Assembly (NCBI GenBank): GCA_016182565.1
Contig: JACPGI010000009.1
Location: 19,154 to 83,153, forward strand
DNA from: a candidate division WWE3 bacterium
GTDB taxonomy: Bacteria; Patescibacteriota; WWE3; UBA101185; UBA10185
Reading direction: 5' to 3'
DNA length: 64,000 nt
Part shown: positions 1 through 64,000 of the stretch, in pieces
How the letters are laid out: the number at the start of each line of letters is the position of its first letter
Position numbering within the stretch: the stretch's first letter is position 1
Notes under the pieces: model-generated
Database searches by the model: none
The model's input: the letters and a program-made list of their open reading frames with translations, nothing else
What the model was told of the DNA's origin: nothing
Translations under genes and position numbers: made by a program

Positions 1-155
1 TTTGGTTGGAGGCGTGTTTGCCCATAATACCAGTAGCACTGTTCTATATTGTATAAAAAAGAGTTAACAGCAACCACGCCTTGACCACGCTATTTTTAGT
101 GTAGGTAGCTTGTTGAACGCTTTTTATACTTTTAGCAATCTGTTATGCTTTTAGT

Positions 156-2714
156 ATGATCACTCTGCCTGTTGATTTAGTGAGATTTGGAAGCTGGATT
201 TTAGCTACCGCCCCTGTCCGTATCGCCAAAATATTTGGCAGAATTATTATACTTGTAAACAATGAAGCATCATTCATTCTTAATTTAAAGATGCTTTTTG
301 TGCCTTTGTTTGGAGACTATACCTGGGTTGGAAGGCTGATGGGGTTTGTCTACCGCACCATTAAAATCATATTGGGACTTTTAATTATCTTGTTCCTATT
401 TTTACTTGGTATTGTTGTATTTTTGGGTTGGTATATTCTTCCAATTTACCTTTTAGCTGAGACTAAACTATTAATTTTGCCTTTTATTTTAGCCCTATTT
501 TCGTATTGGAAAATTGTTACTCACAACGTTCCAGTTTTGAAAATTCGACACATTACAGGTGATAATTATTTGCAAAGTTTCAGGCCTGAAGCAAGACATG
601 CCCTTGAAAACCTAATTAAATATCCTAAAACCCACTACTATAGATTTTTTCTACATCCAGACATAGTCTTACTCTTAACTAAGCTTGAAGTTCTTGGCAA
701 TAATTTTGTTGAAGATGTAATTGCGCTTGGGCTTGATCACACCTCCCTTAAAGCTAATACATTTAATTTTGCAAAAGAAATGAATGTAAGGTACGTAGAG
801 TTGGAGCATTTATTTTTAGGTATTTTAAGTCTTGTTCCAGACCCAGATAGATTTTTGTCTAAGTATGAACTTACAATGCAAACTTGTACTGATGCCGTAA
901 GTTGGATCGTAAACGAAAGAGAACGACTTTCCAAAATCTTTTTTTGGCAGGAAGACTACCAAGTTCCCATTATGGGCGGTGTTAATAGAGGAATGACGGG
1001 TAGAGTAACTCCTATTTTGGATTCAGTTGGAACAGACTTCACTGAGCAAGCACAGCTTGGTTATATAAAAAATATAAGGGGGCACAAAAAAGAAACCAAA
1101 GATCTTGTGGATATGCTTGGGAATTCCGATATGGTCAATGTTTTAATTGTGGGTCCACCGGGAAGTGGAAAGACCTCTATTGTTAAGGGAATAGCTATGG
1201 AAATCATAAATGGAACTACAGAAAATTCCCTTCAATATAAAAGGATAGTTTCAGTGGAAACAAGTGCCTTGATTGCTGGAGCTTCAACTGCCGGGGATTT
1301 TGCAGGCAGGTTGAAAAGGATAATGGATGATGTTGAAGGGTCGGGCGATATAATTTTGTTTTTTGATGAAATTCATAATCTTGTCGCAGCTGATGCGAAA
1401 GAGGGTTCTACCGTATTTTCTTTGTTGGAACCATATTTTTCTTCAAATAGATTTCAAGTAATAGGTGCAACAAACCTTGAAAATTATAGAAAATTTATAG
1501 AGCCAAACGGATCTTTTGCAAGACTTTTTAGAACAGTAGAAATAGGTGAAACTAATCCAGAAGAAACCTTGGACATATTAGAGGGTGCTGCATACAATTT
1601 TGAAAAAGATTATGGGGTGAAAATTACTTACCCAGCCCTCCAAAAGACCATTTTTCTTTCTAAGAAGTTAATTCATGAGAGAGTTTTTCCTGACAAGGCT
1701 TTAGATATTTTAGGCCGTGCAGTTTTGCTTGTAAGAAAGAACAAGAGTGTAGTATCTGGGGCTGATGTTGCCGACGTGATTTCTGAATTAACCCATATTC
1801 CAGTAAGTGTAGTAAGTGAGAGTGAATCCCAAAAATTATTAAATATAGAAAATGAACTGCGTAAAAGAGTAATTGGCCAAGACAAAGCCCTTGAACAGAT
1901 TGGTAAGGCCATGAAAAGAGGTCGGGCTGGTATAAGAAGTGAAACAAAACCGATTGCTTCATTTTTATTTGTGGGGACAACTGGGGTGGGAAAAACTGAG
2001 ACAGCAAAAGCCTTAGCCGCGTACTACTTTGGAAGTGAAAAAGTCATGATTCGTATGGATATGTCGGAGTATCAACAGCAAGATAGTTTAAGTAGGTTAA
2101 TTGGAGCACCAGATGGGAGTTCGAAAGGTATCTTGACCGAAGCTGTAAGGAAAAACCCTTTTTCAATGATACTTCTTGATGAAATAGAAAAAGCTAATCC
2201 CCAGATTTTGCTGGCTTTTTTGCAGGTATTGGATGATGGTAGGCTTACCGACTCTTCAGGCACTGTAGTTGATTTCACTAATACTATAATAATCTCTACA
2301 AGTAATGTTGGCACAAGAGCCATTCAAATTGAGGCGGAAAAAGGTGCTGATTTCGAGACTATAAATACTGTAGTCATGGCCGAGGTAAGAGTCCATTTTG
2401 CTCCCGAATTCTTAAACAGGTATAGCGGCATTATTGTATTTAGACCACTAAGCGCCGATGATTTTAGAAAAATTGTAGGAATAATGTTAACAAGAGTCCA
2501 AAGAGTTTCAGAGGAAAAAGGTATTAGGGTATCTTTTAAGCCGGAGCTTATTGATGAGCTGTTAAAACGAGGGTTTACTCGTGAGTGGGGAGCAAGACCA
2601 CTTGCAAGAGTTATAGAAGATAGTGTTGAAACTTACATCGCTATAAAACTTTTATCCAACGAGCTTGTAAGGGGAGATGAAATAAACCTTGGGACCGAGG
2701 TTTTTACTGATTGA
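156..2714 (+). CDS. Class III Clp/Hsp100 AAA+ ATPase (ClpA/ClpC-like, two AAA modules, no M-domain) with an N-terminal hydrophobic extension of about 125 aa (2 predicted TM helices) preceding the Clp_N domain
   Basis: Walker A GPPGSGKT and Walker B ILFFDEIHNL in AAA1. Second Walker A VGTTGVGKTETAKALA plus the RVIGQD signature in AAA2. Clp_N-like repeat YVELEHLFLGIL. Residues about 55-115 are strongly hydrophobic (IKIILGLLIILFLFLLGIVVFLGWYILPIYLL). The ORF is uninterrupted from 156. Confidence 0.85.
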   Translation: MITLPVDLVRFGSWILATAPVRIAKIFGRIIILVNNEASFILNLKMLFVPLFGDYTWVGRLMGFVYRTIKIILGLLIILFLFLLGIVVFLGWYILPIYLLAETKLLILPFILALFSYWKIVTHNVPVLKIRHITGDNYLQSFRPEARHALENLIKYPKTHYYRFFLHPDIVLLLTKLEVLGNNFVEDVIALGLDHTSLKANTFNFAKEMNVRYVELEHLFLGILSLVPDPDRFLSKYELTMQTCTDAVSWIVNERERLSKIFFWQEDYQVPIMGGVNRGMTGRVTPILDSVGTDFTEQAQLGYIKNIRGHKKETKDLVDMLGNSDMVNVLIVGPPGSGKTSIVKGIAMEIINGTTENSLQYKRIVSVETSALIAGASTAGDFAGRLKRIMDDVEGSGDIILFFDEIHNLVAADAKEGSTVFSLLEPYFSSNRFQVIGATNLENYRKFIEPNGSFARLFRTVEIGETNPEETLDILEGAAYNFEKDYGVKITYPALQKTIFLSKKLIHERVFPDKALDILGRAVLLVRKNKSVVSGADVADVISELTHIPVSVVSESESQKLLNIENELRKRVIGQDKALEQIGKAMKRGRAGIRSETKPIASFLFVGTTGVGKTETAKALAAYYFGSEKVMIRMDMSEYQQQDSLSRLIGAPDGSSKGILTEAVRKNPFSMILLDEIEKANPQILLAFLQVLDDGRLTDSSGTVVDFTNTIIISTSNVGTRAIQIEAEKGADFETINTVVMAEVRVHFAPEFLNRYSGIIVFRPLSADDFRKIVGIMLTRVQRVSEEKGIRVSFKPELIDELLKRGFTREWGARPLARVIEDSVETYIAIKLLSNELVRGDEINLGTEVFTD

Positions 2715-2810
2715 TTTTCCCACATCAATAACTTTAATAGTGAGTAAAAATCTTTTGAGAACACCTTTATTTTTAAACCTTGAATTATAAGCATTTGATA
2801 TACTTCCAAC

Positions 2811-3824
2811 ATGCAAGATCCTCAGGAAAAATTAATAGGGCTTAGCGAAAAACTTGAAGTTACTACAAAAAGAGAGCGTATTAAAGAACTTGAAACTATT
2901 ATTTCTGACGAAAAGATATGGCAAGACTGGGAAAAAGGACAAAAATTATCTCAAGAACTTGCTGAGATAAAAAGAGATCTTGAGGAGTTTGAAATGCTAG
3001 AGCTTCTTCTTGAAGCTGCAAATACTGAAGAGGAAAGATTAGAGTTTGATAAAGAGTTTAAGAAGCTAGAACTTAAAACCTACTTGTCAGGAAGTCATGA
3101 TAAAGGAGATGCTATTTTATCAATTCATTCTGGGCAAGGTGGTACAGAAGCAATGGATTGGGCAGCTATTTTATATCGCATGTATTCAAGGTATGCCGAG
3201 AATAAATACTGGAAATTTGTGGAGTTAGAAAAAACTCGTGGGGAGGAAGCCGGAATAAAATCTGTTTCTGTTGAGGTGGACGGTAAATACGCCTATGGGT
3301 TTTTGAAAAATGAGTCGGGTGTACATAGACTTGTAAGGCAATCTCCGTTTAATGCTGATGATCTAAGGCAAACTTCATTTGCATTAGTTGAAGTTATTCC
3401 CGTGATTGATGATGGTATTGATGTAGAAGTAAAGCCTGCGGATATAGAGGAGGAATTTTTCAGATCAGGTGGTGCTGGTGGACAAAATGTAAATAAGGTT
3501 TCTACTGCAGTGAGACTAAGACATATCCCAACCGGTATTGTAGTTGAAAATCAGACTGAGAGATTTCAAGCTAAAAACAGAGAAAAAGCTATGAAAGTTT
3601 TAAAATCTAAGTTGTATGCTTTGGAGTTGCAAAAGATTGAGGCTGAGAAAAGAAAACTCAAAGGTGATTATGTGGTGCCGGGATGGGGGAATCAAATTCG
3701 AAATTATGTATTACACCCATATAAACTTGTAAAAGACTTACGCACAGATATTGAAAGCACAAATCCGGAAAATGTTTTAGACGGTGATTTAGATATGTTT
3801 ATCGAGGCTGAAGTAAAGCTGTAA
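2811..3824 (+). CDS. prfB: Peptide chain release factor 2
   Basis: SPF tripeptide (QSPFNA) specific for RF2. GGQ motif (SGGAGGQNVNKVSTAVRL). The ORF is contiguous with no CUU-UGA frameshift site. Confidence 0.9.
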   Translation: MQDPQEKLIGLSEKLEVTTKRERIKELETIISDEKIWQDWEKGQKLSQELAEIKRDLEEFEMLELLLEAANTEEERLEFDKEFKKLELKTYLSGSHDKGDAILSIHSGQGGTEAMDWAAILYRMYSRYAENKYWKFVELEKTRGEEAGIKSVSVEVDGKYAYGFLKNESGVHRLVRQSPFNADDLRQTSFALVEVIPVIDDGIDVEVKPADIEEEFFRSGGAGGQNVNKVSTAVRLRHIPTGIVVENQTERFQAKNREKAMKVLKSKLYALELQKIEAEKRKLKGDYVVPGWGNQIRNYVLHPYKLVKDLRTDIESTNPENVLDGDLDMFIEAEVKL

Positions 3825-4047
3825 TCTCTTTGTAACCTATCCCGTTAAAATGCAATGCTAAGATAAAGAGTAGACTAAATACTGCAAAAATTGAGGTTTT
3901 GATAAGGTCGGATTTGATTTGTTTTATGGGCAGGTCATTAATATTTTTCCTCTCACTACCGCCTTTTGCCTCTATTTCAAGCCCAACTGATCCCTGAGCT
4001 TTAAGTATTTCTTCATATCTTTTTGTACGTAACTTCTTTTTTTGCAT
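3799..4047 (-). CDS. Hypothetical small protein with basic N-terminus and one C-terminal TM helix, convergent with and overlapping the prfB 3' end
   Basis: 82-aa ORF with a C-terminal hydrophobic stretch IFAVFSLLFILALHF. No clear SD sequence. It could be spurious in AT-rich DNA. Confidence 0.3.
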   Translation of the reverse strand: MQKKKLRTKRYEEILKAQGSVGLEIEAKGGSERKNINDLPIKQIKSDLIKTSIFAVFSLLFILALHFNGIGYKEITALLQPR

Positions 4048-4139
4048 ATGTGTATTCTATCAGATAGCACAAGGCCATAATTTAAATTTGTAAAAACTGC
4101 ATATAGACACAATATGTACTCAATCTCTATAATGCATCC

Positions 4140-4601
4140 ATGGACAGTTTGATTCCGTTTTTTATATCGTTATCGGTTTTTACAGTATGGTTACTGCTTT
4201 TGACTTATTTGTATCTGGACTCAGTTCGCCACTATAAAAATCTTTCAATCAATAGGGGCGAAAGTTTAGATAAAGCAATAAACCTCATATTTAAAGGTTT
4301 AGAGCAATTGCACAACGAGCTTGGTAAAGAAAAGGCAAGGATATTAGATCTTGAAAAAGCGCAGGTGAGAAATGTTCAGAAAGTTTCTTTAAAAAGATTT
4401 AATCCTTTTGATGATACAGGTGGAAATCAATCTTTTACTATGGCAATGCTTGATGCAAATAACGATGGAGTAGTTTTTTCAAGTTTGCACGGTAGAAGCG
4501 GAACTAGAATTTATGCAAAACCAATAAAGAGTGGTATGCAGGCTGATCATGAGTTATCTGAGGAGGAGCAAGAAGTAGTTAATTTGGCATCTAAGGACTA
4601 A
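4140..4601 (+). CDS. DUF4446-like membrane-anchored protein
   Basis: N-terminal TM helix. The conserved C-terminal block FNPFDDTGGNQSFTMAMLDANNDGVVFSSLHGRSGTRIYAKPI resembles the DUF4446 family as I recall it. TATAAT lies 7 nt upstream of the ATG. Confidence 0.6.
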   Translation: MDSLIPFFISLSVFTVWLLLLTYLYLDSVRHYKNLSINRGESLDKAINLIFKGLEQLHNELGKEKARILDLEKAQVRNVQKVSLKRFNPFDDTGGNQSFTMAMLDANNDGVVFSSLHGRSGTRIYAKPIKSGMQADHELSEEEQEVVNLASKD

Positions 4602-4612
4602 GAAAGAATAAA

Positions 4613-5704
4613 ATGAAACAATTTGCTTCTATTTTTTTTGGAGTGTTAATTGCCGGTCTTTTAGTATTTGGAGGATTTCTTTATTTTAAAAAAGGCGGGA
4701 GTGGATTTATTTCACCTATCGCTAAAAACTTTGGAACTCAGCAAAAATATTCTAATGACGTTTTTTTCCAAAACCCACTAACTGGTGAGGAGTTTTCATT
4801 TGAAGCGGCAAGTCCTTGGAAAGATATAAGACCTCTTGCTGTTATGGTAAATAATTACATCGATGCAAGGCCTCAATCCGGGCTTATTTATGCAGATCTT
4901 GTATATGAAATAGTTGCAGAAGGTGGTATCGCAAGACTTCTTCCATTTTTCTTATCTAATGTGCCGGAAAAGATCGGACCTGTGCGAAGCACAAGAGAAT
5001 ATTATTTAGTGTTAGTTAAAGAATTGGGAGATGCCATGCTTATGCACATAGGATGGTCACCGCAAGCCCTTGAGGCTATTGAAACCTGGCCAGTAAGAAG
5101 TTTGGGTCGTGGAGGTGGGGATTTCTGGCGAGATAATCCTAGAAATGTAGCAATTGAACACACTGCATACACAAACGGCAAAGAGTTAATAAAAACAGGG
5201 CTTGAGTTAGGTTGGACTGGGACAAGAGATATCAAAGCATGGATTTTTAAAGAAGACAAAAAAGAATACCCCACCGCAAAAACTGCTTCCAAGGTTGTAA
5301 TTGATTTTTGGTACAAGGGAGATTATACGGCAGCATTTGAGTACGATGCTGTTTCAAATAGCTATTTAAGATTTGTAGGTTACGATGAAAATGACAAATT
5401 AATAGCTCACAAAGATCAAGAGACAAATGAGCAAATAAAATCAAAAAATGTTATTGTCCAATTTGTTCCGGAAGTACCAATTGTAGGAGACGATAAGAAT
5501 AGACTTACTTATGAATTAATAGGTGCCGGTAAAGGTTATGTTTTTTTGGATGGTAAGGTGATTGAAGTCACTTGGAGTAAAGCCGCACGAGATGATAGAA
5601 CTATGTTTTATGACATGGATGGAAATGAAATGCAGTTTAACAAGGGTAAATTTTGGATTTGTGTAGTACCTGATAGAAATATTGATCAAGTAGTAATTAA
5701 TTAA
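4613..5704 (+). CDS. DUF3048 (YerB-like) secreted or membrane-anchored protein
   Basis: N-terminal signal-anchor. Blocks PLAVMVNNYIDARPQSGLIYADLVYEIVAEGGIARLLPFF and GPVRSTREYY are typical of DUF3048 N- and C-domains. Confidence 0.65.
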   Translation: MKQFASIFFGVLIAGLLVFGGFLYFKKGGSGFISPIAKNFGTQQKYSNDVFFQNPLTGEEFSFEAASPWKDIRPLAVMVNNYIDARPQSGLIYADLVYEIVAEGGIARLLPFFLSNVPEKIGPVRSTREYYLVLVKELGDAMLMHIGWSPQALEAIETWPVRSLGRGGGDFWRDNPRNVAIEHTAYTNGKELIKTGLELGWTGTRDIKAWIFKEDKKEYPTAKTASKVVIDFWYKGDYTAAFEYDAVSNSYLRFVGYDENDKLIAHKDQETNEQIKSKNVIVQFVPEVPIVGDDKNRLTYELIGAGKGYVFLDGKVIEVTWSKAARDDRTMFYDMDGNEMQFNKGKFWICVVPDRNIDQVVIN

Positions 5705-5713
5705 AGAAATGTA

Positions 5714-6316
5714 TTGTCTGCCCAGTTAGGACAAATGCTAAAAGATTTATTTATATCTGAAGTTCGAGTTAACATATTAAAGGCAATGCTTCCTTACCCT
5801 GAAAAATCCTTTCATGTAAGAGCAATAGTGCGTGAAGTTGACACTGAAATAAACGCAGTAAGGCGGGAACTTGCTAGGCTTACTAATTTAGGACTTCTTC
5901 GAAAACGTCCAAGCGGGAATAGGATTTATTATTCTGTTGAAACTATCTCCCCATATTATCCTGAACTTTTATCCTTGATTGCAAAGGAAAGCGGGTTGGG
6001 GTTTGAGATCATAAAATCGGCCAAAAAGTTGGGAGAAATAAAATATGCAGTACTCTCACGTGGTTTTTCTAGAGGTAGGGTATTTGGAGTTTTTGATGTT
6101 GATTTGTTTTTAGTAGGTAATTCTGATCTTAGGGTACTTGATGCCCTTGTAAAAAAGTATCAAGATAAACTTGGTCGTGAGATCAATTATTCTGTAATGT
6201 CTCAAGATGATTTTGAATTTCGCAAAAGAAAAAACGATCAATTTGTGATGAAAATCCTTTCTCAGAGTAGGACTATGCTAATTGGAGATGAAGAAGAGTT
6301 TAGTGTTATCATGTAG
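5714..6316 (+). CDS. Winged-helix transcriptional regulator with an uncharacterised C-terminal domain (TTG start at 5714, alternative ATG at 5735)
   Basis: N-terminal wHTH pattern (VRVNILKAML...RAIVREVDTEINAVRRELARLTNLGLLRKRPSGNRIYYSV). The C-terminal about 110 aa has no motif I recognise. Confidence 0.55.
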   Translation: MSAQLGQMLKDLFISEVRVNILKAMLPYPEKSFHVRAIVREVDTEINAVRRELARLTNLGLLRKRPSGNRIYYSVETISPYYPELLSLIAKESGLGFEIIKSAKKLGEIKYAVLSRGFSRGRVFGVFDVDLFLVGNSDLRVLDALVKKYQDKLGREINYSVMSQDDFEFRKRKNDQFVMKILSQSRTMLIGDEEEFSVIM

Positions 6317-6319
6317 CCT

Positions 6320-7777
6320 ATGTTTAAAAATGTCTACTTTAGGCTAGGTTTAATATCTACACTTACTGCAGTTGCACTCCTTGTTGTACTTCCAAAAACT
6401 CCAGTGAAAATAGATACAGTTATATTTGGTAAAGAAATTAAAAAAGATTTTGCAGTCGGTGGTTACAATTTAAATTATTTTAATGGAAAAATTTCTTTAG
6501 ATTTAAGTAAACTTAAACGCGGACTTGATCTTGAAGGTGGGGTAAGAGTCGTACTTAAAGCAAAGATGGAAAGCATTGCTGAAGTTGATCGTGATAATGC
6601 TTTGGAATCAGTTAAGGAAATCATTTCAAGAAGAGTTAATTTACTTGGGGTTTCTGAGCCGTATATCGCTTCAGTAAAAAATGGCGATGATTATAGGGTT
6701 ATTGTGGAACTCCCGGGGGTGGAGGATGTGGCTACAGCAATTAACTTGATAGGACAAACTGCCCAGCTTCATTTTAAAGAGCTTGCTCCGGGAATAGTTT
6801 GGGATGAGTCTAAATTTCAAGAATTATTTTTTAACCCCCAAGCTTGGGTCGATGGTGGGGTAACCGGAGCTGATTTAAAAGGGGTAGACGTAGTTTTTAA
6901 TGGTGATACTCAGAAAAATATAAATTCAGCTCCGCAAATCCAATTAAAGTTTACAGACTTAGGAAGAGAGAAATTTTCAGAACTTGCAAAAAGAAATATC
7001 AACAAACCAATAGGTTTATTTTTGGATGAAAGTTCGTTTCCGCTTTCAACTCCAGTAGTTAGTCCCGATCTTGCAAAAGGTCTTATAAATGATCCTGTTA
7101 TAAGTGGTAATTTTGATGTTGCTACCGCAAAAAATTTAAGTGTCCAACTTCGTGCCGGAGCTCTTCCTGTACCAGTTGAAGTACTAGAACAAAAAACAAT
7201 AGGAGCAACACTTGGTGCCGAATCTGTAAAAAGTAGTATTTACGCAGGTGCTGTTGGGCTTTTCCTTGTAATGGTATTTTTGATTATTATGTATGGAAGA
7301 CTTGGGATTTTAGCTAATGTTGCTCTTATTATCTATGCTCTACTAGTACTATCCATTTTTAAAATAGTTCCGGTAGTTTTAACACTTCCGGGCGTTGCCG
7401 GTTTTATTTTATCTGTAGGTATGGCTGCGGATGCAAATATATTGATTTTTGAACGAATAAAAGAAGAAGTACTTTGGGGTCGTCCCCATTCAATTGCAAT
7501 ACGTCTTGGTTTTGAACGTGCTTGGTCTTCTATAAGAGACTCAAACATAACTTCTCTTATTACTTCTGCAATTTTATTTCATTTTGGAAACGGACCAGTG
7601 CGAGGTTTTGCACTAACTCTTGCCATAGGTATAGTGGTGTCACTTTTTACTTCAATTTATGTAACTAAAAACTTTATTGTAGCTTTTGATATCGCAAGTA
7701 CTTTGGAAAAAAGTGGAAAAGTTTCAAAAGGTTTAAGTACAATTAGAAGCTTTTTGACAAAGAAAGGTAACAAATGA
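6320..7777 (+). CDS. secD: Protein translocase subunit SecD
   Basis: GLDLEGGVRVVLKA motif, periplasmic domain, six C-terminal TM helices, immediately upstream of secF. Confidence 0.9.
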   Translation: MFKNVYFRLGLISTLTAVALLVVLPKTPVKIDTVIFGKEIKKDFAVGGYNLNYFNGKISLDLSKLKRGLDLEGGVRVVLKAKMESIAEVDRDNALESVKEIISRRVNLLGVSEPYIASVKNGDDYRVIVELPGVEDVATAINLIGQTAQLHFKELAPGIVWDESKFQELFFNPQAWVDGGVTGADLKGVDVVFNGDTQKNINSAPQIQLKFTDLGREKFSELAKRNINKPIGLFLDESSFPLSTPVVSPDLAKGLINDPVISGNFDVATAKNLSVQLRAGALPVPVEVLEQKTIGATLGAESVKSSIYAGAVGLFLVMVFLIIMYGRLGILANVALIIYALLVLSIFKIVPVVLTLPGVAGFILSVGMAADANILIFERIKEEVLWGRPHSIAIRLGFERAWSSIRDSNITSLITSAILFHFGNGPVRGFALTLAIGIVVSLFTSIYVTKNFIVAFDIASTLEKSGKVSKGLSTIRSFLTKKGNK

Positions 7778-8673
7778 ATATTGTAAAATTTGGCAAAACT
7801 TTTTTGATTGTTTCAGCTTTGATTTTAGTACCGGGAATAATTTCCCTTTTTGTAAATGGCCTTAACTTATCAATTGATTACACAGGTGGATCAGTTTTCG
7901 AATTTAATGTAAGTGATGCTAAAAATAAAGAAAATGATATACGAGGTGTATTTAAAGAAAAAAATGTGGAAGTTGAGGGCACTGTTTTTGAAGGAAGTAA
8001 CAAGATAATTGTTCGAACAAAATCGGTTGATGTTGCTACAGGGGATGGGATCAAACAAGACCTTCAAAAAAAATTTACTGATCTAAAACTTAATTCCTTT
8101 GAAACTGTAGGACCTGCAATAGGTAATGAAACCACTAAAAAATCACTAATTGCACTTGCCATTGCTTCATTTGCGATAGTTGCATACATTTCATTTGCAT
8201 TTAGAAATATAAGAAAACCATTTTCAAGTTGGAAATTTGGAGTATCTGCTGTAATTGCAATGCTTCATGATGCATTTATGGTAATTGGTGCCTTTTCTAT
8301 TTTAGGTAAATTTTATGGATATCAGGTGGATGCTTTGTTTATAACAGCGCTTTTAACAATTATTGGATTTTCTGTACATGACACAATTGTTGTATATGAT
8401 CGTATTCGTGAAAACTTGGGAAAACTCCCAAAAAGTTTAAGTTTTTCGGAAATTGTGAACTTTTCATTAGTAGAAACTTTGAACAGATCTTTGATAACTT
8501 CCTTAACAGTAATTATTACTTTGACATCTCTTTTAGTTTTAGGCGGACAATCTATAAGGTATTTTATAACCGCACTTTTGATAGGTATTATTTCAGGAAC
8601 TTATTCTTCTATTTTTACTGCAACTCCAATTGTTGTTTTATGGGAAGAGTGGGGACTTAAAAAGAAAAGATAA
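7774..8673 (+). CDS. secF: Protein translocase subunit SecF
   Basis: LSIDYTGGSVFEF motif and the SecF TM pattern. The start overlaps the secD stop (ATGA). Confidence 0.9.
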   Translation: MNIVKFGKTFLIVSALILVPGIISLFVNGLNLSIDYTGGSVFEFNVSDAKNKENDIRGVFKEKNVEVEGTVFEGSNKIIVRTKSVDVATGDGIKQDLQKKFTDLKLNSFETVGPAIGNETTKKSLIALAIASFAIVAYISFAFRNIRKPFSSWKFGVSAVIAMLHDAFMVIGAFSILGKFYGYQVDALFITALLTIIGFSVHDTIVVYDRIRENLGKLPKSLSFSEIVNFSLVETLNRSLITSLTVIITLTSLLVLGGQSIRYFITALLIGIISGTYSSIFTATPIVVLWEEWGLKKKR

Positions 8674-8690
8674 ATTAGAGCTATTTAATC

Positions 8691-8740
8691 AGTCAGCGAG
8701 AAAAGATGCTCGCTGACTAATATTTTATTTTTTGTTTTTT
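8691..8740. terminator. Hairpin (10-bp stem AGTCAGCGAG / CTCGCTGACT, 8-nt loop) followed by a T-rich tract. Likely a bidirectional intrinsic terminator between secF (+) and the small - strand gene.
   Basis: Perfect inverted repeat at 8691-8718, then TATTTTATTTTTTGTTTTTT. Confidence 0.55.
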
Positions 8741-8928
8741 AATCTGGCGATCGGATTTTTTCCAAAAATAGCTTCCAAAACCAGATATAACGCAAAGCCC
8801 TGCAGGATAGCCGAAATGAAGGATTCAGGTTTTCGAATTGCATCTACAAGGCTGGTTATAGCGCCAAGAACTAGTGCTATGAATAGAATTACCAAAAATA
8901 CGTTGACAATTCTTTTATTGGGATCCAT
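8725..8928 (-). CDS. Small hypothetical membrane protein (67 aa, 2 TM)
   Basis: ATG at 8928 is preceded on the - strand by AAGGAGA. The product MDPNKRIVNVFLVILFIALVLGAITSLV... has two hydrophobic helices. The ORF-track version extends to 8994. Confidence 0.5.
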   Translation of the reverse strand: MDPNKRIVNVFLVILFIALVLGAITSLVDAIRKPESFISAILQGFALYLVLEAIFGKNPIARLKNKK

Positions 8929-9087
8929 AAAAATCTCCTTTCCTTGGATATGTTTGATTTTCCGCATTCTATAGTACAAAATGCTAAATTTCAAATAAAA
9001 GTCCTACTCTTTATTTTTACTACTACTCTATACCCAAATTATTTGCCAAAAATTAATTTACAAATATTCCTACCAATTTCCGTTATA

Positions 9088-10767
9088 ATGCATCCTATGC
9101 GCTGGAACATAAAATCAACTCAAGCATTAACTTCAAATTCTAAAGAAAGTTTTATAGATCTTTTACTTTCAAATAGGGGAATATCCTCAAAAGACAAAGA
9201 GTTATTTCTAAATCCTCCAAAAATATTTTCCATGCTAAAAGACTTACCTAAAGATTTTAGAGTTAATGCAAAAAAGGCTAAGGAATTAATCCTTCAAGCA
9301 ATTTCAAAAAATCAGCCAATTGTAATTCATGGGGACTATGATGCTGATGGTATTTGTGCTACTGCAATTTTACTTACTACCATCAGAAATGAACTTGGAT
9401 ACAAAAATTGTTTTGCATTTATCCCAAATAGATTTGAACATGGGTATGGTCTTTCCATAAAATCAATTGACGCTTCTCACAAAAATTTAAAAAAAGAAAT
9501 TGGTAAATTTGACAAGGTGCTTCTTATAACTGTAGATACCGGTATTACTTCGGTAGAGGAGACTTTATATGCTAAGAAAATTGGATTTGATGTGATTATT
9601 ACAGACCACCATCAAAAACCAGAAACCCTTCCCGAATATGATTGCCTTGTTTGGTGTGACGAGGTGGTAGGTTCTGGTGTAGCTTGGATATTGTCCAAAG
9701 TTTTAGGTTCAAAAAATCCTAAGGATTTAGCTCTTGTTGCTTTAGCTACTGTTACAGACTTACAACCCCTGTTTAGATATAACAGGTCAATTGTAAAAGA
9801 GGGTTTGGAAATTTTAAATACCAACCCCCCAACCGGGATAAAAATTCTAGCGCAAGTTGCAGGCAAAAACTCTTCTGAGATAACAACTTATGATTTGGGT
9901 TGGGTTTTTGGTCCAAGGTTAAATGCTACCGGAAGGATTGGTTCAGCAGATGATGCGCTTTTACTTCTACTTGAAAACGATGAAACAAAAGCTTTAGAAC
10001 ATGCAAAAAAACTAAATCAGCTAAATGTAGACCGCCAGGATAAAACTATGGAGATGTATGACTTGGCAACCGAAATCTCTTCTAAGGAGTTACCCCGAGT
10101 AATAATTTCTGCACACTCTGACTATCATGAGGGGATTATAGGATTAGTAGCTGCAAAACTTGTTCAAAAGCATTATAGACCAGCTATGGTGTTAAGTATT
10201 AATGGTGAATTGGCTAAAGGCTCTGTGAGATCTGTAACTGGTGTTGATATCATAGAATTTTTAAGAAAGATGGGGGATTTGTTTGAAAATGTTGGGGGGC
10301 ATCCTATGGCTGCTGGATTTACTATAAAAACTACCAAAATCGATGAATTAAGAAAGCGTACAGCCAAACTTGCAGCCGAATTTATTTTGGATATCTTTTT
10401 GGAACCAGAATTAACAGTGGATTTGAAAGTTTCGCTTTCTGATGTAAAACCCGAGTTTGTTAAAAAAATAAACATGTTAAAGCCTTTTGGTGTAGGAAAC
10501 CCTGCCCCTCTTTTTGTTGCTCAAGGTTTGGGGATTGTTGGGTTTGATAAAGTTGGTAAGGATGGTAGCCATCTTACTTTACAACTTATCTCTGAAGGGA
10601 AAGTATATAAAGCAATCTATTTTGGAAATGGTGCTTTAGCTGGTGAGTTAAAGCTTGGCAATACAATTGATATTGTTTTCGCTCCAGAACTTAATCTTTT
10701 TAAAGGTAAGGAATATTTAAATATTGTTATAAAAGATATACAAAAAGCAGACAGTCGCAAATTGTGA
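9088..10767 (+). CDS. recJ: Single-stranded-DNA-specific exonuclease RecJ (DHH/DHHA1)
   Basis: DHH motifs IVIHGDYDADGICATAIL, ITVDTGIT and IITDHH. DHHA1 GGH motif (GGHPMAAG). The ORF-track start at 8944 adds an implausible hydrophobic extension, so the internal ATG at 9088 is preferred. Confidence 0.85.
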   Translation: MHPMRWNIKSTQALTSNSKESFIDLLLSNRGISSKDKELFLNPPKIFSMLKDLPKDFRVNAKKAKELILQAISKNQPIVIHGDYDADGICATAILLTTIRNELGYKNCFAFIPNRFEHGYGLSIKSIDASHKNLKKEIGKFDKVLLITVDTGITSVEETLYAKKIGFDVIITDHHQKPETLPEYDCLVWCDEVVGSGVAWILSKVLGSKNPKDLALVALATVTDLQPLFRYNRSIVKEGLEILNTNPPTGIKILAQVAGKNSSEITTYDLGWVFGPRLNATGRIGSADDALLLLLENDETKALEHAKKLNQLNVDRQDKTMEMYDLATEISSKELPRVIISAHSDYHEGIIGLVAAKLVQKHYRPAMVLSINGELAKGSVRSVTGVDIIEFLRKMGDLFENVGGHPMAAGFTIKTTKIDELRKRTAKLAAEFILDIFLEPELTVDLKVSLSDVKPEFVKKINMLKPFGVGNPAPLFVAQGLGIVGFDKVGKDGSHLTLQLISEGKVYKAIYFGNGALAGELKLGNTIDIVFAPELNLFKGKEYLNIVIKDIQKADSRKL

Positions 10768-10777
10768 TTTGCGACTG
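10741..10777 (-). terminator. Hairpin (CAGTCGCAAAT-TGTG-ATTTGCGACTG) spanning the recJ stop codon. On the - strand it is followed by UCUGCUUUUUG. Candidate terminator for the - strand gene 10795..11013.
   Basis: 11-bp perfect inverted repeat. The U-tract is only on the - strand. Confidence 0.4.
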
Positions 10778-10794
10778 GATGTGTAAAAGGTGAC

Positions 10795-11013
10795 TTAATT
10801 TGCATACGAAAAGGAGCATCTTACTATATCTGGTCTTGATTCCCTTTCCCCATTTATACTATAGACAAGATATTTACCCTCTTTTAATAACTCTTTAAGT
10901 TTTTTATCAAACTCTCCCGCACTATGTACTGCAATGTTTCTTCTTGTGGTTGCTTGAAGGTTGTCACGTTCATTTGGTGTATCAAACACGTGAATTATTA
11001 CAGTTTGTTTCAT
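10795..11013 (-). CDS. Hypothetical 72-aa protein
   Basis: Strong SD (AAAGGAGTGAGGT) directly upstream of the ATG on the - strand. No TM. No motif I recognise. Confidence 0.5.
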   Translation of the reverse strand: MKQTVIIHVFDTPNERDNLQATTRRNIAVHSAGEFDKKLKELLKEGKYLVYSINGERESRPDIVRCSFSYAN

Positions 11014-11094
11014 ACCTCACTCCTTTGTTTATTTAATTGTTTATTTTAGGGGAAAGATTTATAGGACCTCCATTAGTATTACATGATTTTTGTA

Positions 11095-11129
11095 TTGACA
11101 GCAATAACTTAAAAATGTATCTTGCAATT
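11095..11129 (+). promoter_or_regulatory. Candidate sigma70-type promoter (TTGACA, 17 nt, TATCTT) for the aspS leader
   Basis: Perfect -35 hexamer and a 4/6 -10 hexamer with 17-nt spacing, about 150 nt upstream of the T-box core. Confidence 0.3.
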
Positions 11130-11134
11130 AGTAT

Positions 11135-11340
11135 AAAAAGCAATCGTAGGGATTGTGGCCCCCTATGGCTGGTAGGATGAACTCAAGTATTTCTACAGTA
11201 CTTTATAATAAGTTTTTACGAAATTCTTGAAAGTAAGCTTTCCCGGGCATGCCCGTTACAGCTGTAAATTAAGTAAAATGACTGGGTGGTACCGTCCACA
11301 CTTCTGGACCCTGGCAATAGTGCCAGGTTTTTTTGTACTT
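11135..11340 (+). promoter_or_regulatory. T-box riboswitch leader upstream of aspS. Core GGGTGGTACCG at 11284-11294. Antiterminator GTCCA/TGGAC flanked by GGG/CCC. Overlapping terminator CCTGGCA-ATAG-TGCCAGG plus U7 at 11310-11334.
   Basis: The sequence matches the T-box consensus AGGGUGGNACCGCG. A mutually exclusive antiterminator/terminator pair sits directly 5' of an aminoacyl-tRNA synthetase gene. The stem I specifier is not resolved (GAU at about 11183 is a candidate). Confidence 0.6.
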
Positions 11341-11362
11341 ATTTTGGTGCATAATTAGAACT

Positions 11363-12655
11363 ATGAAAAGAACATATATAAAAGATGTAAAAGCAAAAGT
11401 TGGTGAGACCGTTTGTATTAAGGGTTTTGTTCACACAATAAGAGACCAAGGCAAAATAAAATTTATGGTGATAAGAGACATCACCGGGTTTTGCCAAGTC
11501 GTAGTCTTAAAATCAGTAGAATCGGTTTTTGAAGCAGTAGCTGGCCTTAGTATTGAATCTGTAATCTCCGTTGAGGGGCTTGCCAAAGACGTTCCACAGG
11601 CTCCGGGCGGGTTTGAAATAGAGGCAATCTCCCTTGAGATATTATCCCTTGCTACACCAGAACTTCCAATACCTGTAGTTTCTGATAAAGGTGGTGACGA
11701 GACTGATATTACCTTAAGGCTTGACTGGAGACAGCTTGATTTAAGAAGGCCTGAGCGTAAAACTATTTTTAGAGTTTGGACAGCACTTGAACAAGGTTTC
11801 AGAGAGTATTTTGCTACTAATGGGTATTTTCAACTCTACTCACCAGCTTTTATGAACACTGCAAGTGAGAGTGGTGCTGAAGTTTTTGAAGTATCTTACT
11901 TTGAGAAAAAAGCCTACCTTGCCCAGTCTCCTCAGTTTTATAAACAAATGGCTATGTCTGCAGGATTTGAGAAGATTTTTATGGTTGGGCCGGTTTTTAG
12001 GGCTGAACCCTCTTATACTACAAGACATATGACAGAATTTACCGGTTGGGATTTTGAGTTTTCTTACGTAGAGTCTCACGAAGATGTTATGCGTGAACTT
12101 GAGGATGTTTTTATCTCAGGTTTTAAAAAAGTTAAGGAGGATGTAGGTATAGCAATAGAAATTCCATCAAAACCTTTTCCAAAAATGACAATGACAGAAG
12201 TGAAAGTAAAGCTTGCGGCAATAGGAATAAAAAGTGAAAAGGAGTTTGATATAAACCCAGAAGAAGAACGTGAGATTTGTAGGTTAGTAAAAGAGGAAAC
12301 CGGTAGTGACTTTTTATTTGTAACAGATTATTCAAAAGAAATTCGACCGTTTTATCATATGCGCCAAGGCAAAGACAATAAGCTAACAAAAAGCTTTGAT
12401 CTTTTGTATAAAGGTTTAGAAGTTGTGACAGGAGCTCAGAGAGAACATAGGTATGATGTATTAGTCGAGCAGGCAAAAGATAAGGGTATGGATATAACAT
12501 CTTTAGAGGATTACTTAAACTTTTTTAAATATGGTTGTCCACCTCACGGCGGAGTAGGTATAGGTCCAGGAAGAATTGTTATGAAGATACTAGATCTACC
12601 AAGTGTAAAAGAAGCTACATTTTTACCGCGTGATGTAAAACGTCTACGACCTTAA
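11363..12655 (+). CDS. aspS: Aspartyl-tRNA synthetase, archaeal/class IIb short type (likely non-discriminating)
   Basis: About 430 aa. N-terminal OB anticodon-binding domain. Class II motif 2 FRAEPSYTTRHMTEFTGWDFE. Motif 3 GGVGIGPGRIVM. The TTG at 11333 overlaps the terminator, so ATG 11363 is preferred. Confidence 0.85.
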   Translation: MKRTYIKDVKAKVGETVCIKGFVHTIRDQGKIKFMVIRDITGFCQVVVLKSVESVFEAVAGLSIESVISVEGLAKDVPQAPGGFEIEAISLEILSLATPELPIPVVSDKGGDETDITLRLDWRQLDLRRPERKTIFRVWTALEQGFREYFATNGYFQLYSPAFMNTASESGAEVFEVSYFEKKAYLAQSPQFYKQMAMSAGFEKIFMVGPVFRAEPSYTTRHMTEFTGWDFEFSYVESHEDVMRELEDVFISGFKKVKEDVGIAIEIPSKPFPKMTMTEVKVKLAAIGIKSEKEFDINPEEEREICRLVKEETGSDFLFVTDYSKEIRPFYHMRQGKDNKLTKSFDLLYKGLEVVTGAQREHRYDVLVEQAKDKGMDITSLEDYLNFFKYGCPPHGGVGIGPGRIVMKILDLPSVKEATFLPRDVKRLRP

Positions 12656-12686
12656 GTAGTTAATCTCAAAATAGAAAGGATCAATT

Positions 12687-13760
12687 TTGTTTGGTTATTC
12701 TTTGGATTTAAGTCAAAAATTTAAATTAAACTTAGTATTTCTTGCCATTAATTTTTTATGGTTTTTGGATGATTTTTATATATTTTTGAAAAGGGGTGTT
12801 TTAAGTCTTGGTCGAGTCAGCTTATACCTAATTTTAGTAACTTCCTTTTTTCAGGCTTTTTATTTAGAAACATCTGTACCAGATTTTGGTGCATATTCAT
12901 ACGTTTTGACCCCAACAGTGGGTAAAGTTTTAGGTGCTGCAACTACTGCCTATGAATATCCATTACTTATCTCTCAGAACTCAATAACCGATATTACTGC
13001 AACATCAATTTTTGTTAAAGATGTTACAAGCGGCAAAATCTTAATTGCTAAAGATGCCGATGTTAAAAAAGCTCCCGCATCCACAGTTAAATTAATGACT
13101 GCCCTTGTTGCATTTGATTTATATAAAACTAATGAGATAGTTTCAATTCCCGATATCTGTACAAAAATCGAAGGCCAAAAAAATGGTTTTAGTCCTGATA
13201 CCCAGTATAGATTTGAAGAACTTATAAGTAGTATGTTAATAAATTCCTCTGCAGATGCCGCTTGTGCACTATCTCTTGGTAAGACTACTTATGTTGATTT
13301 TGTAGAACGCATGAATGTGAAGTCCCGTACGCTCTTTTTAGATTCTACTCATTTTACAAATCCTATCGGGCTTGATGATTTAAATGGCGACCAATTTTCA
13401 ACAGCACAGGATCTGTATGCATTGTCAATTGAGGCTCGAAAAACCCCACTAATAAAGCAGTTAGTTTCTACCAGGGAAAAAGTTATTCAGAGTCTACCTG
13501 ATCCGAAAAAAGGGATTCTTAGTGAGGAAATAAAAGTTTTAAATACTAACAAATTACTTTGGGAAGTTTCGGGTACTGTTGGCATCAAAACTGGTAAAAC
13601 TGAGGCAGCCGGAGAAGTTTTAATCTATGAGTATGATAAAGACGCAAAGAATTTAATTATTGTAGTAATGGGAAGTCAAGATAGATTTACAGATACAAAA
13701 AAGATTTTGGATTGGGTACTTACAAATTATGTTTGGGAAGATAAAGAAAAGCAGATTTAA
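12687..13760 (+). CDS. D-alanyl-D-alanine carboxypeptidase (peptidase S11, PBP5/6-like), membrane-anchored
   Basis: SxxK (ASTVK), SxN-like (NSSAD) and KTG (KTGKT) motifs. N-terminal TM. Confidence 0.75.
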   Translation: MFGYSLDLSQKFKLNLVFLAINFLWFLDDFYIFLKRGVLSLGRVSLYLILVTSFFQAFYLETSVPDFGAYSYVLTPTVGKVLGAATTAYEYPLLISQNSITDITATSIFVKDVTSGKILIAKDADVKKAPASTVKLMTALVAFDLYKTNEIVSIPDICTKIEGQKNGFSPDTQYRFEELISSMLINSSADAACALSLGKTTYVDFVERMNVKSRTLFLDSTHFTNPIGLDDLNGDQFSTAQDLYALSIEARKTPLIKQLVSTREKVIQSLPDPKKGILSEEIKVLNTNKLLWEVSGTVGIKTGKTEAAGEVLIYEYDKDAKNLIIVVMGSQDRFTDTKKILDWVLTNYVWEDKEKQI

Positions 13761-13761
13761 A

Positions 13762-14946
13762 TCATTTATTTTTTGTAGTTTGCCCTTGCCCCTGAGCAGC
13801 ACCACTAGTTTTTACATATTGCCCGCTTATTGCAGGGTAATACAAGGAAATATCCCCAGTGATACCATTGTCACCGGTAAAGTTTCCTTGAAAAACATAA
13901 ATCGGCTGTAAAAATTTTTGAGGTTTGGTGTTATCGTAATAGGCCATGTATACATCATTGATAAGTATCTTTTGGATTTTAACCGGTGGACTATCTACAA
14001 ATGGGCTCGCTCCCGATGGGGTGACATTTGCTATAACACCCTTATTTTGAGCTATTTGATCCCAAGCCGCACTTATAGGAATCGCTGGATATGTGGCTAC
14101 CTCTTTTTCATCAGTATTTATTTCCCAGTAATAAGATTCGATAAGTGGGAAACTTAATTGGGGGAATTGTGGTTTATCATCATATGCTCTTATAAAAATT
14201 CTAAGAAGGCCTTTTTTTGGGTCAGGACCAAGTATTGGATAATCTACAATCTTTCTAAAAAAGTCTACTCTTGCCAGTTGGGCCTCAAGGGGTGAATCTG
14301 CTTTAACTACCCCATTTGATTTAAATTTTCCATAGGCAACAGTTTGACTGCCTCTATCTGGGTTAGTGTATAAAAAGTCTTGAAATCTCCCAATTTGTTT
14401 AAATACTTCTTTTGCCTTTTCAATAACACTTTCTTTGTTCATGAATTTTCCTGCTGGAAAAAAGCTTCCTTTACCTGTCAGTGGTGTGACAAGTTGCATT
14501 GTGTTTGTAGTAAGATCAATTTTTAAGCTTCCTCCAAATTGAACATCTTGCCATTCAAAAGTAGTTGCATTAAGTGGGGAAGTTCTGTTTTCTTCGCCAA
14601 ATCCAAGAAAAAGTGCATCTTTTTGAGCTTTTTCACCAGCGCCAAAAGACAACCTCGGTAGGATAAACTTATAAACCTTCACAACATTTGGGATATTTGT
14701 AGGTAGTTGACCTGTACGGGTGTTTAGCACATATTGCGGAGTGGAGTTTAAAGTTGGTGCAGCTGTAAATTCAAGAGGATCAAGATAACCAAAACCAATG
14801 GTAGGTAAGTTTTTTGGTGGAAATATGGTAAGGTAAAGGTTTCTTGTAGGCTCTTTTGATACCAGAAATATAAGATAAAGTGTCATCAATGTAGCCACTA
14901 TTAGAACTATTTTTTTTGTTAGTTGGGCAACTTCTACAAGTCTCAT
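13762..14946 (-). CDS. Hypothetical signal-anchored extracytoplasmic protein (about 395 aa)
   Basis: The only - strand gene in this stretch. N-terminal TM (IVLIVATLMTLYLIFLV), then a Gly/Pro/Thr-rich soluble domain with no motif I recognise. GTG at 14967 is an alternative start. Confidence 0.55.
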   Translation of the reverse strand: MRLVEVAQLTKKIVLIVATLMTLYLIFLVSKEPTRNLYLTIFPPKNLPTIGFGYLDPLEFTAAPTLNSTPQYVLNTRTGQLPTNIPNVVKVYKFILPRLSFGAGEKAQKDALFLGFGEENRTSPLNATTFEWQDVQFGGSLKIDLTTNTMQLVTPLTGKGSFFPAGKFMNKESVIEKAKEVFKQIGRFQDFLYTNPDRGSQTVAYGKFKSNGVVKADSPLEAQLARVDFFRKIVDYPILGPDPKKGLLRIFIRAYDDKPQFPQLSFPLIESYYWEINTDEKEVATYPAIPISAAWDQIAQNKGVIANVTPSGASPFVDSPPVKIQKILINDVYMAYYDNTKPQKFLQPIYVFQGNFTGDNGITGDISLYYPAISGQYVKTSGAAQGQGQTTKNK

Positions 14947-14993
14947 AACTTGAGTAAATTTTAACACAGTAAGGTGTGTGTTAAAATTGCCTT

Positions 14994-16454
14994 ATGACAG
15001 TTAGAACAAGAATGGCTCCAAGTCCTACGGGTGAATATCATATAGGTCACATTCGAACCGTGCTATACAATGTAGCCCTATCAAAGAAAATGGGCGGAAA
15101 ATTCTTACTCAGGATTGAAGATACAGATAGACATAGGTATGTAGAAGGCGCTACCGATAGAATTCTAGATGTGATAGGGGACTATGGCTTATCTTGGGAT
15201 GAAGGTCCTAGAGTGGGTGGTGAGTTTGGACCATATATACAATCTGAAAGGCTTTCCCTATATGAAAAGTATGCGAAAGAACTTATTGCAAAGAAAAACG
15301 CCTATTATTGTTTTTGCAGTGAGGAGAGCCTTAATGAGTTAAGAAATTCGCAACAGGCTAAAGGTATGCCTTCAACTAAATATGACAAAAAGTGTTTGAA
15401 TTTGTCAGAGGAGGAGATTAAAAAGAATTTGTCTGACGGTAAGCCCTATGTGATTAGACTAAACGTGCCTGCCAATAGGGATGTTACTTTTCATGATGAA
15501 GTTTTTGGTGATATCACAATAAATACTGACTCTATTGATGACCAGATACTACTAAAAAGTGATGGTTATCCGTCTTATCATTTGGCAGTCGTTGTAGACG
15601 ATCATCTTATGAATATTACCCATGTGATGAGAGGGAATGATTGGATCCCATCTACCCCAAAGCATGTTTTATTGTATGAAGCATTTGGGTGGGAACAGCC
15701 AAAGTATATTCACCTTCCCAACTTAAAAGAAAAAGGTGGTACTAAGAAATTATCTAAAAGGTTTGGACCTGTTAGTGCAATTCAATTTTTGGAAGAGGGT
15801 TATCTTGCGGAGGCACTTTTGAATTTTCTTATGTTTCTAGGTTGGAATCCAGGTACCGAGAAAGAAATTTACTCTCTAGAAGAATTTATAAATGATTTTG
15901 ATATTTCACGGATTCATAAAACTGATCTTGTGGCTTTTGATAGGGAAAAGCTTTTGTGGATAAATGGATATTACATCCGCCAACTTTCACCCGAAGATTT
16001 ACATACCGTATTTTTAAACTGGGCAAATAAATTCTCTATTGTATTAAATCCGGGTTTAATTGATAGAAATATTGGACCAAAAGTTTTAAGTCTTGTTCAA
16101 GAAAGAGTCAAAAAATTATCAGAGGTTTCTGCTATGACTCCATATTTTTTTGATAATCCAAAAGTTGATTCAACACTTCTTAGTGAATTTGCAAAGGAAG
16201 CAAACCCAAAAGATATTCTGACGAATTTTTGGCTATTTTATAAAAATATTGTAAATTGGGATAAAGAAAATTTGGATACACTTTCCCACGATTTTATAAA
16301 GAAAAAAGGTTACAAACCCAAAGAGGCCTTTATGACCCTACGAATTGCAGTGACTGGAGCTGTAGCTACACCCCCACTTTTTGACACATTAGAGTTTATT
16401 GGTAAAAAGACAACTTTATTGCGAATCGAGTCTGCAATTAAGATTTTGAGCTAA
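14994..16454 (+). CDS. gltX: Glutamyl-tRNA synthetase
   Basis: HIGH-region APSPTGEYHIGHIRT. KMSKS-like KLSKR. Class I catalytic core plus the C-terminal anticodon-binding domain. Confidence 0.9.
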   Translation: MTVRTRMAPSPTGEYHIGHIRTVLYNVALSKKMGGKFLLRIEDTDRHRYVEGATDRILDVIGDYGLSWDEGPRVGGEFGPYIQSERLSLYEKYAKELIAKKNAYYCFCSEESLNELRNSQQAKGMPSTKYDKKCLNLSEEEIKKNLSDGKPYVIRLNVPANRDVTFHDEVFGDITINTDSIDDQILLKSDGYPSYHLAVVVDDHLMNITHVMRGNDWIPSTPKHVLLYEAFGWEQPKYIHLPNLKEKGGTKKLSKRFGPVSAIQFLEEGYLAEALLNFLMFLGWNPGTEKEIYSLEEFINDFDISRIHKTDLVAFDREKLLWINGYYIRQLSPEDLHTVFLNWANKFSIVLNPGLIDRNIGPKVLSLVQERVKKLSEVSAMTPYFFDNPKVDSTLLSEFAKEANPKDILTNFWLFYKNIVNWDKENLDTLSHDFIKKKGYKPKEAFMTLRIAVTGAVATPPLFDTLEFIGKKTTLLRIESAIKILS

Positions 16455-16500
16455 AACTATTCATTGACCTTATAGAGGCGAAAATCTAAACTAAGTGTAA

Positions 16501-18069
16501 ATGTTTTTTACTAAAACTGCCCCAAAACAAGATGAGTCAAAAAAAGGTGCATACATTGCAACTTTAGCTGACAATTACCTTCAAAACACACTCCACACAC
16601 TAAATGACCAATTTGTGAAAGATTTTTTACGGGGACAGTTTGCGTCTTTGAAATATACTTTAACGGGGTATGATCCGACCGATCTAACCTATGATGAAAA
16701 ACTTAAACTTATTGCCTTACTCTATGAACTAAACATAAAAGAAAAAGGAATCGGTAATGCTAAGAGTGAAATAGAAAAAATCGGATTACAGATTAAGGAT
16801 AGACTTGGAGTTATTTCTGCTTTTAATGATGGGATTAAAGACTTACCCGATGGTGTTTTTTCGGTTCATCGTATAGAAGGGTTACCCCCAGAACAACTTA
16901 AGGAAAAACTTAAACTTTGCATTTTTGAGCTTGATAAGATTAGAGAGCAAGTGCACATAAATGTGGATGATAGGACTACCCAACTTGCTGCCGAGAAAGA
17001 TGTTCTTGAGGCAATTTTATACAATGCAAGTGATGGGGTGTTTGCTTTAGATAGGGCAGGTAGGATTATAACTTTTAATAAGGCGATGGAGGATTTGACT
17101 GGCTATACATTTAATGAAGTTGAATTAAAACTTGCCGATGAAATTATTCGTATTTTTGAGGATGCTAAACCCCTTGAAACAAAAGTGTATTGTGCAATGC
17201 CCGGGATTTCTTCGGAGAAGGCTGCTTTTTCTAGCGAAAAAATAACACTGGTTGCCAGAAACGGTGGCAAGAAATATGTGAAAATGACAAGCACAACTAT
17301 ACAAGAGGGTCCCGAGGTAAATATTGGTTGTGTCGTTACATTAAAAGATGTTACAAAAGATATTGAACTTGAAACAATGAAACTTGATTTTGTTTCTATT
17401 GCTGCCCACGAACTTAGAACCCCACTAACTTCTATGCGAGGTTACCTATCTTTTCTTACTGATGACATAAAAACGACACTAGACGATTTACACCAGAAGT
17501 ATTTAGAAAAAGCTTCAATTGCTGCGGATCAATTACATGTATTAATTGAGAATTTACTAAATATCTCAAGAATTGAACGAGGAACTTTAGTGCTTGAAAA
17601 AACCAGCCAAAATTGGGTCTCACTTGTAAGAAGTGCCGTAGATCAATTTAAGGTAAGTGCTAGTACTGGGAAGGTAACCCTTACATTTATGCAAACAAAA
17701 TCTACTATTCCGGAAGTTTATGTTGATAGAACAATGATTTTGGAGGTTTTATCTAATTTATTAGAAAATGCGATTAGATACACTCCAGAGGGTGGTCGTG
17801 TGACCGTAATTGTGGAAGAGTCAAATAATATGGTTGTAACTCATATTAAAGACACTGGAATTGGTATTCCCCAGGCATCAATTCCACATTTGTTCAAAAA
17901 GTTTTATAGGGTAGCTACGGTTTTGAAAGAAGGTAAGAAAGGCACTGGGCTTGGTCTTTTTATTTCAAAAGAAGTTGTGAAATTACATAGGGGGGAAATT
18001 TGGGTTGAAAGTAAAGAGGGGGAGGGAAGTACATTTAGTTTTAGCATTCCGGAAGCTAGTGCAGAGTGA
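16501..18069 (+). CDS. Cytoplasmic sensor histidine kinase (PAS, HisKA, HATPase_c), no TM segments
   Basis: H-box AAHELRTPLTSMRGY. N/G boxes LENAIRYT, DTGIGIP and GTGLGLFISKEVV. PAS-like region around ASDGVFALDRAGRIITFNKAMEDLTGY. Confidence 0.85.
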   Translation: MFFTKTAPKQDESKKGAYIATLADNYLQNTLHTLNDQFVKDFLRGQFASLKYTLTGYDPTDLTYDEKLKLIALLYELNIKEKGIGNAKSEIEKIGLQIKDRLGVISAFNDGIKDLPDGVFSVHRIEGLPPEQLKEKLKLCIFELDKIREQVHINVDDRTTQLAAEKDVLEAILYNASDGVFALDRAGRIITFNKAMEDLTGYTFNEVELKLADEIIRIFEDAKPLETKVYCAMPGISSEKAAFSSEKITLVARNGGKKYVKMTSTTIQEGPEVNIGCVVTLKDVTKDIELETMKLDFVSIAAHELRTPLTSMRGYLSFLTDDIKTTLDDLHQKYLEKASIAADQLHVLIENLLNISRIERGTLVLEKTSQNWVSLVRSAVDQFKVSASTGKVTLTFMQTKSTIPEVYVDRTMILEVLSNLLENAIRYTPEGGRVTVIVEESNNMVVTHIKDTGIGIPQASIPHLFKKFYRVATVLKEGKKGTGLGLFISKEVVKLHRGEIWVESKEGEGSTFSFSIPEASAE

Positions 18070-18093
18070 CGCAAAATACTCTAATATAAGTAT

Positions 18094-18540
18094 ATGAGCA
18101 AAAAAATATTATTAGTTGAAGATGATGCTTTCATCCGAGATCTTTATCAGACCGTTTTGTCTAGGGCTGGTTATGAGATAGAGATGGCAAATGATGGAGA
18201 AGAGGCTGTAAATATGGCGTCTTACAAGATATATGATTTAATTTTATTGGATGTAATGCTTCCAAAACTTACGGGTCTTGAAGTTTTGAAGCACTTACGG
18301 ACAGACACCGAGCGCACGAAAGAAACTCCGATCTATCTTCTTACCAATCTAGGTGATGAAAACATTATCAACGAAGCTTATAAGCTAGGTGCAAACGGTT
18401 ATTTACTAAAAGCTAAATACTTGCCAAAACAGCTAGTAGAAGAGGTAGATAAATTCTTTGTTTCAAACAGCAAGCCTGAGGGACTAAATTCTTCTACAGG
18501 AGGAGTTCCATTGACAGGTGATTCAATTTCTCTTGGATAA
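18094..18540 (+). CDS. Single-domain response regulator (CheY-like receiver plus a short C-terminal tail, no DNA-binding domain)
   Basis: Acidic pocket LVEDD, phospho-acceptor DLILLDVMLP and the conserved K in LLKAKY. Confidence 0.8.
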   Translation: MSKKILLVEDDAFIRDLYQTVLSRAGYEIEMANDGEEAVNMASYKIYDLILLDVMLPKLTGLEVLKHLRTDTERTKETPIYLLTNLGDENIINEAYKLGANGYLLKAKYLPKQLVEEVDKFFVSNSKPEGLNSSTGGVPLTGDSISLG

Positions 18541-18651
18541 ATCAGTTTAAATTAAAATTAGGTTTTAATTTCATATTTGAGTTAGATTTTTATAATCTTC
18601 ACAGAGGTATTTATTTATTATATAAAATTTATATAGGATAATTTATTTTAT

Positions 18652-18712
18652 TATCTAATCTTATTAGATACTTAAGTGTTGAATAAGTTTACTGTATTGA
18701 TAGAATGCTATC
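18652..18712 (+). promoter_or_regulatory. recA promoter region: TTGAAT (18679-18684), 16 nt, TAGAAT (18701-18706). Perfect inverted repeat TATCTAAT-ctt-ATTAGATA (18652-18670) and TGATAG-aatg-CTATCA (18697-18712) overlapping the -10.
   Basis: Direct reading of the AT-rich 200-nt intergenic region upstream of recA ATG 18738 (SD GGAAAGG). Confidence 0.35.
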
Positions 18713-18737
18713 AGTTACAAATTTTAGGAAAGGTTAT

Positions 18738-19838
18738 ATGTCTATTGCAAAAACTACAAAAGATAAAGACAAAGATACTGTTAAAAAGAATCGAGACATT
18801 GCCCTTGACTCAGCACTCGCCCAGATACAAAAAAGTTTTGGGGAAGGTTCTATTATGAAATTTGGTGATCCAAAATCTCTTCAGCAAATAGAGACAATAT
18901 CAACAGGTTCTATAGCACTTGATTTGGCTTTGGGAGTTGGTGGGGTTCCAAGGGGCCGAATTATTGAAATATATGGTCCTGAGTCTTCTGGTAAAACAAC
19001 ACTTGTACAGCATATTATTGCTGAAGCTCAGAAAGCTGGGGGAACTGCTGCTTTGATAGATGCTGAACACGCCTTTGACCCAATATATGCGGTTAAAACC
19101 GGTGTCAAAATTGATGAACTACTTGTTTCTCAGCCAGATACTGGTGAACAAGCTCTAGATATTGCAGAGACTCTTATTAGATCAAACGCTGTAGATATCA
19201 TAGCTATTGATTCAGTAGCGGCTTTAGTTCCCCGCGCAGAAATTGAAGGAGATATTGGTGATAGTCACATTGCATTACAGGCACGTCTTATGAGCCAAGC
19301 ATTAAGAAGGATTTCAGGAGCTGTGAGCAGGTCAAAATGTGTTGTTATATTTACTAATCAACTTAGGATGAAAATTGGCATAATGTTTGGTAATCCAGAG
19401 GTCACACCAGGTGGAAGAGCATTAAAGTTTTATGCTTCAGTTCGAATGGATATTAGAAGAGTAGACTCAGTCAAAGAAGGTCCAGAAGCGACTGGTATTA
19501 GAACTAGAGTAAAAATCGTTAAAAATAAAGTTGCTCCACCTTTTAGGGTTGCTGAGTTTGACATAATGTTTAATGAGGGAATAAGTAAAGAGGGTGGTTT
19601 GATTGATGTTGGTGTTGAGTTGGAACTTGTTAAAAAAAGTGGGGCTTGGTATGAATATAACGGTGAAAAGCTTGGTCAGGGTAAAGAGGCTGCAAAAAAT
19701 ACACTAAGGGCTAACCATAAACTTGCGCAGGAGATTGAGAAAAAAATTAGAGATAAAGTTAAAGAGCAACATGATATTCCCCTGCAAGTAGGTGGTGAGG
19801 AAACACTTGAAGACGAGAATCTACAGGATTTAGATTAA
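18738..19838 (+). CDS. recA: Recombinase RecA
   Basis: Walker [10 protein letters not shown]. RecA signature [15 protein letters not shown]1/L2 loop regions. Confidence 0.95.
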
Positions 19839-19862
19839 GAGTACAAGCTTAATTAAATTAAT

Positions 19863-20528
19863 ATGCCCTTAATAACAAAGGTTGCGCCTCAGAAGAAGGC
19901 AAGTGATAGGTTTAATGTTTTTGTAGACGGTAAGTATTCCTTTGCTGTGTCTCTTGATGTTTTACTTCAGTTTAAATTAAAAGAGAGAGCTGAAATTAGT
20001 GAAAACGATTTAAAAAAAATACTTTCCGAGGAAAGCTTTTCTAAATTGTACTCCAAAGCCCTTAGTTTTATTTCATATCAAAATCGCACAAGAAAAGAAG
20101 TTTGGGATAAGTTATCTCGAATACTTTGTAAAACCGTTGATGATAAAAGAGAACGCGAAGACATTATTGACAAAATTTTAACTAGGATTGAAACTGCCGG
20201 TTTTGTAGATGACTCTAATTATGCTAGGCTGTATATCCAAAATGCATTAACACTAAAGTCCCCACCTTCCAGATATAAAATTAAGGAGTTTCTAAAACGT
20301 AAAGGCGTAAATCCTGAACTTATAACAGTTCAAATGGAAGACTATACGCCTGAAAATGAAGACGACAGTGCTAAAGTAGCTTTTAACAAGAAAATAAAGC
20401 AACTTGGGGGTATATCAGAGCTTAAAGACCCTAAGGTTAAAGCCAAGATTTGGCGTTTTATGGCAGGACGTGGTTATTCTGCTGATACCATCAAAAGCTT
20501 GTTTGACACTATCCCCCAAGTCTACTAG
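19863..20528 (+). CDS. recX: RecA regulator RecX
   Basis: Immediately downstream of recA. RecX-like three-repeat helical protein. N-terminal pattern RFNVFVDGKYSFAVSLDVL is typical of RecX. Confidence 0.75.
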   Translation: MPLITKVAPQKKASDRFNVFVDGKYSFAVSLDVLLQFKLKERAEISENDLKKILSEESFSKLYSKALSFISYQNRTRKEVWDKLSRILCKTVDDKREREDIIDKILTRIETAGFVDDSNYARLYIQNALTLKSPPSRYKIKEFLKRKGVNPELITVQMEDYTPENEDDSAKVAFNKKIKQLGGISELKDPKVKAKIWRFMAGRGYSADTIKSLFDTIPQVY

Positions 20529-20739
20529 AATGGGGCGTAGCTGAAATTTCGCGTCTTGGCCTTAAAAACTTAAGGTTTAAGATAGAATAAACTTACAAAA
20601 CATATGGAAAATGGCTTTTTGACTTTAACCAAGAAATCAACAAGACAAACACATTCATAAGAGATGTGTTATTCCCATGTTCTTTTGTTTGCTAATTTTT
20701 CAGCACATGTAGAAATTTAAATAGTTTATTGGAGGCATT

Positions 20740-22302
20740 ATGATTGATATAACAACGATATTAACAGTTTTACTTACTGCGGGTGTTGGTTTTGGAGTTG
20801 CCTATTTTTTATTTAGTTCAAAAGGCAATAAAAATGCTTCAGCAGAGGTTATAGCTACAAATGTTGCTAAAGAAACAGTTGCAAATACTGTTGCAAAAGA
20901 ATCAATAGTTATAGAGGCTCAGGCCAAAGCCAAGGAGATTGTGTTTGAAGCTAGGGACAAGGCTTTTAAAATAACTCAAGATGCTCAAAAAGAGTCTTTG
21001 GATCTTAAAAATAAGGCTGTAGAAGATTCCCAAAAGATGTCCGTGAAAAAGGTCGAAATTGAAGCTAAAGAAAAACAACTTGCGTATGAAAAACAACAAC
21101 TTGATGCCTCCAAGGAAGTCTTAGCTAAAAAAAGAGAGGAATTAGAGCAAGCAATTTTGGCACAACAAGATAAGCTCCAAAAAATTGCCGGACTCTCCAA
21201 AGAAGAAGCCAAAAAAAGTCTTCTTGACTCTTTTCAAAACGAACTTATTAGTGAAAAAGGCAAAAAACTAAAAGATATGCAGGAAGATATCGAAAGAGAG
21301 TCTGATGAAAAAGCAAAGGAAATTTTGATATTTGCAATGCGCCAAGCTGTTACTGATTATGTAGTTGAATACTCCACTTCAAAAGTAAAACTTCCTGAAG
21401 AAGATATGAAAGGCAGAATCATTGGAAAAGAGGGAAGAAACATAAGAGCATTCGAAGAGTTAACCGGAGTTGAACTCGAACTTGATGAGACTCCAGGTGA
21501 AATAATAATTTCATCTTTTGATCCAGTTAGAAGAGAAATTGCAAAGATTGCACTAGAAAAACTTGTGATTGATGGCAGGATTCAACCAGCAAAAATAGAA
21601 GAAGTTGTAGAAAAAACTAGGGCTGAGGTCGAAAAGATCTTATTTAAAGAGGGTGATAATCTTTGTCACAGGCTTGGAGTTTATAATTTGCCAAAAGAGA
21701 TTATAGAGACACTCGGTAGATTCAAATATAGATTTTCTTATGGTCAAAACATGATTGAGCATTCACTTGAAGTTACAAAAATAGGCATGGCAATTGCATC
21801 TGAGGTTGGTGCAAATATTGAAGTTGTGAAGCTTGGGTGTCTATTACATGATATAGGTAAAGTTTTAGAAGGCGAGGGATCTCATGTTCAGCTTGGAGTT
21901 GAATTTCTTACTAAGCACAGAGTTAAAAAAGAAGTAATTGCATGTGTCGAAGAACATCATGAAGACAAACCGTTTAGTTCAATTGAATCAACAATTGTCC
22001 AGATGGCAGATCATATTAGTGGTGCACGACCAAGTGCAAGATCAGAAGATTATGAGTCTTACGTAAAAAGAATGAAAGACCTAGAGGAAGCAGCTTATAC
22101 TTTTCAAGGGATTGATAAGGCATTTGCTATTTCAGCTGGACGAGAGGTTAGAGTCTTCGTGAAGCCAGAAATAGTGGATGATGCATCTGCAGCTTTAATT
22201 GCAAGAGAAATTGCACGTAAGATTGAGCTTGAGCAAACATATCCTGGAGTTGTCAAAGTTACAGTAATAAGAGAGACCAGAGTAACTGAAACCGCGAAGT
22301 AA
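20740..22302 (+). CDS. rny: Ribonuclease Y
   Basis: N-terminal TM. Coiled-coil region. KH domain (GRIIGKEGRNIRAFEELTGV). HD domain (LLHDIGK...HH). Confidence 0.9.
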   Translation: MIDITTILTVLLTAGVGFGVAYFLFSSKGNKNASAEVIATNVAKETVANTVAKESIVIEAQAKAKEIVFEARDKAFKITQDAQKESLDLKNKAVEDSQKMSVKKVEIEAKEKQLAYEKQQLDASKEVLAKKREELEQAILAQQDKLQKIAGLSKEEAKKSLLDSFQNELISEKGKKLKDMQEDIERESDEKAKEILIFAMRQAVTDYVVEYSTSKVKLPEEDMKGRIIGKEGRNIRAFEELTGVELELDETPGEIIISSFDPVRREIAKIALEKLVIDGRIQPAKIEEVVEKTRAEVEKILFKEGDNLCHRLGVYNLPKEIIETLGRFKYRFSYGQNMIEHSLEVTKIGMAIASEVGANIEVVKLGCLLHDIGKVLEGEGSHVQLGVEFLTKHRVKKEVIACVEEHHEDKPFSSIESTIVQMADHISGARPSARSEDYESYVKRMKDLEEAAYTFQGIDKAFAISAGREVRVFVKPEIVDDASAALIAREIARKIELEQTYPGVVKVTVIRETRVTETAK

Positions 22303-22455
22303 CAGGCAGTAAAAGTATTGCAATCTTTTTTATGGCGTGGTAACAATGAATGGCGATAAGAAGTGAGTAATGACGTGTAAAAAATAAAAGACTTTAAAGT
22401 TTGATATTCGAAATACGAAAATCAAAGTCGTCAAAGGGAAGGCAAGAAAAAGTTT

Positions 22456-23226
22456 ATGAGAATTCTTTTTATTGGAGATATAGTTTCAAGACCTGGAAGA
22501 GATGCAGTAAAGCATGTTTTACCGGGTATAATTAAAGAAGAAGAAATTGATTTTGTTATAGCCAATGCCGAAAATTTAGCTCATGGAAGAGGTGCAACCG
22601 TTGGAACTATTGAAGAAATGCAAGACGCCGGTGTAGATTTTTTTACTGGGGGTGATCATTTGTTTTGGCATGCTGGTTTTGATGTTGATATAAAAGACCT
22701 TCCGGTAATCCGTCCTGCAAATTATCCAGATACAGTTCCAGGTGAAGGATTTAAAGTTGTGGAAACCGACAAAGGTAGACTTCTTATTATTGATTTGATG
22801 GGACAGACTTTTATAAATGAACCATTAAGTAATCCCTTTATTGAAGTAGATACAATATTAGATAAATTCAAAAACGAAAAGCTAGACGGCATACTGGTTG
22901 AATTCCATGGTGAGGCGACAAGTGATAAGGTAGCCATGGGTTTTTATCTTGATGGTAGAGTTAATGCGTTAGTCGGGACTCATACTCACATACCAACCTG
23001 TGATGAAAAACTACTCCCAAAAGGAACAATGTATATAACAGATATTGGCATGACTGGCTGTATTGACTCAGTTCTTGGTGTTAAGAAGGAAATTATATTG
23101 GATAGAGTTGTAAGAGCAAAGAAACAGAAATTTGAATGGGAAACTGTTGGCAGAAGCGAATTTAGAAGTGTTCTTGTGGATATAACTACAAAAGAGATAA
23201 GGCGTGTTGATCGTAAACTTTATTAG
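22456..23226 (+). CDS. ymdB: YmdB-like metallophosphoesterase (2',3'-cyclic-nucleotide phosphodiesterase family, TIGR00282-like)
   Basis: MRILFIGDIVSRPGR...NAENLAHGRG and GDH motifs of the calcineurin-like fold. Immediately downstream of rny, as in Bacillus. Confidence 0.75.
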   Translation: MRILFIGDIVSRPGRDAVKHVLPGIIKEEEIDFVIANAENLAHGRGATVGTIEEMQDAGVDFFTGGDHLFWHAGFDVDIKDLPVIRPANYPDTVPGEGFKVVETDKGRLLIIDLMGQTFINEPLSNPFIEVDTILDKFKNEKLDGILVEFHGEATSDKVAMGFYLDGRVNALVGTHTHIPTCDEKLLPKGTMYITDIGMTGCIDSVLGVKKEIILDRVVRAKKQKFEWETVGRSEFRSVLVDITTKEIRRVDRKLY

Positions 23227-23320
23227 TTGTTTTAGGATTTATCCAAAGCGATTAGTAAAGATAATTTTATTTGCCGAATTTGGTTGCCGCCAGGCATTAT
23301 TGAAGGGGGGTGTATTGTAA

Positions 23321-23593
23321 ATGACAAAGCAAGACTTAGTAAACGCATTAGCAGACAAAGCCGGAATAACTAAAGTAGATGCACAAAAAGCAGTTGATGC
23401 TTTGGGTGATATCGTAACTGCAGCTTTAGCAAAAGGCGAGAAAGTTACATGGACAGGTTTTGGAACATTCGAAGTAAGAATGAGAGCCGCAAGAATGGGA
23501 AGAAACCCACAAACAGGTGCTCCATTGCATATCCCAGCAGGAAAAACTCCTGCCTTTCGAGCTGGTAAGAGCATGAAAGATGCAGTAAAGTAG
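23321..23593 (+). CDS. hup: DNA-binding protein HU
   Basis: 90 aa. MTKQDLVNALADKAG...GFGTFEVRMRAARMGRNPQTGAPLHIPAGKTPAFRAGK, including the arm motif RNPQTG. Confidence 0.9.
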   Translation: MTKQDLVNALADKAGITKVDAQKAVDALGDIVTAALAKGEKVTWTGFGTFEVRMRAARMGRNPQTGAPLHIPAGKTPAFRAGKSMKDAVK

Positions 23594-23647
23594 TAGCTTT
23601 CACTTTCTGTAGATTTGTTAAGAGAAAAATTAGAGTCGACTCAAAAG

Positions 23648-23682
23648 AAAAGACCCCTCAGGACGCTGTTGGGGTCTTTTCA
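23648..23682. terminator. Bidirectional intrinsic terminator (AGACCCC-N13-GGGGTCT flanked by A-run and U-run) shared by hup (+) and the convergent small gene (-)
   Basis: GC-rich 7-bp stem with AAAAG upstream and TTTT downstream. Confidence 0.6.
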
Positions 23683-23705
23683 CATAAACTGCATATTTAA
23701 TTAAT

Positions 23706-23918
23706 TCACGCTGCTATTGGCATTGCAGTGCGCAAGTGTTTTTGGTGCTCCTCAATATCTAGATCGAGAGCTTTGAGGAAATCACCAATTTGAGCAATCT
23801 GTGTTTCGTTTTCAAGAGTCAGGTTCTTTTTCAACTCATTCACCTGCGCCAGCAGATCGCGTTGGAGTTTCTTTTTTTCTGCCAGTTGCGTCGGGATCCT
23901 TAGAATTAAATTTGCCAT
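23706..23918 (-). CDS. Hypothetical 70-aa coiled-coil protein
   Basis: Strong SD (AGAGGAGAG) upstream on the - strand. Heptad-like charged sequence with no TM. Confidence 0.5.
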   Translation of the reverse strand: MANLILRIPTQLAEKKKLQRDLLAQVNELKKNLTLENETQIAQIGDFLKALDLDIEEHQKHLRTAMPIAA

Positions 23919-24049
23919 AGTGGCTCTCCTCTGTGAGTATATTTTATTTCTGGCCGGAGTATACCAAACCTATAGTAGATGTCAAATTCGTGTTATTAAC
24001 CAAATTCTCGCCGATTCTTATCTTAATAACATCATGCTAAAATATTTCT

Positions 24050-24697
24050 ATGAAATTACTCCTGACATCTGCTGGGATAACAAATGATGCAATTAAGAAC
24101 TCTTTATTAAATCTTGCAGGTAAGGGATTTAATGAGCTTCATATTGCCTTTATTGAGACTGCGTCAAACCCCGAGATCGATAAATCTTTCTTGGAAAAAG
24201 ATTACAAATACCTGATAGATCAAGGTACCCAAGATATTATGCGAATAGATTTTAGTAAGAAATTAGACGAGGATACATATAATTTTCTTGAAAACTGTGA
24301 TGTAATCTGGATGGCTGGGGGAAATACTTTCTATTTATTAAATGAGTTAAGGGTCTCAGGTTTTGGTGAATTTTTGACAAGAGTAATTGAAAATAAAGTT
24401 TATGTTGGAGTGAGTGCTGGAAGTATTGTTGCAACAAGTAGTGTAGCTATAGCAAATGTAGAGCCAGCCGATGAAAACGTTGTTGGAATTGAGGATTTTA
24501 CCGGACTTTGTTGGGTAAATTTTGAGATATCACCCCATACTCCTGAGATAGTAAGTCTTGAATCTGTAGAAAAATACTCAAAAGAAAATAATTCCCATAT
24601 TTTTGCATTTGATGATAAAACCGCCTTAGAATTAAATAATGGGGAAATGGTTGTAGTTTCGGAGGGTTTTTGGCAGGAACTTGGGGTGTCAATTTAG
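24050..24697 (+). CDS. Peptidase E / S51-family dipeptidase (cyanophycinase-like)
   Basis: LLLTSAG, GGNTFYLL and nucleophile-elbow GVSAGS motifs characteristic of peptidase S51. Confidence 0.65.
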   Translation: MKLLLTSAGITNDAIKNSLLNLAGKGFNELHIAFIETASNPEIDKSFLEKDYKYLIDQGTQDIMRIDFSKKLDEDTYNFLENCDVIWMAGGNTFYLLNELRVSGFGEFLTRVIENKVYVGVSAGSIVATSSVAIANVEPADENVVGIEDFTGLCWVNFEISPHTPEIVSLESVEKYSKENNSHIFAFDDKTALELNNGEMVVVSEGFWQELGVSI

Positions 24698-24745
24698 GTC
24701 AAAAGTATAACTCGACACCCCGCCAATAGAGCATTATAATAACAA

Positions 24746-25711
24746 ATGATGATTACTCCCACTTATAATACAGGAAGTCATATTATTGAAAAATACCAGT
24801 TTTTGCACCACTTTTTGCCCCATCCCGACACCAAAAAAAGGGCAAAACTGCTTCAACACAACGCGATGGCAACATACGCGCTTGTATTAGTACTTTTTAT
24901 TGGCGTATTTCGTATAACGCCAAGATTTGCACCGGGTATTTTAGGTTACAGTTCTGATATCAGTGTTTCAGATCTTCTAAAAAGTACCAACAAATATAGA
25001 AATGAAAATGGTCTAAAGACCTTAAGACTTAACACGGCCCTCACAAAAGCTGCCGAGAGTAAAGCGCGACATATGTTTGCCCAAAACTATTGGGCTCATG
25101 TAGCACCAGATGGTACAACACCTTGGGATTTTATACTTGAATCTAAATATGATTATTCCTATGCCGGTGAAAATTTAGCTAAAAATTTTGATAGTTCAAA
25201 CGATGTAGTTAAGGCTTGGATAAATTCCCCGTCCCATAGAGAAAATCTACTTGGTGCAAATTATGACGAAATAGGGTTTGCTGTAGTGAACGGAATATTA
25301 GATGGTTATGAAACTACCCTTGTTGTTCAAATGTTTGGTAAACCACGTGCATCAATTCCTATTGCTAGCGAGGAAGAGGAGACAAAGCTTTTGACTGCAT
25401 ACGAATCAAAGTCTGTTGTTGAAGCACCATCAACCCAATCCGCCAATTATCCAGTTTTAGAAAAGCCAAGTTTGAGTTTTGTACCTTCAAGGTCTGAAGA
25501 AGTACTGCCTGCTGTTGATGTGACTACAGCCTCTAAATCTATTACCTTAGTAGTTTCTGCATTTCTATTTATACTTCTTGCCTTAGATGTTTGGTATACC
25601 AAAAGAAAAGCAATTCCTCGCCTTTCGGGAAACGTTTTTGCACATATAACATTTTTGGTAATGACTGTAGTTGGGGTTTGGTTTGCACTAACTCCGGGAA
25701 TAGTTTTATAA
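24746..25711 (+). CDS. CAP/SCP (PR-1-like, YkwD-type) domain protein with N- and C-terminal TM anchors
   Basis: CAP motifs (YRNENGLKTL...HMFAQNYWAHV...GENLAKNF...WINSPSHRENLL...IGFAVV). Hydrophobic C-terminal tail. Confidence 0.7.
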   Translation: MMITPTYNTGSHIIEKYQFLHHFLPHPDTKKRAKLLQHNAMATYALVLVLFIGVFRITPRFAPGILGYSSDISVSDLLKSTNKYRNENGLKTLRLNTALTKAAESKARHMFAQNYWAHVAPDGTTPWDFILESKYDYSYAGENLAKNFDSSNDVVKAWINSPSHRENLLGANYDEIGFAVVNGILDGYETTLVVQMFGKPRASIPIASEEEETKLLTAYESKSVVEAPSTQSANYPVLEKPSLSFVPSRSEEVLPAVDVTTASKSITLVVSAFLFILLALDVWYTKRKAIPRLSGNVFAHITFLVMTVVGVWFALTPGIVL

Positions 25712-25712
25712 G

Positions 25713-25964
25713 ATGAAATTAAAAGAAACTTTACATATTTTTATATTAGTAGTTGGTCTAAGTCTTGTAGTTTTTTTTATGTATTTTTTTAGATTTAACA
25801 GGGATGCTCAGATTTTTACTGGACTTTTTGGTTGCATTTATTATACTGTCTGGGGCATAATTCACCATGCGTTGAAAGAACGGCTAAGTAGAACAATTGT
25901 CTTAGAGTATGTTTTATTAGGGCTTGTTGTGTTTTTGCTTTTGCTAATGTCTTTCACGTTTTAA
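25713..25964 (+). CDS. Small 2-TM membrane protein (possibly DUF2304-like partner of the downstream GT2)
   Basis: 83 aa with two hydrophobic helices. Directly precedes and is nearly contiguous with the GT2-GtrA gene. Confidence 0.45.
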   Translation: MKLKETLHIFILVVGLSLVVFFMYFFRFNRDAQIFTGLFGCIYYTVWGIIHHALKERLSRTIVLEYVLLGLVVFLLLLMSFTF

Positions 25965-25968
25965 AAAT

Positions 25969-27093
25969 ATGAAAGTTGTAATTGTAGTTCCTACATATAA
26001 CGAGGGTGATAATATTGGGCAACTTCTACCTATATTATTGGAAGAATTTAAACAAATCCCAAACCATAAATGTCATGTACTTGTAGTTGATGGCAATTCT
26101 ACAGATAAAACTCAGGAGATTGTTCAAAGTTTTGCAGATGAAAACCCAAATATTCATTTACTTGTTGAAACTGAGAAATCCGGTATAGGGGGAGCTTACG
26201 TGAAAGCTTTTAAAAAAGCCATGCACGAAATGGGTGCTGAGGTTGTGATGGAAATGGATGCAGATATGCAACATGACCCAAGGGATGTAAAACGATTTTT
26301 GGCGGAAATTGATAATGGTTTTGATTATGTGATAGGTTCCAGATATGTTGACGGTGGGGCAATACCACAGGAATGGGGTTTTCACCGGAAATTTCTAAGT
26401 TGGGGCGGTAGCATGTTTGCAAGAATTATGCTTGGGATGTGGAGTATTAAGGATTTTACAACTGGTTATAAAGCAACTCGAGTTAAAGGTATTTTAGATA
26501 GACTCGATTTAGATAGTGTTTTGTCTCAAGGTTTTGCTTATAAAATTGATTTTTTGTATAAGACATTTAAGCTTGGAGCAAAGATAAAAGAAATACCTAT
26601 TACCTTTGGACTTAGAGATCGAGGTGATTCTAAGATTGAAAGGACTACAGCACTCGATTCGCTAAAAGTTGTTTTAACAATCAGGTACAAAGAAAACAGC
26701 AGTTTCTTTAAATTTTTGATTACCGGGTTAATAGGCATGTTTTTTGATTTTGCCTTTGCCAATTTACTTAAATTTTCCGGTATTCGCTCAGGGTTTTCTG
26801 CAAGTCTGGCAGCACTTATTGCTATGCTTGTGACCTTTACCCTAAATAATAATTGGTCCTTTAAATCAAGTGCTATAAAGGGAGTTTCAGATATATCAAG
26901 AAATTTGGTTGTGTATATTTTTTCATCTTCGCTTCCGATAATCTTAAGATTTTTTATTGTAGAGGTACTAATCGTTTCATTTGGTGATAATTTTATGATT
27001 TATAATCTAGCTTTAATAGTCAGTATAGTCATAGGAATTGCTTGGAATTATTTTGTATATAGTAAGTTTATATGGAAAAAGACAAATGGTTGA
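25969..27093 (+). CDS. GT2 polyprenol-phosphate sugar synthase (Dpm1/Ppm1/CsbB-like) fused to a C-terminal GtrA-like 4-TM domain
   Basis: VIVVPTYNEGDNI, VLVVDGNSTDKT, DADMQHDP (DxD) and a GtrA-like hydrophobic C-terminus (FLITGLIGMFFDFAFANLL...). Confidence 0.8.
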   Translation: MKVVIVVPTYNEGDNIGQLLPILLEEFKQIPNHKCHVLVVDGNSTDKTQEIVQSFADENPNIHLLVETEKSGIGGAYVKAFKKAMHEMGAEVVMEMDADMQHDPRDVKRFLAEIDNGFDYVIGSRYVDGGAIPQEWGFHRKFLSWGGSMFARIMLGMWSIKDFTTGYKATRVKGILDRLDLDSVLSQGFAYKIDFLYKTFKLGAKIKEIPITFGLRDRGDSKIERTTALDSLKVVLTIRYKENSSFFKFLITGLIGMFFDFAFANLLKFSGIRSGFSASLAALIAMLVTFTLNNNWSFKSSAIKGVSDISRNLVVYIFSSSLPIILRFFIVEVLIVSFGDNFMIYNLALIVSIVIGIAWNYFVYSKFIWKKTNG

Positions 27094-27847
27094 TTTTTCT
27101 ATTATCATCCCAGCCTATAACGAAGAGTCTGGTATTACAAGTTCATTAACCCAAGTTCTAAACTTCATGCGTGGGTACAATGATAATTTTGAAATTATCG
27201 TTGTAGACGATGGAAGCAGTGATAGAACTTGTGAAAAAGTGGAAGCCTATGCCCGCGAAAATCAAGTAGTATCAGTTGTGAGAAATCCACATAAAGGTAA
27301 GGCCTTTGCGATAAGAACCGGTATTCTAATGTCATCTGGAAAATATGTTTTGATGGCAGATGCTGATATGGCAACGCCTATCGAAGAGTTAAAAAGACTT
27401 ATGGTTTGGATAACGGACCACAACTTTGACATTGTAATTGCCTCTCGAGAGGGAATCGGAGCAAAAAGATTTAATGAGCCATTAATGCGCCATATTATGG
27501 GCCGTGTTTTTAATACAATTATAAGATTTGTTAGTATTCAAGATTTTCAAGACACTCAATGTGGTTTCAAAGTTTTCAAGGGTGATGTGGCAAAAAATAT
27601 TTTTGGGAAACTTTTGTTATTTGGTGCAGATTCTCCAAACATTAAAAACGCGCGCGTTTCTGCTTTTGATGTTGAAGTTCTAATTGTTGCAAAAAGACTT
27701 GGGTACAGAACAAAAGAAGTTCCTGTGAGTTGGACTTATGTACCGACAGTTCGTGTAAATCCATTTCGAGATTCCCTACTAAATCTTTTAGATGTGCTAA
27801 AAGTAAAACTAAACGATATTTTAGGTAAATACTCTAATTATAATTAA
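27086..27847 (+). CDS. GT2 glycosyltransferase (polyprenol-phosphate glycosyltransferase-like, soluble)
   Basis: FSIIIPAYNEE, IIVVDDGSSDRT and MADADMATP. The start overlaps the upstream stop (ATGGTTGA). Confidence 0.8.
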   Translation: MVDFSIIIPAYNEESGITSSLTQVLNFMRGYNDNFEIIVVDDGSSDRTCEKVEAYARENQVVSVVRNPHKGKAFAIRTGILMSSGKYVLMADADMATPIEELKRLMVWITDHNFDIVIASREGIGAKRFNEPLMRHIMGRVFNTIIRFVSIQDFQDTQCGFKVFKGDVAKNIFGKLLLFGADSPNIKNARVSAFDVEVLIVAKRLGYRTKEVPVSWTYVPTVRVNPFRDSLLNLLDVLKVKLNDILGKYSNYN

Positions 27848-27883
27848 GTATTATGTTGGGCAGTTGCCCTAGAAAGGTGTTCT

Positions 27884-29242
27884 ATGAAGCTTTGCGTAAT
27901 AGGCACAGGTTACGTAGGGTTAGTTGGTGCGGCTGTATTTGCGGATTGGGGTAACGAGGTAATCGGCGTTGATATTGATGAGGCAAAAATTAAAAAAATT
28001 GAACGCGGGATAATGCCAATTTATGAACCGGGACTTTCAGATTTAGTTTTGTTAAATGTTAAACAAAAAAGACTTTCATTTACAACAAATTTAAAAAAAG
28101 GTATTCAGGGAGCTGAGATTGTTTTTATTTGTGTTGGGACACCTCAGAGTAAGTCAGGTTCAGCTGATTTAAGTCAGGTGTGGCAGGTATCAGAAAACAT
28201 TGGTAAATTTATGACAGATAAAATATATAAAGTTATAGTTACAAAAAGTACAGTTCCAGTAGGCACAAATGAAAAAGTCAAACAAATATTAAAAAAGTTT
28301 GCCCCAAAGAGTGCAAAATTTGATGTTGCATCAAACCCAGAATTTTTGCGTGAGGGGTGTTCAGTAAAAGATATGCAAAAGACAGAGCGCACTGTAGTTG
28401 GCACCGAGACTGAACGGGCAATGAAAGTAATGCGTAAGTTTTACGAACATTTAAATATGCCAATTGTTGAATGTGATTTAAGATCTTCAGAGATGATTAA
28501 GTATGCATCAAATGCTTTTCTTGCAACCAAAATTTCTTTTATAAATGAAATGGCACAGCTTTGTGAAAAAGCGGGAGCTGATGTTGTGAAGGTAGCAGAA
28601 GGGATGGGTCTTGATAGTCGTATTGGGTCTAAGTTCTTAAATGCTGGGATAGGTTATGGAGGTGCATGTTTTCCAAAAGATGTATCGGCTCTTAGAAGAA
28701 CTTCACTTGATTTTGCTTATGACTTTGCTTTGCTTCAGGGGGTCATGCGAGTAAACGATGTTCAAAAGCACTATTTTGCAAACAAAATCTACGAAGAATT
28801 TGGGGGCGAAAACTTAAGTGGACTTACCTTTGCCTGTTTGGGGCTTGCCTTCAAAGGTGACACTGATGACACTAGAGAGTCTGTTGCAATAAAAATTATT
28901 CATTTGCTGCGTGGAAGAGGTGCTCAGGTAAGAGTATATGATCCAGAGGCTATGGAAAACGCTAAAAGAGAACTTGGTACCAGTAGTGTATTTTTTGCTA
29001 AAGATAAATACGAAGTTTTAAAGGGGGCGGATGCAATGCTTATTCTTACAGAATGGGGAGAGTTTAAGGATATGGACCTCACAAAGGTTAAAAAGCTTCT
29101 TAAAAAGCCGTTGATTTTTGATGGGAGAAATCTTCTTGATAAAAAAGTGGTCGAGGCTAATGGTTTTAAATACCTTGCAATTGGTCGAAAAACTGGTTCG
29201 CAAAAGCAAAAGGCCCCAGATTTTAGGGCAGCAATCCTTTAG
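27884..29242 (+). CDS. ugd: UDP-glucose 6-dehydrogenase (nucleotide-sugar dehydrogenase family)
   Basis: Rossmann GTGYVG. Catalytic Cys motif GGACFPKD. UDPG_MGDP_dh C-terminal domain. Confidence 0.85.
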   Translation: MKLCVIGTGYVGLVGAAVFADWGNEVIGVDIDEAKIKKIERGIMPIYEPGLSDLVLLNVKQKRLSFTTNLKKGIQGAEIVFICVGTPQSKSGSADLSQVWQVSENIGKFMTDKIYKVIVTKSTVPVGTNEKVKQILKKFAPKSAKFDVASNPEFLREGCSVKDMQKTERTVVGTETERAMKVMRKFYEHLNMPIVECDLRSSEMIKYASNAFLATKISFINEMAQLCEKAGADVVKVAEGMGLDSRIGSKFLNAGIGYGGACFPKDVSALRRTSLDFAYDFALLQGVMRVNDVQKHYFANKIYEEFGGENLSGLTFACLGLAFKGDTDDTRESVAIKIIHLLRGRGAQVRVYDPEAMENAKRELGTSSVFFAKDKYEVLKGADAMLILTEWGEFKDMDLTKVKKLLKKPLIFDGRNLLDKKVVEANGFKYLAIGRKTGSQKQKAPDFRAAIL

Positions 29243-29274
29243 TACTACGATACTAAAAAAGCTATAATACAACT

Positions 29275-30453
29275 ATGAAGAAAAGAGTATTGGTTTTTGT
29301 ACCTGAGTTCCCCGTTATTTCCGAGACTTTCATTGAAAGGGAACTTTCTGAGCTTGCAAAAAGTCAAAAAATCGAATTAAAAATTTATGCCTTGAAAAAA
29401 GGTGCTGATTTTAGCGACCAAGCCTTATCTTTGCATACAGAGTACATAAATCTATCATTTACTGATATTCTTTTCGGAAAACTATATTATCTTTTTAAGA
29501 AGCCTTCCAAGTTTTTCGAATGTTTACGCATTGCTACCCCAAAGAGATATTTCCTATTTGTAAAAAGCTTAGGTTATGCAAAGATTTTTTCTAAATTTAA
29601 CCCCGATATCATTTATTCTCATTTTATGTCTACACCATCTACCATTGGATTATTTGCCTCAATTTTACTTGAAAAAGAATTTGCAATTTCAGCTCATGCG
29701 AGAGATGTTTTTGAATATCCCGATCTACCAAGAGAAAAATTAGAGCGAGCAAAATTTATAACTATTTGTAACAAAACAGCGTACAAGCACTTTTTAAACT
29801 TATGTGTTGGTATGTCTACATCCAAAGTTCATCTTCTGTTTCATGGTATCCCGAAATTTATAAATTCCTTTTCTGCAAATAAATCAAACCATGGCGGAAA
29901 TATGAAGGAAATTCTTTTTATTGGCAGGCTAGTTGAAAAAAAAGGTGTAAGGTATTTACTTGAATCTATAGTTTGGTTAAAAGAGAATCTAAAAGAATAC
30001 CCTCTAACCTTAAATATAATAGGTAGTGGCCCATTGATGACAAGTCTTAAAGATATCTCTAAAAAGTTAAAAATTGAGGATCATGTGGTGTTTACTGGGG
30101 AACTTCCGTTTGAAAAAACAATAACTTATTTTCAAAGCGCAAATATTTATGTTCAGCCAAGTATAAACATGAATTCCGGTGATTCTGATGGGATACCAAA
30201 TACCTTAATTGAGGCGGCTATGGCAAGTCTTCCTATAGTTACAACTGATGCAGGAAGTATTGCTGATTTTTTAGATGAAACAAATGCTTTGGTTGTTTCA
30301 CAAAAAGACTCAATTGCCTTGGCTAAAGCAATAAGAAACTTAATTTTGGATGATAATTTAGCACAGAGGTTAGCAAAGAAGGCTAATGAAAAAGCATTAG
30401 TTATGTTTGATATTAAAAATAATGTCGAGAAAATTGAAAGACTTCTAGTTTAA
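29275..30453 (+). CDS. GT4 glycosyltransferase (GT-B)
   Basis: EKKGVRYLLESI...GSG...GIPNTLIEAAMASLPIVTTDAGS pattern (E-x7-E region). Confidence 0.8.
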   Translation: MKKRVLVFVPEFPVISETFIERELSELAKSQKIELKIYALKKGADFSDQALSLHTEYINLSFTDILFGKLYYLFKKPSKFFECLRIATPKRYFLFVKSLGYAKIFSKFNPDIIYSHFMSTPSTIGLFASILLEKEFAISAHARDVFEYPDLPREKLERAKFITICNKTAYKHFLNLCVGMSTSKVHLLFHGIPKFINSFSANKSNHGGNMKEILFIGRLVEKKGVRYLLESIVWLKENLKEYPLTLNIIGSGPLMTSLKDISKKLKIEDHVVFTGELPFEKTITYFQSANIYVQPSINMNSGDSDGIPNTLIEAAMASLPIVTTDAGSIADFLDETNALVVSQKDSIALAKAIRNLILDDNLAQRLAKKANEKALVMFDIKNNVEKIERLLV

Positions 30454-30469
30454 AAGCGAGCTTTAATAT

Positions 30470-31711
30470 ATGAAAATAGCTGTATTTATAAAAAGAACAA
30501 CTTTACATAAGGGTTTTGGGGGTCTTGAAACTCAAAATAAAACACTTTGTGAGGGACTTGTAGCAAAAGGGCATGACATAACTGTATTTTCTCCAAGTTA
30601 CGAACTGCTACAAAAAGAAGATTTGTTAAATGGAGTTAAATATATATTTGTACCATCTTTGTATGCAGCACAATTTGGTTTTTCTAGTTGGAACAAAAAC
30701 AATTGGGTAAATAGATCTTTTGAAGTATTCAACATTTTACACAAAAAAGAAAAATTTGATGTGGTTTTAGGGCAAAGCTCTGCTGCTCTTGGTATCCTTC
30801 GAAAAGTCAAAATTCCTACTGTATCCATTTCTCACGGCACTATCATAGGGGAGATTTCAACCCAACTTTTAAATCTAAGGACATTTAAAGATTATTTAAG
30901 AATTATCCTAGATTTAGGATATGCCACTTATAATTTCTTTGGACGTCAAAGGGAATTTGTCACCCACTCAAAAAAAATTGTCGCAGTATCCCAATTTGTA
31001 AAAAACTGTCTAATTGAAGAAACATTTATTCCAGAAAACAAAGTTGAAGTTATTTATAACGGGATAAACTTAAAAGCTTTAGCTCCAGAGATTATAGATG
31101 TTTCTGAGAAAGGTGATGCGGTAGATGATGTTCATTCTTTTGGAATTATTTATGTAGGTCGCTTGCATCCATCTAAAGGTCTTTCAGATTTACTACTTGC
31201 TATTAAGAAACTGGGAAATAGAAACGCTGAGTTTAAATTAAAAGTAAGGCTTAATATTGTTGGAGATGGCGAAAAGTCCTATGTGACAAGTTTAAAAAAA
31301 CTAGTACATGATTTGCAACTTGACTCAAGAGTGTTTTTTGTAGGAAATGTTTCTTTAGGCAAAGTATACAATTTCCTTAAAACAAGTAATGTTTTTGTAC
31401 TTCCTTCAAGGCGTAAGGAGGGTTTTCCAATGACTCTAGTGGAAGCTATGTTTGCATCTTTACCTATTATTGGGGCAAATGTTGGTGGCATTCCTGAAGC
31501 CGTAAGTGATGGTGTCACAGGACTTTTATTTGAATCTGGTAACATAGATAAGTTGAGCGAGTGTATAGAAAAACTTTTTGAGAATAGGGCCTTGTGTAAT
31601 ACAATGTCTAAAGAAGCAAACGTGCGAGCGCATAGTCAATTTACGCTTGAAACTATGCTTGATAAGTATGAAAAAGTATTAATTGAAGCAATGAACGGTA
31701 ATAAAAATTAG
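30470..31711 (+). CDS. GT4 glycosyltransferase (GT-B)
   Basis: GRLHPSKGLSDLL...EGFPMTLVEAMFASLPIIGANVGGIPE. Confidence 0.8.
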   Translation: MKIAVFIKRTTLHKGFGGLETQNKTLCEGLVAKGHDITVFSPSYELLQKEDLLNGVKYIFVPSLYAAQFGFSSWNKNNWVNRSFEVFNILHKKEKFDVVLGQSSAALGILRKVKIPTVSISHGTIIGEISTQLLNLRTFKDYLRIILDLGYATYNFFGRQREFVTHSKKIVAVSQFVKNCLIEETFIPENKVEVIYNGINLKALAPEIIDVSEKGDAVDDVHSFGIIYVGRLHPSKGLSDLLLAIKKLGNRNAEFKLKVRLNIVGDGEKSYVTSLKKLVHDLQLDSRVFFVGNVSLGKVYNFLKTSNVFVLPSRRKEGFPMTLVEAMFASLPIIGANVGGIPEAVSDGVTGLLFESGNIDKLSECIEKLFENRALCNTMSKEANVRAHSQFTLETMLDKYEKVLIEAMNGNKN

Positions 31712-32893
31712 ATGAAAATACTTCGCATAATTTATGATTGGCCTCCTCCATGGGATGGTCTTGCAGCCGCTCCCTATGAGATGACAAAGGCCCAGAAGCT
31801 TCTGGGTCACGACATTGAAGTATTTTGTGGGCGTTGGCCAAATGCTGGTTCAATCGAACAAATACTTGGTGTTAAACTCCACTCTTTTATTAGGGAACCT
31901 TTATCTGGAACATTAGCTTTAACAATTTCCCCACTTATGTTTTTGTACTATCTTTGGTGGCGAAGAACAAATACGATTGATGTAATTCATTCCCACGGTC
32001 ATTTTGCAATTTGGATATATTGGTATAGGAGGTTTTTAAAAAAGAATTTTCCCAATTCAAAAGAGTTGAAAATACCACTGGTTGTTCATTTTCATAATAC
32101 TGTCAAGGGAAGAGCTGCTAATCTTGCTGAAAATAACAAAGAAATAAAGACAATCTCAAGATACATATCTTGGCCAATGGCGGAAAAGTCCGATAGATGG
32201 GCAGTAGAAGTTGCGAATTCCTGTATTTTTGTAAGCCACGATATAAAAGATGAGGCTATAAAATATTATGGGGCAAAACCCGATAAGTGTTTTGTAGTAG
32301 AAACAGGGGTAAATCCCGACCTTTTTTCTACCGTTAAATATGAGGAACGTGTAAAGACTAGAAAGGAGCTGGGTTTTGTAGATACTGATAAGGTAATTCT
32401 TAACCATGGGGCTATGGTTGAAAGAAAAAACGTCCATTTACTAATCGAGGCTGTAGCTTTATTGCCATTTCAGTTTAAGTTGCTTTTAGTTGGGCCGGAA
32501 AGTGATGCTGATTATGAGTTTAAACTTAAAAAAATAATTCAAGAAAAGCATATGGAAGATAGAATTGTTCGGGTAGGTTATACTCCGTACCCACAGGTTC
32601 CAATTGCTTTCCAATCATCTGACTTGTTTGTTTTGCCATCGTCTTGGGAAGGTCTTCCAAAAGTTGTCATGCAGAGTTTGTCTTGCGGTGTCCCTGCCCT
32701 CGCATCCGGTTTTAAGGCAAGTCATTCAATAGATGGGTTATATTACATAAAAAATCTTGATGCTCAAACTATCGCAAGACAGATATTTGATATTTTAGAA
32801 TCTCACAACGTTGTGGATATTAATTTCGTCAGATCCCATTATTCCTGGCATGTAATGGCAAAGAAAGTTGATGCAGTTTATGAAAATCTTTAA
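31712..32893 (+). CDS. GT4 glycosyltransferase (GT-B)
   Basis: ERKNVHLLIEAV...WEGLPKVVMQSLSCGVPALAS. Confidence 0.75.
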   Translation: MKILRIIYDWPPPWDGLAAAPYEMTKAQKLLGHDIEVFCGRWPNAGSIEQILGVKLHSFIREPLSGTLALTISPLMFLYYLWWRRTNTIDVIHSHGHFAIWIYWYRRFLKKNFPNSKELKIPLVVHFHNTVKGRAANLAENNKEIKTISRYISWPMAEKSDRWAVEVANSCIFVSHDIKDEAIKYYGAKPDKCFVVETGVNPDLFSTVKYEERVKTRKELGFVDTDKVILNHGAMVERKNVHLLIEAVALLPFQFKLLLVGPESDADYEFKLKKIIQEKHMEDRIVRVGYTPYPQVPIAFQSSDLFVLPSSWEGLPKVVMQSLSCGVPALASGFKASHSIDGLYYIKNLDAQTIARQIFDILESHNVVDINFVRSHYSWHVMAKKVDAVYENL

Positions 32894-35090
32894 GTCATTC
32901 AAAAATAAGCAATTTATGCAAAACATAACAAATAAACTCCCATTTCTAACCGTGTTGCTATTTTCCCTCATTATTTTTGCGGTATCAGTGCGTATAAGTT
33001 ACTCCAGATACTTAAATTTTGAAAATGGAAAATTTGACCTTGGTAATATGTCTCAGATGGTTTGGAATACAATGAATGGGAAATTTATGTATCTTACTGA
33101 TTACTTTGGTACAAACATGCCCCGTTGGGGGATGAGCCATGTAGACCCACTTTTAATTATTTTTGTGCCACTTATGGTAATTTTTAAGTCCCCACTAGTT
33201 CTAGTTTTTGGACAACTTTTTCTGGTGATTTTTTCCTCACTAATTCTTTATAAAATTGCGTATCTTGAGTTAAAACACAGATGGGCTGCTGCTTTTATTG
33301 CCATTTCATATTTACTGTATCCAGCTATAGGGTATATTTTGGCTTGGACTGATTTTCACGGGGTTACCGCTGCAATGCCATTCTTTTTTGCTGCGTTTTA
33401 TTTGTTTGAACAGATGTACCAAACTAATGACTTTTCAAAAAAGAAACTCATACTTTTTTGGCTTTGCTTAATTCTTACGATGTCAGGAAAAGAGGAGATA
33501 CCATTGTTTGTATTTATGTTTGGATTTTTCATACTTTTTTGGCGAAACAATTTCGCAAAATTATTTGAGGGTTTAGTTTCTCAAGCAGACTTACCAACTT
33601 ATACTACACAGCTTAAACAATTTTTTGTTACAAGAAATGCCAAGTTGGCAATTACAATGATGGTTGTAAGTTTTGTATGGTTTTATTACGCATTCTTTAT
33701 TTTGATACCAAACTCAGCCCATTACCGAGTTAATGGCTACAACAAATTTGTAGAGAGTATTGGGGTAACACCAGAGGAGACTATAAATGTTGATAGTAAA
33801 AATTATTTCTTGTTACGGTATGAGGAATTTGGTAGTGGCTATACTGAAATTATTTTTAACGTGGTAACAAATCCAGTTAAGGTTATGCGTGCCTGGGTTG
33901 ATGGGGGAAAGCCGACTTATTTTACTCAAACATTTTTGCCCACTCTATACTTACCTTTAGTATATCCACCACTTTTTGCTATGGCCATACCGGAACTTAT
34001 CATAAATTATACAAGCACGGCTGGGGGTGTGAGTACTGCAAATATTGAAAATCACCGTATTTCCATGATTGTTGTTATTTTATTTATTGCTCTAACGTAT
34101 GGTGTTAATTTTTTAGCCCAATTTTTCAAAAAATATCTCAAAATATCCGAAGTTTTTACCGTGTATCTTTTAGCAATTTCCTTGCTTGTTGTTAATATTA
34201 TTAAAACCTTTGAATATAGTAATCCAGTTTATTTATGGATGCAGCAAGCAGTAAGCAGAAGGGTAGTAGCTATAGTAAAAGCTGAAGAAAATCTAATTAA
34301 AGACGATAGGGCATTTAGTAAAAAAATAAAAGAGGGAGACAGGTTAAAACTTGTAAGACTAGAAACAAAGGATAGGGATTGCGCGGGCTATATTATGAAG
34401 TATATTCCAGATTGGGCTTCTGTCACAGGTCCTGACTATATGGGGGCAAAGTTATCGCTTAGAGAAACTTACGCTTTATTTCCAGCTTTATATAAAGAGG
34501 CTGATTATATAATTGCAGACATATATGCAAGAAAAGTCTCAAGAATATTAGGTATTCCATCAATTGTAATTAATAGTAAGGTTGCCGATATTATGATTGA
34601 CCCAAATTACCATCCAAAGTTTATTTGTGGAAATTTGGCATTATTTGAAAGGCAAGCTTTATTAGATAATGAAATACCAAAACAAGTGGAGCTTCCAATC
34701 CAACAGGTTTTTAACTTTACGCCAAAAGTTGATTATCTTATTGATCGGGGGTTATTTTTACGAGACTATTTGATGCCGGACACTTTTTCACGTCAAGAAT
34801 TTTATGTTGCAGATTTTGTTTATGAACGTAAAGAGTCAATGTCCCTTGATGACTACAAGCTATTTCTTACTTTTGTTGATATGAATGATAATGAGTACTT
34901 CCAGATACCGCACCTTGCTTCATATGCTATGAAACCTCTGAAAGATTTTAACTTTGAACGCTTTTATGTAGAAAAGGTCAATTTAATGCTGCCTGACTTT
35001 ATGAATACCGGTAAATATCGTGTATTTCTTGGCCTAACTAACGGTATTGATACCCAAAGCATTTATTTGAAGGAAGTTGAGGTTAAGTAA
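32868..35090 (+). CDS. DUF2079-like polytopic membrane protein (putative GT-C type), 740 aa
   Basis: N-terminal FDLGNMSQMVWNT...MSHVDPLLIIFVPL block resembles DUF2079 as I recall it. About 12 TM helices plus a C-terminal soluble domain. An alternative internal start is possible. Confidence 0.55.
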   Translation: MMQFMKIFKSFKNKQFMQNITNKLPFLTVLLFSLIIFAVSVRISYSRYLNFENGKFDLGNMSQMVWNTMNGKFMYLTDYFGTNMPRWGMSHVDPLLIIFVPLMVIFKSPLVLVFGQLFLVIFSSLILYKIAYLELKHRWAAAFIAISYLLYPAIGYILAWTDFHGVTAAMPFFFAAFYLFEQMYQTNDFSKKKLILFWLCLILTMSGKEEIPLFVFMFGFFILFWRNNFAKLFEGLVSQADLPTYTTQLKQFFVTRNAKLAITMMVVSFVWFYYAFFILIPNSAHYRVNGYNKFVESIGVTPEETINVDSKNYFLLRYEEFGSGYTEIIFNVVTNPVKVMRAWVDGGKPTYFTQTFLPTLYLPLVYPPLFAMAIPELIINYTSTAGGVSTANIENHRISMIVVILFIALTYGVNFLAQFFKKYLKISEVFTVYLLAISLLVVNIIKTFEYSNPVYLWMQQAVSRRVVAIVKAEENLIKDDRAFSKKIKEGDRLKLVRLETKDRDCAGYIMKYIPDWASVTGPDYMGAKLSLRETYALFPALYKEADYIIADIYARKVSRILGIPSIVINSKVADIMIDPNYHPKFICGNLALFERQALLDNEIPKQVELPIQQVFNFTPKVDYLIDRGLFLRDYLMPDTFSRQEFYVADFVYERKESMSLDDYKLFLTFVDMNDNEYFQIPHLASYAMKPLKDFNFERFYVEKVNLMLPDFMNTGKYRVFLGLTNGIDTQSIYLKEVEVK

Positions 35091-36600
35091 TCAAATGAAA
35101 GGTAGTGACTTTGTGCAAGCAGATAATACAGTGGAAGATAAATCTCTTTTAAAATGGCAAACGATAAGTTTTATTTCCCGTATGATGGCCATGGGTTTTG
35201 GAATAATTCAAAGTGTGATTATAGTAAGAATATTATCAGTTGCCGAATATGGTTTGGTTAGTATTGTAACTTCGGTAGGTGCAGCTTTTGGTGTTTATCA
35301 ACATCTTGGCCTTGCCTCAGGAAGCACAAGGGAGATTGCAACTGTGAAAGATCCCAAGCAAATATTTAAAATATTTTTTACTTCGACAATTATTCGTTAC
35401 ATCATTTCAGGCCCACTTGCTCTTACCCTTTATTTTCTAGCACCCTACATAGCAACCCATATTTATGGTCAACCAGAATTAATATTTCTCTTAAGACTTT
35501 ATGCAATTGTAATGATTGCTCAGGGATTGCAAAGCATATTTAACTCAGTAATCTCAGGCATGGAACGTTTTAAAAGACTTTTTATATACCAAGTTTTTAT
35601 TGCCGGTTGCAGTCTTATTATCTACATTCCACTTATTTATTTCTATAAAGTTACGGGGTTTTTCTATGCCCTTTTAATATTTAATATATTAAGTTCTTCA
35701 ATTCTTGGTTTCTTGGCACTAAAACCTATTTCAAGTAGTTTTGTGTTTCCAACTAAGGCTGAATTCAAGGTGTTGTTTAAAGAGATATTGTCAATTAGTC
35801 TTGGAATTTTTGCTGTGAAGATTATTTACACTTACTGGAATAAAATAGGGCCTTTAGTCCTGGGAGTATCACTTAGTCCTGAACAGGTTGGGATATTTAG
35901 CTTTGCCCTTTTATATAGCGGCAAGTTGATGTCGATATCAGATTCGATAACAGATGTGAATTTACCAGTGCTCTCAAGAAAATTTAAAGAAAACTTCGAA
36001 GAATTTAAACACATTTTTTCGTCTAATTTTGATAAGATTTTCGCTTTTATTCTTTTTGTTGGTGGCAGTGCTATATATTGGGTTGGGGAACTAGCTTATT
36101 TAGTAATTGATAAAACAAAATATGAAGCTTCATACCATCTTATTCTCCCGATAATTTTTGCTTTTATTTTCTATTCGGTAATAAATGTAGTCAAATCAAG
36201 TATCTTAATTCCAGCCAAATTTATTAAAGAAATGATTGTAAGCTTTGTTTTGTTAATTGGAATTACAGTACTTTCCTATGTTAGTTTGTTAAAAATTACT
36301 GATCCACTTAACGCTATGGCTTACGGTATGGCAATTGGTTCTTTTACCAGCATGATGTTTATAGCATCAATATCAGTCATAAAAATTAAATACAATTTTT
36401 TTAACAAATCGCATCTATTTCTTTTTATCTTTGTGATACTTCTTAGTACATTAGAAGTTGAGATGTTTTCAAAGCTTAAACTTTATTGTTACGTAGGATT
36501 TGTTTTCACATACTACAAATTAATTATGTACTTTAATTACTTAAATTATGAACAGATTGGTTCTTTATTCTTGGATATAAAGAAAAAATTTACCAAATAA
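35077..36600 (+). CDS. MOP-superfamily polysaccharide biosynthesis protein / flippase (Wzx-like)
   Basis: About 14 TM. N-terminal RILSVAEYGLVSIVTSVGAAFGVYQHLGL pattern typical of Wzx/RfbX-type flippases. Confidence 0.65.
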   Translation: MRLSNQMKGSDFVQADNTVEDKSLLKWQTISFISRMMAMGFGIIQSVIIVRILSVAEYGLVSIVTSVGAAFGVYQHLGLASGSTREIATVKDPKQIFKIFFTSTIIRYIISGPLALTLYFLAPYIATHIYGQPELIFLLRLYAIVMIAQGLQSIFNSVISGMERFKRLFIYQVFIAGCSLIIYIPLIYFYKVTGFFYALLIFNILSSSILGFLALKPISSSFVFPTKAEFKVLFKEILSISLGIFAVKIIYTYWNKIGPLVLGVSLSPEQVGIFSFALLYSGKLMSISDSITDVNLPVLSRKFKENFEEFKHIFSSNFDKIFAFILFVGGSAIYWVGELAYLVIDKTKYEASYHLILPIIFAFIFYSVINVVKSSILIPAKFIKEMIVSFVLLIGITVLSYVSLLKITDPLNAMAYGMAIGSFTSMMFIASISVIKIKYNFFNKSHLFLFIFVILLSTLEVEMFSKLKLYCYVGFVFTYYKLIMYFNYLNYEQIGSLFLDIKKKFTK

Positions 36601-36610
36601 GTTTAGCTGC

Positions 36611-37549
36611 ATGAAAAAAAATATAAAAATAATTTTCAAAATACTTGTAAGTTTACTTTTAATTTCCATTATTCTTCTTAAAGTAGATAATAGTTTAGTA
36701 ATAAAAAACCTTTCTTTAGTGGATGTTAGTTTTATTCCAGCAATTATTTTAATGTTTTTATTGAACTATTTTCTAAGCTCTTTAAGATGGAAAAAATTGA
36801 TTTTAAGTAGTAGCACTACGTCCATATCAACTGTTTATCTTACAAAACTTTATATAATAGGGTCGTTTTTTAACAACTTTATGCCAACAAGCATTGGTGG
36901 GGATGTTTACAAAGTTTATCGGTTGGGTAAAAAGATTAAAAATACTACTGAGGCATTTATCGCTACTTTTATGGAGCGTTTTACTGGTATGATTGCTTTG
37001 GTTTTAATATCCTATCTTGGCCTTATAAAGACCTTAGGTTTCTGGATTGCCCAACTTCCACCTTTTCTTTCTGTAAATTCAACCTTTCTTTTATTTTTTA
37101 AATTTCTACTTTTTGGTGGTTTTTGGATTTTTGCTGTTGCGGGATTTTTATCACTTAAAATCTTTTCTAAAAAATTTAACGTCTTACATGACATTTATGA
37201 TTCCCTTTTACGATATAAAAATAAAAAAAGAATTTTAATCGATGCAGTATTGACCTCATTTTTGGTTCAATTAGTAGCGATTTTGTCGCATTGGCTTGTT
37301 TTGAAATCTTTAGGTGTCACAGTTGAATATTCATATGCACTTTTTGTGTTTCCGATTATTTTTCTTGCTGGTTTTTTTATCCCATCAATAAATGGATTTG
37401 GAGTACAGGATGCATTATATATAAGGTTTTTTACCGAGGTTGGTGTTCCCATGGAGCTCGCGTTATCTGCATCTATAACATATCATTTTTTTAAACTTGC
37501 TGTAAGTTTATTAGGGGGTCTTTTTTATGCATTTGATAAATCTGATTAA
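36611..37549 (+). CDS. LPG_synthase_TM (UPF0104) flippase-like membrane protein
   Basis: 8 TM with the signature FMPTSIGGDVYKVYRLGK. Confidence 0.6.
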   Translation: MKKNIKIIFKILVSLLLISIILLKVDNSLVIKNLSLVDVSFIPAIILMFLLNYFLSSLRWKKLILSSSTTSISTVYLTKLYIIGSFFNNFMPTSIGGDVYKVYRLGKKIKNTTEAFIATFMERFTGMIALVLISYLGLIKTLGFWIAQLPPFLSVNSTFLLFFKFLLFGGFWIFAVAGFLSLKIFSKKFNVLHDIYDSLLRYKNKKRILIDAVLTSFLVQLVAILSHWLVLKSLGVTVEYSYALFVFPIIFLAGFFIPSINGFGVQDALYIRFFTEVGVPMELALSASITYHFFKLAVSLLGGLFYAFDKSD

Positions 37550-39245
37550 AAAAACAAAAGGAAACTTAAATTACATAAAACTTGAAAAATGGTTTTTTAT
37601 AATATTTTTTGTTGTAGTTTTTTTAATAACAAGATTACCCTATTTGAGTAAAGACACTGTAAATCCGGATAGTGTAAACTGGCACACAAGATCCGAACAA
37701 TTTATAAATGGGTTAAAGTATTTTCAGCTTGATAAAACTTATCAACATTATCAACCCGGAGTTACTTTAATGTGGCTGATGGGGCCGACTATCGAAATTG
37801 TAAGAAGGCTATCTCTTGACGGGGCAGTTTACAACGAGTTTACTTTTCCAATTTATGATTACGTAGCAAAAATCGTGGTTGTTTTTTCTCAACTAATACT
37901 TTCTATTTCCGCAATGTATCTTTTTGCCAATTTTTTCAAGCTGAGAAAAGCTTTTTTTGTAGTCTTATTGTTTACTTTAGAACCATTTTTTATTGGTAAC
38001 TCCAGGCTTGTTCATTTGGATATCTTAATGAGCCTTCTATTATTAAATGGACTAATTTTGTCCTACTGGGTTATAAAAAAGTTTAACTTAACTCGTCTTG
38101 TTATTGCGTCCATTTTATTTGCATTGGCTTTTTTGACAAAAAGTATCGGAGTAGGGGGATTCTTATATGCATCGTTTGTTGGTGCTTTATTGATCTTTCT
38201 AACTGAAATAAAAAATGATCCAAAAAACACGCAGCTTATAAAAATCAGCTTAAATAAAGCCTTAAAGTACTTAGTTTTATTCTTATTTTTTAGTTTCATA
38301 TTTATCTTTATATTTTGGCCAGCACTTTGGGTAAATTTCACAGAGGTTATGGGATATTTATATTACGGTGCATTTAGGGTAGGTTTAGCTAAAGGGCACA
38401 ACCAAATATTTTTGGAAGGTAAGACAAGGGACGCCGGATGGCTGTTTTATCCTGTCGTGATGCTATATAAAACATCCATTTTTACTTCGTTTGGTGTATT
38501 ATTAAACCTTTTGTTAGTGAGCCCAAGAAATTTATTTAATAAACTAAAGCACCTTTTTACCCCAATTAGAAATTTCAAGGTAAGTGCTTCAAAAATAATT
38601 CCTAATGTTGTAAGAATTGCAGATAGTTTTACCCTTGAACAATATCTTTTTGTTTTCTATGTAGGTTACTTTGTTGTTATGTCTATTAGCAGTAAAAAAA
38701 TCGACCGCTACGCTGTTGTTATGTTTCCCATGCTTTCGATTCTTGCCATAAATGGATATTTTAAATATCTAATGTTATTTAAATCCCGTATGTTAAACCT
38801 TGTGAGTACTATATTTGTACTTGGTTTGTTTACATATGGGTTAATAATTCCAAGCTTTACCTTTTTTCCATATTATTTTACCTATACAAATCCATTGCTT
38901 GGTACACCTCAATATGTTCATGAGAATATTTTGGCCCAAAAACCATTTGGTATAGGTATGTACGCTGTGAAAGACTTAATTGTAGAAAAATATGGCTCGA
39001 CAAGAGATATTGCACTTATTGATCCGAAGCCTATGATGAGTATATATAACAAAGATCATGTGTATTATGTTGATGTAGTTGGAACGAGAGTTTTTGATAC
39101 TCTAATTCTTGGCGTTAATGAAAAAATGCCCGGTAAGGTGACTAAAGGTAAGTTCGAATTTATTAAATCTGATTCTATCTATATAAATGGGTTAGAATAC
39201 TGGAGAATATATGTACGAGGTAATGAAAAAATTAAAACCCCATAA
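37527..39245 (+). CDS. GT-C glycosyltransferase, PMT/ArnT-like (GT39/GT83-type), paralog 1
   Basis: TRLPYLSKDTVNPDSVNWHTRS...YQPGVTLMW first periplasmic loop. More than 10 TM. C-terminal soluble domain. Paralogous to 40804..42486. Confidence 0.6.
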   Translation: MHLINLIKKTKGNLNYIKLEKWFFIIFFVVVFLITRLPYLSKDTVNPDSVNWHTRSEQFINGLKYFQLDKTYQHYQPGVTLMWLMGPTIEIVRRLSLDGAVYNEFTFPIYDYVAKIVVVFSQLILSISAMYLFANFFKLRKAFFVVLLFTLEPFFIGNSRLVHLDILMSLLLLNGLILSYWVIKKFNLTRLVIASILFALAFLTKSIGVGGFLYASFVGALLIFLTEIKNDPKNTQLIKISLNKALKYLVLFLFFSFIFIFIFWPALWVNFTEVMGYLYYGAFRVGLAKGHNQIFLEGKTRDAGWLFYPVVMLYKTSIFTSFGVLLNLLLVSPRNLFNKLKHLFTPIRNFKVSASKIIPNVVRIADSFTLEQYLFVFYVGYFVVMSISSKKIDRYAVVMFPMLSILAINGYFKYLMLFKSRMLNLVSTIFVLGLFTYGLIIPSFTFFPYYFTYTNPLLGTPQYVHENILAQKPFGIGMYAVKDLIVEKYGSTRDIALIDPKPMMSIYNKDHVYYVDVVGTRVFDTLILGVNEKMPGKVTKGKFEFIKSDSIYINGLEYWRIYVRGNEKIKTP

Positions 39246-40803
39246 AGCCGTAATTTTATTGTTTATTGTTGCTTTTCTTATAAGATTTATTGGTATTGAG
39301 CATGGGTTTCCGTTCATCTTTCACATTGATGAACCTGCAGTAGTAAGATCGGCTCTTGGTATCAGATTTGATGCAAACCCAGGTCACTTTGACTGGCCAC
39401 ATTTGCACTTTTACCTGACTTATTTTTTGTTTTTTGTATTTATTAAGGCAAGATCAATAGTTCAATTTTTAGGTTTGCAGTCATTTCTAGCTTTTAAAAT
39501 GCCAATTCTTTGGCAAGATCCTTTAGTATTTTATTTACTGGCAAGAACTCTAGATGTATTTATGGGTGCTTTGACTGTCATACCTGTGTATTTAGCCGGC
39601 AGGGAACTTTTTGGTAATAGGGGAGGATTTTTAGCGGCGCTAACCTTTGCCTTTATGCCTTTCCATGTACATGCTTCTCATTTTGCATTGGTAGATGTAC
39701 CTGCAACTTTTTGGATTGCGTGGGCACTGTATTTTTCTACAAAAATATATAATCAAAAACCTAAAGAATCTACCAACCTAATCCAGATTAATAAGTTTAA
39801 TAGTACCTTAAAGGATAATTTAGCCTACTTTAAATATTATATTTTGGCTGGATTTTTTATAGGTCTTGCTGCTTCGACTAAGTATCATGGGGGAATTGCC
39901 GCAGTAGTTGTTGCCGTTGCCCATTTTGCAAGAGTCTACAAGAACTCCAAAGAAAAGTTTGTTTCATGGGCCGGACTAAAAAATCTGATAATCTCAGGAT
40001 TAAGTGCTGTCGGTGGATTTATTCTTGGTACTCCATTTGCAATCTTAGACTTTAGTACATTTATAAGAACGGACAGTCCAACTGGCGCTTTGTGGCAATT
40101 TACAAATGTTGGTAGCGTCACGCTACTTGAAAGATTAAACCAATTTTTTCAAGCAATAACATATAGATTTGCTCTTGATATAGGTCCTACCTTTATCGCA
40201 GTGTATTTGATTTATATTTTTTATTCTTTATTTATAAGGCGAGATAGAAGATCATTAATAATTCTTATCCCATCATTACTTTTATTTTTTTATGTGTCCG
40301 GTTTTGAAAAAATGCGAGTACATTACTACATGCCAACTTATCCATTTATTGCACTTGCAGTTGGTGCGATGAGTTCTCACATAATAGCTATTACTCGTAA
40401 TCACATTCAGAAGAGGTTGGTTTATTGGGCGGTATTTCTAATCCCAATTTTACTTGCAGTTAATACTAGTATTGTACTGTTAAGGTCGGACACTAGGTTA
40501 GAATTGTTTGATTGGTTGAACAAAAATATGACAATTACAGATTACGTAGTATATAACAGCAGCTCAGTGTCTTTGATCACAGATAAGATTTCCAAAGATA
40601 GAAGTTTTAAAGGAGTGAAAGACACAAGTTTGGTAAATAAGGTCGGTTACATTGTTATATACAAGGATACCGATGAATTAGTGCATTTTCTTGCTGGAAA
40701 TGATAGCGACAGTAAGATTGCAAAAAAATACCCCCTTGTGAAAAGAATAAGTGCTACAGGCAGGCGGGGTGGTGAAATTTTTATTTATTCCCTAGGCAAA
40801 TAA
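39211..40803 (+). CDS. GT-C glycosyltransferase, PMT/ArnT-like with DE(P) loop motif, paralog 2
   Basis: FLIRFIGIEHGFPFIFHIDEPAVVRSA first loop (Asp-Glu catalytic pair of the GT39/GT83 type). Polytopic. Confidence 0.65.
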   Translation: MYEVMKKLKPHKAVILLFIVAFLIRFIGIEHGFPFIFHIDEPAVVRSALGIRFDANPGHFDWPHLHFYLTYFLFFVFIKARSIVQFLGLQSFLAFKMPILWQDPLVFYLLARTLDVFMGALTVIPVYLAGRELFGNRGGFLAALTFAFMPFHVHASHFALVDVPATFWIAWALYFSTKIYNQKPKESTNLIQINKFNSTLKDNLAYFKYYILAGFFIGLAASTKYHGGIAAVVVAVAHFARVYKNSKEKFVSWAGLKNLIISGLSAVGGFILGTPFAILDFSTFIRTDSPTGALWQFTNVGSVTLLERLNQFFQAITYRFALDIGPTFIAVYLIYIFYSLFIRRDRRSLIILIPSLLLFFYVSGFEKMRVHYYMPTYPFIALAVGAMSSHIIAITRNHIQKRLVYWAVFLIPILLAVNTSIVLLRSDTRLELFDWLNKNMTITDYVVYNSSSVSLITDKISKDRSFKGVKDTSLVNKVGYIVIYKDTDELVHFLAGNDSDSKIAKKYPLVKRISATGRRGGEIFIYSLGK

Positions 40804-42486
40804 ATGAATTTTATTTTTGGAAAACTTAAACAATTAAAATATGAACTGGGTGTATTTTTACTTTATGTCTTTTCACGTTTACCTGCTCTTGGATTTGATA
40901 CTTTTAATACAGACGTTTGGAAATGGAAGCAAAGAATTTATGACTTTGGAAGCGGGGTTTTTAATGGTAACTTTGAGTTGACTATCCAGAAATATCATCC
41001 CGGAGTAACTTTGATGTGGATTGGCACATTTGCAGTAAAAGTTTATAACGGTTGGTCAAAACTGATTCAAGGAACGCTTCCTATAGACAACGACATAACT
41101 TTTATTTTTGAACTAAATTTCCTACAAAAGCTACTTATTGTTTGCACGACAGGAATTGTTTTAGCCTTTATCTTTCATGTTTTACGTAAAGTTTTTGGTT
41201 TAAAGTATGCCTGTATTGCAATAATTCTTGTCTCTTTAGAACCATTTTATATTTTTCTAAGTCGCGAAATTCACTTGGAAGGTTTAATGACTACTTTTAT
41301 GCTCGCATCAATTGTTTCCCTTTACTCTTTTAAAGTGTATAACACCAAATTTTACCTTGTTGTTTCAGCTTTTTTTGCCGCTTTAAGTGTACTTACTAAA
41401 TCATCTGCACTTGTACTTATTCCATTTACTGCCCTTATGATTTTTTTGATTAGTTTACTACAAGATAGATTAAGTATAAGTAGAAGAATCCAGGAGTTTG
41501 TTAAAGTTTTTTGTTTTTGGTTACTTATATTTATAGTTACCTTTTTTCTAGTGTGGCCTGCAATGTGGGTAGTGCCTATAAAAGCTTTGTCTACGGTATT
41601 TGGTGGAATTATAAATACGGGGATTGAAGATGGCCACATGCAGTTGTACTTTGGTGAACTTGTAAAGGATCCGGGTTACCTTTACTACTTTGTAGTATTT
41701 TGGTTAAGAAGTTCTTTTTATTTAATTCTTGGTTTACTTTTTCTCCCATTTATTTTTAAAAGGCTTGAAACAAAAAAACAAGAATTTGTACTTTTACTAA
41801 TAATATTTTCAATTGTTTATTTAATTGAAATGATGATCCCGGCTAAGAAATTAGACAGGTACATACTCCCGACAATGATGGCTTTAGTTTTAGTAGTAGC
41901 TTTTATGTTTGAATGGTTGATTGACTACATCTCAAGCAAAATCCGACTAGCGCTTAGAAAGAAGTCAGTTTCAAAGACCATGCAAGAAATTTTAAAAAAT
42001 GGTGGATATGTTGTATTAATCCCTGCCTTTATAGTTCCACTTATTTTATATCCAAATTTCTCCTCCTATTACAATCCACTTGCTGGTGGGCTTAAAAAAG
42101 GTATTTTCATGGTAGAACCAAAATGGACTTTTGGGCAAAGGGAACTATCAAAAGAGTTGGCAAGATTAAAAATCGAAGATAATCTTAAGGGGTTTGAAGG
42201 ATCCTCTTTAAAAAAACTTTATTATAAAGATATCCTTCGTGAAAAATTGGTTGTGGCATTTCCGATCCAATATTACTCGCAGTTGTACCCATTTGTTTAT
42301 AAACTTGATGGATGGCCAACAATTGATACTTTAAGGCAAGATGCTAAGCAGTCAAATTATTTTGTATATCCTGTTTGGGATGAAATGTCCCCGGCTTTCA
42401 AAAATTATAATTTAAAATACAGAAGCAGTGTATATCTACGAGGAGTTACAATTTATAACATTTACACAAGAGGGGAGCCAAAATAG
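40804..42486 (+). CDS. GT-C glycosyltransferase, PMT/ArnT-like, paralog 3
   Basis: SRLPALGFDTFNTDVWKWKQR...YHPGVTLMW mirrors the 37527 gene. Polytopic. Confidence 0.6.
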   Translation: MNFIFGKLKQLKYELGVFLLYVFSRLPALGFDTFNTDVWKWKQRIYDFGSGVFNGNFELTIQKYHPGVTLMWIGTFAVKVYNGWSKLIQGTLPIDNDITFIFELNFLQKLLIVCTTGIVLAFIFHVLRKVFGLKYACIAIILVSLEPFYIFLSREIHLEGLMTTFMLASIVSLYSFKVYNTKFYLVVSAFFAALSVLTKSSALVLIPFTALMIFLISLLQDRLSISRRIQEFVKVFCFWLLIFIVTFFLVWPAMWVVPIKALSTVFGGIINTGIEDGHMQLYFGELVKDPGYLYYFVVFWLRSSFYLILGLLFLPFIFKRLETKKQEFVLLLIIFSIVYLIEMMIPAKKLDRYILPTMMALVLVVAFMFEWLIDYISSKIRLALRKKSVSKTMQEILKNGGYVVLIPAFIVPLILYPNFSSYYNPLAGGLKKGIFMVEPKWTFGQRELSKELARLKIEDNLKGFEGSSLKKLYYKDILREKLVVAFPIQYYSQLYPFVYKLDGWPTIDTLRQDAKQSNYFVYPVWDEMSPAFKNYNLKYRSSVYLRGVTIYNIYTRGEPK

Positions 42487-42495
42487 ATAAAGCTC

Positions 42496-43779
42496 GTGCA
42501 GATCAAAAATGTATTAATAAAATTAAAAAGTCTGACTAATAACGAATCCCTAGTTGGAACTATTACTGTTGCAAGTGGACTTTTTGTAGGAAGTATTGTT
42601 TCTTATATTGTTCAACTCTACCTGGGTAGGAAATTAAGCGTAGAGGAGTATGGTGTATTTAATTCCCTACTTTCCATTTCAGTAATAATTGGTGTTTTAG
42701 GAAACACATTTCAAACTTCAATAGTAAAAACTGTTGCAGATTTAAAGGTAGCAAATAAATATAGCACATTAACGCAGCTTTTCTGGGGCGTAAACACGAT
42801 AGCTATTTTTGCAGGTGTTGTTACAGCTTCCTTAGTTTTCACATTTCAGGCACCATTGGCTAAGTTTTTAAATTTAACTGATGCTACTGTACTTGTGGGT
42901 TTTGCAATCTCAATGGTTTTTGTATACCTAAAGATTGCCCCGTTTGCGTACTTCCAGGGTCTTCTTCGTTTTAGAGCTTTTGCATTTGTTAATGTATCTA
43001 CAAATATTGCAAGACTTTTTGCAGCTGTTCTTGGAATTTGGCTAGGTTACACAGTTGGCGGAATTTATCTTTTAATAGGGATTACTTCGCTTTTGACTTT
43101 TATTTTATATTTAGGCCTTTTACAAAAAAACTTTTCAAACTATGAAAAAGAACCTCTTGACTCCCACTATAGCAAAATTTTGAAATTTGCCTGGCCAGTG
43201 TTTTTTGTGCAGATGAGTATGATTCTACTTAATAATACTGATATTATTCTTGTAAAGCATTATTTTGACGGCTTTACTGCAGGTCTTTATTCAGGTCTTG
43301 TAACTGTTGGAAAAGTTTATTTGTTTGCTGCAAATACCGTTGCTGTTGCTATGTATCCGATGATAGCTTCAGCGTTTGCAAAAAAAGAAAATTATTTCAA
43401 AAAATTAAAGCCGTTTTTATATTTGCAGATTGGGGTTATTTTAATAGGTCTTACTGTTTTTACACTTTTTCCTAATTTAATTGTTCACATTATGTTTGGA
43501 CTTTCATACCAAGGGGCTGTTGAATACCTATTTAAATTCATATTATTTATGGGTTTATACGTTATGCTTAATTTTATGACTATGTTCTTACTTGCCATTG
43601 AGCGAACAAAAGTTTATTTATTACAAATTCCGGCTGTAATTATTCAAACCATACTTATAATGTTTTTTCATAAAGATTTGCATCAAGTAATAAATATGAA
43701 TCTGATCACTTCCGGAACCCTGTTTTTAGCTGTTATTGGTTACTATATCAAAGTAAATAGGTATGAACTTATTAAATAA
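42496..43779 (+). CDS. MOP-superfamily flippase (Wzx-like), tandem paralog A
   Basis: 12-14 TM. N-terminal LGRKLSVEEYGVFNSLLSISVIIGVL. Confidence 0.65.
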   Translation: MQIKNVLIKLKSLTNNESLVGTITVASGLFVGSIVSYIVQLYLGRKLSVEEYGVFNSLLSISVIIGVLGNTFQTSIVKTVADLKVANKYSTLTQLFWGVNTIAIFAGVVTASLVFTFQAPLAKFLNLTDATVLVGFAISMVFVYLKIAPFAYFQGLLRFRAFAFVNVSTNIARLFAAVLGIWLGYTVGGIYLLIGITSLLTFILYLGLLQKNFSNYEKEPLDSHYSKILKFAWPVFFVQMSMILLNNTDIILVKHYFDGFTAGLYSGLVTVGKVYLFAANTVAVAMYPMIASAFAKKENYFKKLKPFLYLQIGVILIGLTVFTLFPNLIVHIMFGLSYQGAVEYLFKFILFMGLYVMLNFMTMFLLAIERTKVYLLQIPAVIIQTILIMFFHKDLHQVINMNLITSGTLFLAVIGYYIKVNRYELIK

Positions 43780-45049
43780 AATACAATTACTCTTCAAAAA
43801 TTATGAACTTCAAAGAACTGTTATTGTGACGGTTGGGATGTTTATTGGGAGTGTGTTTGCATACTTACTCCAAATTTTACTTGGACGTCTTTTAAGTGTT
43901 TCAGATTACGGGATTTTTAATTCATTACTATCTGTATTTTCTATAATTAGTGTAATTAGTAGTGCTTTTATAACATCGCTTATTAAAGTCGTTTCTGAAT
44001 TAAAGGTTAATAATAAATTTGACTTATTAACGGCACTTTTTGTCAAAGTTACAATAGCTGTTGTTGTGATTGGGTTTTTCGTATTTTTGCCAATCACAGT
44101 GTTTAGAGAATCTATAGCTACATTTTTAAATATTTCTAATTTGTATTTAGTATCAGTTTTTGGACTATTTGTTGGAATTACCTTTTTGGGTATTGTTCCA
44201 GCTTCATATCTTCAGGGGTTACTTCGGCTTAAGGCTTTTTCATTTTGGACAGTACTTTCCAATTTTTTGAGATTTGCAGTCCCTACCGCCTTTGTATATA
44301 TAGGATTTTCTGTAACTGGGGTGTTTACCGGACTTATTATCGCCGCAATCCTGTCGTTTTTAATTGGTCTTTTACTTTTGATGAAAAATTTTAGTAGCTA
44401 TGAAAATCCAGATCTTAAAAATCAATATAGTAAACTTTTTACGTTTGTTTGGCTTGCATTATTTATAAATATTGGAATGTCAATTTTTAACAATGTTGAT
44501 GTTGTTCTAGTTAAGCACTATTTTGATGCACACCTTGCTGGTATTTATTCTGGAGTTGTAACAATTGGTAAAGTATTTTTGTTTGGCGCAAGCACAGTTG
44601 GTGTTGTGATGTACCCACAAATTGCATCTGCATTTGCCCGTAAAGAAGACTTTGTTGCTAAATTTAGAACCTACTTTTTAATACAACTGAGTGTTGTACT
44701 TGTTGGTCTTACTGTATTTGTGATTTTTCCAGATTTTATTACAAGAGTGATGTTTGGTCAGGATTTTCTTCCCTCTGCCGCATACCTTGTTAAATATTCT
44801 GTATTTGTAGCTGCTTATGTAATGCTTAATTTTATGACTATGTTTTTTCTTGCCATAGAGCAGAAGAAAATCTTATTTTTCCAGATCCCGGCAGTACTTT
44901 TACAACTTGTACTTTTGACTGTTTTTCATACAAGTCTTGATCAAGTTATAAATGTAAACATTGGTGTGTCTTTGTTGCTTCTTATTTTCATAATGCTATA
45001 TTATGCAAGATATGTTGGTATCAATAATAATGCCGGTGTATCGGCATGA
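43763..45049 (+). CDS. MOP-superfamily flippase (Wzx-like), tandem paralog B
   Basis: Colinear with paralog A (LGRLLSVSDYGIFNSLLSVFSIISVI, VLVKHYFDAHLAGIYSGVVTIGKVFLF versus ILVKHYFDGFTAGLYSGLVTVGKVYLF). Confidence 0.65.
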   Translation: MNLLNKIQLLFKNYELQRTVIVTVGMFIGSVFAYLLQILLGRLLSVSDYGIFNSLLSVFSIISVISSAFITSLIKVVSELKVNNKFDLLTALFVKVTIAVVVIGFFVFLPITVFRESIATFLNISNLYLVSVFGLFVGITFLGIVPASYLQGLLRLKAFSFWTVLSNFLRFAVPTAFVYIGFSVTGVFTGLIIAAILSFLIGLLLLMKNFSSYENPDLKNQYSKLFTFVWLALFINIGMSIFNNVDVVLVKHYFDAHLAGIYSGVVTIGKVFLFGASTVGVVMYPQIASAFARKEDFVAKFRTYFLIQLSVVLVGLTVFVIFPDFITRVMFGQDFLPSAAYLVKYSVFVAAYVMLNFMTMFFLAIEQKKILFFQIPAVLLQLVLLTVFHTSLDQVINVNIGVSLLLLIFIMLYYARYVGINNNAGVSA

Positions 45050-45824
45050 AAAAACAATTGTAAAAGATATTTTGGGCATTTGTGATGCCATGAATGATAC
45101 GAGTTGGGACTTTGAGATAATTCCTGTCGTAGACGGATTTGTAGATAACTCCTTTGAGGAAGCTAAAAAAATAAAGAAAAATAATGTCCGTGTGGTGGGG
45201 TATAAGACCAATCGCGGTAAAGGTTATGCTGTAAGGTATGGGATGGCACGCGCAAAGGGTGATCTGATAGCATTTATTGATGCTGGGATGGACATTAATC
45301 CGCTTAGTCTTTCTATGGTGCTTGAACATATGGATTGGTATAACGCAGATATAATAGTAGGTAGCAAGCGTCATCCTGCCTCAAAAGTAAAATATAACTG
45401 GGTCAGAAGGATTTACAGTTGGGGATATTATTTGATTGTTAAGTTGCTATTTGGATTAAAATTAAAAGATACTCAAACTGGGCTTAAAGTTTATAAAAGA
45501 GCAGTCCTTGAAAAAGTTCTACCCCGACTTACTGTCAAAGAATTTGCTTTCGATATAGAACTTTTAGCGGTAGCGTGGAGACTTGGATTTAAACGAATAT
45601 TTGAGGCTCCGGTTGATGTTAATCTTGATTTTACTAAAGAATCTAAACTAAGACATGGATTTATGTTATTTCTGGATCCAAATATAAGGGGAATTTTATA
45701 TGATACTTTAGCAGTTTTTTATCGATTAAAAATCCTAAGATATTATGATGATTATAGTCGACGAAAGTGGGTCTATGATAAAGAACTTGAGATGAGAATA
45801 AATACAGGGGAGGTATATGAGTGA
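45003..45824 (+). CDS. GT2 glycosyltransferase
   Basis: VSIIMPVYRHEKTI...VVDGFVDNS...FIDAGMD (DxD-like). Confidence 0.7.
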   Translation: MQDMLVSIIMPVYRHEKTIVKDILGICDAMNDTSWDFEIIPVVDGFVDNSFEEAKKIKKNNVRVVGYKTNRGKGYAVRYGMARAKGDLIAFIDAGMDINPLSLSMVLEHMDWYNADIIVGSKRHPASKVKYNWVRRIYSWGYYLIVKLLFGLKLKDTQTGLKVYKRAVLEKVLPRLTVKEFAFDIELLAVAWRLGFKRIFEAPVDVNLDFTKESKLRHGFMLFLDPNIRGILYDTLAVFYRLKILRYYDDYSRRKWVYDKELEMRINTGEVYE

Positions 45825-46647
45825 TGTTCTAGTTTCGGTAATAATGCCATCCTACAATACCGAGAACTATATAAGCTTAGCAATTGAAAGTATTTTAAAT
45901 CAAACTTATAAAAATTTAGAGCTAATAATTTTGGATGACGCTTCTACGGATAAAACTTGGGAAATAATTCAACAATACACGAAAAAAGACTCAAGAGTTA
46001 TTTCCATAAGAAATGAAAAAAACTTATACATTGCGGGAAATCGAAATAAAGGTATATCTTTGGCAAGAGGTAAATACATTGTCTGGCAGGATTCTGATGA
46101 CATTTCTGTTTTAACAAGAATTCAAAAGCAAGTTGATTTCATGGAAAAGCACCCTGAGGTAGGTATTTGTGGGGGTTTTCTACAGTCTTTTAACGAGGCG
46201 GGTAATCTTGATATTAGAATGTACGATACTACGGACGTTTTGCTTCGTAAGAATATTTTTAAATACTCACCAGTAGCACAACCGTCAGCTATCATAAGAT
46301 CTGAGTGTTTTAAGCTCTTAGGTGATTTTGATGTCACAAAACCTCCTGCAGAAGATATCGATATGTCATTTAGAATTGGCACAAAATATAAGTTTGCGAA
46401 TCTTCCGGAGATTCTGATTTTTTATAGGGAGCACAGTACAAATAACACGATAAGCAGAATGCAAAAATTATTAAAAAGTACCCTTGAGGTGCGCAGAAAG
46501 TATTCAATAGGGTTTGGATATACTATGAATTTTACAGATGAAATAGCGTATTTTTTGACCTGGTTAATGTTTTTTATTCCTGCCCAACTTGTGGTACCTT
46601 TGTTCAAGATTGCTAGGTTTATAGCACGATTGAAGGTTGTTAAATAA
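45817..46647 (+). CDS. GT2 glycosyltransferase
   Basis: VSVIMPSYNTENYI...LELIILDDASTDKT...WQDSDDIS. Confidence 0.85.
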   Translation: MSDVLVSVIMPSYNTENYISLAIESILNQTYKNLELIILDDASTDKTWEIIQQYTKKDSRVISIRNEKNLYIAGNRNKGISLARGKYIVWQDSDDISVLTRIQKQVDFMEKHPEVGICGGFLQSFNEAGNLDIRMYDTTDVLLRKNIFKYSPVAQPSAIIRSECFKLLGDFDVTKPPAEDIDMSFRIGTKYKFANLPEILIFYREHSTNNTISRMQKLLKSTLEVRRKYSIGFGYTMNFTDEIAYFLTWLMFFIPAQLVVPLFKIARFIARLKVVK

Positions 46648-46659
46648 GGCCCTCAAAAT

Positions 46660-47820
46660 ATGGACATTAGAAATAAAACTATTGTTATAGTTGCACATAA
46701 ATTTACAACTCAACCAGATGATGATCTTGTTAAATTTTTAAGGGAAAAAAGAGTAAGTAATATATTTCATATTAAACATAGTTTTGCCGATGCACCGGAT
46801 AGAAAAAGTTCTTATGTTTGGTATAAAGAAGGAAAGATCTATAAAGAAGACACTACAAGTGATTTTAGTACCTATCCGGAGATTTTTATTTATATAAAAG
46901 AATTTTATTTTACCGCTTTTTGGCTTTTAAGCTCTAAACTTAAATTTGACACCTATATTGGTATGGACGGGCTTTGCATAGTTTTTGGACTTATATTAAA
47001 GGCAGTATTGGATATTAAAAAAATAGTCTTTTGGGCGATAGATTTTGTTCCAAATAACAGATTTTCAGGTTACCTAAAAAATACAATTTATAAACTAATT
47101 AATCTATTTGCGTATAAAAATGTTCAAGAGATATGGGATTTATCACCACGTATGCTTGAGGCAAGGGAAAAGTTTGCAGGAATCAAACTTAAAGATGATC
47201 AGTTGCATAAAGTTGTCCCATACGGAGTTTGGCATGATGAAATAATGACATACTCATACAATGAGTGTGAAAAACACAGCTTGGTTTTTATGGGACATTT
47301 AATCCCAAAGCAAGGTGTGCAGTTTGTGATAAATGCTATGCCACAAATTCTTGAGCATTTTCCTGATTTTAAATTTAAAATTATAGGTGGAGGAAGTTAT
47401 GAGCCTGAGCTAAAAGCTTTAGCAACTAAATTAGGGGTTTTAGATCATTGCAAATTTTTTGGCAAAATTCCAAATGAACTTCACGGCGAAGTTCTTTTAC
47501 CTGAAATTGCAAAATCTTGTATTGCAATTGCACCATATATTAAGGAGCTAGACACCTGGACTTATTTTGCAGATCCGGGAAAAGTTAAAAGTTACCTTGC
47601 ATGTGGTGTACCAGTTCTTCTTACTGATTTGCCTTGGAATGCAAAAGAAATAAAAGATCATAAATGTGGGTTAATTTTATCAGGGGAGCAGTCAGATCTT
47701 ATTGAAAAAATAAGTATATTGATGGGAGAAACATTAAATGGTGAGTATAGAAAGAATGCATACAATTACGCAAAGAGTTTTGACTATAAATTTATCTTTG
47801 AGGATCTTTTCGTTTTATGA
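46660..47820 (+). CDS. GT-B fold glycosyltransferase (GT4-like)
   Basis: C-terminal domain FMGHLIPKQGVQFVINAM...IIGGGS...ACGVPVLLTD resembles the GT4 C-terminal half. The N-terminal half is divergent. Confidence 0.55.
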   Translation: MDIRNKTIVIVAHKFTTQPDDDLVKFLREKRVSNIFHIKHSFADAPDRKSSYVWYKEGKIYKEDTTSDFSTYPEIFIYIKEFYFTAFWLLSSKLKFDTYIGMDGLCIVFGLILKAVLDIKKIVFWAIDFVPNNRFSGYLKNTIYKLINLFAYKNVQEIWDLSPRMLEAREKFAGIKLKDDQLHKVVPYGVWHDEIMTYSYNECEKHSLVFMGHLIPKQGVQFVINAMPQILEHFPDFKFKIIGGGSYEPELKALATKLGVLDHCKFFGKIPNELHGEVLLPEIAKSCIAIAPYIKELDTWTYFADPGKVKSYLACGVPVLLTDLPWNAKEIKDHKCGLILSGEQSDLIEKISILMGETLNGEYRKNAYNYAKSFDYKFIFEDLFVL

Positions 47821-48866
47821 AAATACTTTTTTTTGTACTTCATTTGAACACAATCTATGCCGGACGTACTATTTATAACGGGTACAAAAATGCTTTCCTT
47901 GATCTCGGTCATGAATTTAAATTTTTGACCACAGATGATTTCCAGTCAAAAGTTTACGCAGAGTATAAACCGGATATTTTATTTACTAGTATGGGCTCAT
48001 ACATTTTTAAACATTTAGATCTCGTAGCCCTTAGAAATGCGAAAAAAACTGGTATGAAAGTTTTTGTAAATACACCATTTTGGAAATCTCCAATGTCAAA
48101 ATTAAGAATAAATGAAGCAAAGAGCGTTTCAGAAAATAAAGACTATGTGGAGCTTATTAAGTCCGGTAATTTCGGTGATGTCTTCTATGCTTCTTGTGAA
48201 GGTAATGATCCCAGAATGATAGGTTTTACTAAAAATACGGGATATATTTTGCACACTATTCCACTTGCTGTAGATAAAATGTTAAATTTTTATGAATTTA
48301 TGCCTGAGTTTAAGTCCGACATATCTTTTTTAGGTACAAATCTTCCCGGCAAAAGAAAATTTTTTAATGAGGTTATCTATCCGTTAAAGAGAACTTATGA
48401 TGTTAGGTTTTATGGCCAGGATTGGACACTTACCGATAAATTAATTGGAACCTTACAAAAAATTGTACATTATTTTAATTTACCTATTTTCAAGACTATT
48501 CAAAAACCAAAACTGAATTTAGAGGATGAGAGGAGAATTTACTCATCCACCAAGATTTCCCTAAATGTTCATGAAGATTATCAAGTACAATTTGGAGGGG
48601 ACTGTAATGAAAGAACTTTTAAAATTCCCGCATGTGGTGGGTTTGAAATTGTTGATGATGTATCCTGTATAAAAAATTATTTCAACGAGGGAACTGAAAT
48701 TGTAATCGCTAAGGATAAAAGTGATTGGCAAGAAAAAATTGACTATTATATAAGTCATCCTGAAGAAAGACAAAAAATTTCGAAAGCAGGAAAAAAAAGA
48801 GTCTTAGCCGATCACACCTATCACAATAGGGTAGATCAGCTTTTGGGCATATACAGAGCATTGTAG
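47817..48866 (+). CDS. CgeB-like glycosyltransferase (Glyco_trans_1_2 / DUF3880-type)
   Basis: ISLNVHEDYQVQFGGDCNERTFKIPACGGF...ISHPEERQKISKAGKKRVLADHTYHNRVDQLL matches the CgeB-family C-terminal block. Confidence 0.55.
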   Translation: MKILFFVLHLNTIYAGRTIYNGYKNAFLDLGHEFKFLTTDDFQSKVYAEYKPDILFTSMGSYIFKHLDLVALRNAKKTGMKVFVNTPFWKSPMSKLRINEAKSVSENKDYVELIKSGNFGDVFYASCEGNDPRMIGFTKNTGYILHTIPLAVDKMLNFYEFMPEFKSDISFLGTNLPGKRKFFNEVIYPLKRTYDVRFYGQDWTLTDKLIGTLQKIVHYFNLPIFKTIQKPKLNLEDERRIYSSTKISLNVHEDYQVQFGGDCNERTFKIPACGGFEIVDDVSCIKNYFNEGTEIVIAKDKSDWQEKIDYYISHPEERQKISKAGKKRVLADHTYHNRVDQLLGIYRAL

Positions 48867-48884
48867 ATATAATACTGTTGTTGT

Positions 48885-49478
48885 ATGAAAAAAGTAATTT
48901 TAAACATAGGTTGCGGAAAAACAAGAATACCGGATTCTATTGGTGTTGATAGGGTAAAGATAGATGATTATGTAGATATATTACATGACTTAAATGTAAC
49001 TCCGTATCCATTTAGTTCTGATTATGCGGATGAAATCCATATGTATCATGTGTTAGAACATTTAAATTTCCCCATTCAAAAAATTGAGGAGATGCATAGG
49101 ATTTTAAAACCTGGTGGGATACTTCATATAAGAGTTCCTCATTTTTCAAGTATGGGTGCTTTCACTGACATAACTCATGTGAGACCTTTTGGTTATTATA
49201 GTTTTGACCCATTTCAAAAGGACCATGACCAACATTTCTACACGACTACCAGTTTTAAAATAATAAATCGAGAGATCAAATATTTTGGTCTTTTTCCAAA
49301 TTCTGGCGATTATGAAAAATACATTCATAAAAACCAATGCCCGGTAATGCTAAAACCGTTTGTAATTATTTTAAATAAAATAATAAATTTTTCGCCCATG
49401 CTTTTTGAAAGACTTTGGTGTTACTGGGTAGGTGGTGCAATCGAACTTGTTATTGATTTACAAAAGGAAAACCAATGA
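48885..49478 (+). CDS. Class I SAM-dependent methyltransferase
   Basis: Motif I ILNIGCGKTRIP and post-I LKPGGILHIRVPH. Confidence 0.7.
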   Translation: MKKVILNIGCGKTRIPDSIGVDRVKIDDYVDILHDLNVTPYPFSSDYADEIHMYHVLEHLNFPIQKIEEMHRILKPGGILHIRVPHFSSMGAFTDITHVRPFGYYSFDPFQKDHDQHFYTTTSFKIINREIKYFGLFPNSGDYEKYIHKNQCPVMLKPFVIILNKIINFSPMLFERLWCYWVGGAIELVIDLQKENQ

Positions 49479-50956
49479 ATGTAAATATGGCAGTAGTAAC
49501 AAATCAAGAGGAGTTTTTTAATACAAATGCAACTTTGCATAAAAAATCTTTCCAGCATAAAATCTTTTATGACTATGCAAATAAGGAACAGTTAGCTGGC
49601 CTTGCATGGTTGTCAAAAGAACAAAAAATCCTTGATTATGGCGTGGGTACAGCAACATCAATAGACAGATTTTTTGAAGTGACTGCGGCTTCTAGGAACA
49701 AGTACGAGTTCTATGGGGTTGATATAGCTCAAGTTGCGCTTGATATAGCAAAACAGAAATACCCCGAATACAGTTTTTATAAGATTGAAGGTAATAAAAT
49801 TCCCCAACTTCAGGCCGGTAGTATTGATGCGGCCTATATGCTTCATGTTTTACATCATTCACACAACCATGAAGATATTTTTAAAGAAATTTACCGAACA
49901 CTAAAACCAGGTGGAAAGTTACTTATAAATGATTTAACTTCTAGAAATCCAATCATTAAATTTGGTCGTTTTTTGTTTGCAAGTTTTCCAATACTTTTTA
50001 AAAATCAATTTCCAGATGATTTAGTGGTTGACGGAAAAATTCCAGATAAATACCCGTTGGATATACCTTTAATAGTCTCACAATTGGAGGCGGCCGGTTT
50101 TTATATTCAAGAGCATAAAACTGCCCATTTGTTCTTTTTCATTTTCGATTGGATTGATAGAGTGTTAAATTTATCAAAATATTTCACTGTCCAAAAGTTT
50201 TATAAAGCTTTGATTTCCTTTGAAGATTGGCTTCTTGAAACTGGTATTTTTGATAATTTTGGTGAAATGATATGTTTAAAATGTATAAAAAAGAAAAATT
50301 CAAACTTAGGCCATGTTTCAGGTGACTATAGTAAATCGTTTAATAACGTAGTTTTTAAGGCTGTGGGGGCTTCTTCAACGGTACTTGATGTGGGATGTTG
50401 GACTGGTAATCTTGGCGGTGCATTAATTGATAACAAAAACTGCGTTGTAGACGGTATTGACTTTAGAGATGATGTTTTAGAAGAGGCTAGATTACGGGGT
50501 TATAGAAATCTATTTAAAATTAATTTTGATAATATTGATCAAGATATACCAATGCTTAGTGGTAAGACATATGATTATATAATTTTTGCAGATGTTCTTG
50601 AGCACTTATTACATCCCGACAATGTTTTAAAAATTATGCAAAAACACTTAAATCAAGGGGGCCAAATAGTAGTATCGTTACCAAACGTGGCTTTTGTTTT
50701 AAATCGAATTTTACTACTACTTGGTAAATGGGAGTATAAGGAATTTGGAACATTGGATAAAACCCACTTAAAATTTTTCACAATTAATTCAGCCAAGAAA
50801 CTTCTTGAAAAACAAGGTTACGATATAGTTAAAGTGTTTCCTTATAATCAGTTTGGAGTGCTCAAGTATATTGAACCATTTAAAAATATTTTTCCTAGCC
50901 TCCTTGCATACCAAGTACTTTTTATTGCTAAACTTCCGAATAAATTAGCTGTTTAG
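49475..50956 (+). CDS. Didomain class I SAM-dependent methyltransferase (two tandem MTase folds)
   Basis: N-domain LDYGVGTATS...LKPGGKLLINDL. C-domain VLDVGCWTGNL...DYIIFADVLEHL...LNQGGQIVVSLPN. Confidence 0.65.
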   Translation: MNVNMAVVTNQEEFFNTNATLHKKSFQHKIFYDYANKEQLAGLAWLSKEQKILDYGVGTATSIDRFFEVTAASRNKYEFYGVDIAQVALDIAKQKYPEYSFYKIEGNKIPQLQAGSIDAAYMLHVLHHSHNHEDIFKEIYRTLKPGGKLLINDLTSRNPIIKFGRFLFASFPILFKNQFPDDLVVDGKIPDKYPLDIPLIVSQLEAAGFYIQEHKTAHLFFFIFDWIDRVLNLSKYFTVQKFYKALISFEDWLLETGIFDNFGEMICLKCIKKKNSNLGHVSGDYSKSFNNVVFKAVGASSTVLDVGCWTGNLGGALIDNKNCVVDGIDFRDDVLEEARLRGYRNLFKINFDNIDQDIPMLSGKTYDYIIFADVLEHLLHPDNVLKIMQKHLNQGGQIVVSLPNVAFVLNRILLLLGKWEYKEFGTLDKTHLKFFTINSAKKLLEKQGYDIVKVFPYNQFGVLKYIEPFKNIFPSLLAYQVLFIAKLPNKLAV

Positions 50957-50991
50957 TTTTTAAGAGTAGTTTAAGAGTTCGAAATAAATTT

Positions 50992-52035
50992 ATGGAAAAT
51001 GATTTAATTTTAACAATAGGAATACCATCATACAGCCGAAAAGAATCCCTTGATGCTCTTTTGGGACAATTAAGCCAAGAAAAGGCTGAGGGTTTTGTAG
51101 TTCTTGTATCAGAAGACAACTCACCTGAGGATATATCATCTGTTGTTAAAAAGTATGATGGTAAGATTAAAAATCTTATTTATAGCAAAAATCCTCAAAA
51201 CCTAGGATATAGTGGAAATGTTTTTAGACTTTATGAACTTACGAAAACAAGATATCTGTGGTTTTTGTGTAATGACGATTCTATAAATCCAGGTGCAGTG
51301 GGAGAAGTAATAAAAAAACTTAGAGAACTAGAACCAGTTGTTGCTGTATTTAACACAACCTGGATAGACTCGTATGGTAGAAAACGTATAGCAGGACCTA
51401 AAGAAACTATAATTCATGATAATTTTAATACATTTACAAATTATGATGCATTGATGCGCCTTACATTTGTTTCAATTGTTGTACTTGAAAAAAGACTTCC
51501 TCTAGAGCAAATAAAATACACTGATTATAAAGATAATGTATTTGTTCAAATTACAATTGCCTTGCAGCTCCTAAGCGATAGATTTAGATTTATAGAAATA
51601 CCAAGTATAGTGTTACATCGTAATGTTGGTTATAAATATGGAGATTTTTTGAAATTTTACTTGGCAGATGAGTTGAAAGCAATCCATATTTTAAAACATA
51701 AGTTTGATACCAAAAGATTTAAAGCGTGGTTTATAAAGAGATTGCCAAGTGCCGCATTGTTATTTCTTTCTCAAAAAATTGGACTTTTTAATTACACAAA
51801 TAAACCAACGAGAAAAAATTTACAATTTATCTTTGAGTACTACGGTGTATACAGCATTCTAATTTTTCTATTTTACTTAATTTCTTTTCTTATACCGGCT
51901 TTTGTGCTAAAAATTGTATATTATTTAATTCTGGTTAGTATTCACGGTCCTAAAAAAGCTAGAGAAGTTTATTTAGCAAATATAGATCGTGCCTTTACTG
52001 ATAAGAGAAAAACAGGATTTATTTCTTATAGATAA
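50992..52035 (+). CDS. GT2-like glycosyltransferase with C-terminal TM helices
   Basis: LTIGIPSYSRKESL...VSEDNSPED N-terminal GT-A signature. Hydrophobic C-terminus. Confidence 0.55.
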   Translation: MENDLILTIGIPSYSRKESLDALLGQLSQEKAEGFVVLVSEDNSPEDISSVVKKYDGKIKNLIYSKNPQNLGYSGNVFRLYELTKTRYLWFLCNDDSINPGAVGEVIKKLRELEPVVAVFNTTWIDSYGRKRIAGPKETIIHDNFNTFTNYDALMRLTFVSIVVLEKRLPLEQIKYTDYKDNVFVQITIALQLLSDRFRFIEIPSIVLHRNVGYKYGDFLKFYLADELKAIHILKHKFDTKRFKAWFIKRLPSAALLFLSQKIGLFNYTNKPTRKNLQFIFEYYGVYSILIFLFYLISFLIPAFVLKIVYYLILVSIHGPKKAREVYLANIDRAFTDKRKTGFISYR

Positions 52036-52040
52036 CAAAT

Positions 52041-52766
52041 ATGAATAATTTTTTAACCAGTTTGGTTAGTATGTTTAAGTACAAGACTAAGGTTGCAAAA
52101 GATTTTGCGATAATGCAGCTTTCACCTGAAGTAAAACAGGATATTATCAATAACTTTCACAAGCTATATTATGACTCAAGTGTCTTTGGTGGTACATGGA
52201 GAAGTACTTCCTTTTTAGGCATCCCAATTCAAAAGGCACCTATGGAGATGTATATGTATCAGGAAATTCTGTTTGATACAAAACCAGATCTTATAATCGA
52301 AACAGGTATTGCCTATGGAGGTGGTGCACTCTACCTTGCTTCCATCTGTGAACTTATGAATCATGGTAATGTTGTGTCTATTGATATTAGCGATACAGGA
52401 AATCTCCCAAAGCATAGCAGGCTTAAATATTTGTTTGGTTCATCAGTTTCTAATGAAATATTAGACCAGCTGAAAAAAGAAATTATAGGTAAAAAAAGAG
52501 TTATGGTCATATTAGACTCAGACCACAGTAAAAAGCATGTACTTGAAGAACTTAAGTTGTACTGTGATTTTGTAACTGCTGGAAATTATTTAATTGTCGA
52601 AGATACCAATGTAAATGGTCATCCAGTACAGCCAGACCATGGTCCGGGCCCTATGGAAGCATTAGAAGAATTTCTTGCCTTAAATAAAGATTTTGAAAGT
52701 GATAAAAGTAAGGAGCGTCTTTATCTAACCTTCAACCCCAAAGGTTATCTTAAACGATTAGGTTAA
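52041..52766 (+). CDS. CmcI / cephalosporin-hydroxylase-family methyltransferase (sugar O-methyltransferase type)
   Basis: WRSTSFLGIPIQKAPMEMYMYQEILFDTKPDLIIETGIAYGGGALYLAS resembles the CmcI family (PF04989) signature. Confidence 0.6.
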   Translation: MNNFLTSLVSMFKYKTKVAKDFAIMQLSPEVKQDIINNFHKLYYDSSVFGGTWRSTSFLGIPIQKAPMEMYMYQEILFDTKPDLIIETGIAYGGGALYLASICELMNHGNVVSIDISDTGNLPKHSRLKYLFGSSVSNEILDQLKKEIIGKKRVMVILDSDHSKKHVLEELKLYCDFVTAGNYLIVEDTNVNGHPVQPDHGPGPMEALEEFLALNKDFESDKSKERLYLTFNPKGYLKRLG

Positions 52767-52769
52767 TAA

Positions 52770-54887
52770 ATGAAGTATAAACTTGCTTTTCTTATATTTG
52801 CAATTCTTTTAACTGTAAATATATTTTCACATGTCCCAAAGGATTCTTTTTTATTTCTACATGATGAGTATCTGATACTTTCTGATCAAGAAGATTTCAA
52901 ACAGTTTTTTACAAGAAATCCAAATAATTTCGGTATAGCAAATACCACAGTTATGCTCGTTACTTTTTTTGACAGGCTTTACTATTCCCTAACTTTCTTT
53001 TTAAACATTAGCACCTTGCATGCTCAAATGGTTTTGTACTTTCTAAAATTTTTGCTTCTAATGTATTTGCCTTTTGTTGGGTTTAGTTTAATAAATAAGT
53101 TGTTTAAAGATGAAACAAGAGTAGGTGATTTTGAAGTTTTTGTTATTTCATTATGGTATAGCTTTAATACTTACACTCTAATATTTTTGCACGGTAATGC
53201 TTTTGCTTTAACACTTCTTTTAGCTTATGTCTTAGCTCCACTTTCCTTTTATTACTTTCATAGATCTGTTTTTGAAGGAGATATTTTATCTAAACTGAAA
53301 TTTATATTTACTTTGTTTCTGATGTTTTTTTCATTATATGTATTTGCAGTTTTTGTGATGCTACTTACTATTTATGTTTTCTTATATGCGTTTGCAAAAA
53401 AAATTACTTTTGGAAAAGTTATGGGAAACTTACTTAGCTTGGCAATATTGTTTTTACCGCTTCTTAGCATGTTTATTTTAATACCGTATGAGTTATTTGT
53501 GAATTTTAATATTACAACAAATCTAAGCGGGGGTGAGACGTACAACATGTTAAAGGGAGGACTTTTATACCAATTACTTATGTGGTTTTCATGGGGAATT
53601 TATACTTTTTGGAGTCCAAGAAACATCTTCACTTTTAGTCAGTATTTTAGAACTTTCCCATCCTTAGTTGCACCATTTATTTTATACGGAATCGTAATTT
53701 ATGGAGCAATAAAGAAAAAAACAACCATATTAATTCCAATATTCTTATTCTTATTCTTATTTTTTATCTTCTTTTCAAAAGGCGCCCAATCCCCCTTTGG
53801 TGAGATTTACAAATATTTAGTTGAAAATAACTTTTTATTTAGACTTTTTAGATCACCAGATAACAAGTTTGGATTTGGTGTTATTTTTTCTATGGCGTGT
53901 TTATTAATTTTTGTAGCAAGTAGTGTAAAAAAATCTGTTTTTATACCCCTTATTATATTTGTAATTGCTATACAGGGATTTTTGATATTTAACGGTGTTG
54001 CAGTTATTGGTGAAAATAAAAAAACCTCCACAGATAGAATTATTTCTTTATCCACAGAACAACAGAACCTAATTAGTTTTATAAACAAATCCAATCTAAC
54101 CTATGGTTATATTTTGGCACTTCCAACAACAGATTTTGGCCACTTTGAGGTGGGTAGTAATGATTTACACATTGGTCAGGACCTATTGCCAAAATTTTTA
54201 AAACTTCCCTTTATTCACTTAGCTGACAATACAGGCATGTCTAGCAAACTATATAAGAATTTATCGGGCCTTATCAAAAATGAGGATATAACTGTACTTG
54301 CTAACTCCCCAATAAGATACATCTTATTAAGATATGACGTAAAACGTGCGGATGTCTCTAAATCACTTATCCGGGAGCTTAAGGAAAACTTTAAACCTAT
54401 TTATACAACTAAAATGTATGAGTTGTACGAAAATACTTTAGCCGTTCCGATTATAGAGGTGTCAAACTCTTCAATTTCTTATGATTATCCAGTCAAGCAC
54501 AAAATTACCCTTAAAAATGTTTCAGATCCTTTGGACCTTAATTTTTATGAGGGCTTTAACAGAGATTGGTATATTTTCCCAATTAAAAGAAGTAAAGAAG
54601 TCAACCTAGATGCAAATATTTTTGATGTTAAGTATTTATGGCAAAAACCAGCTTTTGCTGATTCTCACGTTTTATTAAATAATTACGGTAATAAGTGGAA
54701 AATTTCTAGTAATGAAATTAGGTCTTTGGGGAATGAATTTTTTATTCAAAACGCTGATGGCACAATTGATTTTGATGCGGTTATTTATTTTAAAACACAG
54801 GCAATATTTTATCTTGGCATAATATTATCTGGGTTTTATCTATTGTTAGTTGGAATTTATGCACTTTACATCATCAAAAAAAGATAA
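52770..54887 (+). CDS. Uncharacterised polytopic membrane protein, paralog A (YfhO/GT-C-like topology: N-terminal TM bundle, large extracytoplasmic domain, C-terminal TM anchor)
   Basis: More than 10 TM. Conserved loop FSKGAQSPFGEIYKYL. C-terminal about 300-aa soluble region and a final TM (FYLGIILSGFYLLLVGIYALYII). Confidence 0.5.
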   Translation: MKYKLAFLIFAILLTVNIFSHVPKDSFLFLHDEYLILSDQEDFKQFFTRNPNNFGIANTTVMLVTFFDRLYYSLTFFLNISTLHAQMVLYFLKFLLLMYLPFVGFSLINKLFKDETRVGDFEVFVISLWYSFNTYTLIFLHGNAFALTLLLAYVLAPLSFYYFHRSVFEGDILSKLKFIFTLFLMFFSLYVFAVFVMLLTIYVFLYAFAKKITFGKVMGNLLSLAILFLPLLSMFILIPYELFVNFNITTNLSGGETYNMLKGGLLYQLLMWFSWGIYTFWSPRNIFTFSQYFRTFPSLVAPFILYGIVIYGAIKKKTTILIPIFLFLFLFFIFFSKGAQSPFGEIYKYLVENNFLFRLFRSPDNKFGFGVIFSMACLLIFVASSVKKSVFIPLIIFVIAIQGFLIFNGVAVIGENKKTSTDRIISLSTEQQNLISFINKSNLTYGYILALPTTDFGHFEVGSNDLHIGQDLLPKFLKLPFIHLADNTGMSSKLYKNLSGLIKNEDITVLANSPIRYILLRYDVKRADVSKSLIRELKENFKPIYTTKMYELYENTLAVPIIEVSNSSISYDYPVKHKITLKNVSDPLDLNFYEGFNRDWYIFPIKRSKEVNLDANIFDVKYLWQKPAFADSHVLLNNYGNKWKISSNEIRSLGNEFFIQNADGTIDFDAVIYFKTQAIFYLGIILSGFYLLLVGIYALYIIKKR
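53741..53760 (+). repeat. Hexanucleotide microsatellite (TTCTTA)x3 inside the CDS, encoding FLFLFL
   Basis: atTCTTATTCTTATTCTTATTtttt read directly. Confidence 0.5.
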
Positions 54888-57123
54888 CTATTTAGGTTAT
54901 ATTCTATTGTTCTTTTTTATTTCTCTAGTGTTAACGGCCATATTTTTTTATGGCTTAAAAAGCAACGAATTTTTAATGATCGGTGATCAGTATTTCTTAT
55001 TTAATTTCAAGGAGTTGGCGTGGTCGAGTTTTTACATAAAAAAATTAGATAATTTAGGAATACACAATAGCTGGCAGTTTTTAACCCAGTTTTGGGATGT
55101 CATTTTTTTGATGACACTTTATAAGTTGGGCTTAAGTTTTTTTGTTATTGAAAAGTTACAATTTTTCTTTGCTTTATTTATCACACTATCAATTTCATTT
55201 GTTGGATTCTTGCATATCGGTAACGATTTTTCATCAACTTCCAAGGCAAGCAAATTAAAAATTCTTTTTATCACTTTTTGGTATAGTTTTAATCCTTATA
55301 CTGTATCTCTTTGGCACGGCGGGGTGTATGACATTGGTGCGGCAATAACTTATTCACTAGCTCCACTGATCTTTTATTTTGTTAAAAAGAATCTTTTTGC
55401 CCCAGTTAGTGTAGAAAAGCTTGGAAAATTGGCACTTATGCTTTTTGTATCTTCTTATGTTTTTTGGTTGTTTGCACCCTTAGTGTTTTTACTTGTTTTA
55501 TATTTGCTTTTAAGTTTCTTTCTAGAGAAAAAGCCGGATTTAAAAAAAAGCACTGAATTTGTACTAATACTATCAAACAGTGTTGTATTAGCTTTTATGT
55601 ATATCCCAATGCTAAGTTTTATTATTTTTAATTTAGCATTCCAGTATTTTGACCAGGAAGGTCTGCTTAGCCTATTTTCAGTTCCGACCTACGGGAATCA
55701 GCAAGGGGGTATGTGGTATCAATTTTTGATGCTATTTTCATGGGGCATATACACTGAGTGGACACCTAGAACTATATATTCATTTCATAAATATTACCTT
55801 TCTATTTATTACAAACTTTCTACCCTCGCTGTTTATTTTATTATTTTGTATGGGGTTGTAAAAAAGTTAATTAAACAAGTTAGTTCTTTTAGCACCTCAA
55901 TAGTTTTTTTATTACTCTTATTTGTATTAATATTTTTTTCAAAGGCTGCCCAACCCCCTCTTGGGGAAATTTTTACCTATCTGTACACCACCGTACCTCT
56001 ATTTGGAATTTTTAGAACTGCTGACATCCGATTTGGATTTGCTATTGTTCTAACTGTTGCATTGTTTCTTACTTATATTTCAGAAAATTTGAGTAAAAGG
56101 GTTATTAGTCTTGTTTTTGTAGTTATTATGCTTGGGCAAAGTTGGTTTTTCTTTACAGGTAGAGCAATAAAGGGGGAAGAAATACCGGGAAAATACTTTG
56201 ACCGTATTATAAATATAACTAAGCCCTATGAAGAACTAATATCATTTTTAAACACAGATGCTTTGGAATCAGGTTACGTTTTTCCTATTCCTGGTATGGA
56301 TTATGGTTACTTTATTTTAGATAGTAAAGAAGAGGAGCATTATATTGGACAAGGATTACTTCCCAAATTAGTTACAAGGCCATTTCTTTCTACTGTTGAG
56401 TCTGGTGGTATGTTAACAAGAACCTTGGAATATTTGAACAAAATCACACTTGACAAAACATACGTCAACTTAAAAAAGTTTCCAATAAAATATATTCTGG
56501 TAAGAAAGGATTTAGGATGTAGTCATAATGCTTGCAAGGATTATAACTTAGAAGATCTAGATAAAATCTACAAATTAGTCTTTAAAAATGAATTATTTTA
56601 CCTATATCAAATACCAAATCATTTGCCAGTTTTAAGTGCAAAAAATCTCACATTCAAAATGCTTAGTCCTATAAAATACGAACTATATTTAACAAATTTA
56701 GTCACTACAACTCAGTTGAATTTTGCACAAAGTTTCAGTAAACATTGGAAACTGTATGTAAATCCTATTAAAAATATAGATTGTAGCAGTGATTTAGTCC
56801 CATATAGTGGGGTTTTAGAATGTGTGGGAGATGTTCGGGCACTTAACTTATCAGATATTACATATCTTTTTTCTAAGCCTGTATTTACATCAACACATGT
56901 AGAAAGTGTCTCATTTGCAAATACTTGGGGCATTAACCCAGACTACATTACCGCAAATCTTTCGGAGAATTTTTATAGTATAAATACAGATGGTAGTGTT
57001 AACATAAGACTAACATTGTTCTTTTTCCCACAGGCACAATTTCTGCTCGCATTGGTACTTACACTACTTTCGGTTTTATTTGTAGTTACACTAACTATAG
57101 TTAAACGCACACCGAGTAATTAA
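54850..57123 (+). CDS. Uncharacterised polytopic membrane protein, paralog B of 52770..54887
   Basis: Colinear conserved blocks (FSKAAQPPLGEIFTYL, WYSFNPYT versus WYSFNTYT, FSWGIYT in both). Same topology with a C-terminal TM. Confidence 0.5.
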   Translation: MEFMHFTSSKKDNYLGYILLFFFISLVLTAIFFYGLKSNEFLMIGDQYFLFNFKELAWSSFYIKKLDNLGIHNSWQFLTQFWDVIFLMTLYKLGLSFFVIEKLQFFFALFITLSISFVGFLHIGNDFSSTSKASKLKILFITFWYSFNPYTVSLWHGGVYDIGAAITYSLAPLIFYFVKKNLFAPVSVEKLGKLALMLFVSSYVFWLFAPLVFLLVLYLLLSFFLEKKPDLKKSTEFVLILSNSVVLAFMYIPMLSFIIFNLAFQYFDQEGLLSLFSVPTYGNQQGGMWYQFLMLFSWGIYTEWTPRTIYSFHKYYLSIYYKLSTLAVYFIILYGVVKKLIKQVSSFSTSIVFLLLLFVLIFFSKAAQPPLGEIFTYLYTTVPLFGIFRTADIRFGFAIVLTVALFLTYISENLSKRVISLVFVVIMLGQSWFFFTGRAIKGEEIPGKYFDRIINITKPYEELISFLNTDALESGYVFPIPGMDYGYFILDSKEEEHYIGQGLLPKLVTRPFLSTVESGGMLTRTLEYLNKITLDKTYVNLKKFPIKYILVRKDLGCSHNACKDYNLEDLDKIYKLVFKNELFYLYQIPNHLPVLSAKNLTFKMLSPIKYELYLTNLVTTTQLNFAQSFSKHWKLYVNPIKNIDCSSDLVPYSGVLECVGDVRALNLSDITYLFSKPVFTSTHVESVSFANTWGINPDYITANLSENFYSINTDGSVNIRLTLFFFPQAQFLLALVLTLLSVLFVVTLTIVKRTPSN

Positions 57124-57139
57124 TCTATATAATAGTTTT

Positions 57140-58822
57140 ATGCATTGGCTAATCTATTCGTACAATGATATGGCAGCAATATTTGTGGGGGGTTTGGAAG
57201 TTTTACTTTCCAAAGATTTTTTTCCAACAATAGCAACAAGCTCGCAGCCTAGTTCAATAGATTTTTTAAGTAACTTTATAAACCTAATACTTTTTAAAGC
57301 TTTTTACCCTGTAACTGTAGCAAATATTTTAATGATTCTTTACTTTGCTTTAGCATTTATATTTTCGTTTATCCTATTTAAAAACTTGGTTTCAAATAGG
57401 TTATTAGCTTTAGTTTTTGCTTTGTTTTATGGAGTTAGCAACCACTTTTTGTATCGGATAATTTCTTTTACCCCAAATATTTATCAGACTTTCTTCTTTC
57501 CACTTACATTTTTCTTGCTATTAAGGAAGACAAAACCAATATTTTTGAGTTTTCTTACTGTATTTTTCTTTACTTTTAGTAGTTATTACGCTTATTTTGT
57601 TTTTATTTGTATTGTGCTTTGGTACTGTTTTGATGAATTATTTAGTTTAGTCTCGTTAAAACAAAAATTTATAACTTCTATAAAAAATATTGCAATATTT
57701 TCTATTGGCACAATCTTAGGTGTATTTCTGATTTACACACCAGTCATTATTCAATCTCTTCCAACTTTTAAAAATGTAAATACCAATAATGTGACAAAAG
57801 AAGTTCAGGTTATGGAAAAAACGTATCGCCCTATTGAGGATTTTTATAATTTAAGTCTTCGACCGTGGTACTTTTTTATTCCACCACAAAAATCTTTATA
57901 TTTTGCGGAATTATCAAAAGATTTATATAAAAAAATAGCAAGTTCCAATTATTATTTAGCAGATGATTACACAGAAGATGAGATGGGTGGTGTGTATCTG
58001 GGGTGGCATTTTTTGCTTGGTGCTGCTTTTGTTTTAGCCATTGCAGGTCTCTCTTTTGGAAAAAAGCCTAAACCTAAGATAACAGAATACTTTGGTAATA
58101 TTGTTGCAAATAGAAAGTTGATAATTAAACTAACGCTTATTACACTTGCTATCTTAGCTATTAGTCTTCCACCATCTTTTACTATATCAAATATTACATT
58201 TTACACCCCGTCCTACATCATCTACTTAATACTTCCAGTCTTTCGCACCACTGTAAGGTGGGCTATTGTTATTTACCTTGTTGTACTTATATTAAATTTA
58301 TTTTTGATGGTAGATTTATATAATTTAATTCGTTTAAGAGTAACAAAATTTATTTTTGTAATCTCATTATTAGTTGTAACTTTTGTTGTTCTTTCAGTTA
58401 AACTACCATTTATAGATACTAGCACCCCACCAGAAGACATCGCATTTTTAAATACTGTTTCATCTAAAGATTTTTCCTATGCTGTTTATCCAAAAGGGGA
58501 TTACCATTCCATATTTTGGATCTTAAATCATAAGAAAAAACTTTTAAATCCAGTCAATTTTATAAATAGAACTACTGGATTTAAATCAAATGAATTTTCA
58601 GATAATTTAGTAACAGAGAAAGGTGTTAATAAGTTGAAAGAATTAGGGGGGCAGTATCTTGTTTTAAAAAAGGAGGAGATTTCGGAAAATAAGTTAAAGA
58701 ATATAAACATAATTAACCCCTTTATAACTTCTATAAGTTCATTGGAAAGTTTTTTTGAAAGATTTGGGACTAAAGTGTTTGACTCGCAGCACACAGCAAT
58801 TTACTACCTTAACTCCCTATAA
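57140..58822 (+). CDS. Uncharacterised polytopic membrane protein (560 aa)
   Basis: Hydrophobic helices throughout. No motif I recognise. Confidence 0.45.
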   Translation: MHWLIYSYNDMAAIFVGGLEVLLSKDFFPTIATSSQPSSIDFLSNFINLILFKAFYPVTVANILMILYFALAFIFSFILFKNLVSNRLLALVFALFYGVSNHFLYRIISFTPNIYQTFFFPLTFFLLLRKTKPIFLSFLTVFFFTFSSYYAYFVFICIVLWYCFDELFSLVSLKQKFITSIKNIAIFSIGTILGVFLIYTPVIIQSLPTFKNVNTNNVTKEVQVMEKTYRPIEDFYNLSLRPWYFFIPPQKSLYFAELSKDLYKKIASSNYYLADDYTEDEMGGVYLGWHFLLGAAFVLAIAGLSFGKKPKPKITEYFGNIVANRKLIIKLTLITLAILAISLPPSFTISNITFYTPSYIIYLILPVFRTTVRWAIVIYLVVLILNLFLMVDLYNLIRLRVTKFIFVISLLVVTFVVLSVKLPFIDTSTPPEDIAFLNTVSSKDFSYAVYPKGDYHSIFWILNHKKKLLNPVNFINRTTGFKSNEFSDNLVTEKGVNKLKELGGQYLVLKKEEISENKLKNINIINPFITSISSLESFFERFGTKVFDSQHTAIYYLNSL

Positions 58823-58843
58823 AACTGCTATAATCTCGAGACT

Positions 58844-59203
58844 ATGGGTACCGCAGTCTTTATAATATTAACATTGAATTTTTTTATAATCTTATTTCCA
58901 CTTAGGTTAAAATCTGTTTTTGTTGTTTCAAACTTAGTAATTTTACTCCTTTTATATAAACTTGTTGGAGTAGATTTTATTATGAATTTTCTTATTCTTT
59001 TAGTACTATCTTGGTCGATACTGATCTTGTCTAGTTTAAGCAGAATTCAGATATATAGTGTCGGTGGTTTTTTCATATTGCTAGCTGGTGTTTTTATGGT
59101 ATTTGAAATTGAGGCACCAGCTAGGATTTTTGTCTCCATGGGTATCGCACTACTGATGTATTCAATTTTTAAAGATATCATATATGCAAAGATTAATGAT
59201 TAA
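58844..59203 (+). CDS. Small 4-TM membrane protein
   Basis: 119 aa, almost entirely hydrophobic. Confidence 0.4.
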   Translation: MGTAVFIILTLNFFIILFPLRLKSVFVVSNLVILLLLYKLVGVDFIMNFLILLVLSWSILILSSLSRIQIYSVGGFFILLAGVFMVFEIEAPARIFVSMGIALLMYSIFKDIIYAKIND

Positions 59204-61325
59204 GTTAACCTATTCTCTGCTTTTTATTATTTTTTTTAGTACACTTTTCGTTGGTGTTTGCTCTGCTAGATCAAAAATCGAACATTACCAATATATGTTT
59301 TTAACTTGGGGTTTTAGAGCGGATGTGTTAAATACTACGGTTGTCGAAGACACTAAACTTTTATCAAACGATGTTAAAGTAAAGCCAAAACATCTTATAC
59401 TCCTTTCTTCCCAATACAACGATTTGATACGGGGTACCGAGCAAGAAGCAAAATATAACAGTTTTACAAGCATAGTTCTTATATGCGATGAGAGGTTGTT
59501 ATTAGATAAGGTTTTAATCTGTGATAGGGATAGTGTATTCCCAGCTATAAGTACCTTAAACGTTTTAGAAGTATCACAAGATGTAAAAATATTACATGGG
59601 GATTTTAATACCAAAACTTTTCTTGTAGTGCCTGAAACTACACTTACAATACCTTTCAAACAATCACCCCTTTCTATATACATAAGTGCTTTCACAAAAA
59701 ATACAGATGTTAAATTTGATAAATCAAGTATATTTATAAAAGCTTTTCAAGGGTTAACTGAGACTGCGGCCTTGGAATTCACGGTGTTTTGTTTAATTTT
59801 GTCTTTTCTTACTTTTATTCTAGCAAACATTTTTTTAAAAAATGACTTTAAGGTAGATTTGAGAACTTTCCTAAATTCAGCAAAAAATCTTTTATATGTA
59901 ATTCAGAAATTTCTTGAAAATTACAAATGGATGTCTATATATCTATTTCTAATACTTTTATTTATCTATATTCCTGTAATCACAACGATTTCTTATCGAG
60001 ACGTTTCTGGTTTTGATATTAATTACATTTTAAGTTATATAATCGATAACTTAGATCCAAAGAAGGGCGTTATGTATATAGGTAGTGCAAGTACGGCAAG
60101 ACTTGCTTTGGTAGTTTACAACTATCTTATATTCGCAGTTCTTACTTTAATATTATTACCTTTTGGTATTTCTTATTTAAAGGCTGCTTCACTTAAAATT
60201 TTAGATTTAGAGGTTGATTCAAGACTTTCTAAATTTATGATACCAACCATATCGTTTGTAAGTATACTTTGTTTATTAGCATTACCAGTTAAATATGCTT
60301 ATTTATTTTTAAGTGTGTTGGGACTTTATCAAGTATTTTTTTATTTAAAAAGAAAACCCATTTCATTATATTATACGAATAAACAAAAGGTATTTTTAGT
60401 TGTTGGATACATTGCTTTTATAATTTTTGGTAAAGTTATACAAGCCCCCCTAGAGACATTTTTAAGTAAAAGTTCATCTAAGTTACTGTTTCCACTTGAA
60501 GATCGTATTGTATTTTTGCCATTTATTAAACCAAACGATGGGGGTGTTATTTTTGAAGATTTCTATGTCAGTAAAGAGGTTTCTGTAATGGTTGATGAAT
60601 ACGGAATAAATTACCCCGGATATAAAAAAATTGTAAACACCAGTATGCAGAATTTCGATAAGGATAAAAGTTATCTGATATCTGGTGGTAATATTGGTGA
60701 CTTTCTTACCTATGCCTCAGAGAATAAAAATCTTCTTGATACTTTAACTTCCAAAGACTATACCAATGTTTTTTATATTCAAAACGCGCCTATTGGGCCA
60801 AATTCAAAAATGAGTTTGGAATTCACACTTGATTGTGCGTTGGATGCTCCATTCTATAATATAAAGCTAAAAGCCAGGGATTTTGTAAGGCCTGCTCAGA
60901 CAATTATAGAAAAATCAGAGATTCTTGATTTCCCCGGGTGTTATTTGGGAGACAAGGAAGTTATATATAATGCACCATTAAACCCGAAGTATATTGCAGA
61001 CAGTGCGTTTTTTGAAATTATTCAGGAAGGACTGCCAATTAAAAATGTAAGATTAATACTTGATAATAAAAGTATTCCTGTGAAGTTTCTTAATTATGGT
61101 GAAAAAAATAAAATCTATGCCATTGGGACAAAACCTAATTTTGATACATTATACATTTATTCTTCCAACATAGATTCTGATTGGGTTAGTAAGTTAGACA
61201 CATCTGGAAACTCATATAATATCTCTAGCTTAATTAATGATTTAAAAACTAAAGATTTACTTGAAAATCCATTTGTAATCTGGCCAACACATGATCAAAA
61301 AGCCATATTAAAAAATGATTTATGA
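59184..61325 (+). CDS. Uncharacterised membrane protein: signal peptide, about 180-aa extracytoplasmic domain, central 8-10 TM bundle, about 280-aa C-terminal soluble domain
   Basis: Hydrophobicity pattern read from the translation. No motif I recognise. Confidence 0.45.
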   Translation: MQRLMIKLTYSLLFIIFFSTLFVGVCSARSKIEHYQYMFLTWGFRADVLNTTVVEDTKLLSNDVKVKPKHLILLSSQYNDLIRGTEQEAKYNSFTSIVLICDERLLLDKVLICDRDSVFPAISTLNVLEVSQDVKILHGDFNTKTFLVVPETTLTIPFKQSPLSIYISAFTKNTDVKFDKSSIFIKAFQGLTETAALEFTVFCLILSFLTFILANIFLKNDFKVDLRTFLNSAKNLLYVIQKFLENYKWMSIYLFLILLFIYIPVITTISYRDVSGFDINYILSYIIDNLDPKKGVMYIGSASTARLALVVYNYLIFAVLTLILLPFGISYLKAASLKILDLEVDSRLSKFMIPTISFVSILCLLALPVKYAYLFLSVLGLYQVFFYLKRKPISLYYTNKQKVFLVVGYIAFIIFGKVIQAPLETFLSKSSSKLLFPLEDRIVFLPFIKPNDGGVIFEDFYVSKEVSVMVDEYGINYPGYKKIVNTSMQNFDKDKSYLISGGNIGDFLTYASENKNLLDTLTSKDYTNVFYIQNAPIGPNSKMSLEFTLDCALDAPFYNIKLKARDFVRPAQTIIEKSEILDFPGCYLGDKEVIYNAPLNPKYIADSAFFEIIQEGLPIKNVRLILDNKSIPVKFLNYGEKNKIYAIGTKPNFDTLYIYSSNIDSDWVSKLDTSGNSYNISSLINDLKTKDLLENPFVIWPTHDQKAILKNDL

Positions 61326-61403
61326 TTAAGATCTAAAACAAATAAATTCTTAAAATTCTAAGTTTAAACTGCTTATCAAAATTTATTGTAGAATCAAGAT
61401 GTA

Positions 61404-62837
61404 ATGCAAAAGCAATCAATTTTTTACAAACCGATTTTTATTTTTCTTTTAGCATTTTGTGTATTTTTTATAAGTTGGCTAGTGATTTATAAAATGGGAG
61501 TCAACACACTGGCTATTCAATCCGAAGATACTATACCGGCACTTTTTTTGCCTATTGAGATTTTAAAAACAAAATCCCTTTATTTGGATAAATACTATCC
61601 TATGATGATAGAAAGATATCCTCAACCAGACGATAAAAAACAAGAGCGAGGGTTAACTCCGTTTTATTTAAAAAAAGTGGGAATACATTACCTTTCAGCA
61701 TTTCCGATAATAACCCCACTTTTATCTCTTCCGGTGTATATAATACCCGTTTATTTTAATCTCCCTGTAACATGGGACAATTTAATTTTACTTGGGCATA
61801 TTTCCGGAGCTTTTATTGTTGCGCTTTCGGGTGTGATCTTTTTTTCAATAACTACAAAACATCTTCAACTGGAAAATAAAAAAGCATACATACTTACAAG
61901 CATTTATCTTTTTGGAACTATAAATTTTTCTCTTTTGTCTCAAGCAATGTGGCAACATGGCGCAGTTGAGTTATTCTCTCTTTTGGCAATTTATCTACTT
62001 TTTGAAAAAAGATGGCTTCTAATGGCTTTTTCTTTAGGTTTTGCAGTATTGGCAAGACCAACTGCCGGTTTAATAATTCCCTTTTTAGGTCTTTTAGTGG
62101 TACAGATATCTCTTAATGATATTTTTGCAAGGACATACGAAACTAATGCCAAAAAATATTTAGATATTTTGAAAACAATTTTTAACATTGGTTTTAAATT
62201 TGTTTTAGGAATATTTTTACCTTTTGCATTTTTCTTTTGGTATACCGAAAAGTTTTATTTAGGTGTGTCAAACAATGGCTATGCGACTCAATTTTTGTCA
62301 AGCTGGCTTTCACCTTTCCCCCAAGGTTGGCTTGGTATGTGGTTATCTCCGAGTAAAGGCATACTAATATATTCACCGGTTATAGTTTTTGCGTTAGTTG
62401 GTTTATGGCTTGTATTAAGGCTTGGCAATTGGCGAAAAGCCGAGAATTTTAAATATATAGTTTTTGGTTGCATATTTCTGGTTCACACTTTGGTTTTAAG
62501 TATTTGGAAGCATTGGTATGGGGGTTGGGGATTTGGTTATAGGATGGCGTCAGATACCATTCCATTTATGATTTTCTGTATTGCACCATTTTTAAATTCT
62601 TCATTTTACGAAAAGAGTAAGGCATGTAAAAAAGTATTTTGGATTACAGTTGTTTTTTCCATTTTAGTACAGATTTTTGGAATTATTTTTTTTGATGGAA
62701 TATGGCATGCCGCTTACGATAGGGGATTTAGAGACACTGCTTGGTTATGGAGTATACAAGATTCCGAATTTGTATTTAACATTAGACGAATTTTAGTTAA
62801 ATTTGGGTTTTTGGTGAAAGCTTGTCCTCAGTGTTAA
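61404..62837 (+). CDS. GT-C-like polytopic membrane glycosyltransferase (DUF2029/GT87-like), ending in CPQC
   Basis: FSLGFAVLARPTAGLIIPFLGLLVV and multiple TM helices. C-terminal VKACPQC. Confidence 0.5.
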   Translation: MQKQSIFYKPIFIFLLAFCVFFISWLVIYKMGVNTLAIQSEDTIPALFLPIEILKTKSLYLDKYYPMMIERYPQPDDKKQERGLTPFYLKKVGIHYLSAFPIITPLLSLPVYIIPVYFNLPVTWDNLILLGHISGAFIVALSGVIFFSITTKHLQLENKKAYILTSIYLFGTINFSLLSQAMWQHGAVELFSLLAIYLLFEKRWLLMAFSLGFAVLARPTAGLIIPFLGLLVVQISLNDIFARTYETNAKKYLDILKTIFNIGFKFVLGIFLPFAFFFWYTEKFYLGVSNNGYATQFLSSWLSPFPQGWLGMWLSPSKGILIYSPVIVFALVGLWLVLRLGNWRKAENFKYIVFGCIFLVHTLVLSIWKHWYGGWGFGYRMASDTIPFMIFCIAPFLNSSFYEKSKACKKVFWITVVFSILVQIFGIIFFDGIWHAAYDRGFRDTAWLWSIQDSEFVFNIRRILVKFGFLVKACPQC

Positions 62838-62846
62838 TATCAACTT

Positions 62847-64000
62847 ATGGCTGTACAAATAAAATTGAAAAATTTGGACCAGTCCCAAAATATTGAGGAA
62901 ATAGTAAAGAATGCATTATTTGATGTGTCTAAAATTACACAAGTTGATGAGTTTTCTTCTGTTCCACCAATTACAAACCAGAAGTTAAATATAATTTGTC
63001 TTTCAAATCAACAATGGGATTATCCATTTCTTACTAATAAGCGCCATATTATGGAGCGCATGGGCAAACTTGGCCACAATGTTTTATTTGTGGATCCGCC
63101 TATAAATACTGGGAGGCTGTTTTTTCGCCAAATAGTTCGTGGTCAGTGGCCTTTTAAAAGATTAATCACTAGGACCTATAGACAAGGGAGTGTTTTAGTC
63201 TACTCACCTTTGAAACTAATTCCAAATGATAAAATTACTACATCACAGCAGGTAGAGAAAATAAATGCTCTTGCAATAAGCCACTTCGATCCAAACGCAA
63301 AAACCATCCTTTGGATTTATCATGTAGAAATTCATGGTCTTCCATACATTTTGGAAAATATAGCTCATGATTTACTAGTCTATGATTGTGTAGATAATTA
63401 CACAGCATTTCCTTCTCGAAGCAGCTTTTATTCAGCAACAGTTTCCAAAGAGGAGTTAGTTGAGCAAGAGCGAATGCTTACACAAAAAGCAGATTTGGTG
63501 TTTGCTTCCGCACCAGGTTTGGTAAGTAAATTAAAAAATTATCGGGATGAGGTATATTTTACCCCAAATGTTGGAGATTATGAAAAATTTAAAGATATAC
63601 AAAGGGTCAAGGAAAAAATAAAACAAAATTTGGACAAAGATTTATTACCAAAAGATCTTGCCACAATAAGAAGGCCCAGAATAGGATTTACCGGTGCTGT
63701 TGATGAGTATAAGTTTGACGCTTCTCTTGTTGCTAAAATTGCAAAAGATAACCCAAATTATAATTTTGTAATAATTGGGCCGTTCGGACTTAAGGATAAA
63801 GAGGGATCAAAAGAGGAGATTGGGCTTGCAGGACTTGATAACGTCCATTTTTTGGGGGCAAGACCGTACACCATAATTCAAGATTATTTTGCTGGATTTG
63901 ACGCTTTTATTATCCCATTCCAACTAAATGATTATACTGTTGGTGGTTGTTTTCCTGTGAAATTTCACGATGCGTTAGCTGCTGGCCTTCCTACAATTGT
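62847..64000 (+). CDS. GT4-family glycosyltransferase, 5' partial (runs off the window end)
   Basis: ATG at 62847. The N-terminal GT-B half (ICLSNQQWDYPFLTNKRHIMERMGKLGHNVLFVDPP) resembles the TuaH/capsule-type GT4 N-domain. The reading frame is open to position 64000. Confidence 0.55.
   Translation, partial: MAVQIKLKNLDQSQNIEEIVKNALFDVSKITQVDEFSSVPPITNQKLNIICLSNQQWDYPFLTNKRHIMERMGKLGHNVLFVDPPINTGRLFFRQIVRGQWPFKRLITRTYRQGSVLVYSPLKLIPNDKITTSQQVEKINALAISHFDPNAKTILWIYHVEIHGLPYILENIAHDLLVYDCVDNYTAFPSRSSFYSATVSKEELVEQERMLTQKADLVFASAPGLVSKLKNYRDEVYFTPNVGDYEKFKDIQRVKEKIKQNLDKDLLPKDLATIRRPRIGFTGAVDEYKFDASLVAKIAKDNPNYNFVIIGPFGLKDKEGSKEEIGLAGLDNVHFLGARPYTIIQDYFAGFDAFIIPFQLNDYTVGGCFPVKFHDALAAGLPTI

What the first reader, a model, noticed from the sequence alone, without database searches (positions are those of the whole stretch)
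156..2714. Clp/Hsp100 double-AAA+ ATPase with an N-terminal two-helix membrane anchor and no M-domain
AAA1 ends and the AAA2 signature (SESQKLLNIENELRKRVIGQD) follows directly, with no coiled-coil linker. That makes the protein ClpA-like, not ClpC/ClpB-like. About 125 codons precede the Clp_N domain in the same frame without a stop, and they encode two very hydrophobic helices. A stop-free stretch of that length is unlikely by chance at this AT content (basis: seen in sequence plus inference). No in-frame ATG lies between the hydrophobic region and the Clp_N domain. Membrane tethering is the hallmark of FtsH, not of Clp ATPases. A tethered ClpA-like unfoldase could be a quality-control or secretion-coupled machine in a reduced genome. 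No clpP was seen in the window.
Basis: partly seen in the sequence, partly recalled or inferred. Interest (0 to 1): 0.5.

Follow-up and report, generated by a model that had tools for sequence, protein, structure and literature searches.

The report
Membrane-built-in Clp/Hsp100 ATPase of CPR bacteria
This gene encodes a two-ring Clp/Hsp100-type protein-remodelling ATPase that is permanently fused to a small, previously undescribed membrane protein and has lost the tyrosine "grippers", the ClpP-docking loop and the Hsp70-docking domain of its well-studied relatives; the design is conserved across many uncultivated CPR/Patescibacteria and its job is unknown.

Summary
ORF 156..2714 (+, 852 aa) is a double-AAA+ Clp/Hsp100 ATPase with no M-domain. 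It carries a ~125-residue N-terminal extension containing a 33-residue and a 17-residue uncharged hydrophobic segment. The extension is not a start-codon artefact: ~120 orthologue clusters (47-60% identical, WWE3 and other Patescibacteria) keep it, with invariant residues (P50, G59, R67, W92...).

New findings:
1. The extension is a conserved module, not a plain anchor. It also exists as a stand-alone ~110-aa protein that no curated library recognises. That small gene lies 1-16 nt upstream of, or overlapping, a Clp-like ATPase gene in other CPR lineages, so the window shows the fused form of a two-gene system.
2. Both canonical pore-loop tyrosines are absent in 92/92 family members.
3. There is no ClpP-docking [LIV]-G-[FL] loop (1/92), so "ClpA-like" holds only for domain order. 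The motor is closer to ClpC/ClpB.
4. The Clp_N domain is real but diverged: below the Pfam threshold, recovered by fold search.

Most likely it is a protease-independent, membrane-integrated hexameric remodelling ATPase whose entry face points at the membrane. Substrate and mechanism are inferred, not shown. I rate it a new variant of a known kind, interest about 0.6.

The parts
156..2714 (+). Complete ORF, 852 aa: membrane module + Clp_N-like domain + D1 + D2 + D2-small
   Evidence: An identical protein is in NCBI as 'ATP-dependent Clp protease ATP-binding subunit [candidate division WWE3 bacterium]' (P0002).
156..356 (+). Cytoplasmic part of the membrane module (res 1-67): basic amphipathic helix 4-38, then the signature L-F-[TV]-P-L-F-G-D-Y-T-x-x-G-R-x-x-G-F-x-x-R (res 46-67 = nt 291-356)
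   Evidence: Invariant or near-invariant W14, P20, N35, N43, F48, P50, G53, D54, Y55, G59, R60, G63, R67. Modelled as helices at pLDDT 77-91. About 7 conserved K/R, so placed inside by the positive-inside rule (inference).
357..455 (+). Hydrophobic segment 1 (res 68-100, TIKIILGLLIILFLFLLGIVVFLGWYILPIYLL), with conserved G74, P89 (F in this protein), W92, P96
   Evidence: KD peak 3.43. No charged residue in columns 71-100 across 92 sequences. This is the last element of the stand-alone ~110-aa homologues.
468..518 (+). Hydrophobic segment 2 (res 105-121, LLILPFILALFSYWKIV), followed by a basic cluster and P126-x-K-[KR]
   Evidence: It aligns with the second hydrophobic helix of the split-system ATPases. 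Inferred to bring the chain back to the cytoplasm.
567..929 (+). Diverged Clp N-domain (res ~138-258)
   Evidence: Pfam Clp_N is sub-threshold (13.6 bits against 20.7). The family profile hits ClpC/ClpB/ClpA N-domains at E 1e-4 to 1e-3. The AF2 model (pLDDT 84) gives Foldseek top hits that are all Clp N-domains, 130-146 aligned columns, TM-score to target 0.5-0.58, probability 1.00.
930..1025 (+). Conserved pre-D1 linker (res 259-290), F-W-Q-E-D-Y...G-G...G-M-T-G-R-V-T-P-x-L-D
   Evidence: W264, Q265, D267, G275, T281, G282, R283, T285, P286, L288 are invariant or >=90%. The R-x-T-P-x-L-D core is also present in the split-system ATPases. Function unknown.
1026..1748 (+). D1 AAA+ module with lid: Walker A GPPGSGKT (nt 1152-1175), Walker B ILFFDEI (nt 1353-1373), one Arg of the ERRF pair kept (FARLF)
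1275..1301 (+). D1 pore-1 loop AGASTAGDF, where ClpB/ClpA have AGAKYRGEF: the tyrosine is missing
   Evidence: Alignment to T. thermophilus and E. coli ClpB. The family column is T51/S26/N9/G4/A1/H1, with no aromatic in 92 sequences.
1713..1775 (+). D1-D2 junction where ClpB/ClpC carry the M-domain: no insertion
   Evidence: T. thermophilus ClpB residues 395-520 are skipped. ClpA aligns in one stretch. The same holds in the split-system ATPases.
1749..2441 (+). D2 AAA+ module: Walker A GTTGVGKT (nt 1974-1997), Walker B MILLDEI (nt 2166-2186), sensor-1 N717, Arg finger R755
   Evidence: these residues are invariant in 92 sequences
2103..2129 (+). D2 pore-1 loop GAPDGSSKG: 4 residues shorter than ClpB GAPPGYVGYEEGG, GYVG absent
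   Evidence: gap in the alignment; the family reads G-x-P-D-G-[SK]-[ST]-K-G, with no aromatic among the listed residues at these columns.
2301..2411 (+). Segment homologous to the ClpP-docking loop site of ClpA/ClpC: no [LIV]-G-[FL] tripeptide. The 36-residue ClpB length is counted from a remembered sequence.
   Evidence: motif in 1 of 92; segment length 37 in 90 of 92
2448..2687 (+). ClpB_D2-small domain with sensor-2 G-A-R-P-L
   Evidence: 65.7 bits; G812, A813, R814 invariant

Best explanation
The gene encodes a membrane-integrated, protease-independent class-I (two-ring) Hsp100/Clp-family ATPase that is specific to CPR/Patescibacteria.

Architecture:
- It arose by fusing a small conserved membrane protein to a ClpC/ClpB-like motor. 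That small protein has a basic amphipathic helix, the PLFGDY-GR-G-R signature and one long hydrophobic helix.
- In other CPR lineages the same two parts are adjacent genes.
- Proposed topology (inferred): N-terminus in the cytoplasm, hydrophobic segment 68-100 out, a 4-residue turn, segment 105-121 back in. About 15 residues later come the Clp N-domain, D1 and D2.
- By analogy with solved Hsp100 hexamers, six copies would form a ring. The N-domain/D1 entry face would be held against the inner face of the membrane by a collar of 12 membrane helices (inferred).

Mechanism:
- Both rings keep the residues for ATP binding and hydrolysis, so it is an active motor (inferred from motifs).
- It lacks the ClpP-docking loop, so it cannot feed ClpP in the known way.
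- It lacks the M-domain, so it cannot be driven by DnaK in the ClpB way.
- Both pore-1 loops lack the aromatic residue, so canonical hand-over-hand polypeptide threading is doubtful.
- The most likely activity is ATP-driven remodelling or extraction of a membrane-embedded or membrane-bound partner, selected by the N-domain and the membrane module. This would involve short-range, non-processive or atypical substrate contacts, Torsin-like in logic.
For: Shown:
- Domain composition and intact catalytic motifs.
- The M-domain is absent.
- The Clp_N fold is present.
- The D1-D2 body superposes on ClpC/ClpB protomers, TM-score to target ~0.8.
- The N-terminal module is conserved in ~120 orthologue clusters, with the hydrophobic peak at residue ~70 and the D1 Walker A at ~333, and has invariant residues.
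- The module profile finds 440 proteins among 1.84 billion representatives. Many are stand-alone proteins of ~105-125 aa.
- In 5 of the 6 contexts where the small gene is complete and enough sequence follows it (L005, L007, L008, L066, L068), that gene lies 1-16 nt upstream of, or overlaps, a Clp-like ATPase gene. Four of these are full-length, 831-868 aa; the L008 ORF is cut by the contig end. The sixth, L070, has no ORF of 150 aa or more starting within 300 nt downstream.
- Of 62 loci from GTDB species genomes, 49 carry a complete fused ORF (834-1212 aa), 10 run off the contig and 3 are split. All are Patescibacteria.
- Pore-loop aromatics are absent in 92/92.
- The ClpP-loop motif occurs in 1/92.
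- The setting is housekeeping and syntenic: ribosomal/rpoA cluster upstream, RF2 downstream.
- Precedent: Torsins are Clp/Hsp100-related, membrane-associated through an N-terminal hydrophobic domain, and lack aromatic pore loops (PMC5425593).
Against: - No experiment or expression data exist, and no substrate is known.
- The AF2 monomer model draws residues 57-122 as one unbroken helix. It therefore does not itself show a hairpin. The two-crossing topology rests on hydrophobicity, charge distribution, the requirement that AAA+ domains be cytoplasmic, and comparison of fused and split forms.
- No dedicated TM predictor was available.
- Some AAA+ motors use non-aromatic pore loops, so loss of tyrosine does not prove loss of threading.
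- Whether these genomes encode ClpP, DnaK or other Hsp100s could not be checked.
Confidence: 0.6

Rival explanations
1. It is a canonical ClpA/ClpC-type unfoldase that delivers substrates to ClpP, merely tethered to the membrane. This would be an FtsH-like membrane protease built from Clp parts.
For: - The ClpA-like domain order (N-domain, D1, D2, no M-domain) aligns to ClpA in one stretch.
- Databases annotate it as 'ATP-dependent Clp protease ATP-binding subunit'.
Against: - No [LIV]-G-[FL] docking tripeptide at the homologous D2 site in 91 of 92 members. The segment is about as long as in ClpB, which does not bind ClpP (the ClpB comparison rests on a remembered sequence).
- Both pore-loop tyrosines are missing.
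- NCBIfam ClpA/ClpB scores are far below the equivalog cut-offs (490 against 993; 540 against 1232).
- No clpP in the window or in the four fused-form loci inspected.
Confidence: 0.08
2. It is a translocase for a non-protein, negatively charged polymer, or a motor for a secretion or uptake apparatus at the membrane. The basic and hydroxyl pore loops would contact phosphate or acidic groups as in hexameric nucleic-acid motors. D1 reads [KR]-[TS]; D2 reads [SK]-[ST]-K.
For: - Family-wide pore-loop composition: K/R 79% and T/S 84% in D1; K/R 75% at the D2 position.
- Intact ATPase sites in both rings.
- The ring entrance is inferred to face the membrane.
- Conserved proximity to a secreted SipW-type protein and, in one locus, its signal peptidase. 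secDF lies 3.6 kb downstream in the window.
Against: - This rests purely on composition.
- The D1 lysine is simply the ancestral K of K-Y-R.
- The retained Clp N-domain is a protein or peptide-binding module in all known relatives.
- No nucleic-acid-binding domain is present, and no conserved link to competence or pilus genes appears in the loci examined.
Confidence: 0.1
3. The fusion is an annotation or assembly artefact. The true ATPase would start at an internal TTG (codon 128 or 139), and the upstream 125 codons would be a separate small gene, as in the split systems.
For: - In-frame TTG codons exist at 128 and 139.
- Split arrangements do exist in Parcubacteria and others.
- No obvious Shine-Dalgarno sequence before ATG 156.
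Against: - One uninterrupted frame in 49 independent GTDB genomes and ~120 protein clusters from different assemblers and samples.
- There is no stop codon anywhere between the module and the ATPase.
- In true split systems the ATPase carries its own two N-terminal hydrophobic helices, of which the fused form keeps only one. A product starting at codon 128 would therefore have no membrane segment at all.
- The chance of the open frame is 4.7e-5.
Confidence: 0.03
4. It is a largely non-catalytic scaffold or regulator, a pseudo-Hsp100 like plant SMAX1/D53, that merely organises a membrane complex.
For: - Loss of pore-loop tyrosines, the M-domain and the ClpP loop.
- In the split relatives D1 has lost Walker A and B.
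- SMAX1 appears among distant PDB hits.
Against: In the fused WWE3 family, Walker A and B of both rings, D2 sensor-1, the D2 Arg finger and sensor-2 are invariant or nearly so over 92 sequences of ~50% identity. That indicates selection for ATP hydrolysis.
Confidence: 0.07

Closest known systems
ClpC / ClpB (class-I Hsp100 of bacteria)
   Same: - Closest in sequence: 425-437 bits; 38-40% identity over the D1-D2 core.
- Closest in fold: TM-score to target ~0.8.
- Same N-domain fold, two AAA+ rings and D2-small domain.
- No ClpP loop, as in ClpB.
   Different: - No M-domain at all; ClpB has ~125 aa here and ClpC a shorter one.
- No pore-loop tyrosines.
- An N-terminal membrane module.
- Scores far below the NCBIfam equivalog cut-offs.
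ClpA
   Same: Domain order N-domain, D1, D2 without an M-domain. It aligns as one continuous stretch.
   Different: - ClpA has the I-G-L ClpP-docking loop and the KYR and GYVG pore loops (established knowledge; PMC8666677 title and abstract). This family has neither.
- Lower sequence similarity than to ClpB/ClpC.
- ClpA is soluble.
Torsin ATPases (eukaryotic ER / nuclear envelope)
   Same: Clp/Hsp100-related AAA+ proteins that are membrane-associated through an N-terminal hydrophobic domain, lack aromatic pore loops, and work with membrane-protein partners (PMC5425593).
   Different: - Torsins have a single AAA+ module.
- They lack their own arginine finger.
- They sit in the ER lumen and are eukaryotic.
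- Here there are two rings, a conserved D2 Arg finger, a cytoplasmic location and a bacterial host. This is an analogy, not orthology.
FtsH, Msp1/ATAD1 and archaeal LonB (membrane-anchored AAA+ machines)
   Same: An AAA+ ring held at the cytoplasmic face of a membrane by N-terminal or inserted transmembrane helices. They act on membrane proteins (established knowledge; Msp1: PMC12793716 abstract).
   Different: - Those are single-ring motors of other AAA+ clades with aromatic pore loops.
- FtsH and LonB carry their own protease domain.
- No sequence relationship beyond the AAA+ core: the FtsH core only cross-hits D1 at E=1e-4.
Split CPR systems (small PLFGDY membrane protein + adjacent Clp-like ATPase; e.g. 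L005, L007, L066, L068)
   Same: - Homologous membrane module.
- Homologous ATPase without an M-domain.
- Shared R-x-T-P-x-L-D pre-D1 motif.
- Intact D2.
   Different: - Two genes instead of one.
- The ATPase has its own two-helix anchor.
- D1 Walker A and B are degenerate.
- D2 pore loops are variable, some with Tyr or Phe.

Membership tests
Clp/Hsp100 class I (two-ring) AAA+ ATPases | Two tandem AAA+ modules (AAA + AAA_lid_9; AAA_2) followed by the ClpB_D2-small domain | tested here: met
   Pfam AAA 88 bits, AAA_lid_9 44 bits, AAA_2 181 bits, ClpB_D2-small 66 bits, all above cut-off. PDB ClpB/ClpC hits at E~1e-129. Fold TM-score to target ~0.8.
Clp/Hsp100 class I (two-ring) AAA+ ATPases | N-terminal double-repeat Clp_N domain | tested here: inconclusive
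   Pfam gives 13.6 bits, below the 20.7 cut-off. The family profile hits Clp N-domains at E~1e-4 over one repeat only. The AF2 model matches full Clp N-domains (probability 1.00, TM-score to target 0.5-0.58), but Foldseek E-values are only 5e-3 or weaker and none reach 1e-3. Fold met; sequence signature sub-threshold.
Clp/Hsp100 class I (two-ring) AAA+ ATPases | Aromatic pore-1 loops (K-Y-R in D1, G-Y-V-G in D2) used for substrate threading | tested here: not met
   D1 reads A-S-T-A. In D2 the GYVG is deleted. No aromatic residue in 92 family members at these columns.
ClpA / ClpC / ClpE (ClpP-coupled unfoldases) | [LIV]-G-[FL] ClpP-docking tripeptide in a surface loop of D2 | tested here: not met
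   The motif is found in 1 of 92 members in the homologous segment, and not in the window protein (SNVGTRAIQIEAEKGADFET...).
ClpA (NCBIfam TIGR02639 / PRK11034 equivalog) | Score above the curated equivalog cut-off | tested here: not met
   490 bits against cut-off 993; 382 against 1350.
ClpB disaggregase (NCBIfam TIGR03346 equivalog) | Coiled-coil M-domain inserted in the D1 small domain (Hsp70 docking), and a score above the cut-off | tested here: not met
   ~125 residues of ClpB have no counterpart. 540 bits against cut-off 1232.
FtsH-type membrane AAA+ proteases | N-terminal two-TM anchor, one classic-clade AAA module, and a C-terminal M41 zinc-protease domain | tested here: not met
   No Peptidase_M41 among the 25 best of 45 Pfam hits listed, and residues 291-844 are fully accounted for by D1, D2 and D2-small. 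The AAA modules are of the Hsp100 clade. Only the idea of a membrane anchor is shared.
Active AAA+ ATPase (as opposed to a pseudo-ATPase) | Walker A GxxGxGK[ST], Walker B hhhhDE, sensor-1, Arg finger and sensor-2 conserved | tested here: met
   D1: GPPGSGKT, FFDEIH, one Arg kept (81/92). D2: GTTGVGKT, LLDEIE, N717, R755, G-A-R814. Invariant or >=90% in 92 sequences. Actual hydrolysis is not testable here.
Integral membrane protein with two transmembrane helices | Two hydrophobic helices long enough to span the bilayer, positive-inside charge distribution, experimental membrane association | tested here: inconclusive
   Uncharged hydrophobic columns 71-100, near-uncharged columns 105-117, and basic flanks R60, R67 and K128/K129 are conserved. 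AF2 draws one continuous helix 57-122. No TMHMM/DeepTMHMM was available. Membrane association cannot be tested with these tools.

The most novel reading that the evidence does not exclude
CPR/Patescibacteria would possess a lineage-specific two-component membrane machine: a small PLFGDY-motif membrane protein plus an M-domain-less Hsp100 ring, fused in WWE3. This machine would have abandoned polypeptide threading. It would use basic/hydroxyl pore loops and a membrane-facing entry to move or remodel something other than an unfolded soluble protein. Candidates are extraction or insertion of membrane or cell-surface proteins for the episymbiotic lifestyle, or translocation of an anionic polymer. 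That would make it a functionally new branch of the Hsp100 family, not a tethered ClpA.
Probability: 0.25. Interest if true: 0.85.

Novelty: new variant of a known kind. Interest (0 to 1): 0.62.

Why it matters
Hsp100/Clp ATPases are textbook soluble machines, defined by tyrosine pore loops and by partnership with either ClpP or Hsp70. This is a conserved, apparently housekeeping branch that breaks three of those rules at once:
- it is built into the membrane through a dedicated, otherwise unknown protein module;
- it has no aromatic pore loops;
- it has no ClpP loop and no M-domain.

It still keeps both ATPase sites under selection. It is confined to CPR/Patescibacteria, whose cell-envelope biology and host attachment are poorly understood and whose reduced genomes retain few non-essential genes.

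Three consequences follow:
- The fused/split gene pair gives a concrete functional link for an uncharacterised small membrane protein family.
- It offers a bacterial counterpart to the unresolved question of how Torsin-like, pore-loop-less AAA+ proteins do work at membranes.
- Current annotations ('ATP-dependent Clp protease ATP-binding subunit ClpA/ClpC') are probably misleading for this family.

Tried and rejected
1. A search with only residues 1-295 in the word-indexed protein database found a single hit. It was too insensitive, and was superseded by the full-length search and the exhaustive profile search.
2. Pfam, NCBIfam and PADLOC scans of the membrane module and of stand-alone homologues found no family. 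PADLOC hits of the full protein (DolB, PDC-M37B) cover only the generic AAA_2 domain. Given the ribosomal/RF2 housekeeping synteny, I rejected them as evidence for a defence role.
3. Promoter and terminator scans around the gene were uninformative: 15 promoter-like sites against 8.5 expected, and no terminator.
4. tRNA and Rfam scans of the window found nothing.
5. Eight literature searches found no description of a membrane-anchored bacterial Hsp100 or of this CPR family (and the WWE3 genome paper). The library does not hold most subscription-journal papers, so absence is not proof.
6. I considered whether the AF2 model could settle the topology.
7. I did not compute dN/dS. The nearest orthologue is only 60% identical, so synonymous sites would be saturated. 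Purifying selection is argued from amino-acid conservation instead.
8. The context of one stand-alone homologue (L006) was too short to be informative.


Full report
**1. What is in the sequence**

The window has one long ORF at 156..2714 on the + strand. It is 852 aa, starts with ATG, and has an in-frame stop upstream at 114-116.

Pfam finds the following, all well above threshold:
- an AAA module at residues 329-463;
- AAA_lid_9 at 468-560;
- an AAA_2 module at 598-756;
- ClpB_D2-small at 765-844.

Against solved structures the best sequence matches are ClpB (T. thermophilus 437 bits, E. coli 433) and ClpC (425, 414). ClpA scores lower (367). ClpB and ClpC align in two pieces because about 125 residues of ClpB (395 to 520, the M-domain) have no counterpart. 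ClpA aligns in one piece.

The 125 codons ahead of the soluble part are open. The probability of that is 4.7e-5 from window base composition, and 6 of 20,000 shuffles are stop-free. They contain a very hydrophobic stretch: Kyte-Doolittle 19-residue peak 3.43, residues 60-103, with a second segment running to 121.

**2. Is the extension real?**

Yes. A full-length search returned 302 proteins at E<=1e-50. The 120 listed are 47-60% identical (one is the 100%-identical database copy), and most are ~850 aa long and cover 98-100% of the query. Those with names come from candidate division WWE3 or 'Patescibacteria group'.

- In nearly all of them the strongest hydrophobic window lies around residue 70 and the D1 Walker A at about residue 333.
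- In a 92-sequence alignment (A1) the N-terminal 126 residues contain invariant P50, G59 and R67.
- The same region has >=90% conserved W14, P20, N35, N43, L46, F48, G53, D54, Y55, R60, G63, G74, W92, P96 and P126.
- Even the first residues (M-x-x-L-P...) line up.

This is the pattern of a folded, selected module, not of a mis-called start. In-frame TTG codons at 128 and 139 exist, but a product starting there would lack every membrane segment.

**3. The extension is a module with a life of its own**

A profile of residues 1-135 (A2) was searched exhaustively against 1.84 billion representative proteins. It gave 440 hits at E<=1e-3 and 103 at E<=1e-10.

- Besides the ~850-aa fused proteins and their fragments, there are dozens of clusters of stand-alone proteins of ~105-125 aa. 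These match profile positions ~5-103.
- They carry the same signature...PL[FY]GDY[ST]xxGRxxGxxxR..., followed by one ~33-residue hydrophobic segment with W-x-x-x-P.
- Pfam, NCBIfam and PADLOC do not recognise them.

Genomic context shows what they belong to:
- In L005 the 110-aa gene ends 2 nt before an 831-aa Clp-like ATPase gene.
- In L007 the gap is 7 nt before an 835-aa gene.
- In L008 the genes overlap by 16 nt, and the downstream ORF has the same N-terminal features.

In a scan of one genome per GTDB species, 62 loci encode the module, all from Patescibacteria. Record titles name WWE3, 'Candidatus Saccharibacteria' (MAG labels), Nomurabacteria, Parcubacteria and unclassified. They break down as follows:
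- 49 carry a complete fused ORF of 834-1212 aa, and 10 more run off the contig.
- 3 are split. In the two Parcubacteria cases (L066, L068) an 868- or 846-aa ATPase gene follows after 16 or 1 nt.
- For the third (L070) no ORF of 150 aa or more was found within 300 nt downstream.

The window therefore shows the fused state of a conserved two-gene system.

**4. Comparison of fused and split ATPases**

All lack the M-domain. All have an intact D2 (Walker A/B, sensor-1, Arg finger, sensor-2). All share an unusual conserved motif just before D1: N-R-x-[WM]-T-[AG]-R-x-T-[PK]-x-L-D. In the window it reads NRGMTGRVTPILD, residues 277-289.

The split ATPases differ in two ways:
- They carry their own pair of N-terminal hydrophobic helices.
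- Their D1 is degenerate. Walker B is lost in all four, and Walker A is altered in three of the four.

The fused WWE3 proteins keep both rings intact. The second hydrophobic helix of the split ATPases aligns with residues 105-121 of the window protein.

This suggests how the fusion is wired:
- the small protein's helix (68-100) goes from inside to outside;
- the retained ATPase helix (105-121) comes back in.

That agrees with the charge pattern. There are about seven conserved K/R in residues 1-67, none in 71-100, K/G at 104, and K128/K129 after the second segment. It also agrees with the requirement that ATPase domains be cytoplasmic.

This topology is an inference. No TM predictor was available, and the AF2 monomer model draws 57-122 as one uninterrupted helix.

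**5. The soluble N-domain**

Pfam Clp_N is below threshold (13.6 bits against 20.7). A profile of residues 122-300 from 31 family members hits ClpC, ClpC1, ClpB and ClpA N-domains at E 1e-4 to 1e-3, over one repeat. An AF2 model of this region has mean pLDDT 84, and above 90 for residues 11-130 of the model. Its top Foldseek hits in the PDB are almost all Clp/Hsp100 N-domains or full-length Clp/Hsp100 chains. They align over 130-146 columns, with TM-score to target 0.5-0.58 and probability 1.00. It is a diverged but complete Clp N-domain.

**6. The motor is not a standard one**

In the HMMER alignments to ClpB:
- The D1 pore-1 loop reads A-G-A-S-T-A-G-D-F where ClpB has A-G-A-K-Y-R-G-E-F.
- The D2 loop reads G-A-P-D-G-S-S-K-G where ClpB has G-A-P-P-G-Y-V-G-Y-E-E-G-G. 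That is four residues shorter, with no GYVG.

Across 92 family members:
- The D1 tyrosine column is T51/S26/N9/G4/A1/H1.
- No aromatic residue appears among the listed residues at the D2 loop columns.
- The flanking glycines are invariant, so the alignment is secure.

The segment where ClpA, ClpC and ClpX carry the ClpP-docking [LIV]-G-[FL] loop is 37 residues in 90 of 92 members. It contains the motif in only one of 92, and not in the window protein. By my count from a remembered E. coli ClpB sequence, that is about the ClpB length.

By contrast, the following are invariant or nearly so: Walker A and B of both rings, D2 sensor-1 N717, Arg finger R755 and sensor-2 R814. D1 keeps one arginine of the ERRF pair (81/92).

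NCBIfam scores are far below all equivalog cut-offs: ClpB 540 against 1232, ClpA 490 against 993, ClpV 450 against 885. The full-length AF2 model has pLDDT 85.4 and pTM 0.74. It superposes best on ClpC, ClpC1 and ClpB protomers, with TM-score to target ~0.8 and 38-40% identity.

In short, this is an ATP-hydrolysing two-ring Hsp100 motor lacking three things:
- the ClpP interface;
- the Hsp70/adaptor-binding M-domain;
- the aromatic paddles used for threading.

**7. Context**

The exact protein is on a 13.6-kb Logan contig, and NCBI holds it on a 122.8-kb contig of a WWE3 MAG.

- Upstream lie S13-S11-S4-rpoA-L17-L13-S9, an HTH gene on the other strand, and a ~200-aa secreted protein.
- Downstream lie RF2, DUF4446, DUF3048 and secD/secF.
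- The same order, from the ribosomal cluster through this gene to RF2, recurs in two orthologues of ~50% identity. A third has a different context.

This is a housekeeping neighbourhood, not a mobile or defence island. No clpP-like sequence is in the window. The remainder of the window holds recJ, aspS/asnS-type and gltX-type synthetases, a PAS histidine kinase, recA, RNase Y and a long envelope-glycan gene island.

**8. How it probably works**

Shown:
- the domain inventory;
- conservation of the membrane module;
- the fused/split relationship;
- intact nucleotide sites;
- absence of the M-domain, the ClpP loop and the pore tyrosines.

Inferred:
- By analogy with all solved Hsp100 hexamers, six subunits form a stacked double ring with the N-domains on the D1 face.
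- Only ~15 residues separate the second membrane helix from the N-domain. That face, the substrate entrance, must therefore sit against the cytoplasmic side of the membrane. It would be surrounded by 12 membrane helices and six basic amphipathic helices.
- The machine cannot hand substrates to ClpP in the known way, and cannot be recruited by DnaK as ClpB is.
- Without aromatic pore loops, processive polypeptide threading is doubtful.

The nearest documented logic is that of Torsins. They are Clp/Hsp100-related, membrane-associated through an N-terminal hydrophobic domain, lack aromatic pore loops, and depend on membrane partners (PMC5425593). The membrane-facing ring geometry resembles FtsH and Msp1.

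I therefore favour ATP-driven remodelling or extraction of a membrane-embedded or membrane-bound client or complex. Confidence in this functional class is about 0.6. Confidence in the structural description is about 0.9.

Alternatives are set out under the rival explanations:
- ClpP-coupled unfoldase: unlikely.
- Translocase for an anionic polymer or secretion motor: speculative, based on the K/R plus S/T pore loops.
- Start-codon artefact: rejected.
- Pseudo-enzyme scaffold: unlikely for the fused form.

**9. Novelty**

The sequences are public, but annotated generically as ClpA or ClpC subunits or as hypothetical proteins. Eight literature searches and the WWE3 genome paper gave no description of a membrane-integrated bacterial Hsp100, of the PLFGDY module, or of the pore-loop loss. 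The library lacks most subscription-journal papers, so this is not proof of absence.

It belongs to a known superfamily but departs from every characterised subfamily in several defining features. I rate it 'new variant of a known kind', interest ~0.6. It would rise to ~0.85 if the non-threading or new-substrate reading proved true.

Noticed in passing
L001 4389-5003 (ends 12 nt before window position 1); homologues at L002 6848-7453 and L004 6979-7566: The gene immediately upstream of the Clp-like gene encodes a conserved ~200-aa secreted protein (44-49% identity between loci). It has no Pfam family and a near-threshold SipW-dependent-type signal peptide (TIGR04088, 17.8 bits against cut-off 19). 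In L002 an archaeal/SipW-type signal peptidase I gene (TIGR02228, 79.8 bits) lies between it and the Clp-like gene. This resembles a TasA/camelysin-like fibre protein with its peptidase. Any functional link to the membrane ATPase is unknown.
   Followed up: partly
window ~25969-62837: There is a long run of same-strand envelope-glycan genes in the lowest-GC part of the window (GC 0.29-0.33 from ~36 kb). It includes GT2 with a GtrA domain, UDP-glucose dehydrogenase, three GT4 glycosyltransferases, DUF2079, three Wzx-like Polysacc_synt flippases and two PMT_2/ArnT-like transferases. Several large ORFs there (e.g. 37527-39245) have no Pfam family, and ORFs beyond 45 kb were not scanned.
   Followed up: partly
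window 1-64000: 46 of the 49 ORFs of 120 aa or more are on the + strand, and two of the three minus-strand ORFs lie inside larger + strand ORFs. GC skew is positive in nearly every 2-kb bin, with cumulative skew rising almost monotonically to 3.84. This suggests the whole window lies on the leading strand of one replichore. No tRNA genes and no Rfam families were found in 64 kb.
   Followed up: no
window 2811-3824: The release factor gene downstream (PCRF + RF-1 domains; SPF and GGQ motifs visible in the translation, so RF2-type) is a single uninterrupted 337-aa ORF. There is no sign of the programmed +1 frameshift common in bacterial prfB.
   Followed up: no
window 145-159: A 4-codon mini-ORF (ATG CTT TTA GTA TGA) ends in a TGA that overlaps the ATG start of the Clp-like ORF (ATGA). 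No Shine-Dalgarno-like sequence precedes ATG 156. This may be chance.
   Followed up: no
L005 6336-8831, L007 1046-3553, L066 4254-6860, L068 1714-4254: In the split (two-gene) versions of the system the ATPase's first ring is a pseudo-ATPase. Walker B is lost in all four (e.g. LHLEDF, LFIGNL), and Walker A is altered in three of the four (e.g. GPEGSGRT, GDEDIGRN). D2 stays intact, and the D2 pore loop varies in length and sometimes regains Tyr or Phe.
   Followed up: partly
L012 (CAYOCN010000001.1), match at 4001-4405: One fused family member is read as a 1212-aa ORF, about 350 aa longer than all others (Walker A motifs at 334 and 609 as usual). It therefore has an unexamined C-terminal extension, or a read-through into the next gene.
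   Followed up: no

What the first reader, a model, noticed from the sequence alone, without database searches (positions are those of the whole stretch)
11095..11362. T-box riboswitch controlling an archaeal-type AspRS gene
The leader contains GGGTGGTACCG, which matches the T-box consensus AGGGUGGNACCGCG. An antiterminator helix follows (GTCCA...TGGAC, closed by GGG/CCC). Its 3' strand is also the 5' strand of a canonical intrinsic terminator (CCTGGCA-ATAG-TGCCAGG plus U7), and this ends about 30 nt before the aspS ATG. That is exactly the T-box antitermination architecture. T-box leaders are classically a Firmicutes feature. Here one regulates a class IIb short AspRS, probably non-discriminating and serving both Asp and Asn, in a genome that otherwise looks CPR-like. 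The specifier codon (candidate GAU near 11183, with AAC also nearby) would show which tRNA is sensed.
Basis: partly seen in the sequence, partly recalled or inferred. Interest (0 to 1): 0.6.

Follow-up and report, generated by a model that had tools for sequence, protein, structure and literature searches.

The report
Stripped-down T-box leader before aspS
In front of the aspartyl-tRNA synthetase gene of a tiny candidate-phylum (WWE3) bacterium sits a real but heavily reduced T-box tRNA-sensing terminator switch that standard RNA databases miss, and its codon-like "specifier" reads GGC where its relatives have an aspartate or asparagine codon.

Summary
Rfam's T-box model gives only 20.8 bits (gathering score 93) and nothing when the whole window is searched. 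Comparative evidence settles it. 25 complete Patescibacteria aspS leaders share the architecture, and relatives reach 58 bits (E 4e-10). A model built without the window's clade finds this leader as the top hit in the window (70.9 bits). 20 of 31 base pairs show changes on both sides. The variant is minimal: a very short Stem I hairpin with no elbow platform, Stem II with an S-turn, the IIA/B pseudoknot with F-box, no Stem III, and an intrinsic terminator. The window's clade has also lost the K-turn. The true specifier position is in the Stem I loop (11157-11159). There 17 relatives have GAC and 4 have AAC, but the window's clade has an invariant GGC. The sensed tRNA is most likely tRNA-Asp through a central G·U wobble, but this is unproven. 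I rate it a new variant of a known kind and moderately interesting.

The parts
11095..11123 (+). Promoter-like site: -35 TTGACA (11095-11100), 17-nt spacer, -10 TATCTT (11118-11123)
   Evidence: 10 of 12 matches. TTGACA and a TATCTT/TAGATT -10 element sit at the same distance from Stem I in L161, L162 and L164. The start site is inferred at about 11130.
11140..11169 (+). Very short Stem I. Base pairs G40-C69 and C41-G68, bulge AAU, a 7-bp helix 11145-11151/11161-11167, and a 9-nt terminal loop AUUGUGGCC (11152-11160). There are no tandem G·A K-turn pairs here; C-G and G·U take their place.
   Evidence: Rfam aligns it to the base of T-box Stem I with about 75 model positions deleted. 6 of 7 helix pairs change on both sides. 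It is 28-30 of 30 identical in lineages whose aspS third codon positions are only 43-50% identical.
11157..11159 (+). Specifier-equivalent triplet GGC (followed by C11160). Relatives have GAC-A (Asp) or AAC-A (Asn) at this position.
   Evidence: Position-by-position loop comparison: L166 AAUGUGACA, L168 CUUGUGACC, L171 CUUGUGACA, L092 CUAGUGACA, against AUUGUGGCC in the window, L161, L162/163 and L164.
11171..11243 (+). Stem II. Lower helix 11171-11176/11238-11243, S-turn (loop E) strands AUGAAC 11177-11182 and AAGUAAG 11231-11237, and a variable apical hairpin 11183-11230.
   Evidence: Aligned to the Stem II GAA/AGUA consensus of RF00230. 5 of 6 lower-helix pairs change on both sides. The apical part is only 10-15% conserved.
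11244..11263 (+). Stem IIA/B pseudoknot with the F-box. IIA is CGG 11244-11246 paired with CCG 11253-11255. IIB is G11251-C11262 and C11252-G11261. The F-box CCGUUA is at 11253-11258.
   Evidence: Nearly invariant in the subgroup. It is aligned to RF00230 Stem IIA/F-box. The third IIB pair covaries in the wider family (A-U in 4, U-A in 5, C-G in 2) but is U·U in the WWE3-type leaders.
11264..11281 (+). Purine-rich single-stranded linker (GUAAAUUAAGUAAAAUGA) in place of Stem III
   Evidence: The distance from IIB to the T-box is about 20 nt in WWE3-type leaders and 41-59 nt in most other CPR leaders, which do have a Stem III hairpin. Rfam deletes the Stem III positions.
11282..11314 (+). Antiterminator. 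A1 is 11282-11286/11310-11314, the 7-nt T-box bulge UGGUACC is 11287-11293, and A2 is 11294-11298/11305-11309.
   Evidence: A2 changes on both sides in 5 of 5 pairs and A1 in 3 of 5. Independent model R2 hit.
11310..11334 (+). Intrinsic terminator: 7-bp stem CCUGGCA/UGCCAGG, loop AUAG, U7. Its 5' strand contains the 3' strand of A1.
   Evidence: A hairpin plus U-run sits at the same place in relatives, with compensatory changes (for example L171 CCUCUCA/UGAGAGG).
11363..12655 (+). aspS, non-discriminating (archaeal-type) aspartyl-tRNA synthetase, 430 aa
   Evidence: NF003483 477 bits and TIGR00458 395 bits, both above their cutoffs. P0001 is 100% identical.

Best explanation
The leader is a T-box-derived, tRNA-dependent transcription attenuator that controls aspS.

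How it most likely works:
- Transcription starts about 10 nt upstream of Stem I.
- By default the terminator (11310-11334) forms and stops RNA polymerase 28 nt before the start codon.
- The tRNA's free NCCA end pairs with UGGU in the 7-nt bulge. This stabilises helix A1, which uses up the 5' strand of the terminator, so transcription reads through into aspS.
- The sensed tRNA is most likely tRNA-Asp (anticodon GUC, G73). It would be read through a non-canonical specifier GGC (G-C, G·U, C-G), possibly extended to five pairs (GUGGC against anticodon-loop positions 34-38, GUCAC).

Shown: the sequence elements, their conservation and covariation, the mutual exclusivity of A1 and the terminator, and homology to T-boxes.
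Inferred: tRNA binding, the identity of the tRNA, and the regulatory outcome.
For: - T-box core, bulge, A1/A2 and overlapping terminator are present.
- RF00230 is the only plausible Rfam match in the targeted search (20.8 bits, E 0.012).
- RF00230 hits relatives at the same position upstream of aspS: L161 35.7, L164 33 and L166 41.7 bits; L013 58.4 (E 3.9e-10), L035 42.8 and L015 37.1 bits.
- Model R2, built without the window's clade, finds the leader at 70.9 bits, E about 2e-16, as the top hit in the window.
- Pair counts: 91.5% of cells paired against 73.8% in shuffles (0 of 500 reach it) and 33-52% when partners are slid; 20 of 31 pairs change on both sides.
- Selection: the Stem I loop is 9 of 9 identical and Stem I 93-100% identical, while aspS third codon positions are 43-50% identical and the Stem II apex 10-15%.
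- Energetics: antiterminator -8.5 kcal/mol against terminator plus A2 hairpin -17.9 kcal/mol, so the default is OFF.
- Specifier census in 25 complete leaders: 17 GAC, 4 AAC, 4 GGC.
- The UGGN variable base is C in 17 and U in 8, never a purine. That fits a G73 discriminator, as in tRNA-Asp and tRNA-Asn (tRNA identity rules, own knowledge). U opposite G73 is documented for Trp T-boxes (PMC7778990).
Against: - The window's own Rfam score is far below the gathering score, and the leader is not found at E<=1 when the whole window is searched.
- GGC is a glycine codon. [quoted passage not shown]
- Elements described as required are missing: the elbow-binding platform (said to be generally required in transcriptional T-boxes), Stem III ('indispensable'), the K-turn ('likely required' with Stem II), and the G·U sensor pair at the base of A2, which is G-C here (PMC7583486).
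- No tRNA gene of this organism could be examined.
- There is no experimental evidence.
Confidence: 0.8

Rival explanations
1. It is a decaying T-box relic. The terminator acts as a constitutive, leaky attenuator and the upstream elements no longer sense a specific tRNA.
For: - The K-turn, Stem III, distal Stem I and a cognate specifier are all missing.
- The leader has been lost outright in close relatives: L165 and L170 have 60- and 43-nt recJ-aspS gaps.
- L008 keeps only the antiterminator/terminator half.
Against: - The Stem I loop, T-box bulge and IIA/B element are invariant or nearly so across lineages whose synonymous sites are close to saturation, while the Stem II apex drifts freely.
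- Helices are maintained by compensatory changes even within the window's clade.
- A strong default terminator (about 9 kcal/mol more stable) in front of an essential single-copy synthetase gene needs a way to be relieved.
Confidence: 0.1
2. The window's clade has switched ligand. The GGC specifier pairs perfectly with tRNA-Gly(GCC), so aspS transcription responds to glycine charging.
For: - GGC sits exactly at the specifier position and is invariant in four lineages.
- The usual rule is strict Watson-Crick pairing (PMC7778990).
Against: - There is no functional rationale for AspRS to respond to tRNA-Gly.
- The bulge variable base is U in 3 and C in 1 member of this clade, the same U/C mix as in the GAC and AAC leaders. 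That fits G73 and not the U73 of bacterial tRNA-Gly, which would call for A (own knowledge of tRNA identity).
- The AspRS is a clear orthologue of those behind GAC leaders.
Confidence: 0.05
3. It is protein-mediated feedback. AspRS binds the Stem I hairpin as a mimic of an anticodon arm (the loop contains UUGUG, which resembles U33-G34-U35), as ThrRS does on the E. coli thrS operator.
For: This rests only on sequence resemblance of the loop and on precedent recalled from memory. No tool result supports it directly.
Against: - The rest of the leader is a T-box discriminator whose bulge is complementary to NCCA.
- Relatives have plain codon-like loops such as YUGACA that do not resemble an anticodon loop.
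- The hairpin lies more than 190 nt from the start codon.
Confidence: 0.03

Closest known systems
Canonical (class I) transcriptional T-box leaders, Rfam RF00230 (for example Bacillus subtilis tyrS and glyQS)
   Same: - T-box sequence with the 7-nt UGGNACC bulge between helices A1 and A2.
- A terminator that overlaps the antiterminator, followed by a U-run.
- Stem II S-turn (GAA/AGUA) and Stem IIA/B pseudoknot with the F-box CCGUUA.
- Position in front of an aminoacyl-tRNA synthetase gene, with OFF as the default state.
   Different: - No long Stem I: about 75 model positions are missing, so there is no internal specifier loop, AG bulge, distal loop or elbow platform.
- No Stem III.
- No tandem G·A K-turn in the window's clade.
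- The terminal A2 pair is G-C instead of the conserved G·U.
- Only A1, not A2, competes with the terminator.
- It scores 20.8 bits against a gathering score of 93.
Actinobacterial ileS T-boxes with 'ultrashort' Stem I (class II, translational; Mycobacterium tuberculosis and Nocardia farcinica structures, reviewed in PMC7583486)
   Same: - Stem I is reduced to a short hairpin lacking the elbow-binding platform.
[quoted passage not shown]
- The specifier sits at the top of the short Stem I.
   Different: - Those regulate translation by sequestering the ribosome-binding site. This one ends in a canonical intrinsic terminator 28 nt upstream of the start codon.
- Those keep Stem III, the K-turn and a cognate specifier (AUC).
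- The phylum (Patescibacteria/WWE3), the gene (aspS) and the 9-nt hairpin loop are different.
- TBDB searched its class II model only in Actinobacteria (PMC7778990).
Clostridium acetobutylicum T-box controlling tRNA-dependent asparagine formation (Saad et al. 2012 and 2013, cited in PMC4206432; details from memory)
   Same: A T-box governs a non-discriminating AspRS pathway, and an Asn (AAC) specifier is used for a gene whose enzyme charges tRNA-Asn with Asp. This parallels the AAC leaders in L038, L083, L085 and L134.
   Different: That is a full-length Firmicute T-box. The window's leader has neither AAC nor GAC but GGC, and it has the reduced architecture.

Membership tests
T-box riboswitch (broad family) | Conserved T-box sequence forming a 7-nt bulge (UGGNACC) between helices A1 and A2 | tested here: met
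   GGGUGGUACCG at 11284-11294, with A1 and A2 supported by compensatory changes.
T-box riboswitch (broad family) | Mutually exclusive antiterminator and terminator (or sequestrator) | tested here: met
   The A1 3' strand (11310-11314) lies inside the terminator's 5' strand (11310-11316). Energies are -8.5 against -17.9 kcal/mol.
T-box riboswitch (broad family) | Specifier triplet in Stem I that matches the amino-acid class of the regulated gene and is followed by a purine | tested here: not met
   The window has GGC followed by C at 11157-11160. 21 of 25 relatives meet the codon rule at the homologous position (17 GAC, 4 AAC), nearly all followed by a purine. The feature is met in the family and departed from in the window's clade.
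T-box riboswitch (broad family) | UGGN variable base complementary to the discriminator base of the sensed tRNA | tested here: inconclusive
   N is U here, and C or U in all 25 leaders. That is compatible with G73 of tRNA-Asp/Asn. The organism's tRNAs could not be retrieved.
T-box riboswitch (broad family) | Stem II with S-turn, and Stem IIA/B pseudoknot with F-box | tested here: met
   AUGAAC/AAGUAAG and CGG..CCGUUA..GC are aligned to the RF00230 consensus. Lower Stem II covaries, and the IIB pair covaries in the wider family.
T-box riboswitch (broad family) | Binds uncharged tRNA and increases downstream expression | not testable with these tools
   This needs in vitro transcription or binding assays.
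Rfam RF00230 (class I T-box leader as curated) | Score at or above the gathering threshold (93 bits) | tested here: not met
   Window 20.8 bits; relatives 29-58 bits; no hit at all in whole-window searches.
Rfam RF00230 (class I T-box leader as curated) | Long Stem I with K-turn, internal specifier loop, AG bulge and distal loop (elbow platform) | tested here: not met
   About 75 model positions are replaced by an 8-9 nt loop. The K-turn tandem G·A pairs are replaced by C-G and G·U in the window's clade.
Rfam RF00230 (class I T-box leader as curated) | Stem III with flanking purines (part of the discriminator domain) | tested here: not met
   Only an 18-nt linker (11264-11281) separates IIB from A1, and the Stem III model positions are deleted.
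Class II (translational, ultrashort Stem I) T-boxes of Actinobacteria | Truncated Stem I lacking the elbow platform, dependent on the Stem II domain | tested here: met
   description of the class in PMC7583486.
Class II (translational, ultrashort Stem I) T-boxes of Actinobacteria | Expression platform is a sequestrator of the ribosome-binding site | tested here: not met
   The platform is a canonical hairpin plus U7 that ends 28 nt before the ATG, and no Shine-Dalgarno sequence is involved. Most relatives also have a terminator with a U-run.
Class II (translational, ultrashort Stem I) T-boxes of Actinobacteria | Match to the TBDB class II covariance model | not tested
   That model is not available in these tools.

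The most novel reading that the evidence does not exclude
Patescibacteria carry a previously undescribed lineage of minimal transcriptional T-boxes, roughly 115-180 nt from Stem I to the end of the antiterminator. They work without the tRNA-elbow platform and, in the WWE3 branch, without Stem III and the K-turn as well.

On the same non-discriminating AspRS gene, different lineages read either tRNA-Asp (GAC) or tRNA-Asn (AAC). In the window's clade the specifier has become GGC, which would be read by tRNA-Asp through a central G·U wobble within an extended five-base loop-loop pairing (GUGGC against GUCAC). That would be a natural exception to the rule of strict Watson-Crick specifier pairing.
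Probability: 0.4. Interest if true: 0.75.

Novelty: new variant of a known kind. Interest (0 to 1): 0.62.

Why it matters
- **Range.** It extends T-box regulation to the Candidate Phyla Radiation. Surveys in the held library list only Firmicutes, Actinobacteria, Chloroflexi, Deinococcus-Thermus and a few Proteobacteria (PMC2494555), and no held paper links T-boxes to CPR.
- **Detection.** Rfam-based annotation is blind to this variant, so riboswitch counts in CPR genomes are probably too low.
- **Current assumptions.** The architecture combines a very short Stem I with a transcription terminator, and in this clade it lacks Stem III, the K-turn and the G·U sensor pair. The field currently regards those elements as needed for kinetic tRNA capture and for sensing aminoacylation (PMC7583486). 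If the leader is functional, it defines a smaller working core.
- **Specifier choice.** The alternation between Asp and Asn specifiers on one non-discriminating AspRS gene, plus the conserved non-cognate GGC, gives a natural test set for how specifier choice evolves and how much wobble a T-box tolerates.

Tried and rejected
Rejected. These bases are the 5' strand of the Stem II S-turn. G11176 is paired, and U11178 can pair with A11236.
2. **Other copies in the window.** Model R1 with filters off finds nothing else above 11 bits, and a whole-window Rfam search at E<=1 finds nothing. gltX (14994-16454) has only a 26-nt upstream gap.
3. **Pairing between the Stem I loop and the antiterminator (UGUGG with CCACA 11296-11300).** It is present in the window, L161 and L164 but broken in L162 (CCAAA) with no compensating change, so it is not supported.
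4. **A Stem III-like hairpin formed by AGCU 11237-40 and AGCU 11260-63 (seen in the MFE fold).** It is not conserved, because L171 lacks the upstream AGCU.
[quoted passage not shown] ARAGORN over 171 loci gave 14 tRNAs, with no Asp or Gly.
6. **Closer relatives in genome and metagenome collections.** These gave at most 66-68% identity. Better ones (82%, 76%, 76%) came from the protein database.
7. **A T-box on Chloroflexi or Bacillota homologues of this aspS.** None was found.
8. **Automated hairpin finders for the specifier census.** They mis-parsed several leaders. I replaced them with manual parses that a script verified.
9. **Single-sequence folding of the leader.** It is not exceptional (z = -1.29), so folding energy alone says nothing.
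10. **Papers by Saad et al. and Vitreschak et al.** They are not held in the library.

Full report
**1. What is in the sequence**

The described features are all present.
- GGGTGGTACCG lies at 11284-11294.
- The hairpin GUCCA/UGGAC is at 11294-11298 and 11305-11309.
- An outer helix, CUGGG 11282-11286 with CCUGG 11310-11314, closes it.
- An intrinsic-terminator-like hairpin, CCTGGCA-ATAG-TGCCAGG, lies at 11310-11327 and is followed by seven T.
- The T-run ends 28 nt before the ATG at 11363.
- A promoter-like TTGACA-17-TATCTT lies at 11095-11123.

The ORF 11363-12655 is a non-discriminating, archaeal-type AspRS (NF003483, 477 bits against a cutoff of 353). It is identical to a protein from a candidate division WWE3 bacterium, a member of the Patescibacteria/CPR. 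recJ lies upstream and a D-Ala-D-Ala carboxypeptidase lies downstream.

**2. Direct test against Rfam**

At gathering thresholds the 64-kb window matches no Rfam family at all. With permissive filters on 11000-11400, RF00230 (T-box) matches 11134-11316 at 20.8 bits against a gathering score of 93, with E = 0.012. In that alignment the T-box/antiterminator part and the Stem II GAA/AGUA S-turn align well. About 75 positions of Stem I are replaced by an 8-nt loop. When the whole window is the search space, the hit does not survive E<=1.

**3. Comparative evidence reverses that verdict**

I fetched 160 aspS loci from genomes and metagenomes and closer relatives through the protein database.
- The T-box core recurs 50-195 nt upstream of aspS in many Patescibacteria.
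- RF00230 hits these leaders at the homologous place: L013 58.4 bits (E 3.9e-10), L035 42.8, L015 37.1; L166 41.7, L161 35.7, L164 33.
- All are below the gathering score for the same reason: the distal part of Stem I is absent.
- A covariance model built from seven WWE3-type leaders (R1) finds one element in the window (146.6 bits; next best 11 bits). It also recovers more leaders that my regex missed.
- R1 contains the window, so I built R2 from four leaders outside the window's clade. With filters off, R2 ranks 11209-11314 first in the whole window on both strands (70.9 bits, E about 2e-16; next best 15.1 bits).
- Chloroflexi and Bacillota homologues of this aspS have no T-box.

**4. Anatomy of the window's leader**

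| Element | Coordinates | Notes |
|---|---|---|
| Stem I base | G11140-C11169, C11141-G11168 | followed by a 3-nt bulge, AAU |
| Stem I helix | 11145-11151 / 11161-11167 | 7 bp |
| Stem I loop | 11152-11160 | AUUGUGGCC, 9 nt |
| Stem II lower helix | 11171-11176 / 11238-11243 | |
| Stem II S-turn | 11177-11182 (AUGAAC) / 11231-11237 (AAGUAAG) | loop E type |
| Stem II apex | 11183-11230 | variable |
| Stem IIA | 11244-11246 / 11253-11255 | |
| Stem IIB | 11251-11252 / 11261-11262 | pseudoknot |
| F-box | 11253-11258 | CCGUUA |
| Linker | 11264-11281 | purine-rich, no Stem III |
| Antiterminator | 11282-11314 | A1, bulge UGGUACC 11287-11293, A2 |
| Terminator | 11310-11334 | stem, loop, U7 |

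On an alignment of 12 leaders fitted to R1, 91.5% of cells pair. Shuffles give 73.8% (0 of 500 reach the observed value) and slid partners give 33-52%. 20 of 31 pairs change on both sides: Stem I 6 of 7, lower Stem II 5 of 6, A1 3 of 5, A2 5 of 5. That alignment leans towards the model's structure. However, the lower Stem II helix visibly covaries even within the window's own clade: GGUAGG/CUUUCC, GGUAAG/CUUACU, GAUGAG/CUCAUU, GACAAG/CUUGUU. The third IIB pair covaries across the wider family (A-U, U-A, C-G) but is U·U in the WWE3-type leaders.

**5. What is missing compared with described T-boxes**

- There is no distal Stem I (no elbow platform).
- There is no Stem III in the WWE3-type leaders. 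Their linker is about 20 nt, against 41-59 nt in most other CPR leaders, which do have a Stem III.
- In the window's clade the tandem G·A pairs of the K-turn are replaced by C-G and G·U pairs. L166, L168, L171 and most other CPR leaders keep GA...GA.
- The terminal pair of A2 is G-C rather than G·U. By my reading of the sequences this holds in nearly all CPR leaders.

[quoted passage not shown] It describes ultrashort Stem I only for actinobacterial translational ileS T-boxes. Here a very short Stem I is coupled to a canonical intrinsic terminator, and most relatives also have a hairpin plus U-run.

**6. The specifier**

In 25 complete leaders the Stem I hairpin loop carries the codon-like triplet near its 3' end (each parse was verified to occur once and to have complementary arms).
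- 17 have GAC (Asp).
- 4 have AAC (Asn): L038, L083, L085 and L134.
- 4 have GGC: the window, L161, L162/163 and L164.

Having either Asp or Asn specifiers on one gene fits an enzyme that charges both tRNAs. An Asn-linked T-box on the tRNA-dependent asparagine pathway is known from Clostridium acetobutylicum (Saad et al., cited in PMC4206432; details from memory).

The 9-nt loops align position by position: L171 CUUGUGACA, L168 CUUGUGACC, L166 AAUGUGACA, L092 CUAGUGACA, window clade AUUGUGGCC. So the window's clade has GGC-C where its nearest outgroups have GAC-A or GAC-C.

This is not an error and not drift. Four independent assemblies agree. The loop is 9 of 9 identical and Stem I is 28-30 of 30 identical, while aspS third codon positions are only 43-50% identical and the Stem II apex is 10-15% identical.

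**7. Which tRNA?**

The UGGN variable base is U in the window, L161 and L164, and C in L162. Across all 25 leaders it is C in 17 and U in 8, never a purine (three bulge strings printed are spurious first regex matches and were replaced by the values). C or U opposite a G73 discriminator (Watson-Crick or wobble) fits tRNA-Asp and tRNA-Asn. Bacterial tRNA-Gly has U73 and would call for A (tRNA identity rules, own knowledge). TBDB documents U opposite G73 in 46% of Trp T-boxes (PMC7778990).

I therefore favour tRNA-Asp, read through G-C, G·U, C-G. The invariant GUG[A/G]C of the 9-nt loops is the complement of tRNA-Asp anticodon-loop positions 34-38 (GUCAC in E. coli, from memory). That suggests a five-pair interaction which could make a central wobble tolerable. 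This is inference only. No tRNA gene of this organism could be found in the window or in the extra sequence fetched around both window ends, and the other loci held no tRNA-Asp or tRNA-Gly.

**8. Mechanism**

For 11278-11336 the antiterminator (A1 plus A2) evaluates to -8.5 kcal/mol, and the terminator together with the A2 hairpin to -17.9 kcal/mol. The default state is therefore termination. Only A1 competes with the terminator, because its 3' strand CCUGG is the first five bases of the terminator stem.

The proposed cycle is the classical one. Uncharged tRNA is anchored at its anticodon by the Stem I loop, the S-turn and the pseudoknot. Its NCCA end pairs with UGGU in the bulge. This stabilises A1, prevents the terminator from forming, and allows read-through into aspS.

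Shown: the elements, their conservation and covariation, the mutual exclusivity, and homology. Inferred: tRNA binding, ligand identity, and discrimination of charged from uncharged tRNA without Stem III and without the G·U pair.

**9. Classification and novelty**

By homology it belongs to the broad T-box family. It is not a member of RF00230 as curated: the score, long Stem I and Stem III were all tested and not met. It is not a class II translational T-box either, because its expression platform is a terminator. I therefore rate it a new variant of a known kind.

No paper in the held library links T-boxes with CPR, Patescibacteria or Saccharibacteria. TBDB searched its short-Stem-I model only in Actinobacteria. 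Absence from this library does not prove that the variant has never been reported.

**10. Distribution**

The leader is patchy. Among the loci fetched it is present in 7 of the 9 closest lineages, and it is absent in L165 and L170, where recJ abuts aspS. L008 keeps only the linker, antiterminator and terminator directly after the recJ stop codon. In the window the second synthetase gene, gltX, has no such leader.

Noticed in passing
window 10795-11013 (-): A 72-aa ORF lies between recJ and the aspS leader and is transcribed divergently from aspS. It has no NCBIfam hit, but it is 38% identical (E 1e-14) to a 70-aa ORF at the same place in L161 (358-570, -). It is therefore a real small gene of unknown function.
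   Followed up: partly
window 10752-10777: An 11-bp terminator-like hairpin (CAGTCGCAAAT/ATTTGCGACTG), scored on the minus strand, lies at the recJ stop codon and just beyond the end of the small minus-strand ORF. It might serve as a bidirectional terminator.
   Followed up: no
window 14994-16454 (+): A second synthetase gene, gltX (TIGR00464, 490 bits), has only a 26-nt upstream gap and no T-box-like leader. The leader is therefore not a general feature of synthetase genes in this genome segment.
   Followed up: yes
L038, L083, L085 and L134 (Stem I loops CAAACA, UUAACA, UAAACA, CAAACA): In these Patescibacteria the same non-discriminating AspRS gene is preceded by a leader with an Asn specifier (AAC) instead of Asp (GAC). 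The ligand has apparently switched between the enzyme's two tRNA substrates.
   Followed up: partly
L008 2914-2960: This is a truncated leader. Only the linker, T-box bulge, A2 and terminator remain, directly after the recJ stop codon, with no Stem I, II or IIA/B (28.3 bits, model positions 94-141). It looks like a decay intermediate.
   Followed up: no
L165 (aspS at 344) and L170 (aspS at 1501): These close relatives (73% and 67% AspRS identity) have no leader at all. recJ is followed by aspS after about 60 and 43 nt, which points to repeated loss of the T-box.
   Followed up: partly
L166 2802-3260 and L171 2790-3248: In the GAC-type WWE3 relatives a 152-aa tRNA_edit (PF04073, YbaK/ProX-like) gene directly follows or overlaps the end of aspS. 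The window lacks it and goes straight to the S11 peptidase gene.
   Followed up: no
window 11294/11309, and the same pair in the CPR leaders: The terminal pair of helix A2 is described as a conserved G·U that senses the aminoacyl group (PMC7583486). It is G-C here and in nearly all CPR aspS leaders; it is A-U or U-A in a few, and G·U only in L012 (my reading of the sequences).
   Followed up: partly
L077 856-946 (-): A c-di-GMP-I riboswitch (RF01051, 82.8 bits, above its gathering score) lies in the Bacillota MAG locus that was fetched for its aspS homologue.
   Followed up: no
window 52770-61325 (+), also L173 1367-9922: A run of large ORFs (about 560-760 aa) has no Pfam hit on record in L173; the one I scanned against NCBIfam (window 59184-61325) had no hit. 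It sits next to a cluster of glycosyltransferase and Wzy-type genes, possibly for cell-surface proteins.
   Followed up: no
window 1-64000: No tRNA gene and no Rfam family at gathering score were found anywhere in the 64 kb, nor any tRNA in the flanking loci L172 and L173.
   Followed up: yes

What the first reader, a model, noticed from the sequence alone, without database searches (positions are those of the whole stretch)
24746..64000. Glycan-assembly island of at least 39 kb built around polyprenol-phosphate-sugar-dependent GT-C enzymes: a candidate extracytoplasmic glycosylation system
From the CAP-domain gene to the window edge, about 37 consecutive + strand genes overlap or nearly abut. 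The cytoplasmic stage comprises Ugd (UDP-GlcA), six GT2, five GT4-type and CgeB-like transferases, and four methyltransferases. The transport stage comprises three Wzx-like flippases and an LPG-synthase-TM flippase-like protein. The periplasmic stage comprises a Dpm1/CsbB-like GT2-GtrA lipid-sugar donor synthase, three PMT/ArnT-like GT-C enzymes, DUF2079, a DUF2029-like GT-C and several uncharacterised polytopic proteins. The pairing of a polyprenol-P-sugar synthase with PMT-like GT-C enzymes is the logic of protein O-mannosylation (actinobacterial Ppm1/Pmt) and of teichoic-acid glycosylation (CsbB/YfhO). The methyltransferases suggest O-methylated sugars. No priming phosphoglycosyltransferase, Wzy/Wzz or ABC exporter is seen in the window. 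The product could therefore be a glycosylated surface protein (S-layer or pilin) or a lipid-linked glycan, not a classical capsule. The island continues beyond position 64000.
Basis: partly seen in the sequence, partly recalled or inferred. Interest (0 to 1): 0.7.

Follow-up and report, generated by a model that had tools for sequence, protein, structure and literature searches.

The report
Cell-envelope glycan locus of a WWE3 bacterium
The second half of the window is most of a roughly 48 kb chromosomal gene cluster of an uncultured WWE3 (Patescibacteria) bacterium that probably builds surface sugar polymers partly outside the membrane, using nine membrane enzymes of the GT-C fold, three of them from unclassified families. 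It also has the ordinary starter enzyme, which lies just past the window edge.

Summary
From 25969 to the window edge there are 29 tightly packed + strand genes, almost all glycan-related. They include a full-length homologue of archaeal dolichol-P-mannose synthase, a second ArnC/GtrB-like GT2, Ugd, GT4 and GT2 enzymes, methyltransferases, three Wzx, a flippase-like protein, DUF2079 and three PMT-like proteins.

Structure prediction shows that three "uncharacterised polytopic proteins" (52770, 54850, 57140) have the GT-C fold. 61404 is PMT_2-like, not DUF2029-like.

The claim that a priming transferase and Wzy are missing is a window-edge artefact. The same contig continues for 8.8 kb with three more GT4 genes, a 1034-aa Wzy_C::ArnT-like fusion, a WbaP/PglC-type phosphoglycosyltransferase and DUF4012.

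The locus is modular. The string 61404–GT4–GT4–GT4–fusion is conserved in nearly all related metagenome loci. The methylation/AftD-like block occurs without it elsewhere.

GC3 matches the neighbouring housekeeping genes and no tRNA is present, so nothing indicates mobility.

Best reading: an undecaprenyl-diphosphate Wzx/Wzy-type backbone pathway combined with several polyprenol-monophosphate-sugar/GT-C glycosylation systems, as in lactococcal or mycobacterial wall glycans. The acceptor is unknown. It is a new variant of a known kind, of moderate interest.

The parts
24746..25711 (+). CAP-domain membrane protein with an N-terminal TM segment, an extracytoplasmic CAP domain, a 70-aa linker (34% Ser/Thr/Pro) and two C-terminal TM segments. 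It is a boundary gene and its membership in the locus is not shown.
   Evidence: Pfam CAP 68.8 bits. TM scan. Linker composition. A 257-bp gap separates it from the next gene. The best promoter-like site in the region lies at 24712-24740.
25969..27093 (+). Polyprenyl-phosphate hexose synthase: a GT2 catalytic domain fused to a 4-TM GtrA/DPMS-type domain, with a DAD motif at residues 97-99.
   Evidence: Pfam Glycos_transf_2 plus GtrA_DPMS_TM. Full-length match to P. furiosus DPMS 5MLZ, E 6.7e-42. Best NCBIfam hits are AglJ, PgfS, ArnC and Dol-P-hexose transferase, all below their cut-offs.
27038..27847 (+). Second polyprenyl-phosphate glycosyltransferase-like GT2 with no TM segment and a DAD motif at 108-110. 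The true start is probably the ATG at 27086.
   Evidence: Pfam GT2 113 bits. Top PDB sequence hits are DPMS 5MLZ (7e-19), ArnC (3.5e-15) and GtrB sll0501 (1.3e-14). The best NCBIfam hit is ArnC, 73.7 bits against a cut-off of 529.
27884..29242 (+). UDP-glucose 6-dehydrogenase (Ugd/TuaD type), which supplies UDP-glucuronic acid.
   Evidence: All three UDPG_MGDP_dh domains are present, at 214, 123 and 124 bits.
29275..32893 (+). Three consecutive cytoplasmic GT4 glycosyltransferases (29275-30453, 30470-31711, 31712-32893).
   Evidence: Pfam Glycos_transf_1 at 110.6, 132.2 and 87.0 bits, plus Glyco_transf_4 N-terminal domains in the second and third (30470, 31712).
32868..35090 (+). DUF2079 polytopic membrane protein (740 aa) with a large C-terminal extracytoplasmic part. 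It is presumed to be a GT-C-type transferase.
   Evidence: Pfam DUF2079 109.6 bits. Seven or more TM segments. The GT-C assignment of DUF2079 rests on my recollection of the Pfam clan, not on a test here. The only hint here is a weak cross-hit of one 61404-family member to DUF2079.
35077..36600 (+). Wzx-type (MOP superfamily) lipid-linked glycan flippase, first of three.
   Evidence: Pfam Polysacc_synt_3 72.8 bits and Polysacc_synt 60.5 bits. Ten or more TM segments.
36611..37549 (+). Flippase-like membrane protein of the LPG_synthase_TM / TIGR00374 type.
   Evidence: Pfam LPG_synthase_TM 141.4 bits. NCBIfam TIGR00374 'flippase-like domain' 65.8 bits, above its cut-off of 43.2.
37527..39245 (+). 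PMT_2-like GT-C enzyme, a paralogue of 40804, with a DTVNPD motif after TM1.
   Evidence: No Pfam hit. blastp against 40804 gives 28% identity over 470 aa, E 1.3e-32.
39211..40803 (+). PMT/ArnT-like GT-C enzyme with an IDEP motif at 39-42 after TM1.
   Evidence: Pfam PMT 39.9 bits (cut-off 22.7) and PMT_2 30.0 bits. Paralogous to the PMT part of the downstream fusion, E 2e-11. No direct PDB sequence hit.
40804..42486 (+). PMT_2-like GT-C enzyme.
   Evidence: Pfam PMT_2 26.9 bits, marginally above the cut-off of 26.1. Weak NCBIfam hit to Agl23.
42496..45049 (+). Two paralogous Wzx-type flippases (42496-43779, 43763-45049; 44% identical).
   Evidence: Pfam Polysacc_synt / Polysacc_synt_3. blastp E 1.6e-106.
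45003..48866 (+). Cytoplasmic transferases: GT2 (45003), GT2 (45817), GT4 (46660) and the CgeB-like Glyco_trans_1_2 (47817).
   Evidence: Pfam. The same order recurs in L005 and in the JGI 178-kb contig.
48885..50956 (+). SAM-dependent methyltransferases: 48885 with one domain and 49475 with two tandem domains.
   Evidence: Pfam Methyltransf_11/23/12/25/31. 49475 gives two stretches per family.
50992..52035 (+). GT2 with two C-terminal TM segments.
   Evidence: Pfam Glycos_transf_2 50.5 bits. TM scan.
52041..52766 (+). CmcI / rhamnosyl O-methyltransferase family enzyme, a sugar O-methylation candidate.
   Evidence: Pfam RMNT_CmcI 204.7 bits. NCBIfam rhamnosyl O-methyltransferase 169 bits against a cut-off of 400.
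52770..54887 (+). GT-C-fold enzyme of an unclassified family. Its nearest structural neighbour is AftD. It has a helical membrane domain of a dozen or more helices, an invariant Asp32 in the first extracytoplasmic loop, a beta-rich C-terminal domain and a final TM helix.
54850..57123 (+). Paralogue of 52770 with the same architecture.
   Evidence: blastp 29% identity over 725 aa, E 2.9e-89. The pair is tandem also in L005 and in the JGI contig.
57140..58822 (+). GT-C-fold enzyme of a second unclassified family, remotely related to the 52770 family, with a C-terminal alpha/beta domain.
   Evidence: 306 cluster representatives at E<=1e-3. None of the 42 aligned members has a Pfam hit. hhalign against the 52770 family gives probability 90.6%, E 1.3e-6. 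AF2 pLDDT 92.0. Foldseek top 12 are all GT-C: STT3, DPY19, AglB, PglB, ArnT, AftA.
58844..59203 (+). 119-aa four-TM protein of unknown function. Its size and topology resemble small lipid-sugar flippases, but there is no sequence evidence for that.
   Evidence: No family hit. TM scan. A 119-129-aa gene sits at the same position in L006 and in the JGI contig.
59184..61325 (+). 713-aa conserved membrane protein of unknown function, with two extracytoplasmic domains flanking about six TM segments and invariant cysteines.
   Evidence: No family hit. Homologues in 13 related loci. Alignment A4. No profile similarity to the GT-C families or to PDB sequences.
61404..62837 (+). PMT_2/GT39-like GT-C enzyme with an invariant SEDT motif at 40-43. 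It is the first gene of the conserved core.
   Evidence: More than 325 homologues at about 50% identity. 15 of 36 match PMT_2. Followed by the same four genes in 31/32 to 55/58 loci.
62847..64000 (+). GT4 glycosyltransferase cut by the window edge (451 aa on the contig). It is the second gene of the conserved core.
   Evidence: Pfam Glyco_trans_1_4 and Glycos_transf_1. Full length in L001 11444-12799. Best NCBIfam hit is TuaH, 83 bits against a cut-off of 550.

Best explanation
The region is the first 38 kb of a roughly 48 kb chromosomal cell-envelope glycan locus. It runs from window 25969 to about 73.9 kb in window-equivalent coordinates. The organism is a candidate division WWE3 bacterium (Patescibacteria/CPR).

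The locus appears to combine two kinds of lipid-linked chemistry.

(1) A diphosphate route. A small WbaP/PglC-type phosphoglycosyltransferase primes undecaprenyl phosphate. GT4 enzymes extend the unit in the cytoplasm, with Ugd supplying glucuronic acid. A Wzx flips the unit. The Wzy_C domain of a 1034-aa fusion protein polymerises it or ligates it to its acceptor.

(2) Monophosphate routes. Two GT2 enzymes of the DPMS/ArnC/GtrB kind load sugars onto polyprenyl phosphate. Candidates for exporting these donors are the GtrA-like TM domain, the TIGR00374 flippase-like protein and the extra Wzx proteins. If the route follows the lactococcal PSP scheme, short, partly O-methylated oligosaccharides are built on these lipid carriers before export. 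Nine GT-C-type membrane enzymes then transfer the sugars to the growing glycan outside the membrane.

The locus is modular:
- A conserved core: 61404, three GT4 genes and the Wzy_C::PMT_2 fusion, with GT4, the phosphoglycosyltransferase and DUF4012 downstream.
- A methylation/AftD-like block (42.5-57.1 kb), with the genes 57140, 58844 and 59184 following it.
- A Ugd/DPMS/PMT block (26.0-42.5 kb).

Shown here: the gene families, the predicted folds, the synteny and the flanking genes. Inferred: which sugars are used, which module feeds which, the direction of transfer and the acceptor.
For: - Organism and contig.
- Families inside the window.
- The DPMS-like enzyme matches 5MLZ over its full length. 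The best solved homologues of the second GT2 are all polyprenyl-P glycosyltransferases.
- Flank: GT4, GT4, Wzy_C+PMT fusion, GT4, Bac_transf, DUF4012.
- The phosphoglycosyltransferase matches the WbaP catalytic domain at 5e-32 and PglC at 2e-25. It scores 203 bits against EPS_sugtrans. It keeps the DEMPQ and PRP motifs.
- Fusion residues 475-627 match ArnT.
- GT-C folds of 52770 and 57140. Their remote kinship. 61404 is PMT_2-like.
- Core synteny: GT4 55/58, GT4 43/44, GT4 40/40, fusion 31/32. L002, L006 and the JGI contig agree.
- The methylation/AftD-like block occurs without the core in L005 and at a separate place on the JGI contig.
- In L002 the cluster ends at DUF4012, followed by RecO, DinB and an aminoacyl-tRNA synthetase.
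- Known precedents for exactly this mixture: three-component systems (PMC11127046) and lactococcal PSP assembly on C55-P with a Wzx flippase and GT-C transferases (PMC10821137).
- WWE3 genomes were already noted to be unusually rich in glycosyltransferases (PMC3812714).
Against: - No biochemical or expression data exist for this organism.
- No ligase to peptidoglycan (LCP), no chain-length regulator and no nucleotide-sugar genes other than Ugd are seen in the 73 kb available.
- Whether Wzy_C is a polymerase, a ligase or a protein O-oligosaccharyltransferase cannot be told from sequence.
- The modules occur apart in other genomes, so they may make separate products instead of one decorated polymer.
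- The true end of the locus in this genome was not read. It is inferred from a relative at 45-60% identity.
- The GT-C status of DUF2079 was not tested here.
- Two conserved membrane proteins (58844, 59184) remain unexplained.
Confidence: 0.6

Rival explanations
1. The main product is a glycoprotein. The Wzy_C domain would act as a PglL/PilO/WsaB-type O-oligosaccharyltransferase that moves the finished Und-PP-glycan onto Ser/Thr/Tyr of a pilin, an S-layer protein or another surface protein. The PMT-like GT-C enzymes would O-glycosylate proteins from polyprenyl-P-hexose, as in actinobacterial Ppm1/Pmt or Streptococcus mutans Pgf.
For: - PMT (GT39-type) Pfam matches above threshold in 39211. A DPMS-type synthase is present. 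PgfS and AglJ are among the best NCBIfam matches of 25969.
- From my own knowledge, the Wzy_C family includes protein O-oligosaccharyltransferases.
- CPR bacteria are rich in type IV pili (PMC6744442).
- The adjacent CAP protein has a linker rich in Ser, Thr and Pro.
- A glycosylated S-layer was already suggested for WWE3.
Against: - No pilin, S-layer or other clearly Ser/Thr-rich substrate gene lies in the 73 kb read.
- Two of the GT-C enzymes carry C-terminal beta-rich domains. Their nearest structural neighbour is AftD, which acts on polysaccharide.
- Nine GT-C enzymes and about fifteen cytoplasmic transferases are more than known protein-glycosylation systems need.
- No sequence feature separates an oligosaccharyltransferase from a polymerase or ligase here.
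Confidence: 0.2
2. The locus is several independent pathways that merely sit side by side. The conserved core with the phosphoglycosyltransferase would make an ordinary Wzx/Wzy-type exopolysaccharide or teichuronic-acid-like wall polymer. The upstream blocks would make unrelated products, for example a lipoglycan extended by GT-C enzymes on a glycolipid anchor as in mycobacterial LM/LAM.
For: - The blocks are found apart in other genomes.
- There are three Wzx genes, enough for three separate exports.
- The core resembles the tua operon in parts: Ugd/TuaD, a PGT/TuaA-like enzyme, Wzx/TuaB, Wzy_C/TuaE, and weak TuaH, TuaC and TuaG similarities.
- DUF4012 is linked to CPS/EPS clusters in bifidobacteria.
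Against: - In this genome the blocks abut with overlaps or gaps of at most 78 bp. No terminator-like site lies in any intergenic gap.
- GT-C genes (57140, 61404 and the PMT_2 half of the fusion) are embedded in the conserved core itself. The core therefore also needs a monophosphate-sugar donor, and the only such synthases seen are in the upstream block.
- The Tua matches are far below the equivalog cut-offs.
Confidence: 0.3
3. It is a horizontally acquired, strain-variable genomic island comparable to O-antigen or capsule serotype loci.
For: - Overall GC falls from about 36% upstream to about 30% at 50-62 kb.
- Block content differs among related genomes.
Against: - GC3 is the same as in the housekeeping genes (0.244-0.268 against 0.255). 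The GC drop therefore reflects the amino-acid composition of membrane proteins.
- No tRNA was found and no Rfam element. No integrase or transposase appeared among the annotated ORFs.
- The core is conserved at 40-60% identity across many relatives.
Confidence: 0.07

Closest known systems
Three-/four-component extracytoplasmic glycosylation systems (GtrA/GtrB/Gtr*, GacI/J/K/L, CsbB/GtcA/YfhO; Mann & Whitfield 2016; Kelly et al. 2024, PMC11127046)
   Same: A GT2 polyprenyl-phosphate sugar synthase, a flippase candidate and a GT-C-fold transferase encoded together. They act on a glycan whose backbone is made by a Wzx/Wzy-type route.
   Different: Here there are two synthases, five or more flippase candidates and nine GT-C-type genes in one locus. 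Three of the GT-C proteins belong to families with no Pfam model. None of the activities has been tested.
Lactococcal rhamnan/PSP cell-wall polysaccharide assembly (WpsA/B, WpsC-F, Wzx WpsG, GT-C WpsH/WpsJ; PMC10821137)
   Same: An oligosaccharide built on a monophosphate lipid started by a GT2, extended by cytoplasmic transferases, flipped by a Wzx-type protein, and polymerised and attached by GT-C enzymes. This explains blocks that have Wzx, GT2 and GT4 genes but no phosphoglycosyltransferase.
   Different: No rhamnan genes (rml, ABC transporter) and no WpsB/GacJ-like activator were recognised. There is no sequence-level orthology. The organism belongs to a different phylum.
Mycobacterial arabinogalactan/LAM assembly (Ppm1, AftA-D, Emb, PimE, Mpt)
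   Different: Identity is only 6-11% and there is no DUF3367/AftD Pfam match. The protein is 705 aa, against about 1,400 aa for AftD (my recollection; the solved chains matched were 1,250-1,312 residues). No decaprenyl-phosphoarabinose genes (UbiA-type DPPR synthase, DprE1/2) are present.
Bacillus subtilis teichuronic acid operon tuaABCDEFGH
   Same: The same set of part types: phosphoglycosyltransferase, Wzx, Ugd, a Wzy_C-family membrane protein, GT4 and GT2 enzymes. The best NCBIfam hit of 62847 is TuaH, and TuaC and TuaG are among the weaker hits of 64754 and of 25969/27038.
   Different: All scores are far below the equivalog cut-offs (83 against 550, 65 against 550, 47 against 400). There is no TuaF. 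The tua operon has no GT-C enzymes and no polyprenyl-P-sugar synthase.
ArnC/ArnT lipid A aminoarabinose pathway
   Same: Ugd, an ArnC-like GT2 and ArnT-like (PMT_2) GT-C enzymes. Fusion residues 475-610 match ArnT 5EZM at 1.2e-15.
   Different: No ArnA, ArnB, ArnD or ArnE/F were found. According to Kantor et al. 2013, WWE3 bacteria lack lipid A biosynthesis genes.

Membership tests
Three-component extracytoplasmic glycosylation system | GT2 polyprenyl-phosphate sugar synthase (GtrB/DPMS/ArnC type) | tested here: met
   25969 matches 5MLZ over its full length at 6.7e-42. The top solved hits of 27038 are DPMS, ArnC and GtrB. Both carry a DAD motif.
Three-component extracytoplasmic glycosylation system | Dedicated flippase for the lipid-monophosphate sugar (GtrA, SMR, MATE or Wzx type) | tested here: inconclusive
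   There are candidates only. These are the GtrA_DPMS_TM domain fused to 25969 (50.4 bits), the TIGR00374 flippase-like protein above its cut-off, three Wzx and the 4-TM protein 58844, which has no family hit. No assignment of donor to flippase is possible.
Three-component extracytoplasmic glycosylation system | GT-C-fold transferase with an acidic residue in the first extracytoplasmic loop | tested here: met
   Predicted folds. PMT/PMT_2 matches. Invariant Asp32 (52770 family) and Glu41/Asp42 (61404 family).
Three-component extracytoplasmic glycosylation system | Demonstrated transfer from lipid-P-sugar to a defined acceptor | not testable with these tools
   Needs biochemistry.
Wzx/Wzy-dependent polysaccharide pathway | Priming polyprenyl-phosphate phosphoglycosyltransferase | tested here: met
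   L001 19916-20548, outside the window. Bac_transf. WbaP 5e-32 and PglC 2e-25. EPS_sugtrans 203 bits over the catalytic domain.
Wzx/Wzy-dependent polysaccharide pathway | Wzx flippase | tested here: met
   Three Polysacc_synt proteins. A further one sits beside the fusion in L002 and L006.
Wzx/Wzy-dependent polysaccharide pathway | Wzy polymerase | tested here: inconclusive
   A Wzy_C domain occupies the N-terminal half of the 1034-aa fusion. The family also holds ligases and O-oligosaccharyltransferases. No solved homologue was detected for this half.
Wzx/Wzy-dependent polysaccharide pathway | Chain-length regulator (Wzz/PCP) and export or ligation partner (LCP, WaaL, OPX) | tested here: not met
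   None was found among the genes of window 24.7-64 kb and L001. DUF4012 and 59184 are unassigned.
Protein O-mannosylation (Ppm1/Pmt, GT39) | Polyprenyl-P-mannose synthase plus a PMT-family GT-C with a loop-1 Asp-Glu | tested here: met
   25969. 39211 scores PMT 39.9 bits against a cut-off of 22.7, with IDEP at 39-42. Sugar specificity was not tested.
Protein O-mannosylation (Ppm1/Pmt, GT39) | Identified Ser/Thr-rich secreted acceptor proteins | tested here: inconclusive
   Only the CAP protein linker was found, with 34% Ser, Thr and Pro. No pilin or S-layer gene lies in the sequence read.
Teichuronic acid (tua) pathway | Equivalog-level matches to TuaC, TuaG and TuaH | tested here: not met
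   TuaH 83.4 against 550, TuaC 65.1 against 550, TuaG 47.3 against 400.
ArnT/aminoarabinose pathway | ArnA, ArnB and ArnD alongside ArnC and ArnT | tested here: not met
   No formyltransferase/decarboxylase, aminotransferase or deformylase domains appear among the annotated genes.
AftD family (DUF3367 GT-C) | Sequence membership in the family model | tested here: not met
   No Pfam hit for 52770 or 54850 even at E<=10. No PDB sequence hit with the family profile. Only the fold is shared.
   None of 36 family members matches GT87. Fifteen match PMT_2 and three match EpsG.
Mobile genomic island | Compositional deviation, flanking tRNA or repeats, integrase | tested here: not met
   GC3 equals that of the housekeeping genes. 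No tRNA. No integrase or transposase domains.

The most novel reading that the evidence does not exclude
The conserved string 61404–GT4–GT4–GT4–Wzy_C::ArnT-like fusion, together with the lineage-restricted GT-C families, may build the principal wall glycopolymer of WWE3-type Patescibacteria. Under this reading assembly happens largely outside the membrane, in a manner convergent with mycobacterial arabinogalactan. The 52770/54850 and 57140 families would found new CAZy GT-C families. The fusion would couple en bloc diphosphate-linked transfer with monophosphate-linked decoration in one polypeptide.
Probability: 0.25. Interest if true: 0.7.

Novelty: new variant of a known kind. Interest (0 to 1): 0.45.

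Why it matters
Patescibacteria are ultra-small bacteria, mostly thought to live attached to other cells, and their envelope chemistry is essentially unknown. This locus, about 48 kb long, is a large investment for an organism of a group known for small genomes.

It offers concrete targets for study:
- A five-gene core conserved in the related metagenome loci examined.
- A previously undescribed fusion of a diphosphate-lipid glycan transferase domain with a monophosphate-lipid GT-C domain.
- Two GT-C-fold families (three genes) that lack any Pfam model and had no hit among solved structures by sequence.

If these enzymes are active, they would extend the catalogue of GT-C glycosyltransferases. 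They would also provide handles for studying the surface that mediates host attachment and phage recognition. The general logic is already well established in Gram-positive and mycobacterial wall glycans, so the finding refines known biology and does not overturn it.

Tried and rejected
Homologues of 57140 were obtained with the search of protein representatives instead.
- The look-up of encoding contigs refuses proteins from fetched loci. The contig beyond window-equivalent 72.8 kb could therefore not be read. The end of the locus is inferred from L002.
- A metagenome scan with the DUF2079 protein found no relative. Conservation of the upstream block (26.0-42.5 kb) in other genomes thus remains untested.
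- The genome-contig scan did not recover the source genome, only three relatives.
- Profile-to-single-sequence hhalign runs were uninformative. These compared the 61404 family with DUF2079, 39211 and 40804, and the 52770 family with the 57140 sequence.
- The 59184 family gave no signal against the GT-C family profiles or the PDB.
- The AFDB Foldseek library was unavailable.
- Promoter and terminator scans gave fewer sites than shuffled sequence, so they say little.
- Rfam and tRNA scans of the window were empty.
- The aminoarabinose pathway, an equivalog-level tua operon, the DUF2029 call and a mobile island were each considered and rejected. The reasons are in the membership table.

Full report
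**Origin and setting.** The window is AT-rich (30-38% GC). It has positive GC skew throughout, and nearly all genes are on the + strand. Two of its proteins are identical to NCBI entries HYV31_04070 and HYV31_04095 of a "candidate division WWE3 bacterium", on a 122,827-bp contig. The same sequence also occurs on a 74.8-kb Logan contig of run SRR12113420.

The first 24.7 kb encode housekeeping functions. These are a Clp ATPase, a release factor, SecDF, RecJ, two aminoacyl-tRNA synthetases, a D-Ala-D-Ala carboxypeptidase, a two-component pair, RecA, RecX, RNase Y, YmdB and an S51 peptidase. Co-directionality is therefore a property of this chromosome arm. It is not evidence that the glycan genes form one operon.

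**Check of the observation.** Between 24746 and 64000 there are 30 genes, not about 37. Twelve junctions overlap and 15 have gaps of 0-36 bp. Two are larger: 257 bp after the CAP gene and 78 bp before 61404.

Pfam confirms the following:
- CAP (24746).
- A GT2 fused to the GtrA/DPMS TM domain (25969) and a second GT2 (27038).
- Ugd (27884).
- Three GT4 genes (29275, 30470, 31712).
- DUF2079 (32868).
- Wzx-type proteins (35077, 42496, 43763).
- LPG_synthase_TM (36611).
- PMT/PMT_2 proteins (39211, 40804).
- GT2 genes (45003, 45817, 50992) and a GT4 (46660).
- A CgeB-like Glyco_trans_1_2 protein (47817).
- Methyltransferases (48885, and 49475 with two domains).
- A CmcI/rhamnosyl-O-methyltransferase family protein (52041).
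- A GT4 cut by the window edge (62847).

37527 has no Pfam hit but is a clear paralogue of 40804 (E 1e-32). One family call (DUF2029-like) is wrong.

**The lipid-sugar donor stage.**
- 25969 aligns end to end with the solved dolichol-phosphate mannose synthase of Pyrococcus furiosus (5MLZ, E 6.7e-42, residues 1-365 against 23-368).
- Its best NCBIfam neighbours are AglJ, PgfS, ArnC and Dol-P-hexose transferase. All are lipid-monophosphate sugar synthases, but none reaches its cut-off, so the sugar is not defined.
- The best solved homologues of 27038 are DPMS, ArnC and GtrB. It has no TM segment.
- Both proteins keep a DAD motif.
- 36611 passes the cut-off of the NCBIfam "flippase-like domain" model TIGR00374.

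**The uncharacterised polytopic proteins.** 52770 and 54850 are paralogues (E 3e-89). Their family comprises 54 detectable homologues. All come from metagenomes or Patescibacteria, and none has a Pfam domain. The family profile finds nothing among PDB sequences.

An AlphaFold model built on 39 sequences is confident (pLDDT 88.6, pTM 0.90). It shows a helical membrane domain of a dozen or more helices, a beta-rich C-terminal domain and a final TM helix.
- Foldseek places AftD first (E 4e-9), followed by PglB, STT3, AftA, AglB and ArnT.
- Asp32 is invariant and Glu33 nearly so. Both sit in the loop after TM1, where GT-C enzymes carry their catalytic acid.

57140 belongs to a larger family of 306 cluster representatives. 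It also lacks any Pfam or PDB sequence match. It is remotely related to the 52770 family (hhalign probability 90.6%, E 1.3e-6 over 422 columns). Its model (pLDDT 92.0) again matches only GT-C enzymes at the top: STT3, DPY19, AglB, PglB, ArnT and AftA.

61404 has more than 325 homologues at about 50% identity. Of 36 aligned members, 15 match PMT_2 (best E 9e-11), three match EpsG and none matches GT87.

Counting DUF2079, the three PMT-like genes, these four and the fusion described below, the locus encodes nine GT-C-type proteins. The GT-C assignment of DUF2079 rests on my recollection of the Pfam clan.

58844 (119 aa, four TM segments) and 59184 (713 aa) remain unassigned.

**Beyond the window edge.** The Logan contig differs from the window at six bases in the 12.6 kb they share. 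It continues as follows:
- The rest of the GT4 gene 62847 (451 aa).
- A 94-aa ORF.
- Two GT4 genes.
- A 1034-aa protein with an N-terminal Wzy_C domain and a C-terminal PMT/PMT_2 domain.
- Another GT4.
- A 210-aa Bac_transf protein.
- The start of a 638-aa DUF4012 protein.

The Bac_transf protein matches the catalytic domain of WbaP (E 5e-32) and PglC (2e-25). It scores 203 bits against the EPS_sugtrans model and keeps the DEMPQ and PRP motifs. Fusion residues 475-627 match ArnT.

**Conservation and modularity.** A MAG labelled Saccharibacteria (L002, 45-60% identity) carries 52770-like, 57140-like and 61404-like genes. It also carries the GT4 genes, the fusion, a Wzx on the opposite strand, further GT4 genes, Bac_transf and DUF4012, followed directly by RecO, DinB and a tRNA synthetase. 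By analogy the locus here probably ends with DUF4012, near window-equivalent 73.9 kb.

A profile scan of JGI metagenomes gave 80 loci with a 61404 homologue. Where the flank is long enough, the next genes are:
- The 62847-type GT4 in 55 of 58 loci.
- The 64754-type GT4 in 43 of 44.
- The 65929-type GT4 in 40 of 40.
- The fusion in 31 of 32.

A 57140-type gene lies upstream in 26 of 46 loci, and a 59184-type gene in 11 of 46.

The methylation/AftD-like block recurs in L005 without the core. Its order is Wzx, GT2, GT2, GT4, CgeB-like, methyltransferases, GT2, CmcI, then the two AftD-like GT-C genes. On a 178-kb JGI contig the block is followed by 553-aa, 129-aa and 687-aa genes, and the 61404 core sits elsewhere on the same contig.

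The window therefore shows a concatenation of exchangeable modules around a conserved core. It is not a foreign island. GC3 is 0.244-0.268 in the modules against 0.255 in the housekeeping genes. No tRNA or Rfam element is present.

**Mechanism.** The most economical reading joins two established schemes.

The first is a Wzx/Wzy-type route. It starts with the phosphoglycosyltransferase on undecaprenyl phosphate. GT4 enzymes extend the unit, a Wzx flips it, and the Wzy_C domain handles it.

The second is the multi-component extracytoplasmic glycosylation scheme: a GT2 lipid-monophosphate sugar synthase, a flippase and a GT-C enzyme. This scheme is known for O-antigen seroconversion, teichoic acid and rhamnan decoration, and pentofuranose addition (PMC11127046). 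It is also known in an expanded form in lactococcal PSP. There, a whole oligosaccharide is built on C55-P, flipped by a Wzx-type protein, and polymerised and attached by GT-C enzymes (PMC10821137).

The PSP precedent explains why the two upstream blocks have Wzx, GT2 and GT4 genes but no phosphoglycosyltransferase of their own. Ugd predicts glucuronic acid, and the CmcI-type and other methyltransferases predict O-methyl sugars. Both predictions are inferences. The beta-rich domains of 52770 and 54850 may bind the acceptor glycan, as the CBMs of AftD and EmbC do. This too is an inference.

**What remains open.** The acceptor (wall polymer, lipoglycan or protein) cannot be decided. No LCP ligase, chain-length regulator, pilin or S-layer gene lies in the 73 kb read. 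The Wzy_C family contains polymerases, ligases and protein O-oligosaccharyltransferases. Whether the modules cooperate on one polymer or make separate products is also open.

**Relation to earlier work.** Kantor et al. (PMC3812714) noted the abundance of glycosyltransferases in WWE3. They suggested polysaccharides, glycoproteins or a glycosylated S-layer. Méheust et al. (PMC6744442) listed DUF4012 among families enriched in CPR and linked it to capsule/EPS clusters.

I found no description of three things in the papers searched. These are the conserved five-gene core, the Wzy_C::PMT_2 fusion, and the two unclassified GT-C-fold families. The search was limited, so absence from it does not prove novelty.

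**Verdict.** The "no initiator, no Wzy" premise is wrong. The locus is a dense, modular variant of known extracytoplasmic glycan assembly in an organism whose envelope is uncharted. Interest is moderate (0.45).

Noticed in passing
window 61145-61191 (L001 9742-9788): The only differences between the window and the Logan contig over 12.6 kb are six substitutions clustered within 47 bp, inside the C-terminal extracytoplasmic domain of 59184. This may be a microdiversity hotspot or a recombination patch.
   Followed up: no
L003 (JAWABG010000068.1, 7.6 kb, GC 30%): A contig binned as a Woesearchaeota archaeon carries a full-length homologue of the Wzy_C::PMT_2 fusion (33% identity over residues 38-990). 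It also carries a 61404 homologue and a second Wzy_C-like stretch. This is either a mis-binned patescibacterial contig or transfer between episymbiont lineages.
   Followed up: partly
window 57140-58822: The 57140 family seems to lack the usual first TM helix of GT-C enzymes. The nearly invariant Asp10 lies in a short N-terminal segment before the first hydrophobic helix at about residue 42. The topology of this segment is unclear.
   Followed up: no
window 13762-14967 (- strand): This is the only substantial minus-strand gene in 64 kb. It encodes 401 aa with one N-terminal TM segment and no Pfam match, so it is probably a secreted or anchored protein of unknown function.
   Followed up: partly
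window 18705-23226: The order recA-recX-rny-ymdB is, as far as I recall, the arrangement seen in Bacillota. Taken together with the absence of lipid A genes in WWE3 reported by Kantor et al., this would suggest a Gram-positive-like background.
   Followed up: no
window 12687-13760: An S11 D-Ala-D-Ala carboxypeptidase is present. An earlier WWE3 genome was reported to lack a complete identifiable peptidoglycan pathway (PMC3812714). This is worth checking genome-wide, because it bears on what the glycan is attached to.
   Followed up: no
window 10768-11332 and 23575-24049: These are the two longest stretches without an ORF of 100 aa or more on the + strand. Neither gave a tRNA or an Rfam match.
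   Followed up: partly
window 24712-24740: The best sigma-70-like site in 23-43 kb (TCGACA-17-TATAAT, 11 of 12 matches) ends 6 bp before the annotated ATG of the CAP gene. This implies either a leaderless transcript or a later start codon. Promoter-like sites overall are fewer than in shuffled sequence.
   Followed up: no
L001 12941-13225 and the flanking gaps: A 94-aa ORF with no family match sits in about 550 bp between the first and second core GT4 genes. In L002 the corresponding gap holds two minus-strand genes, one with TPR repeats.
   Followed up: partly
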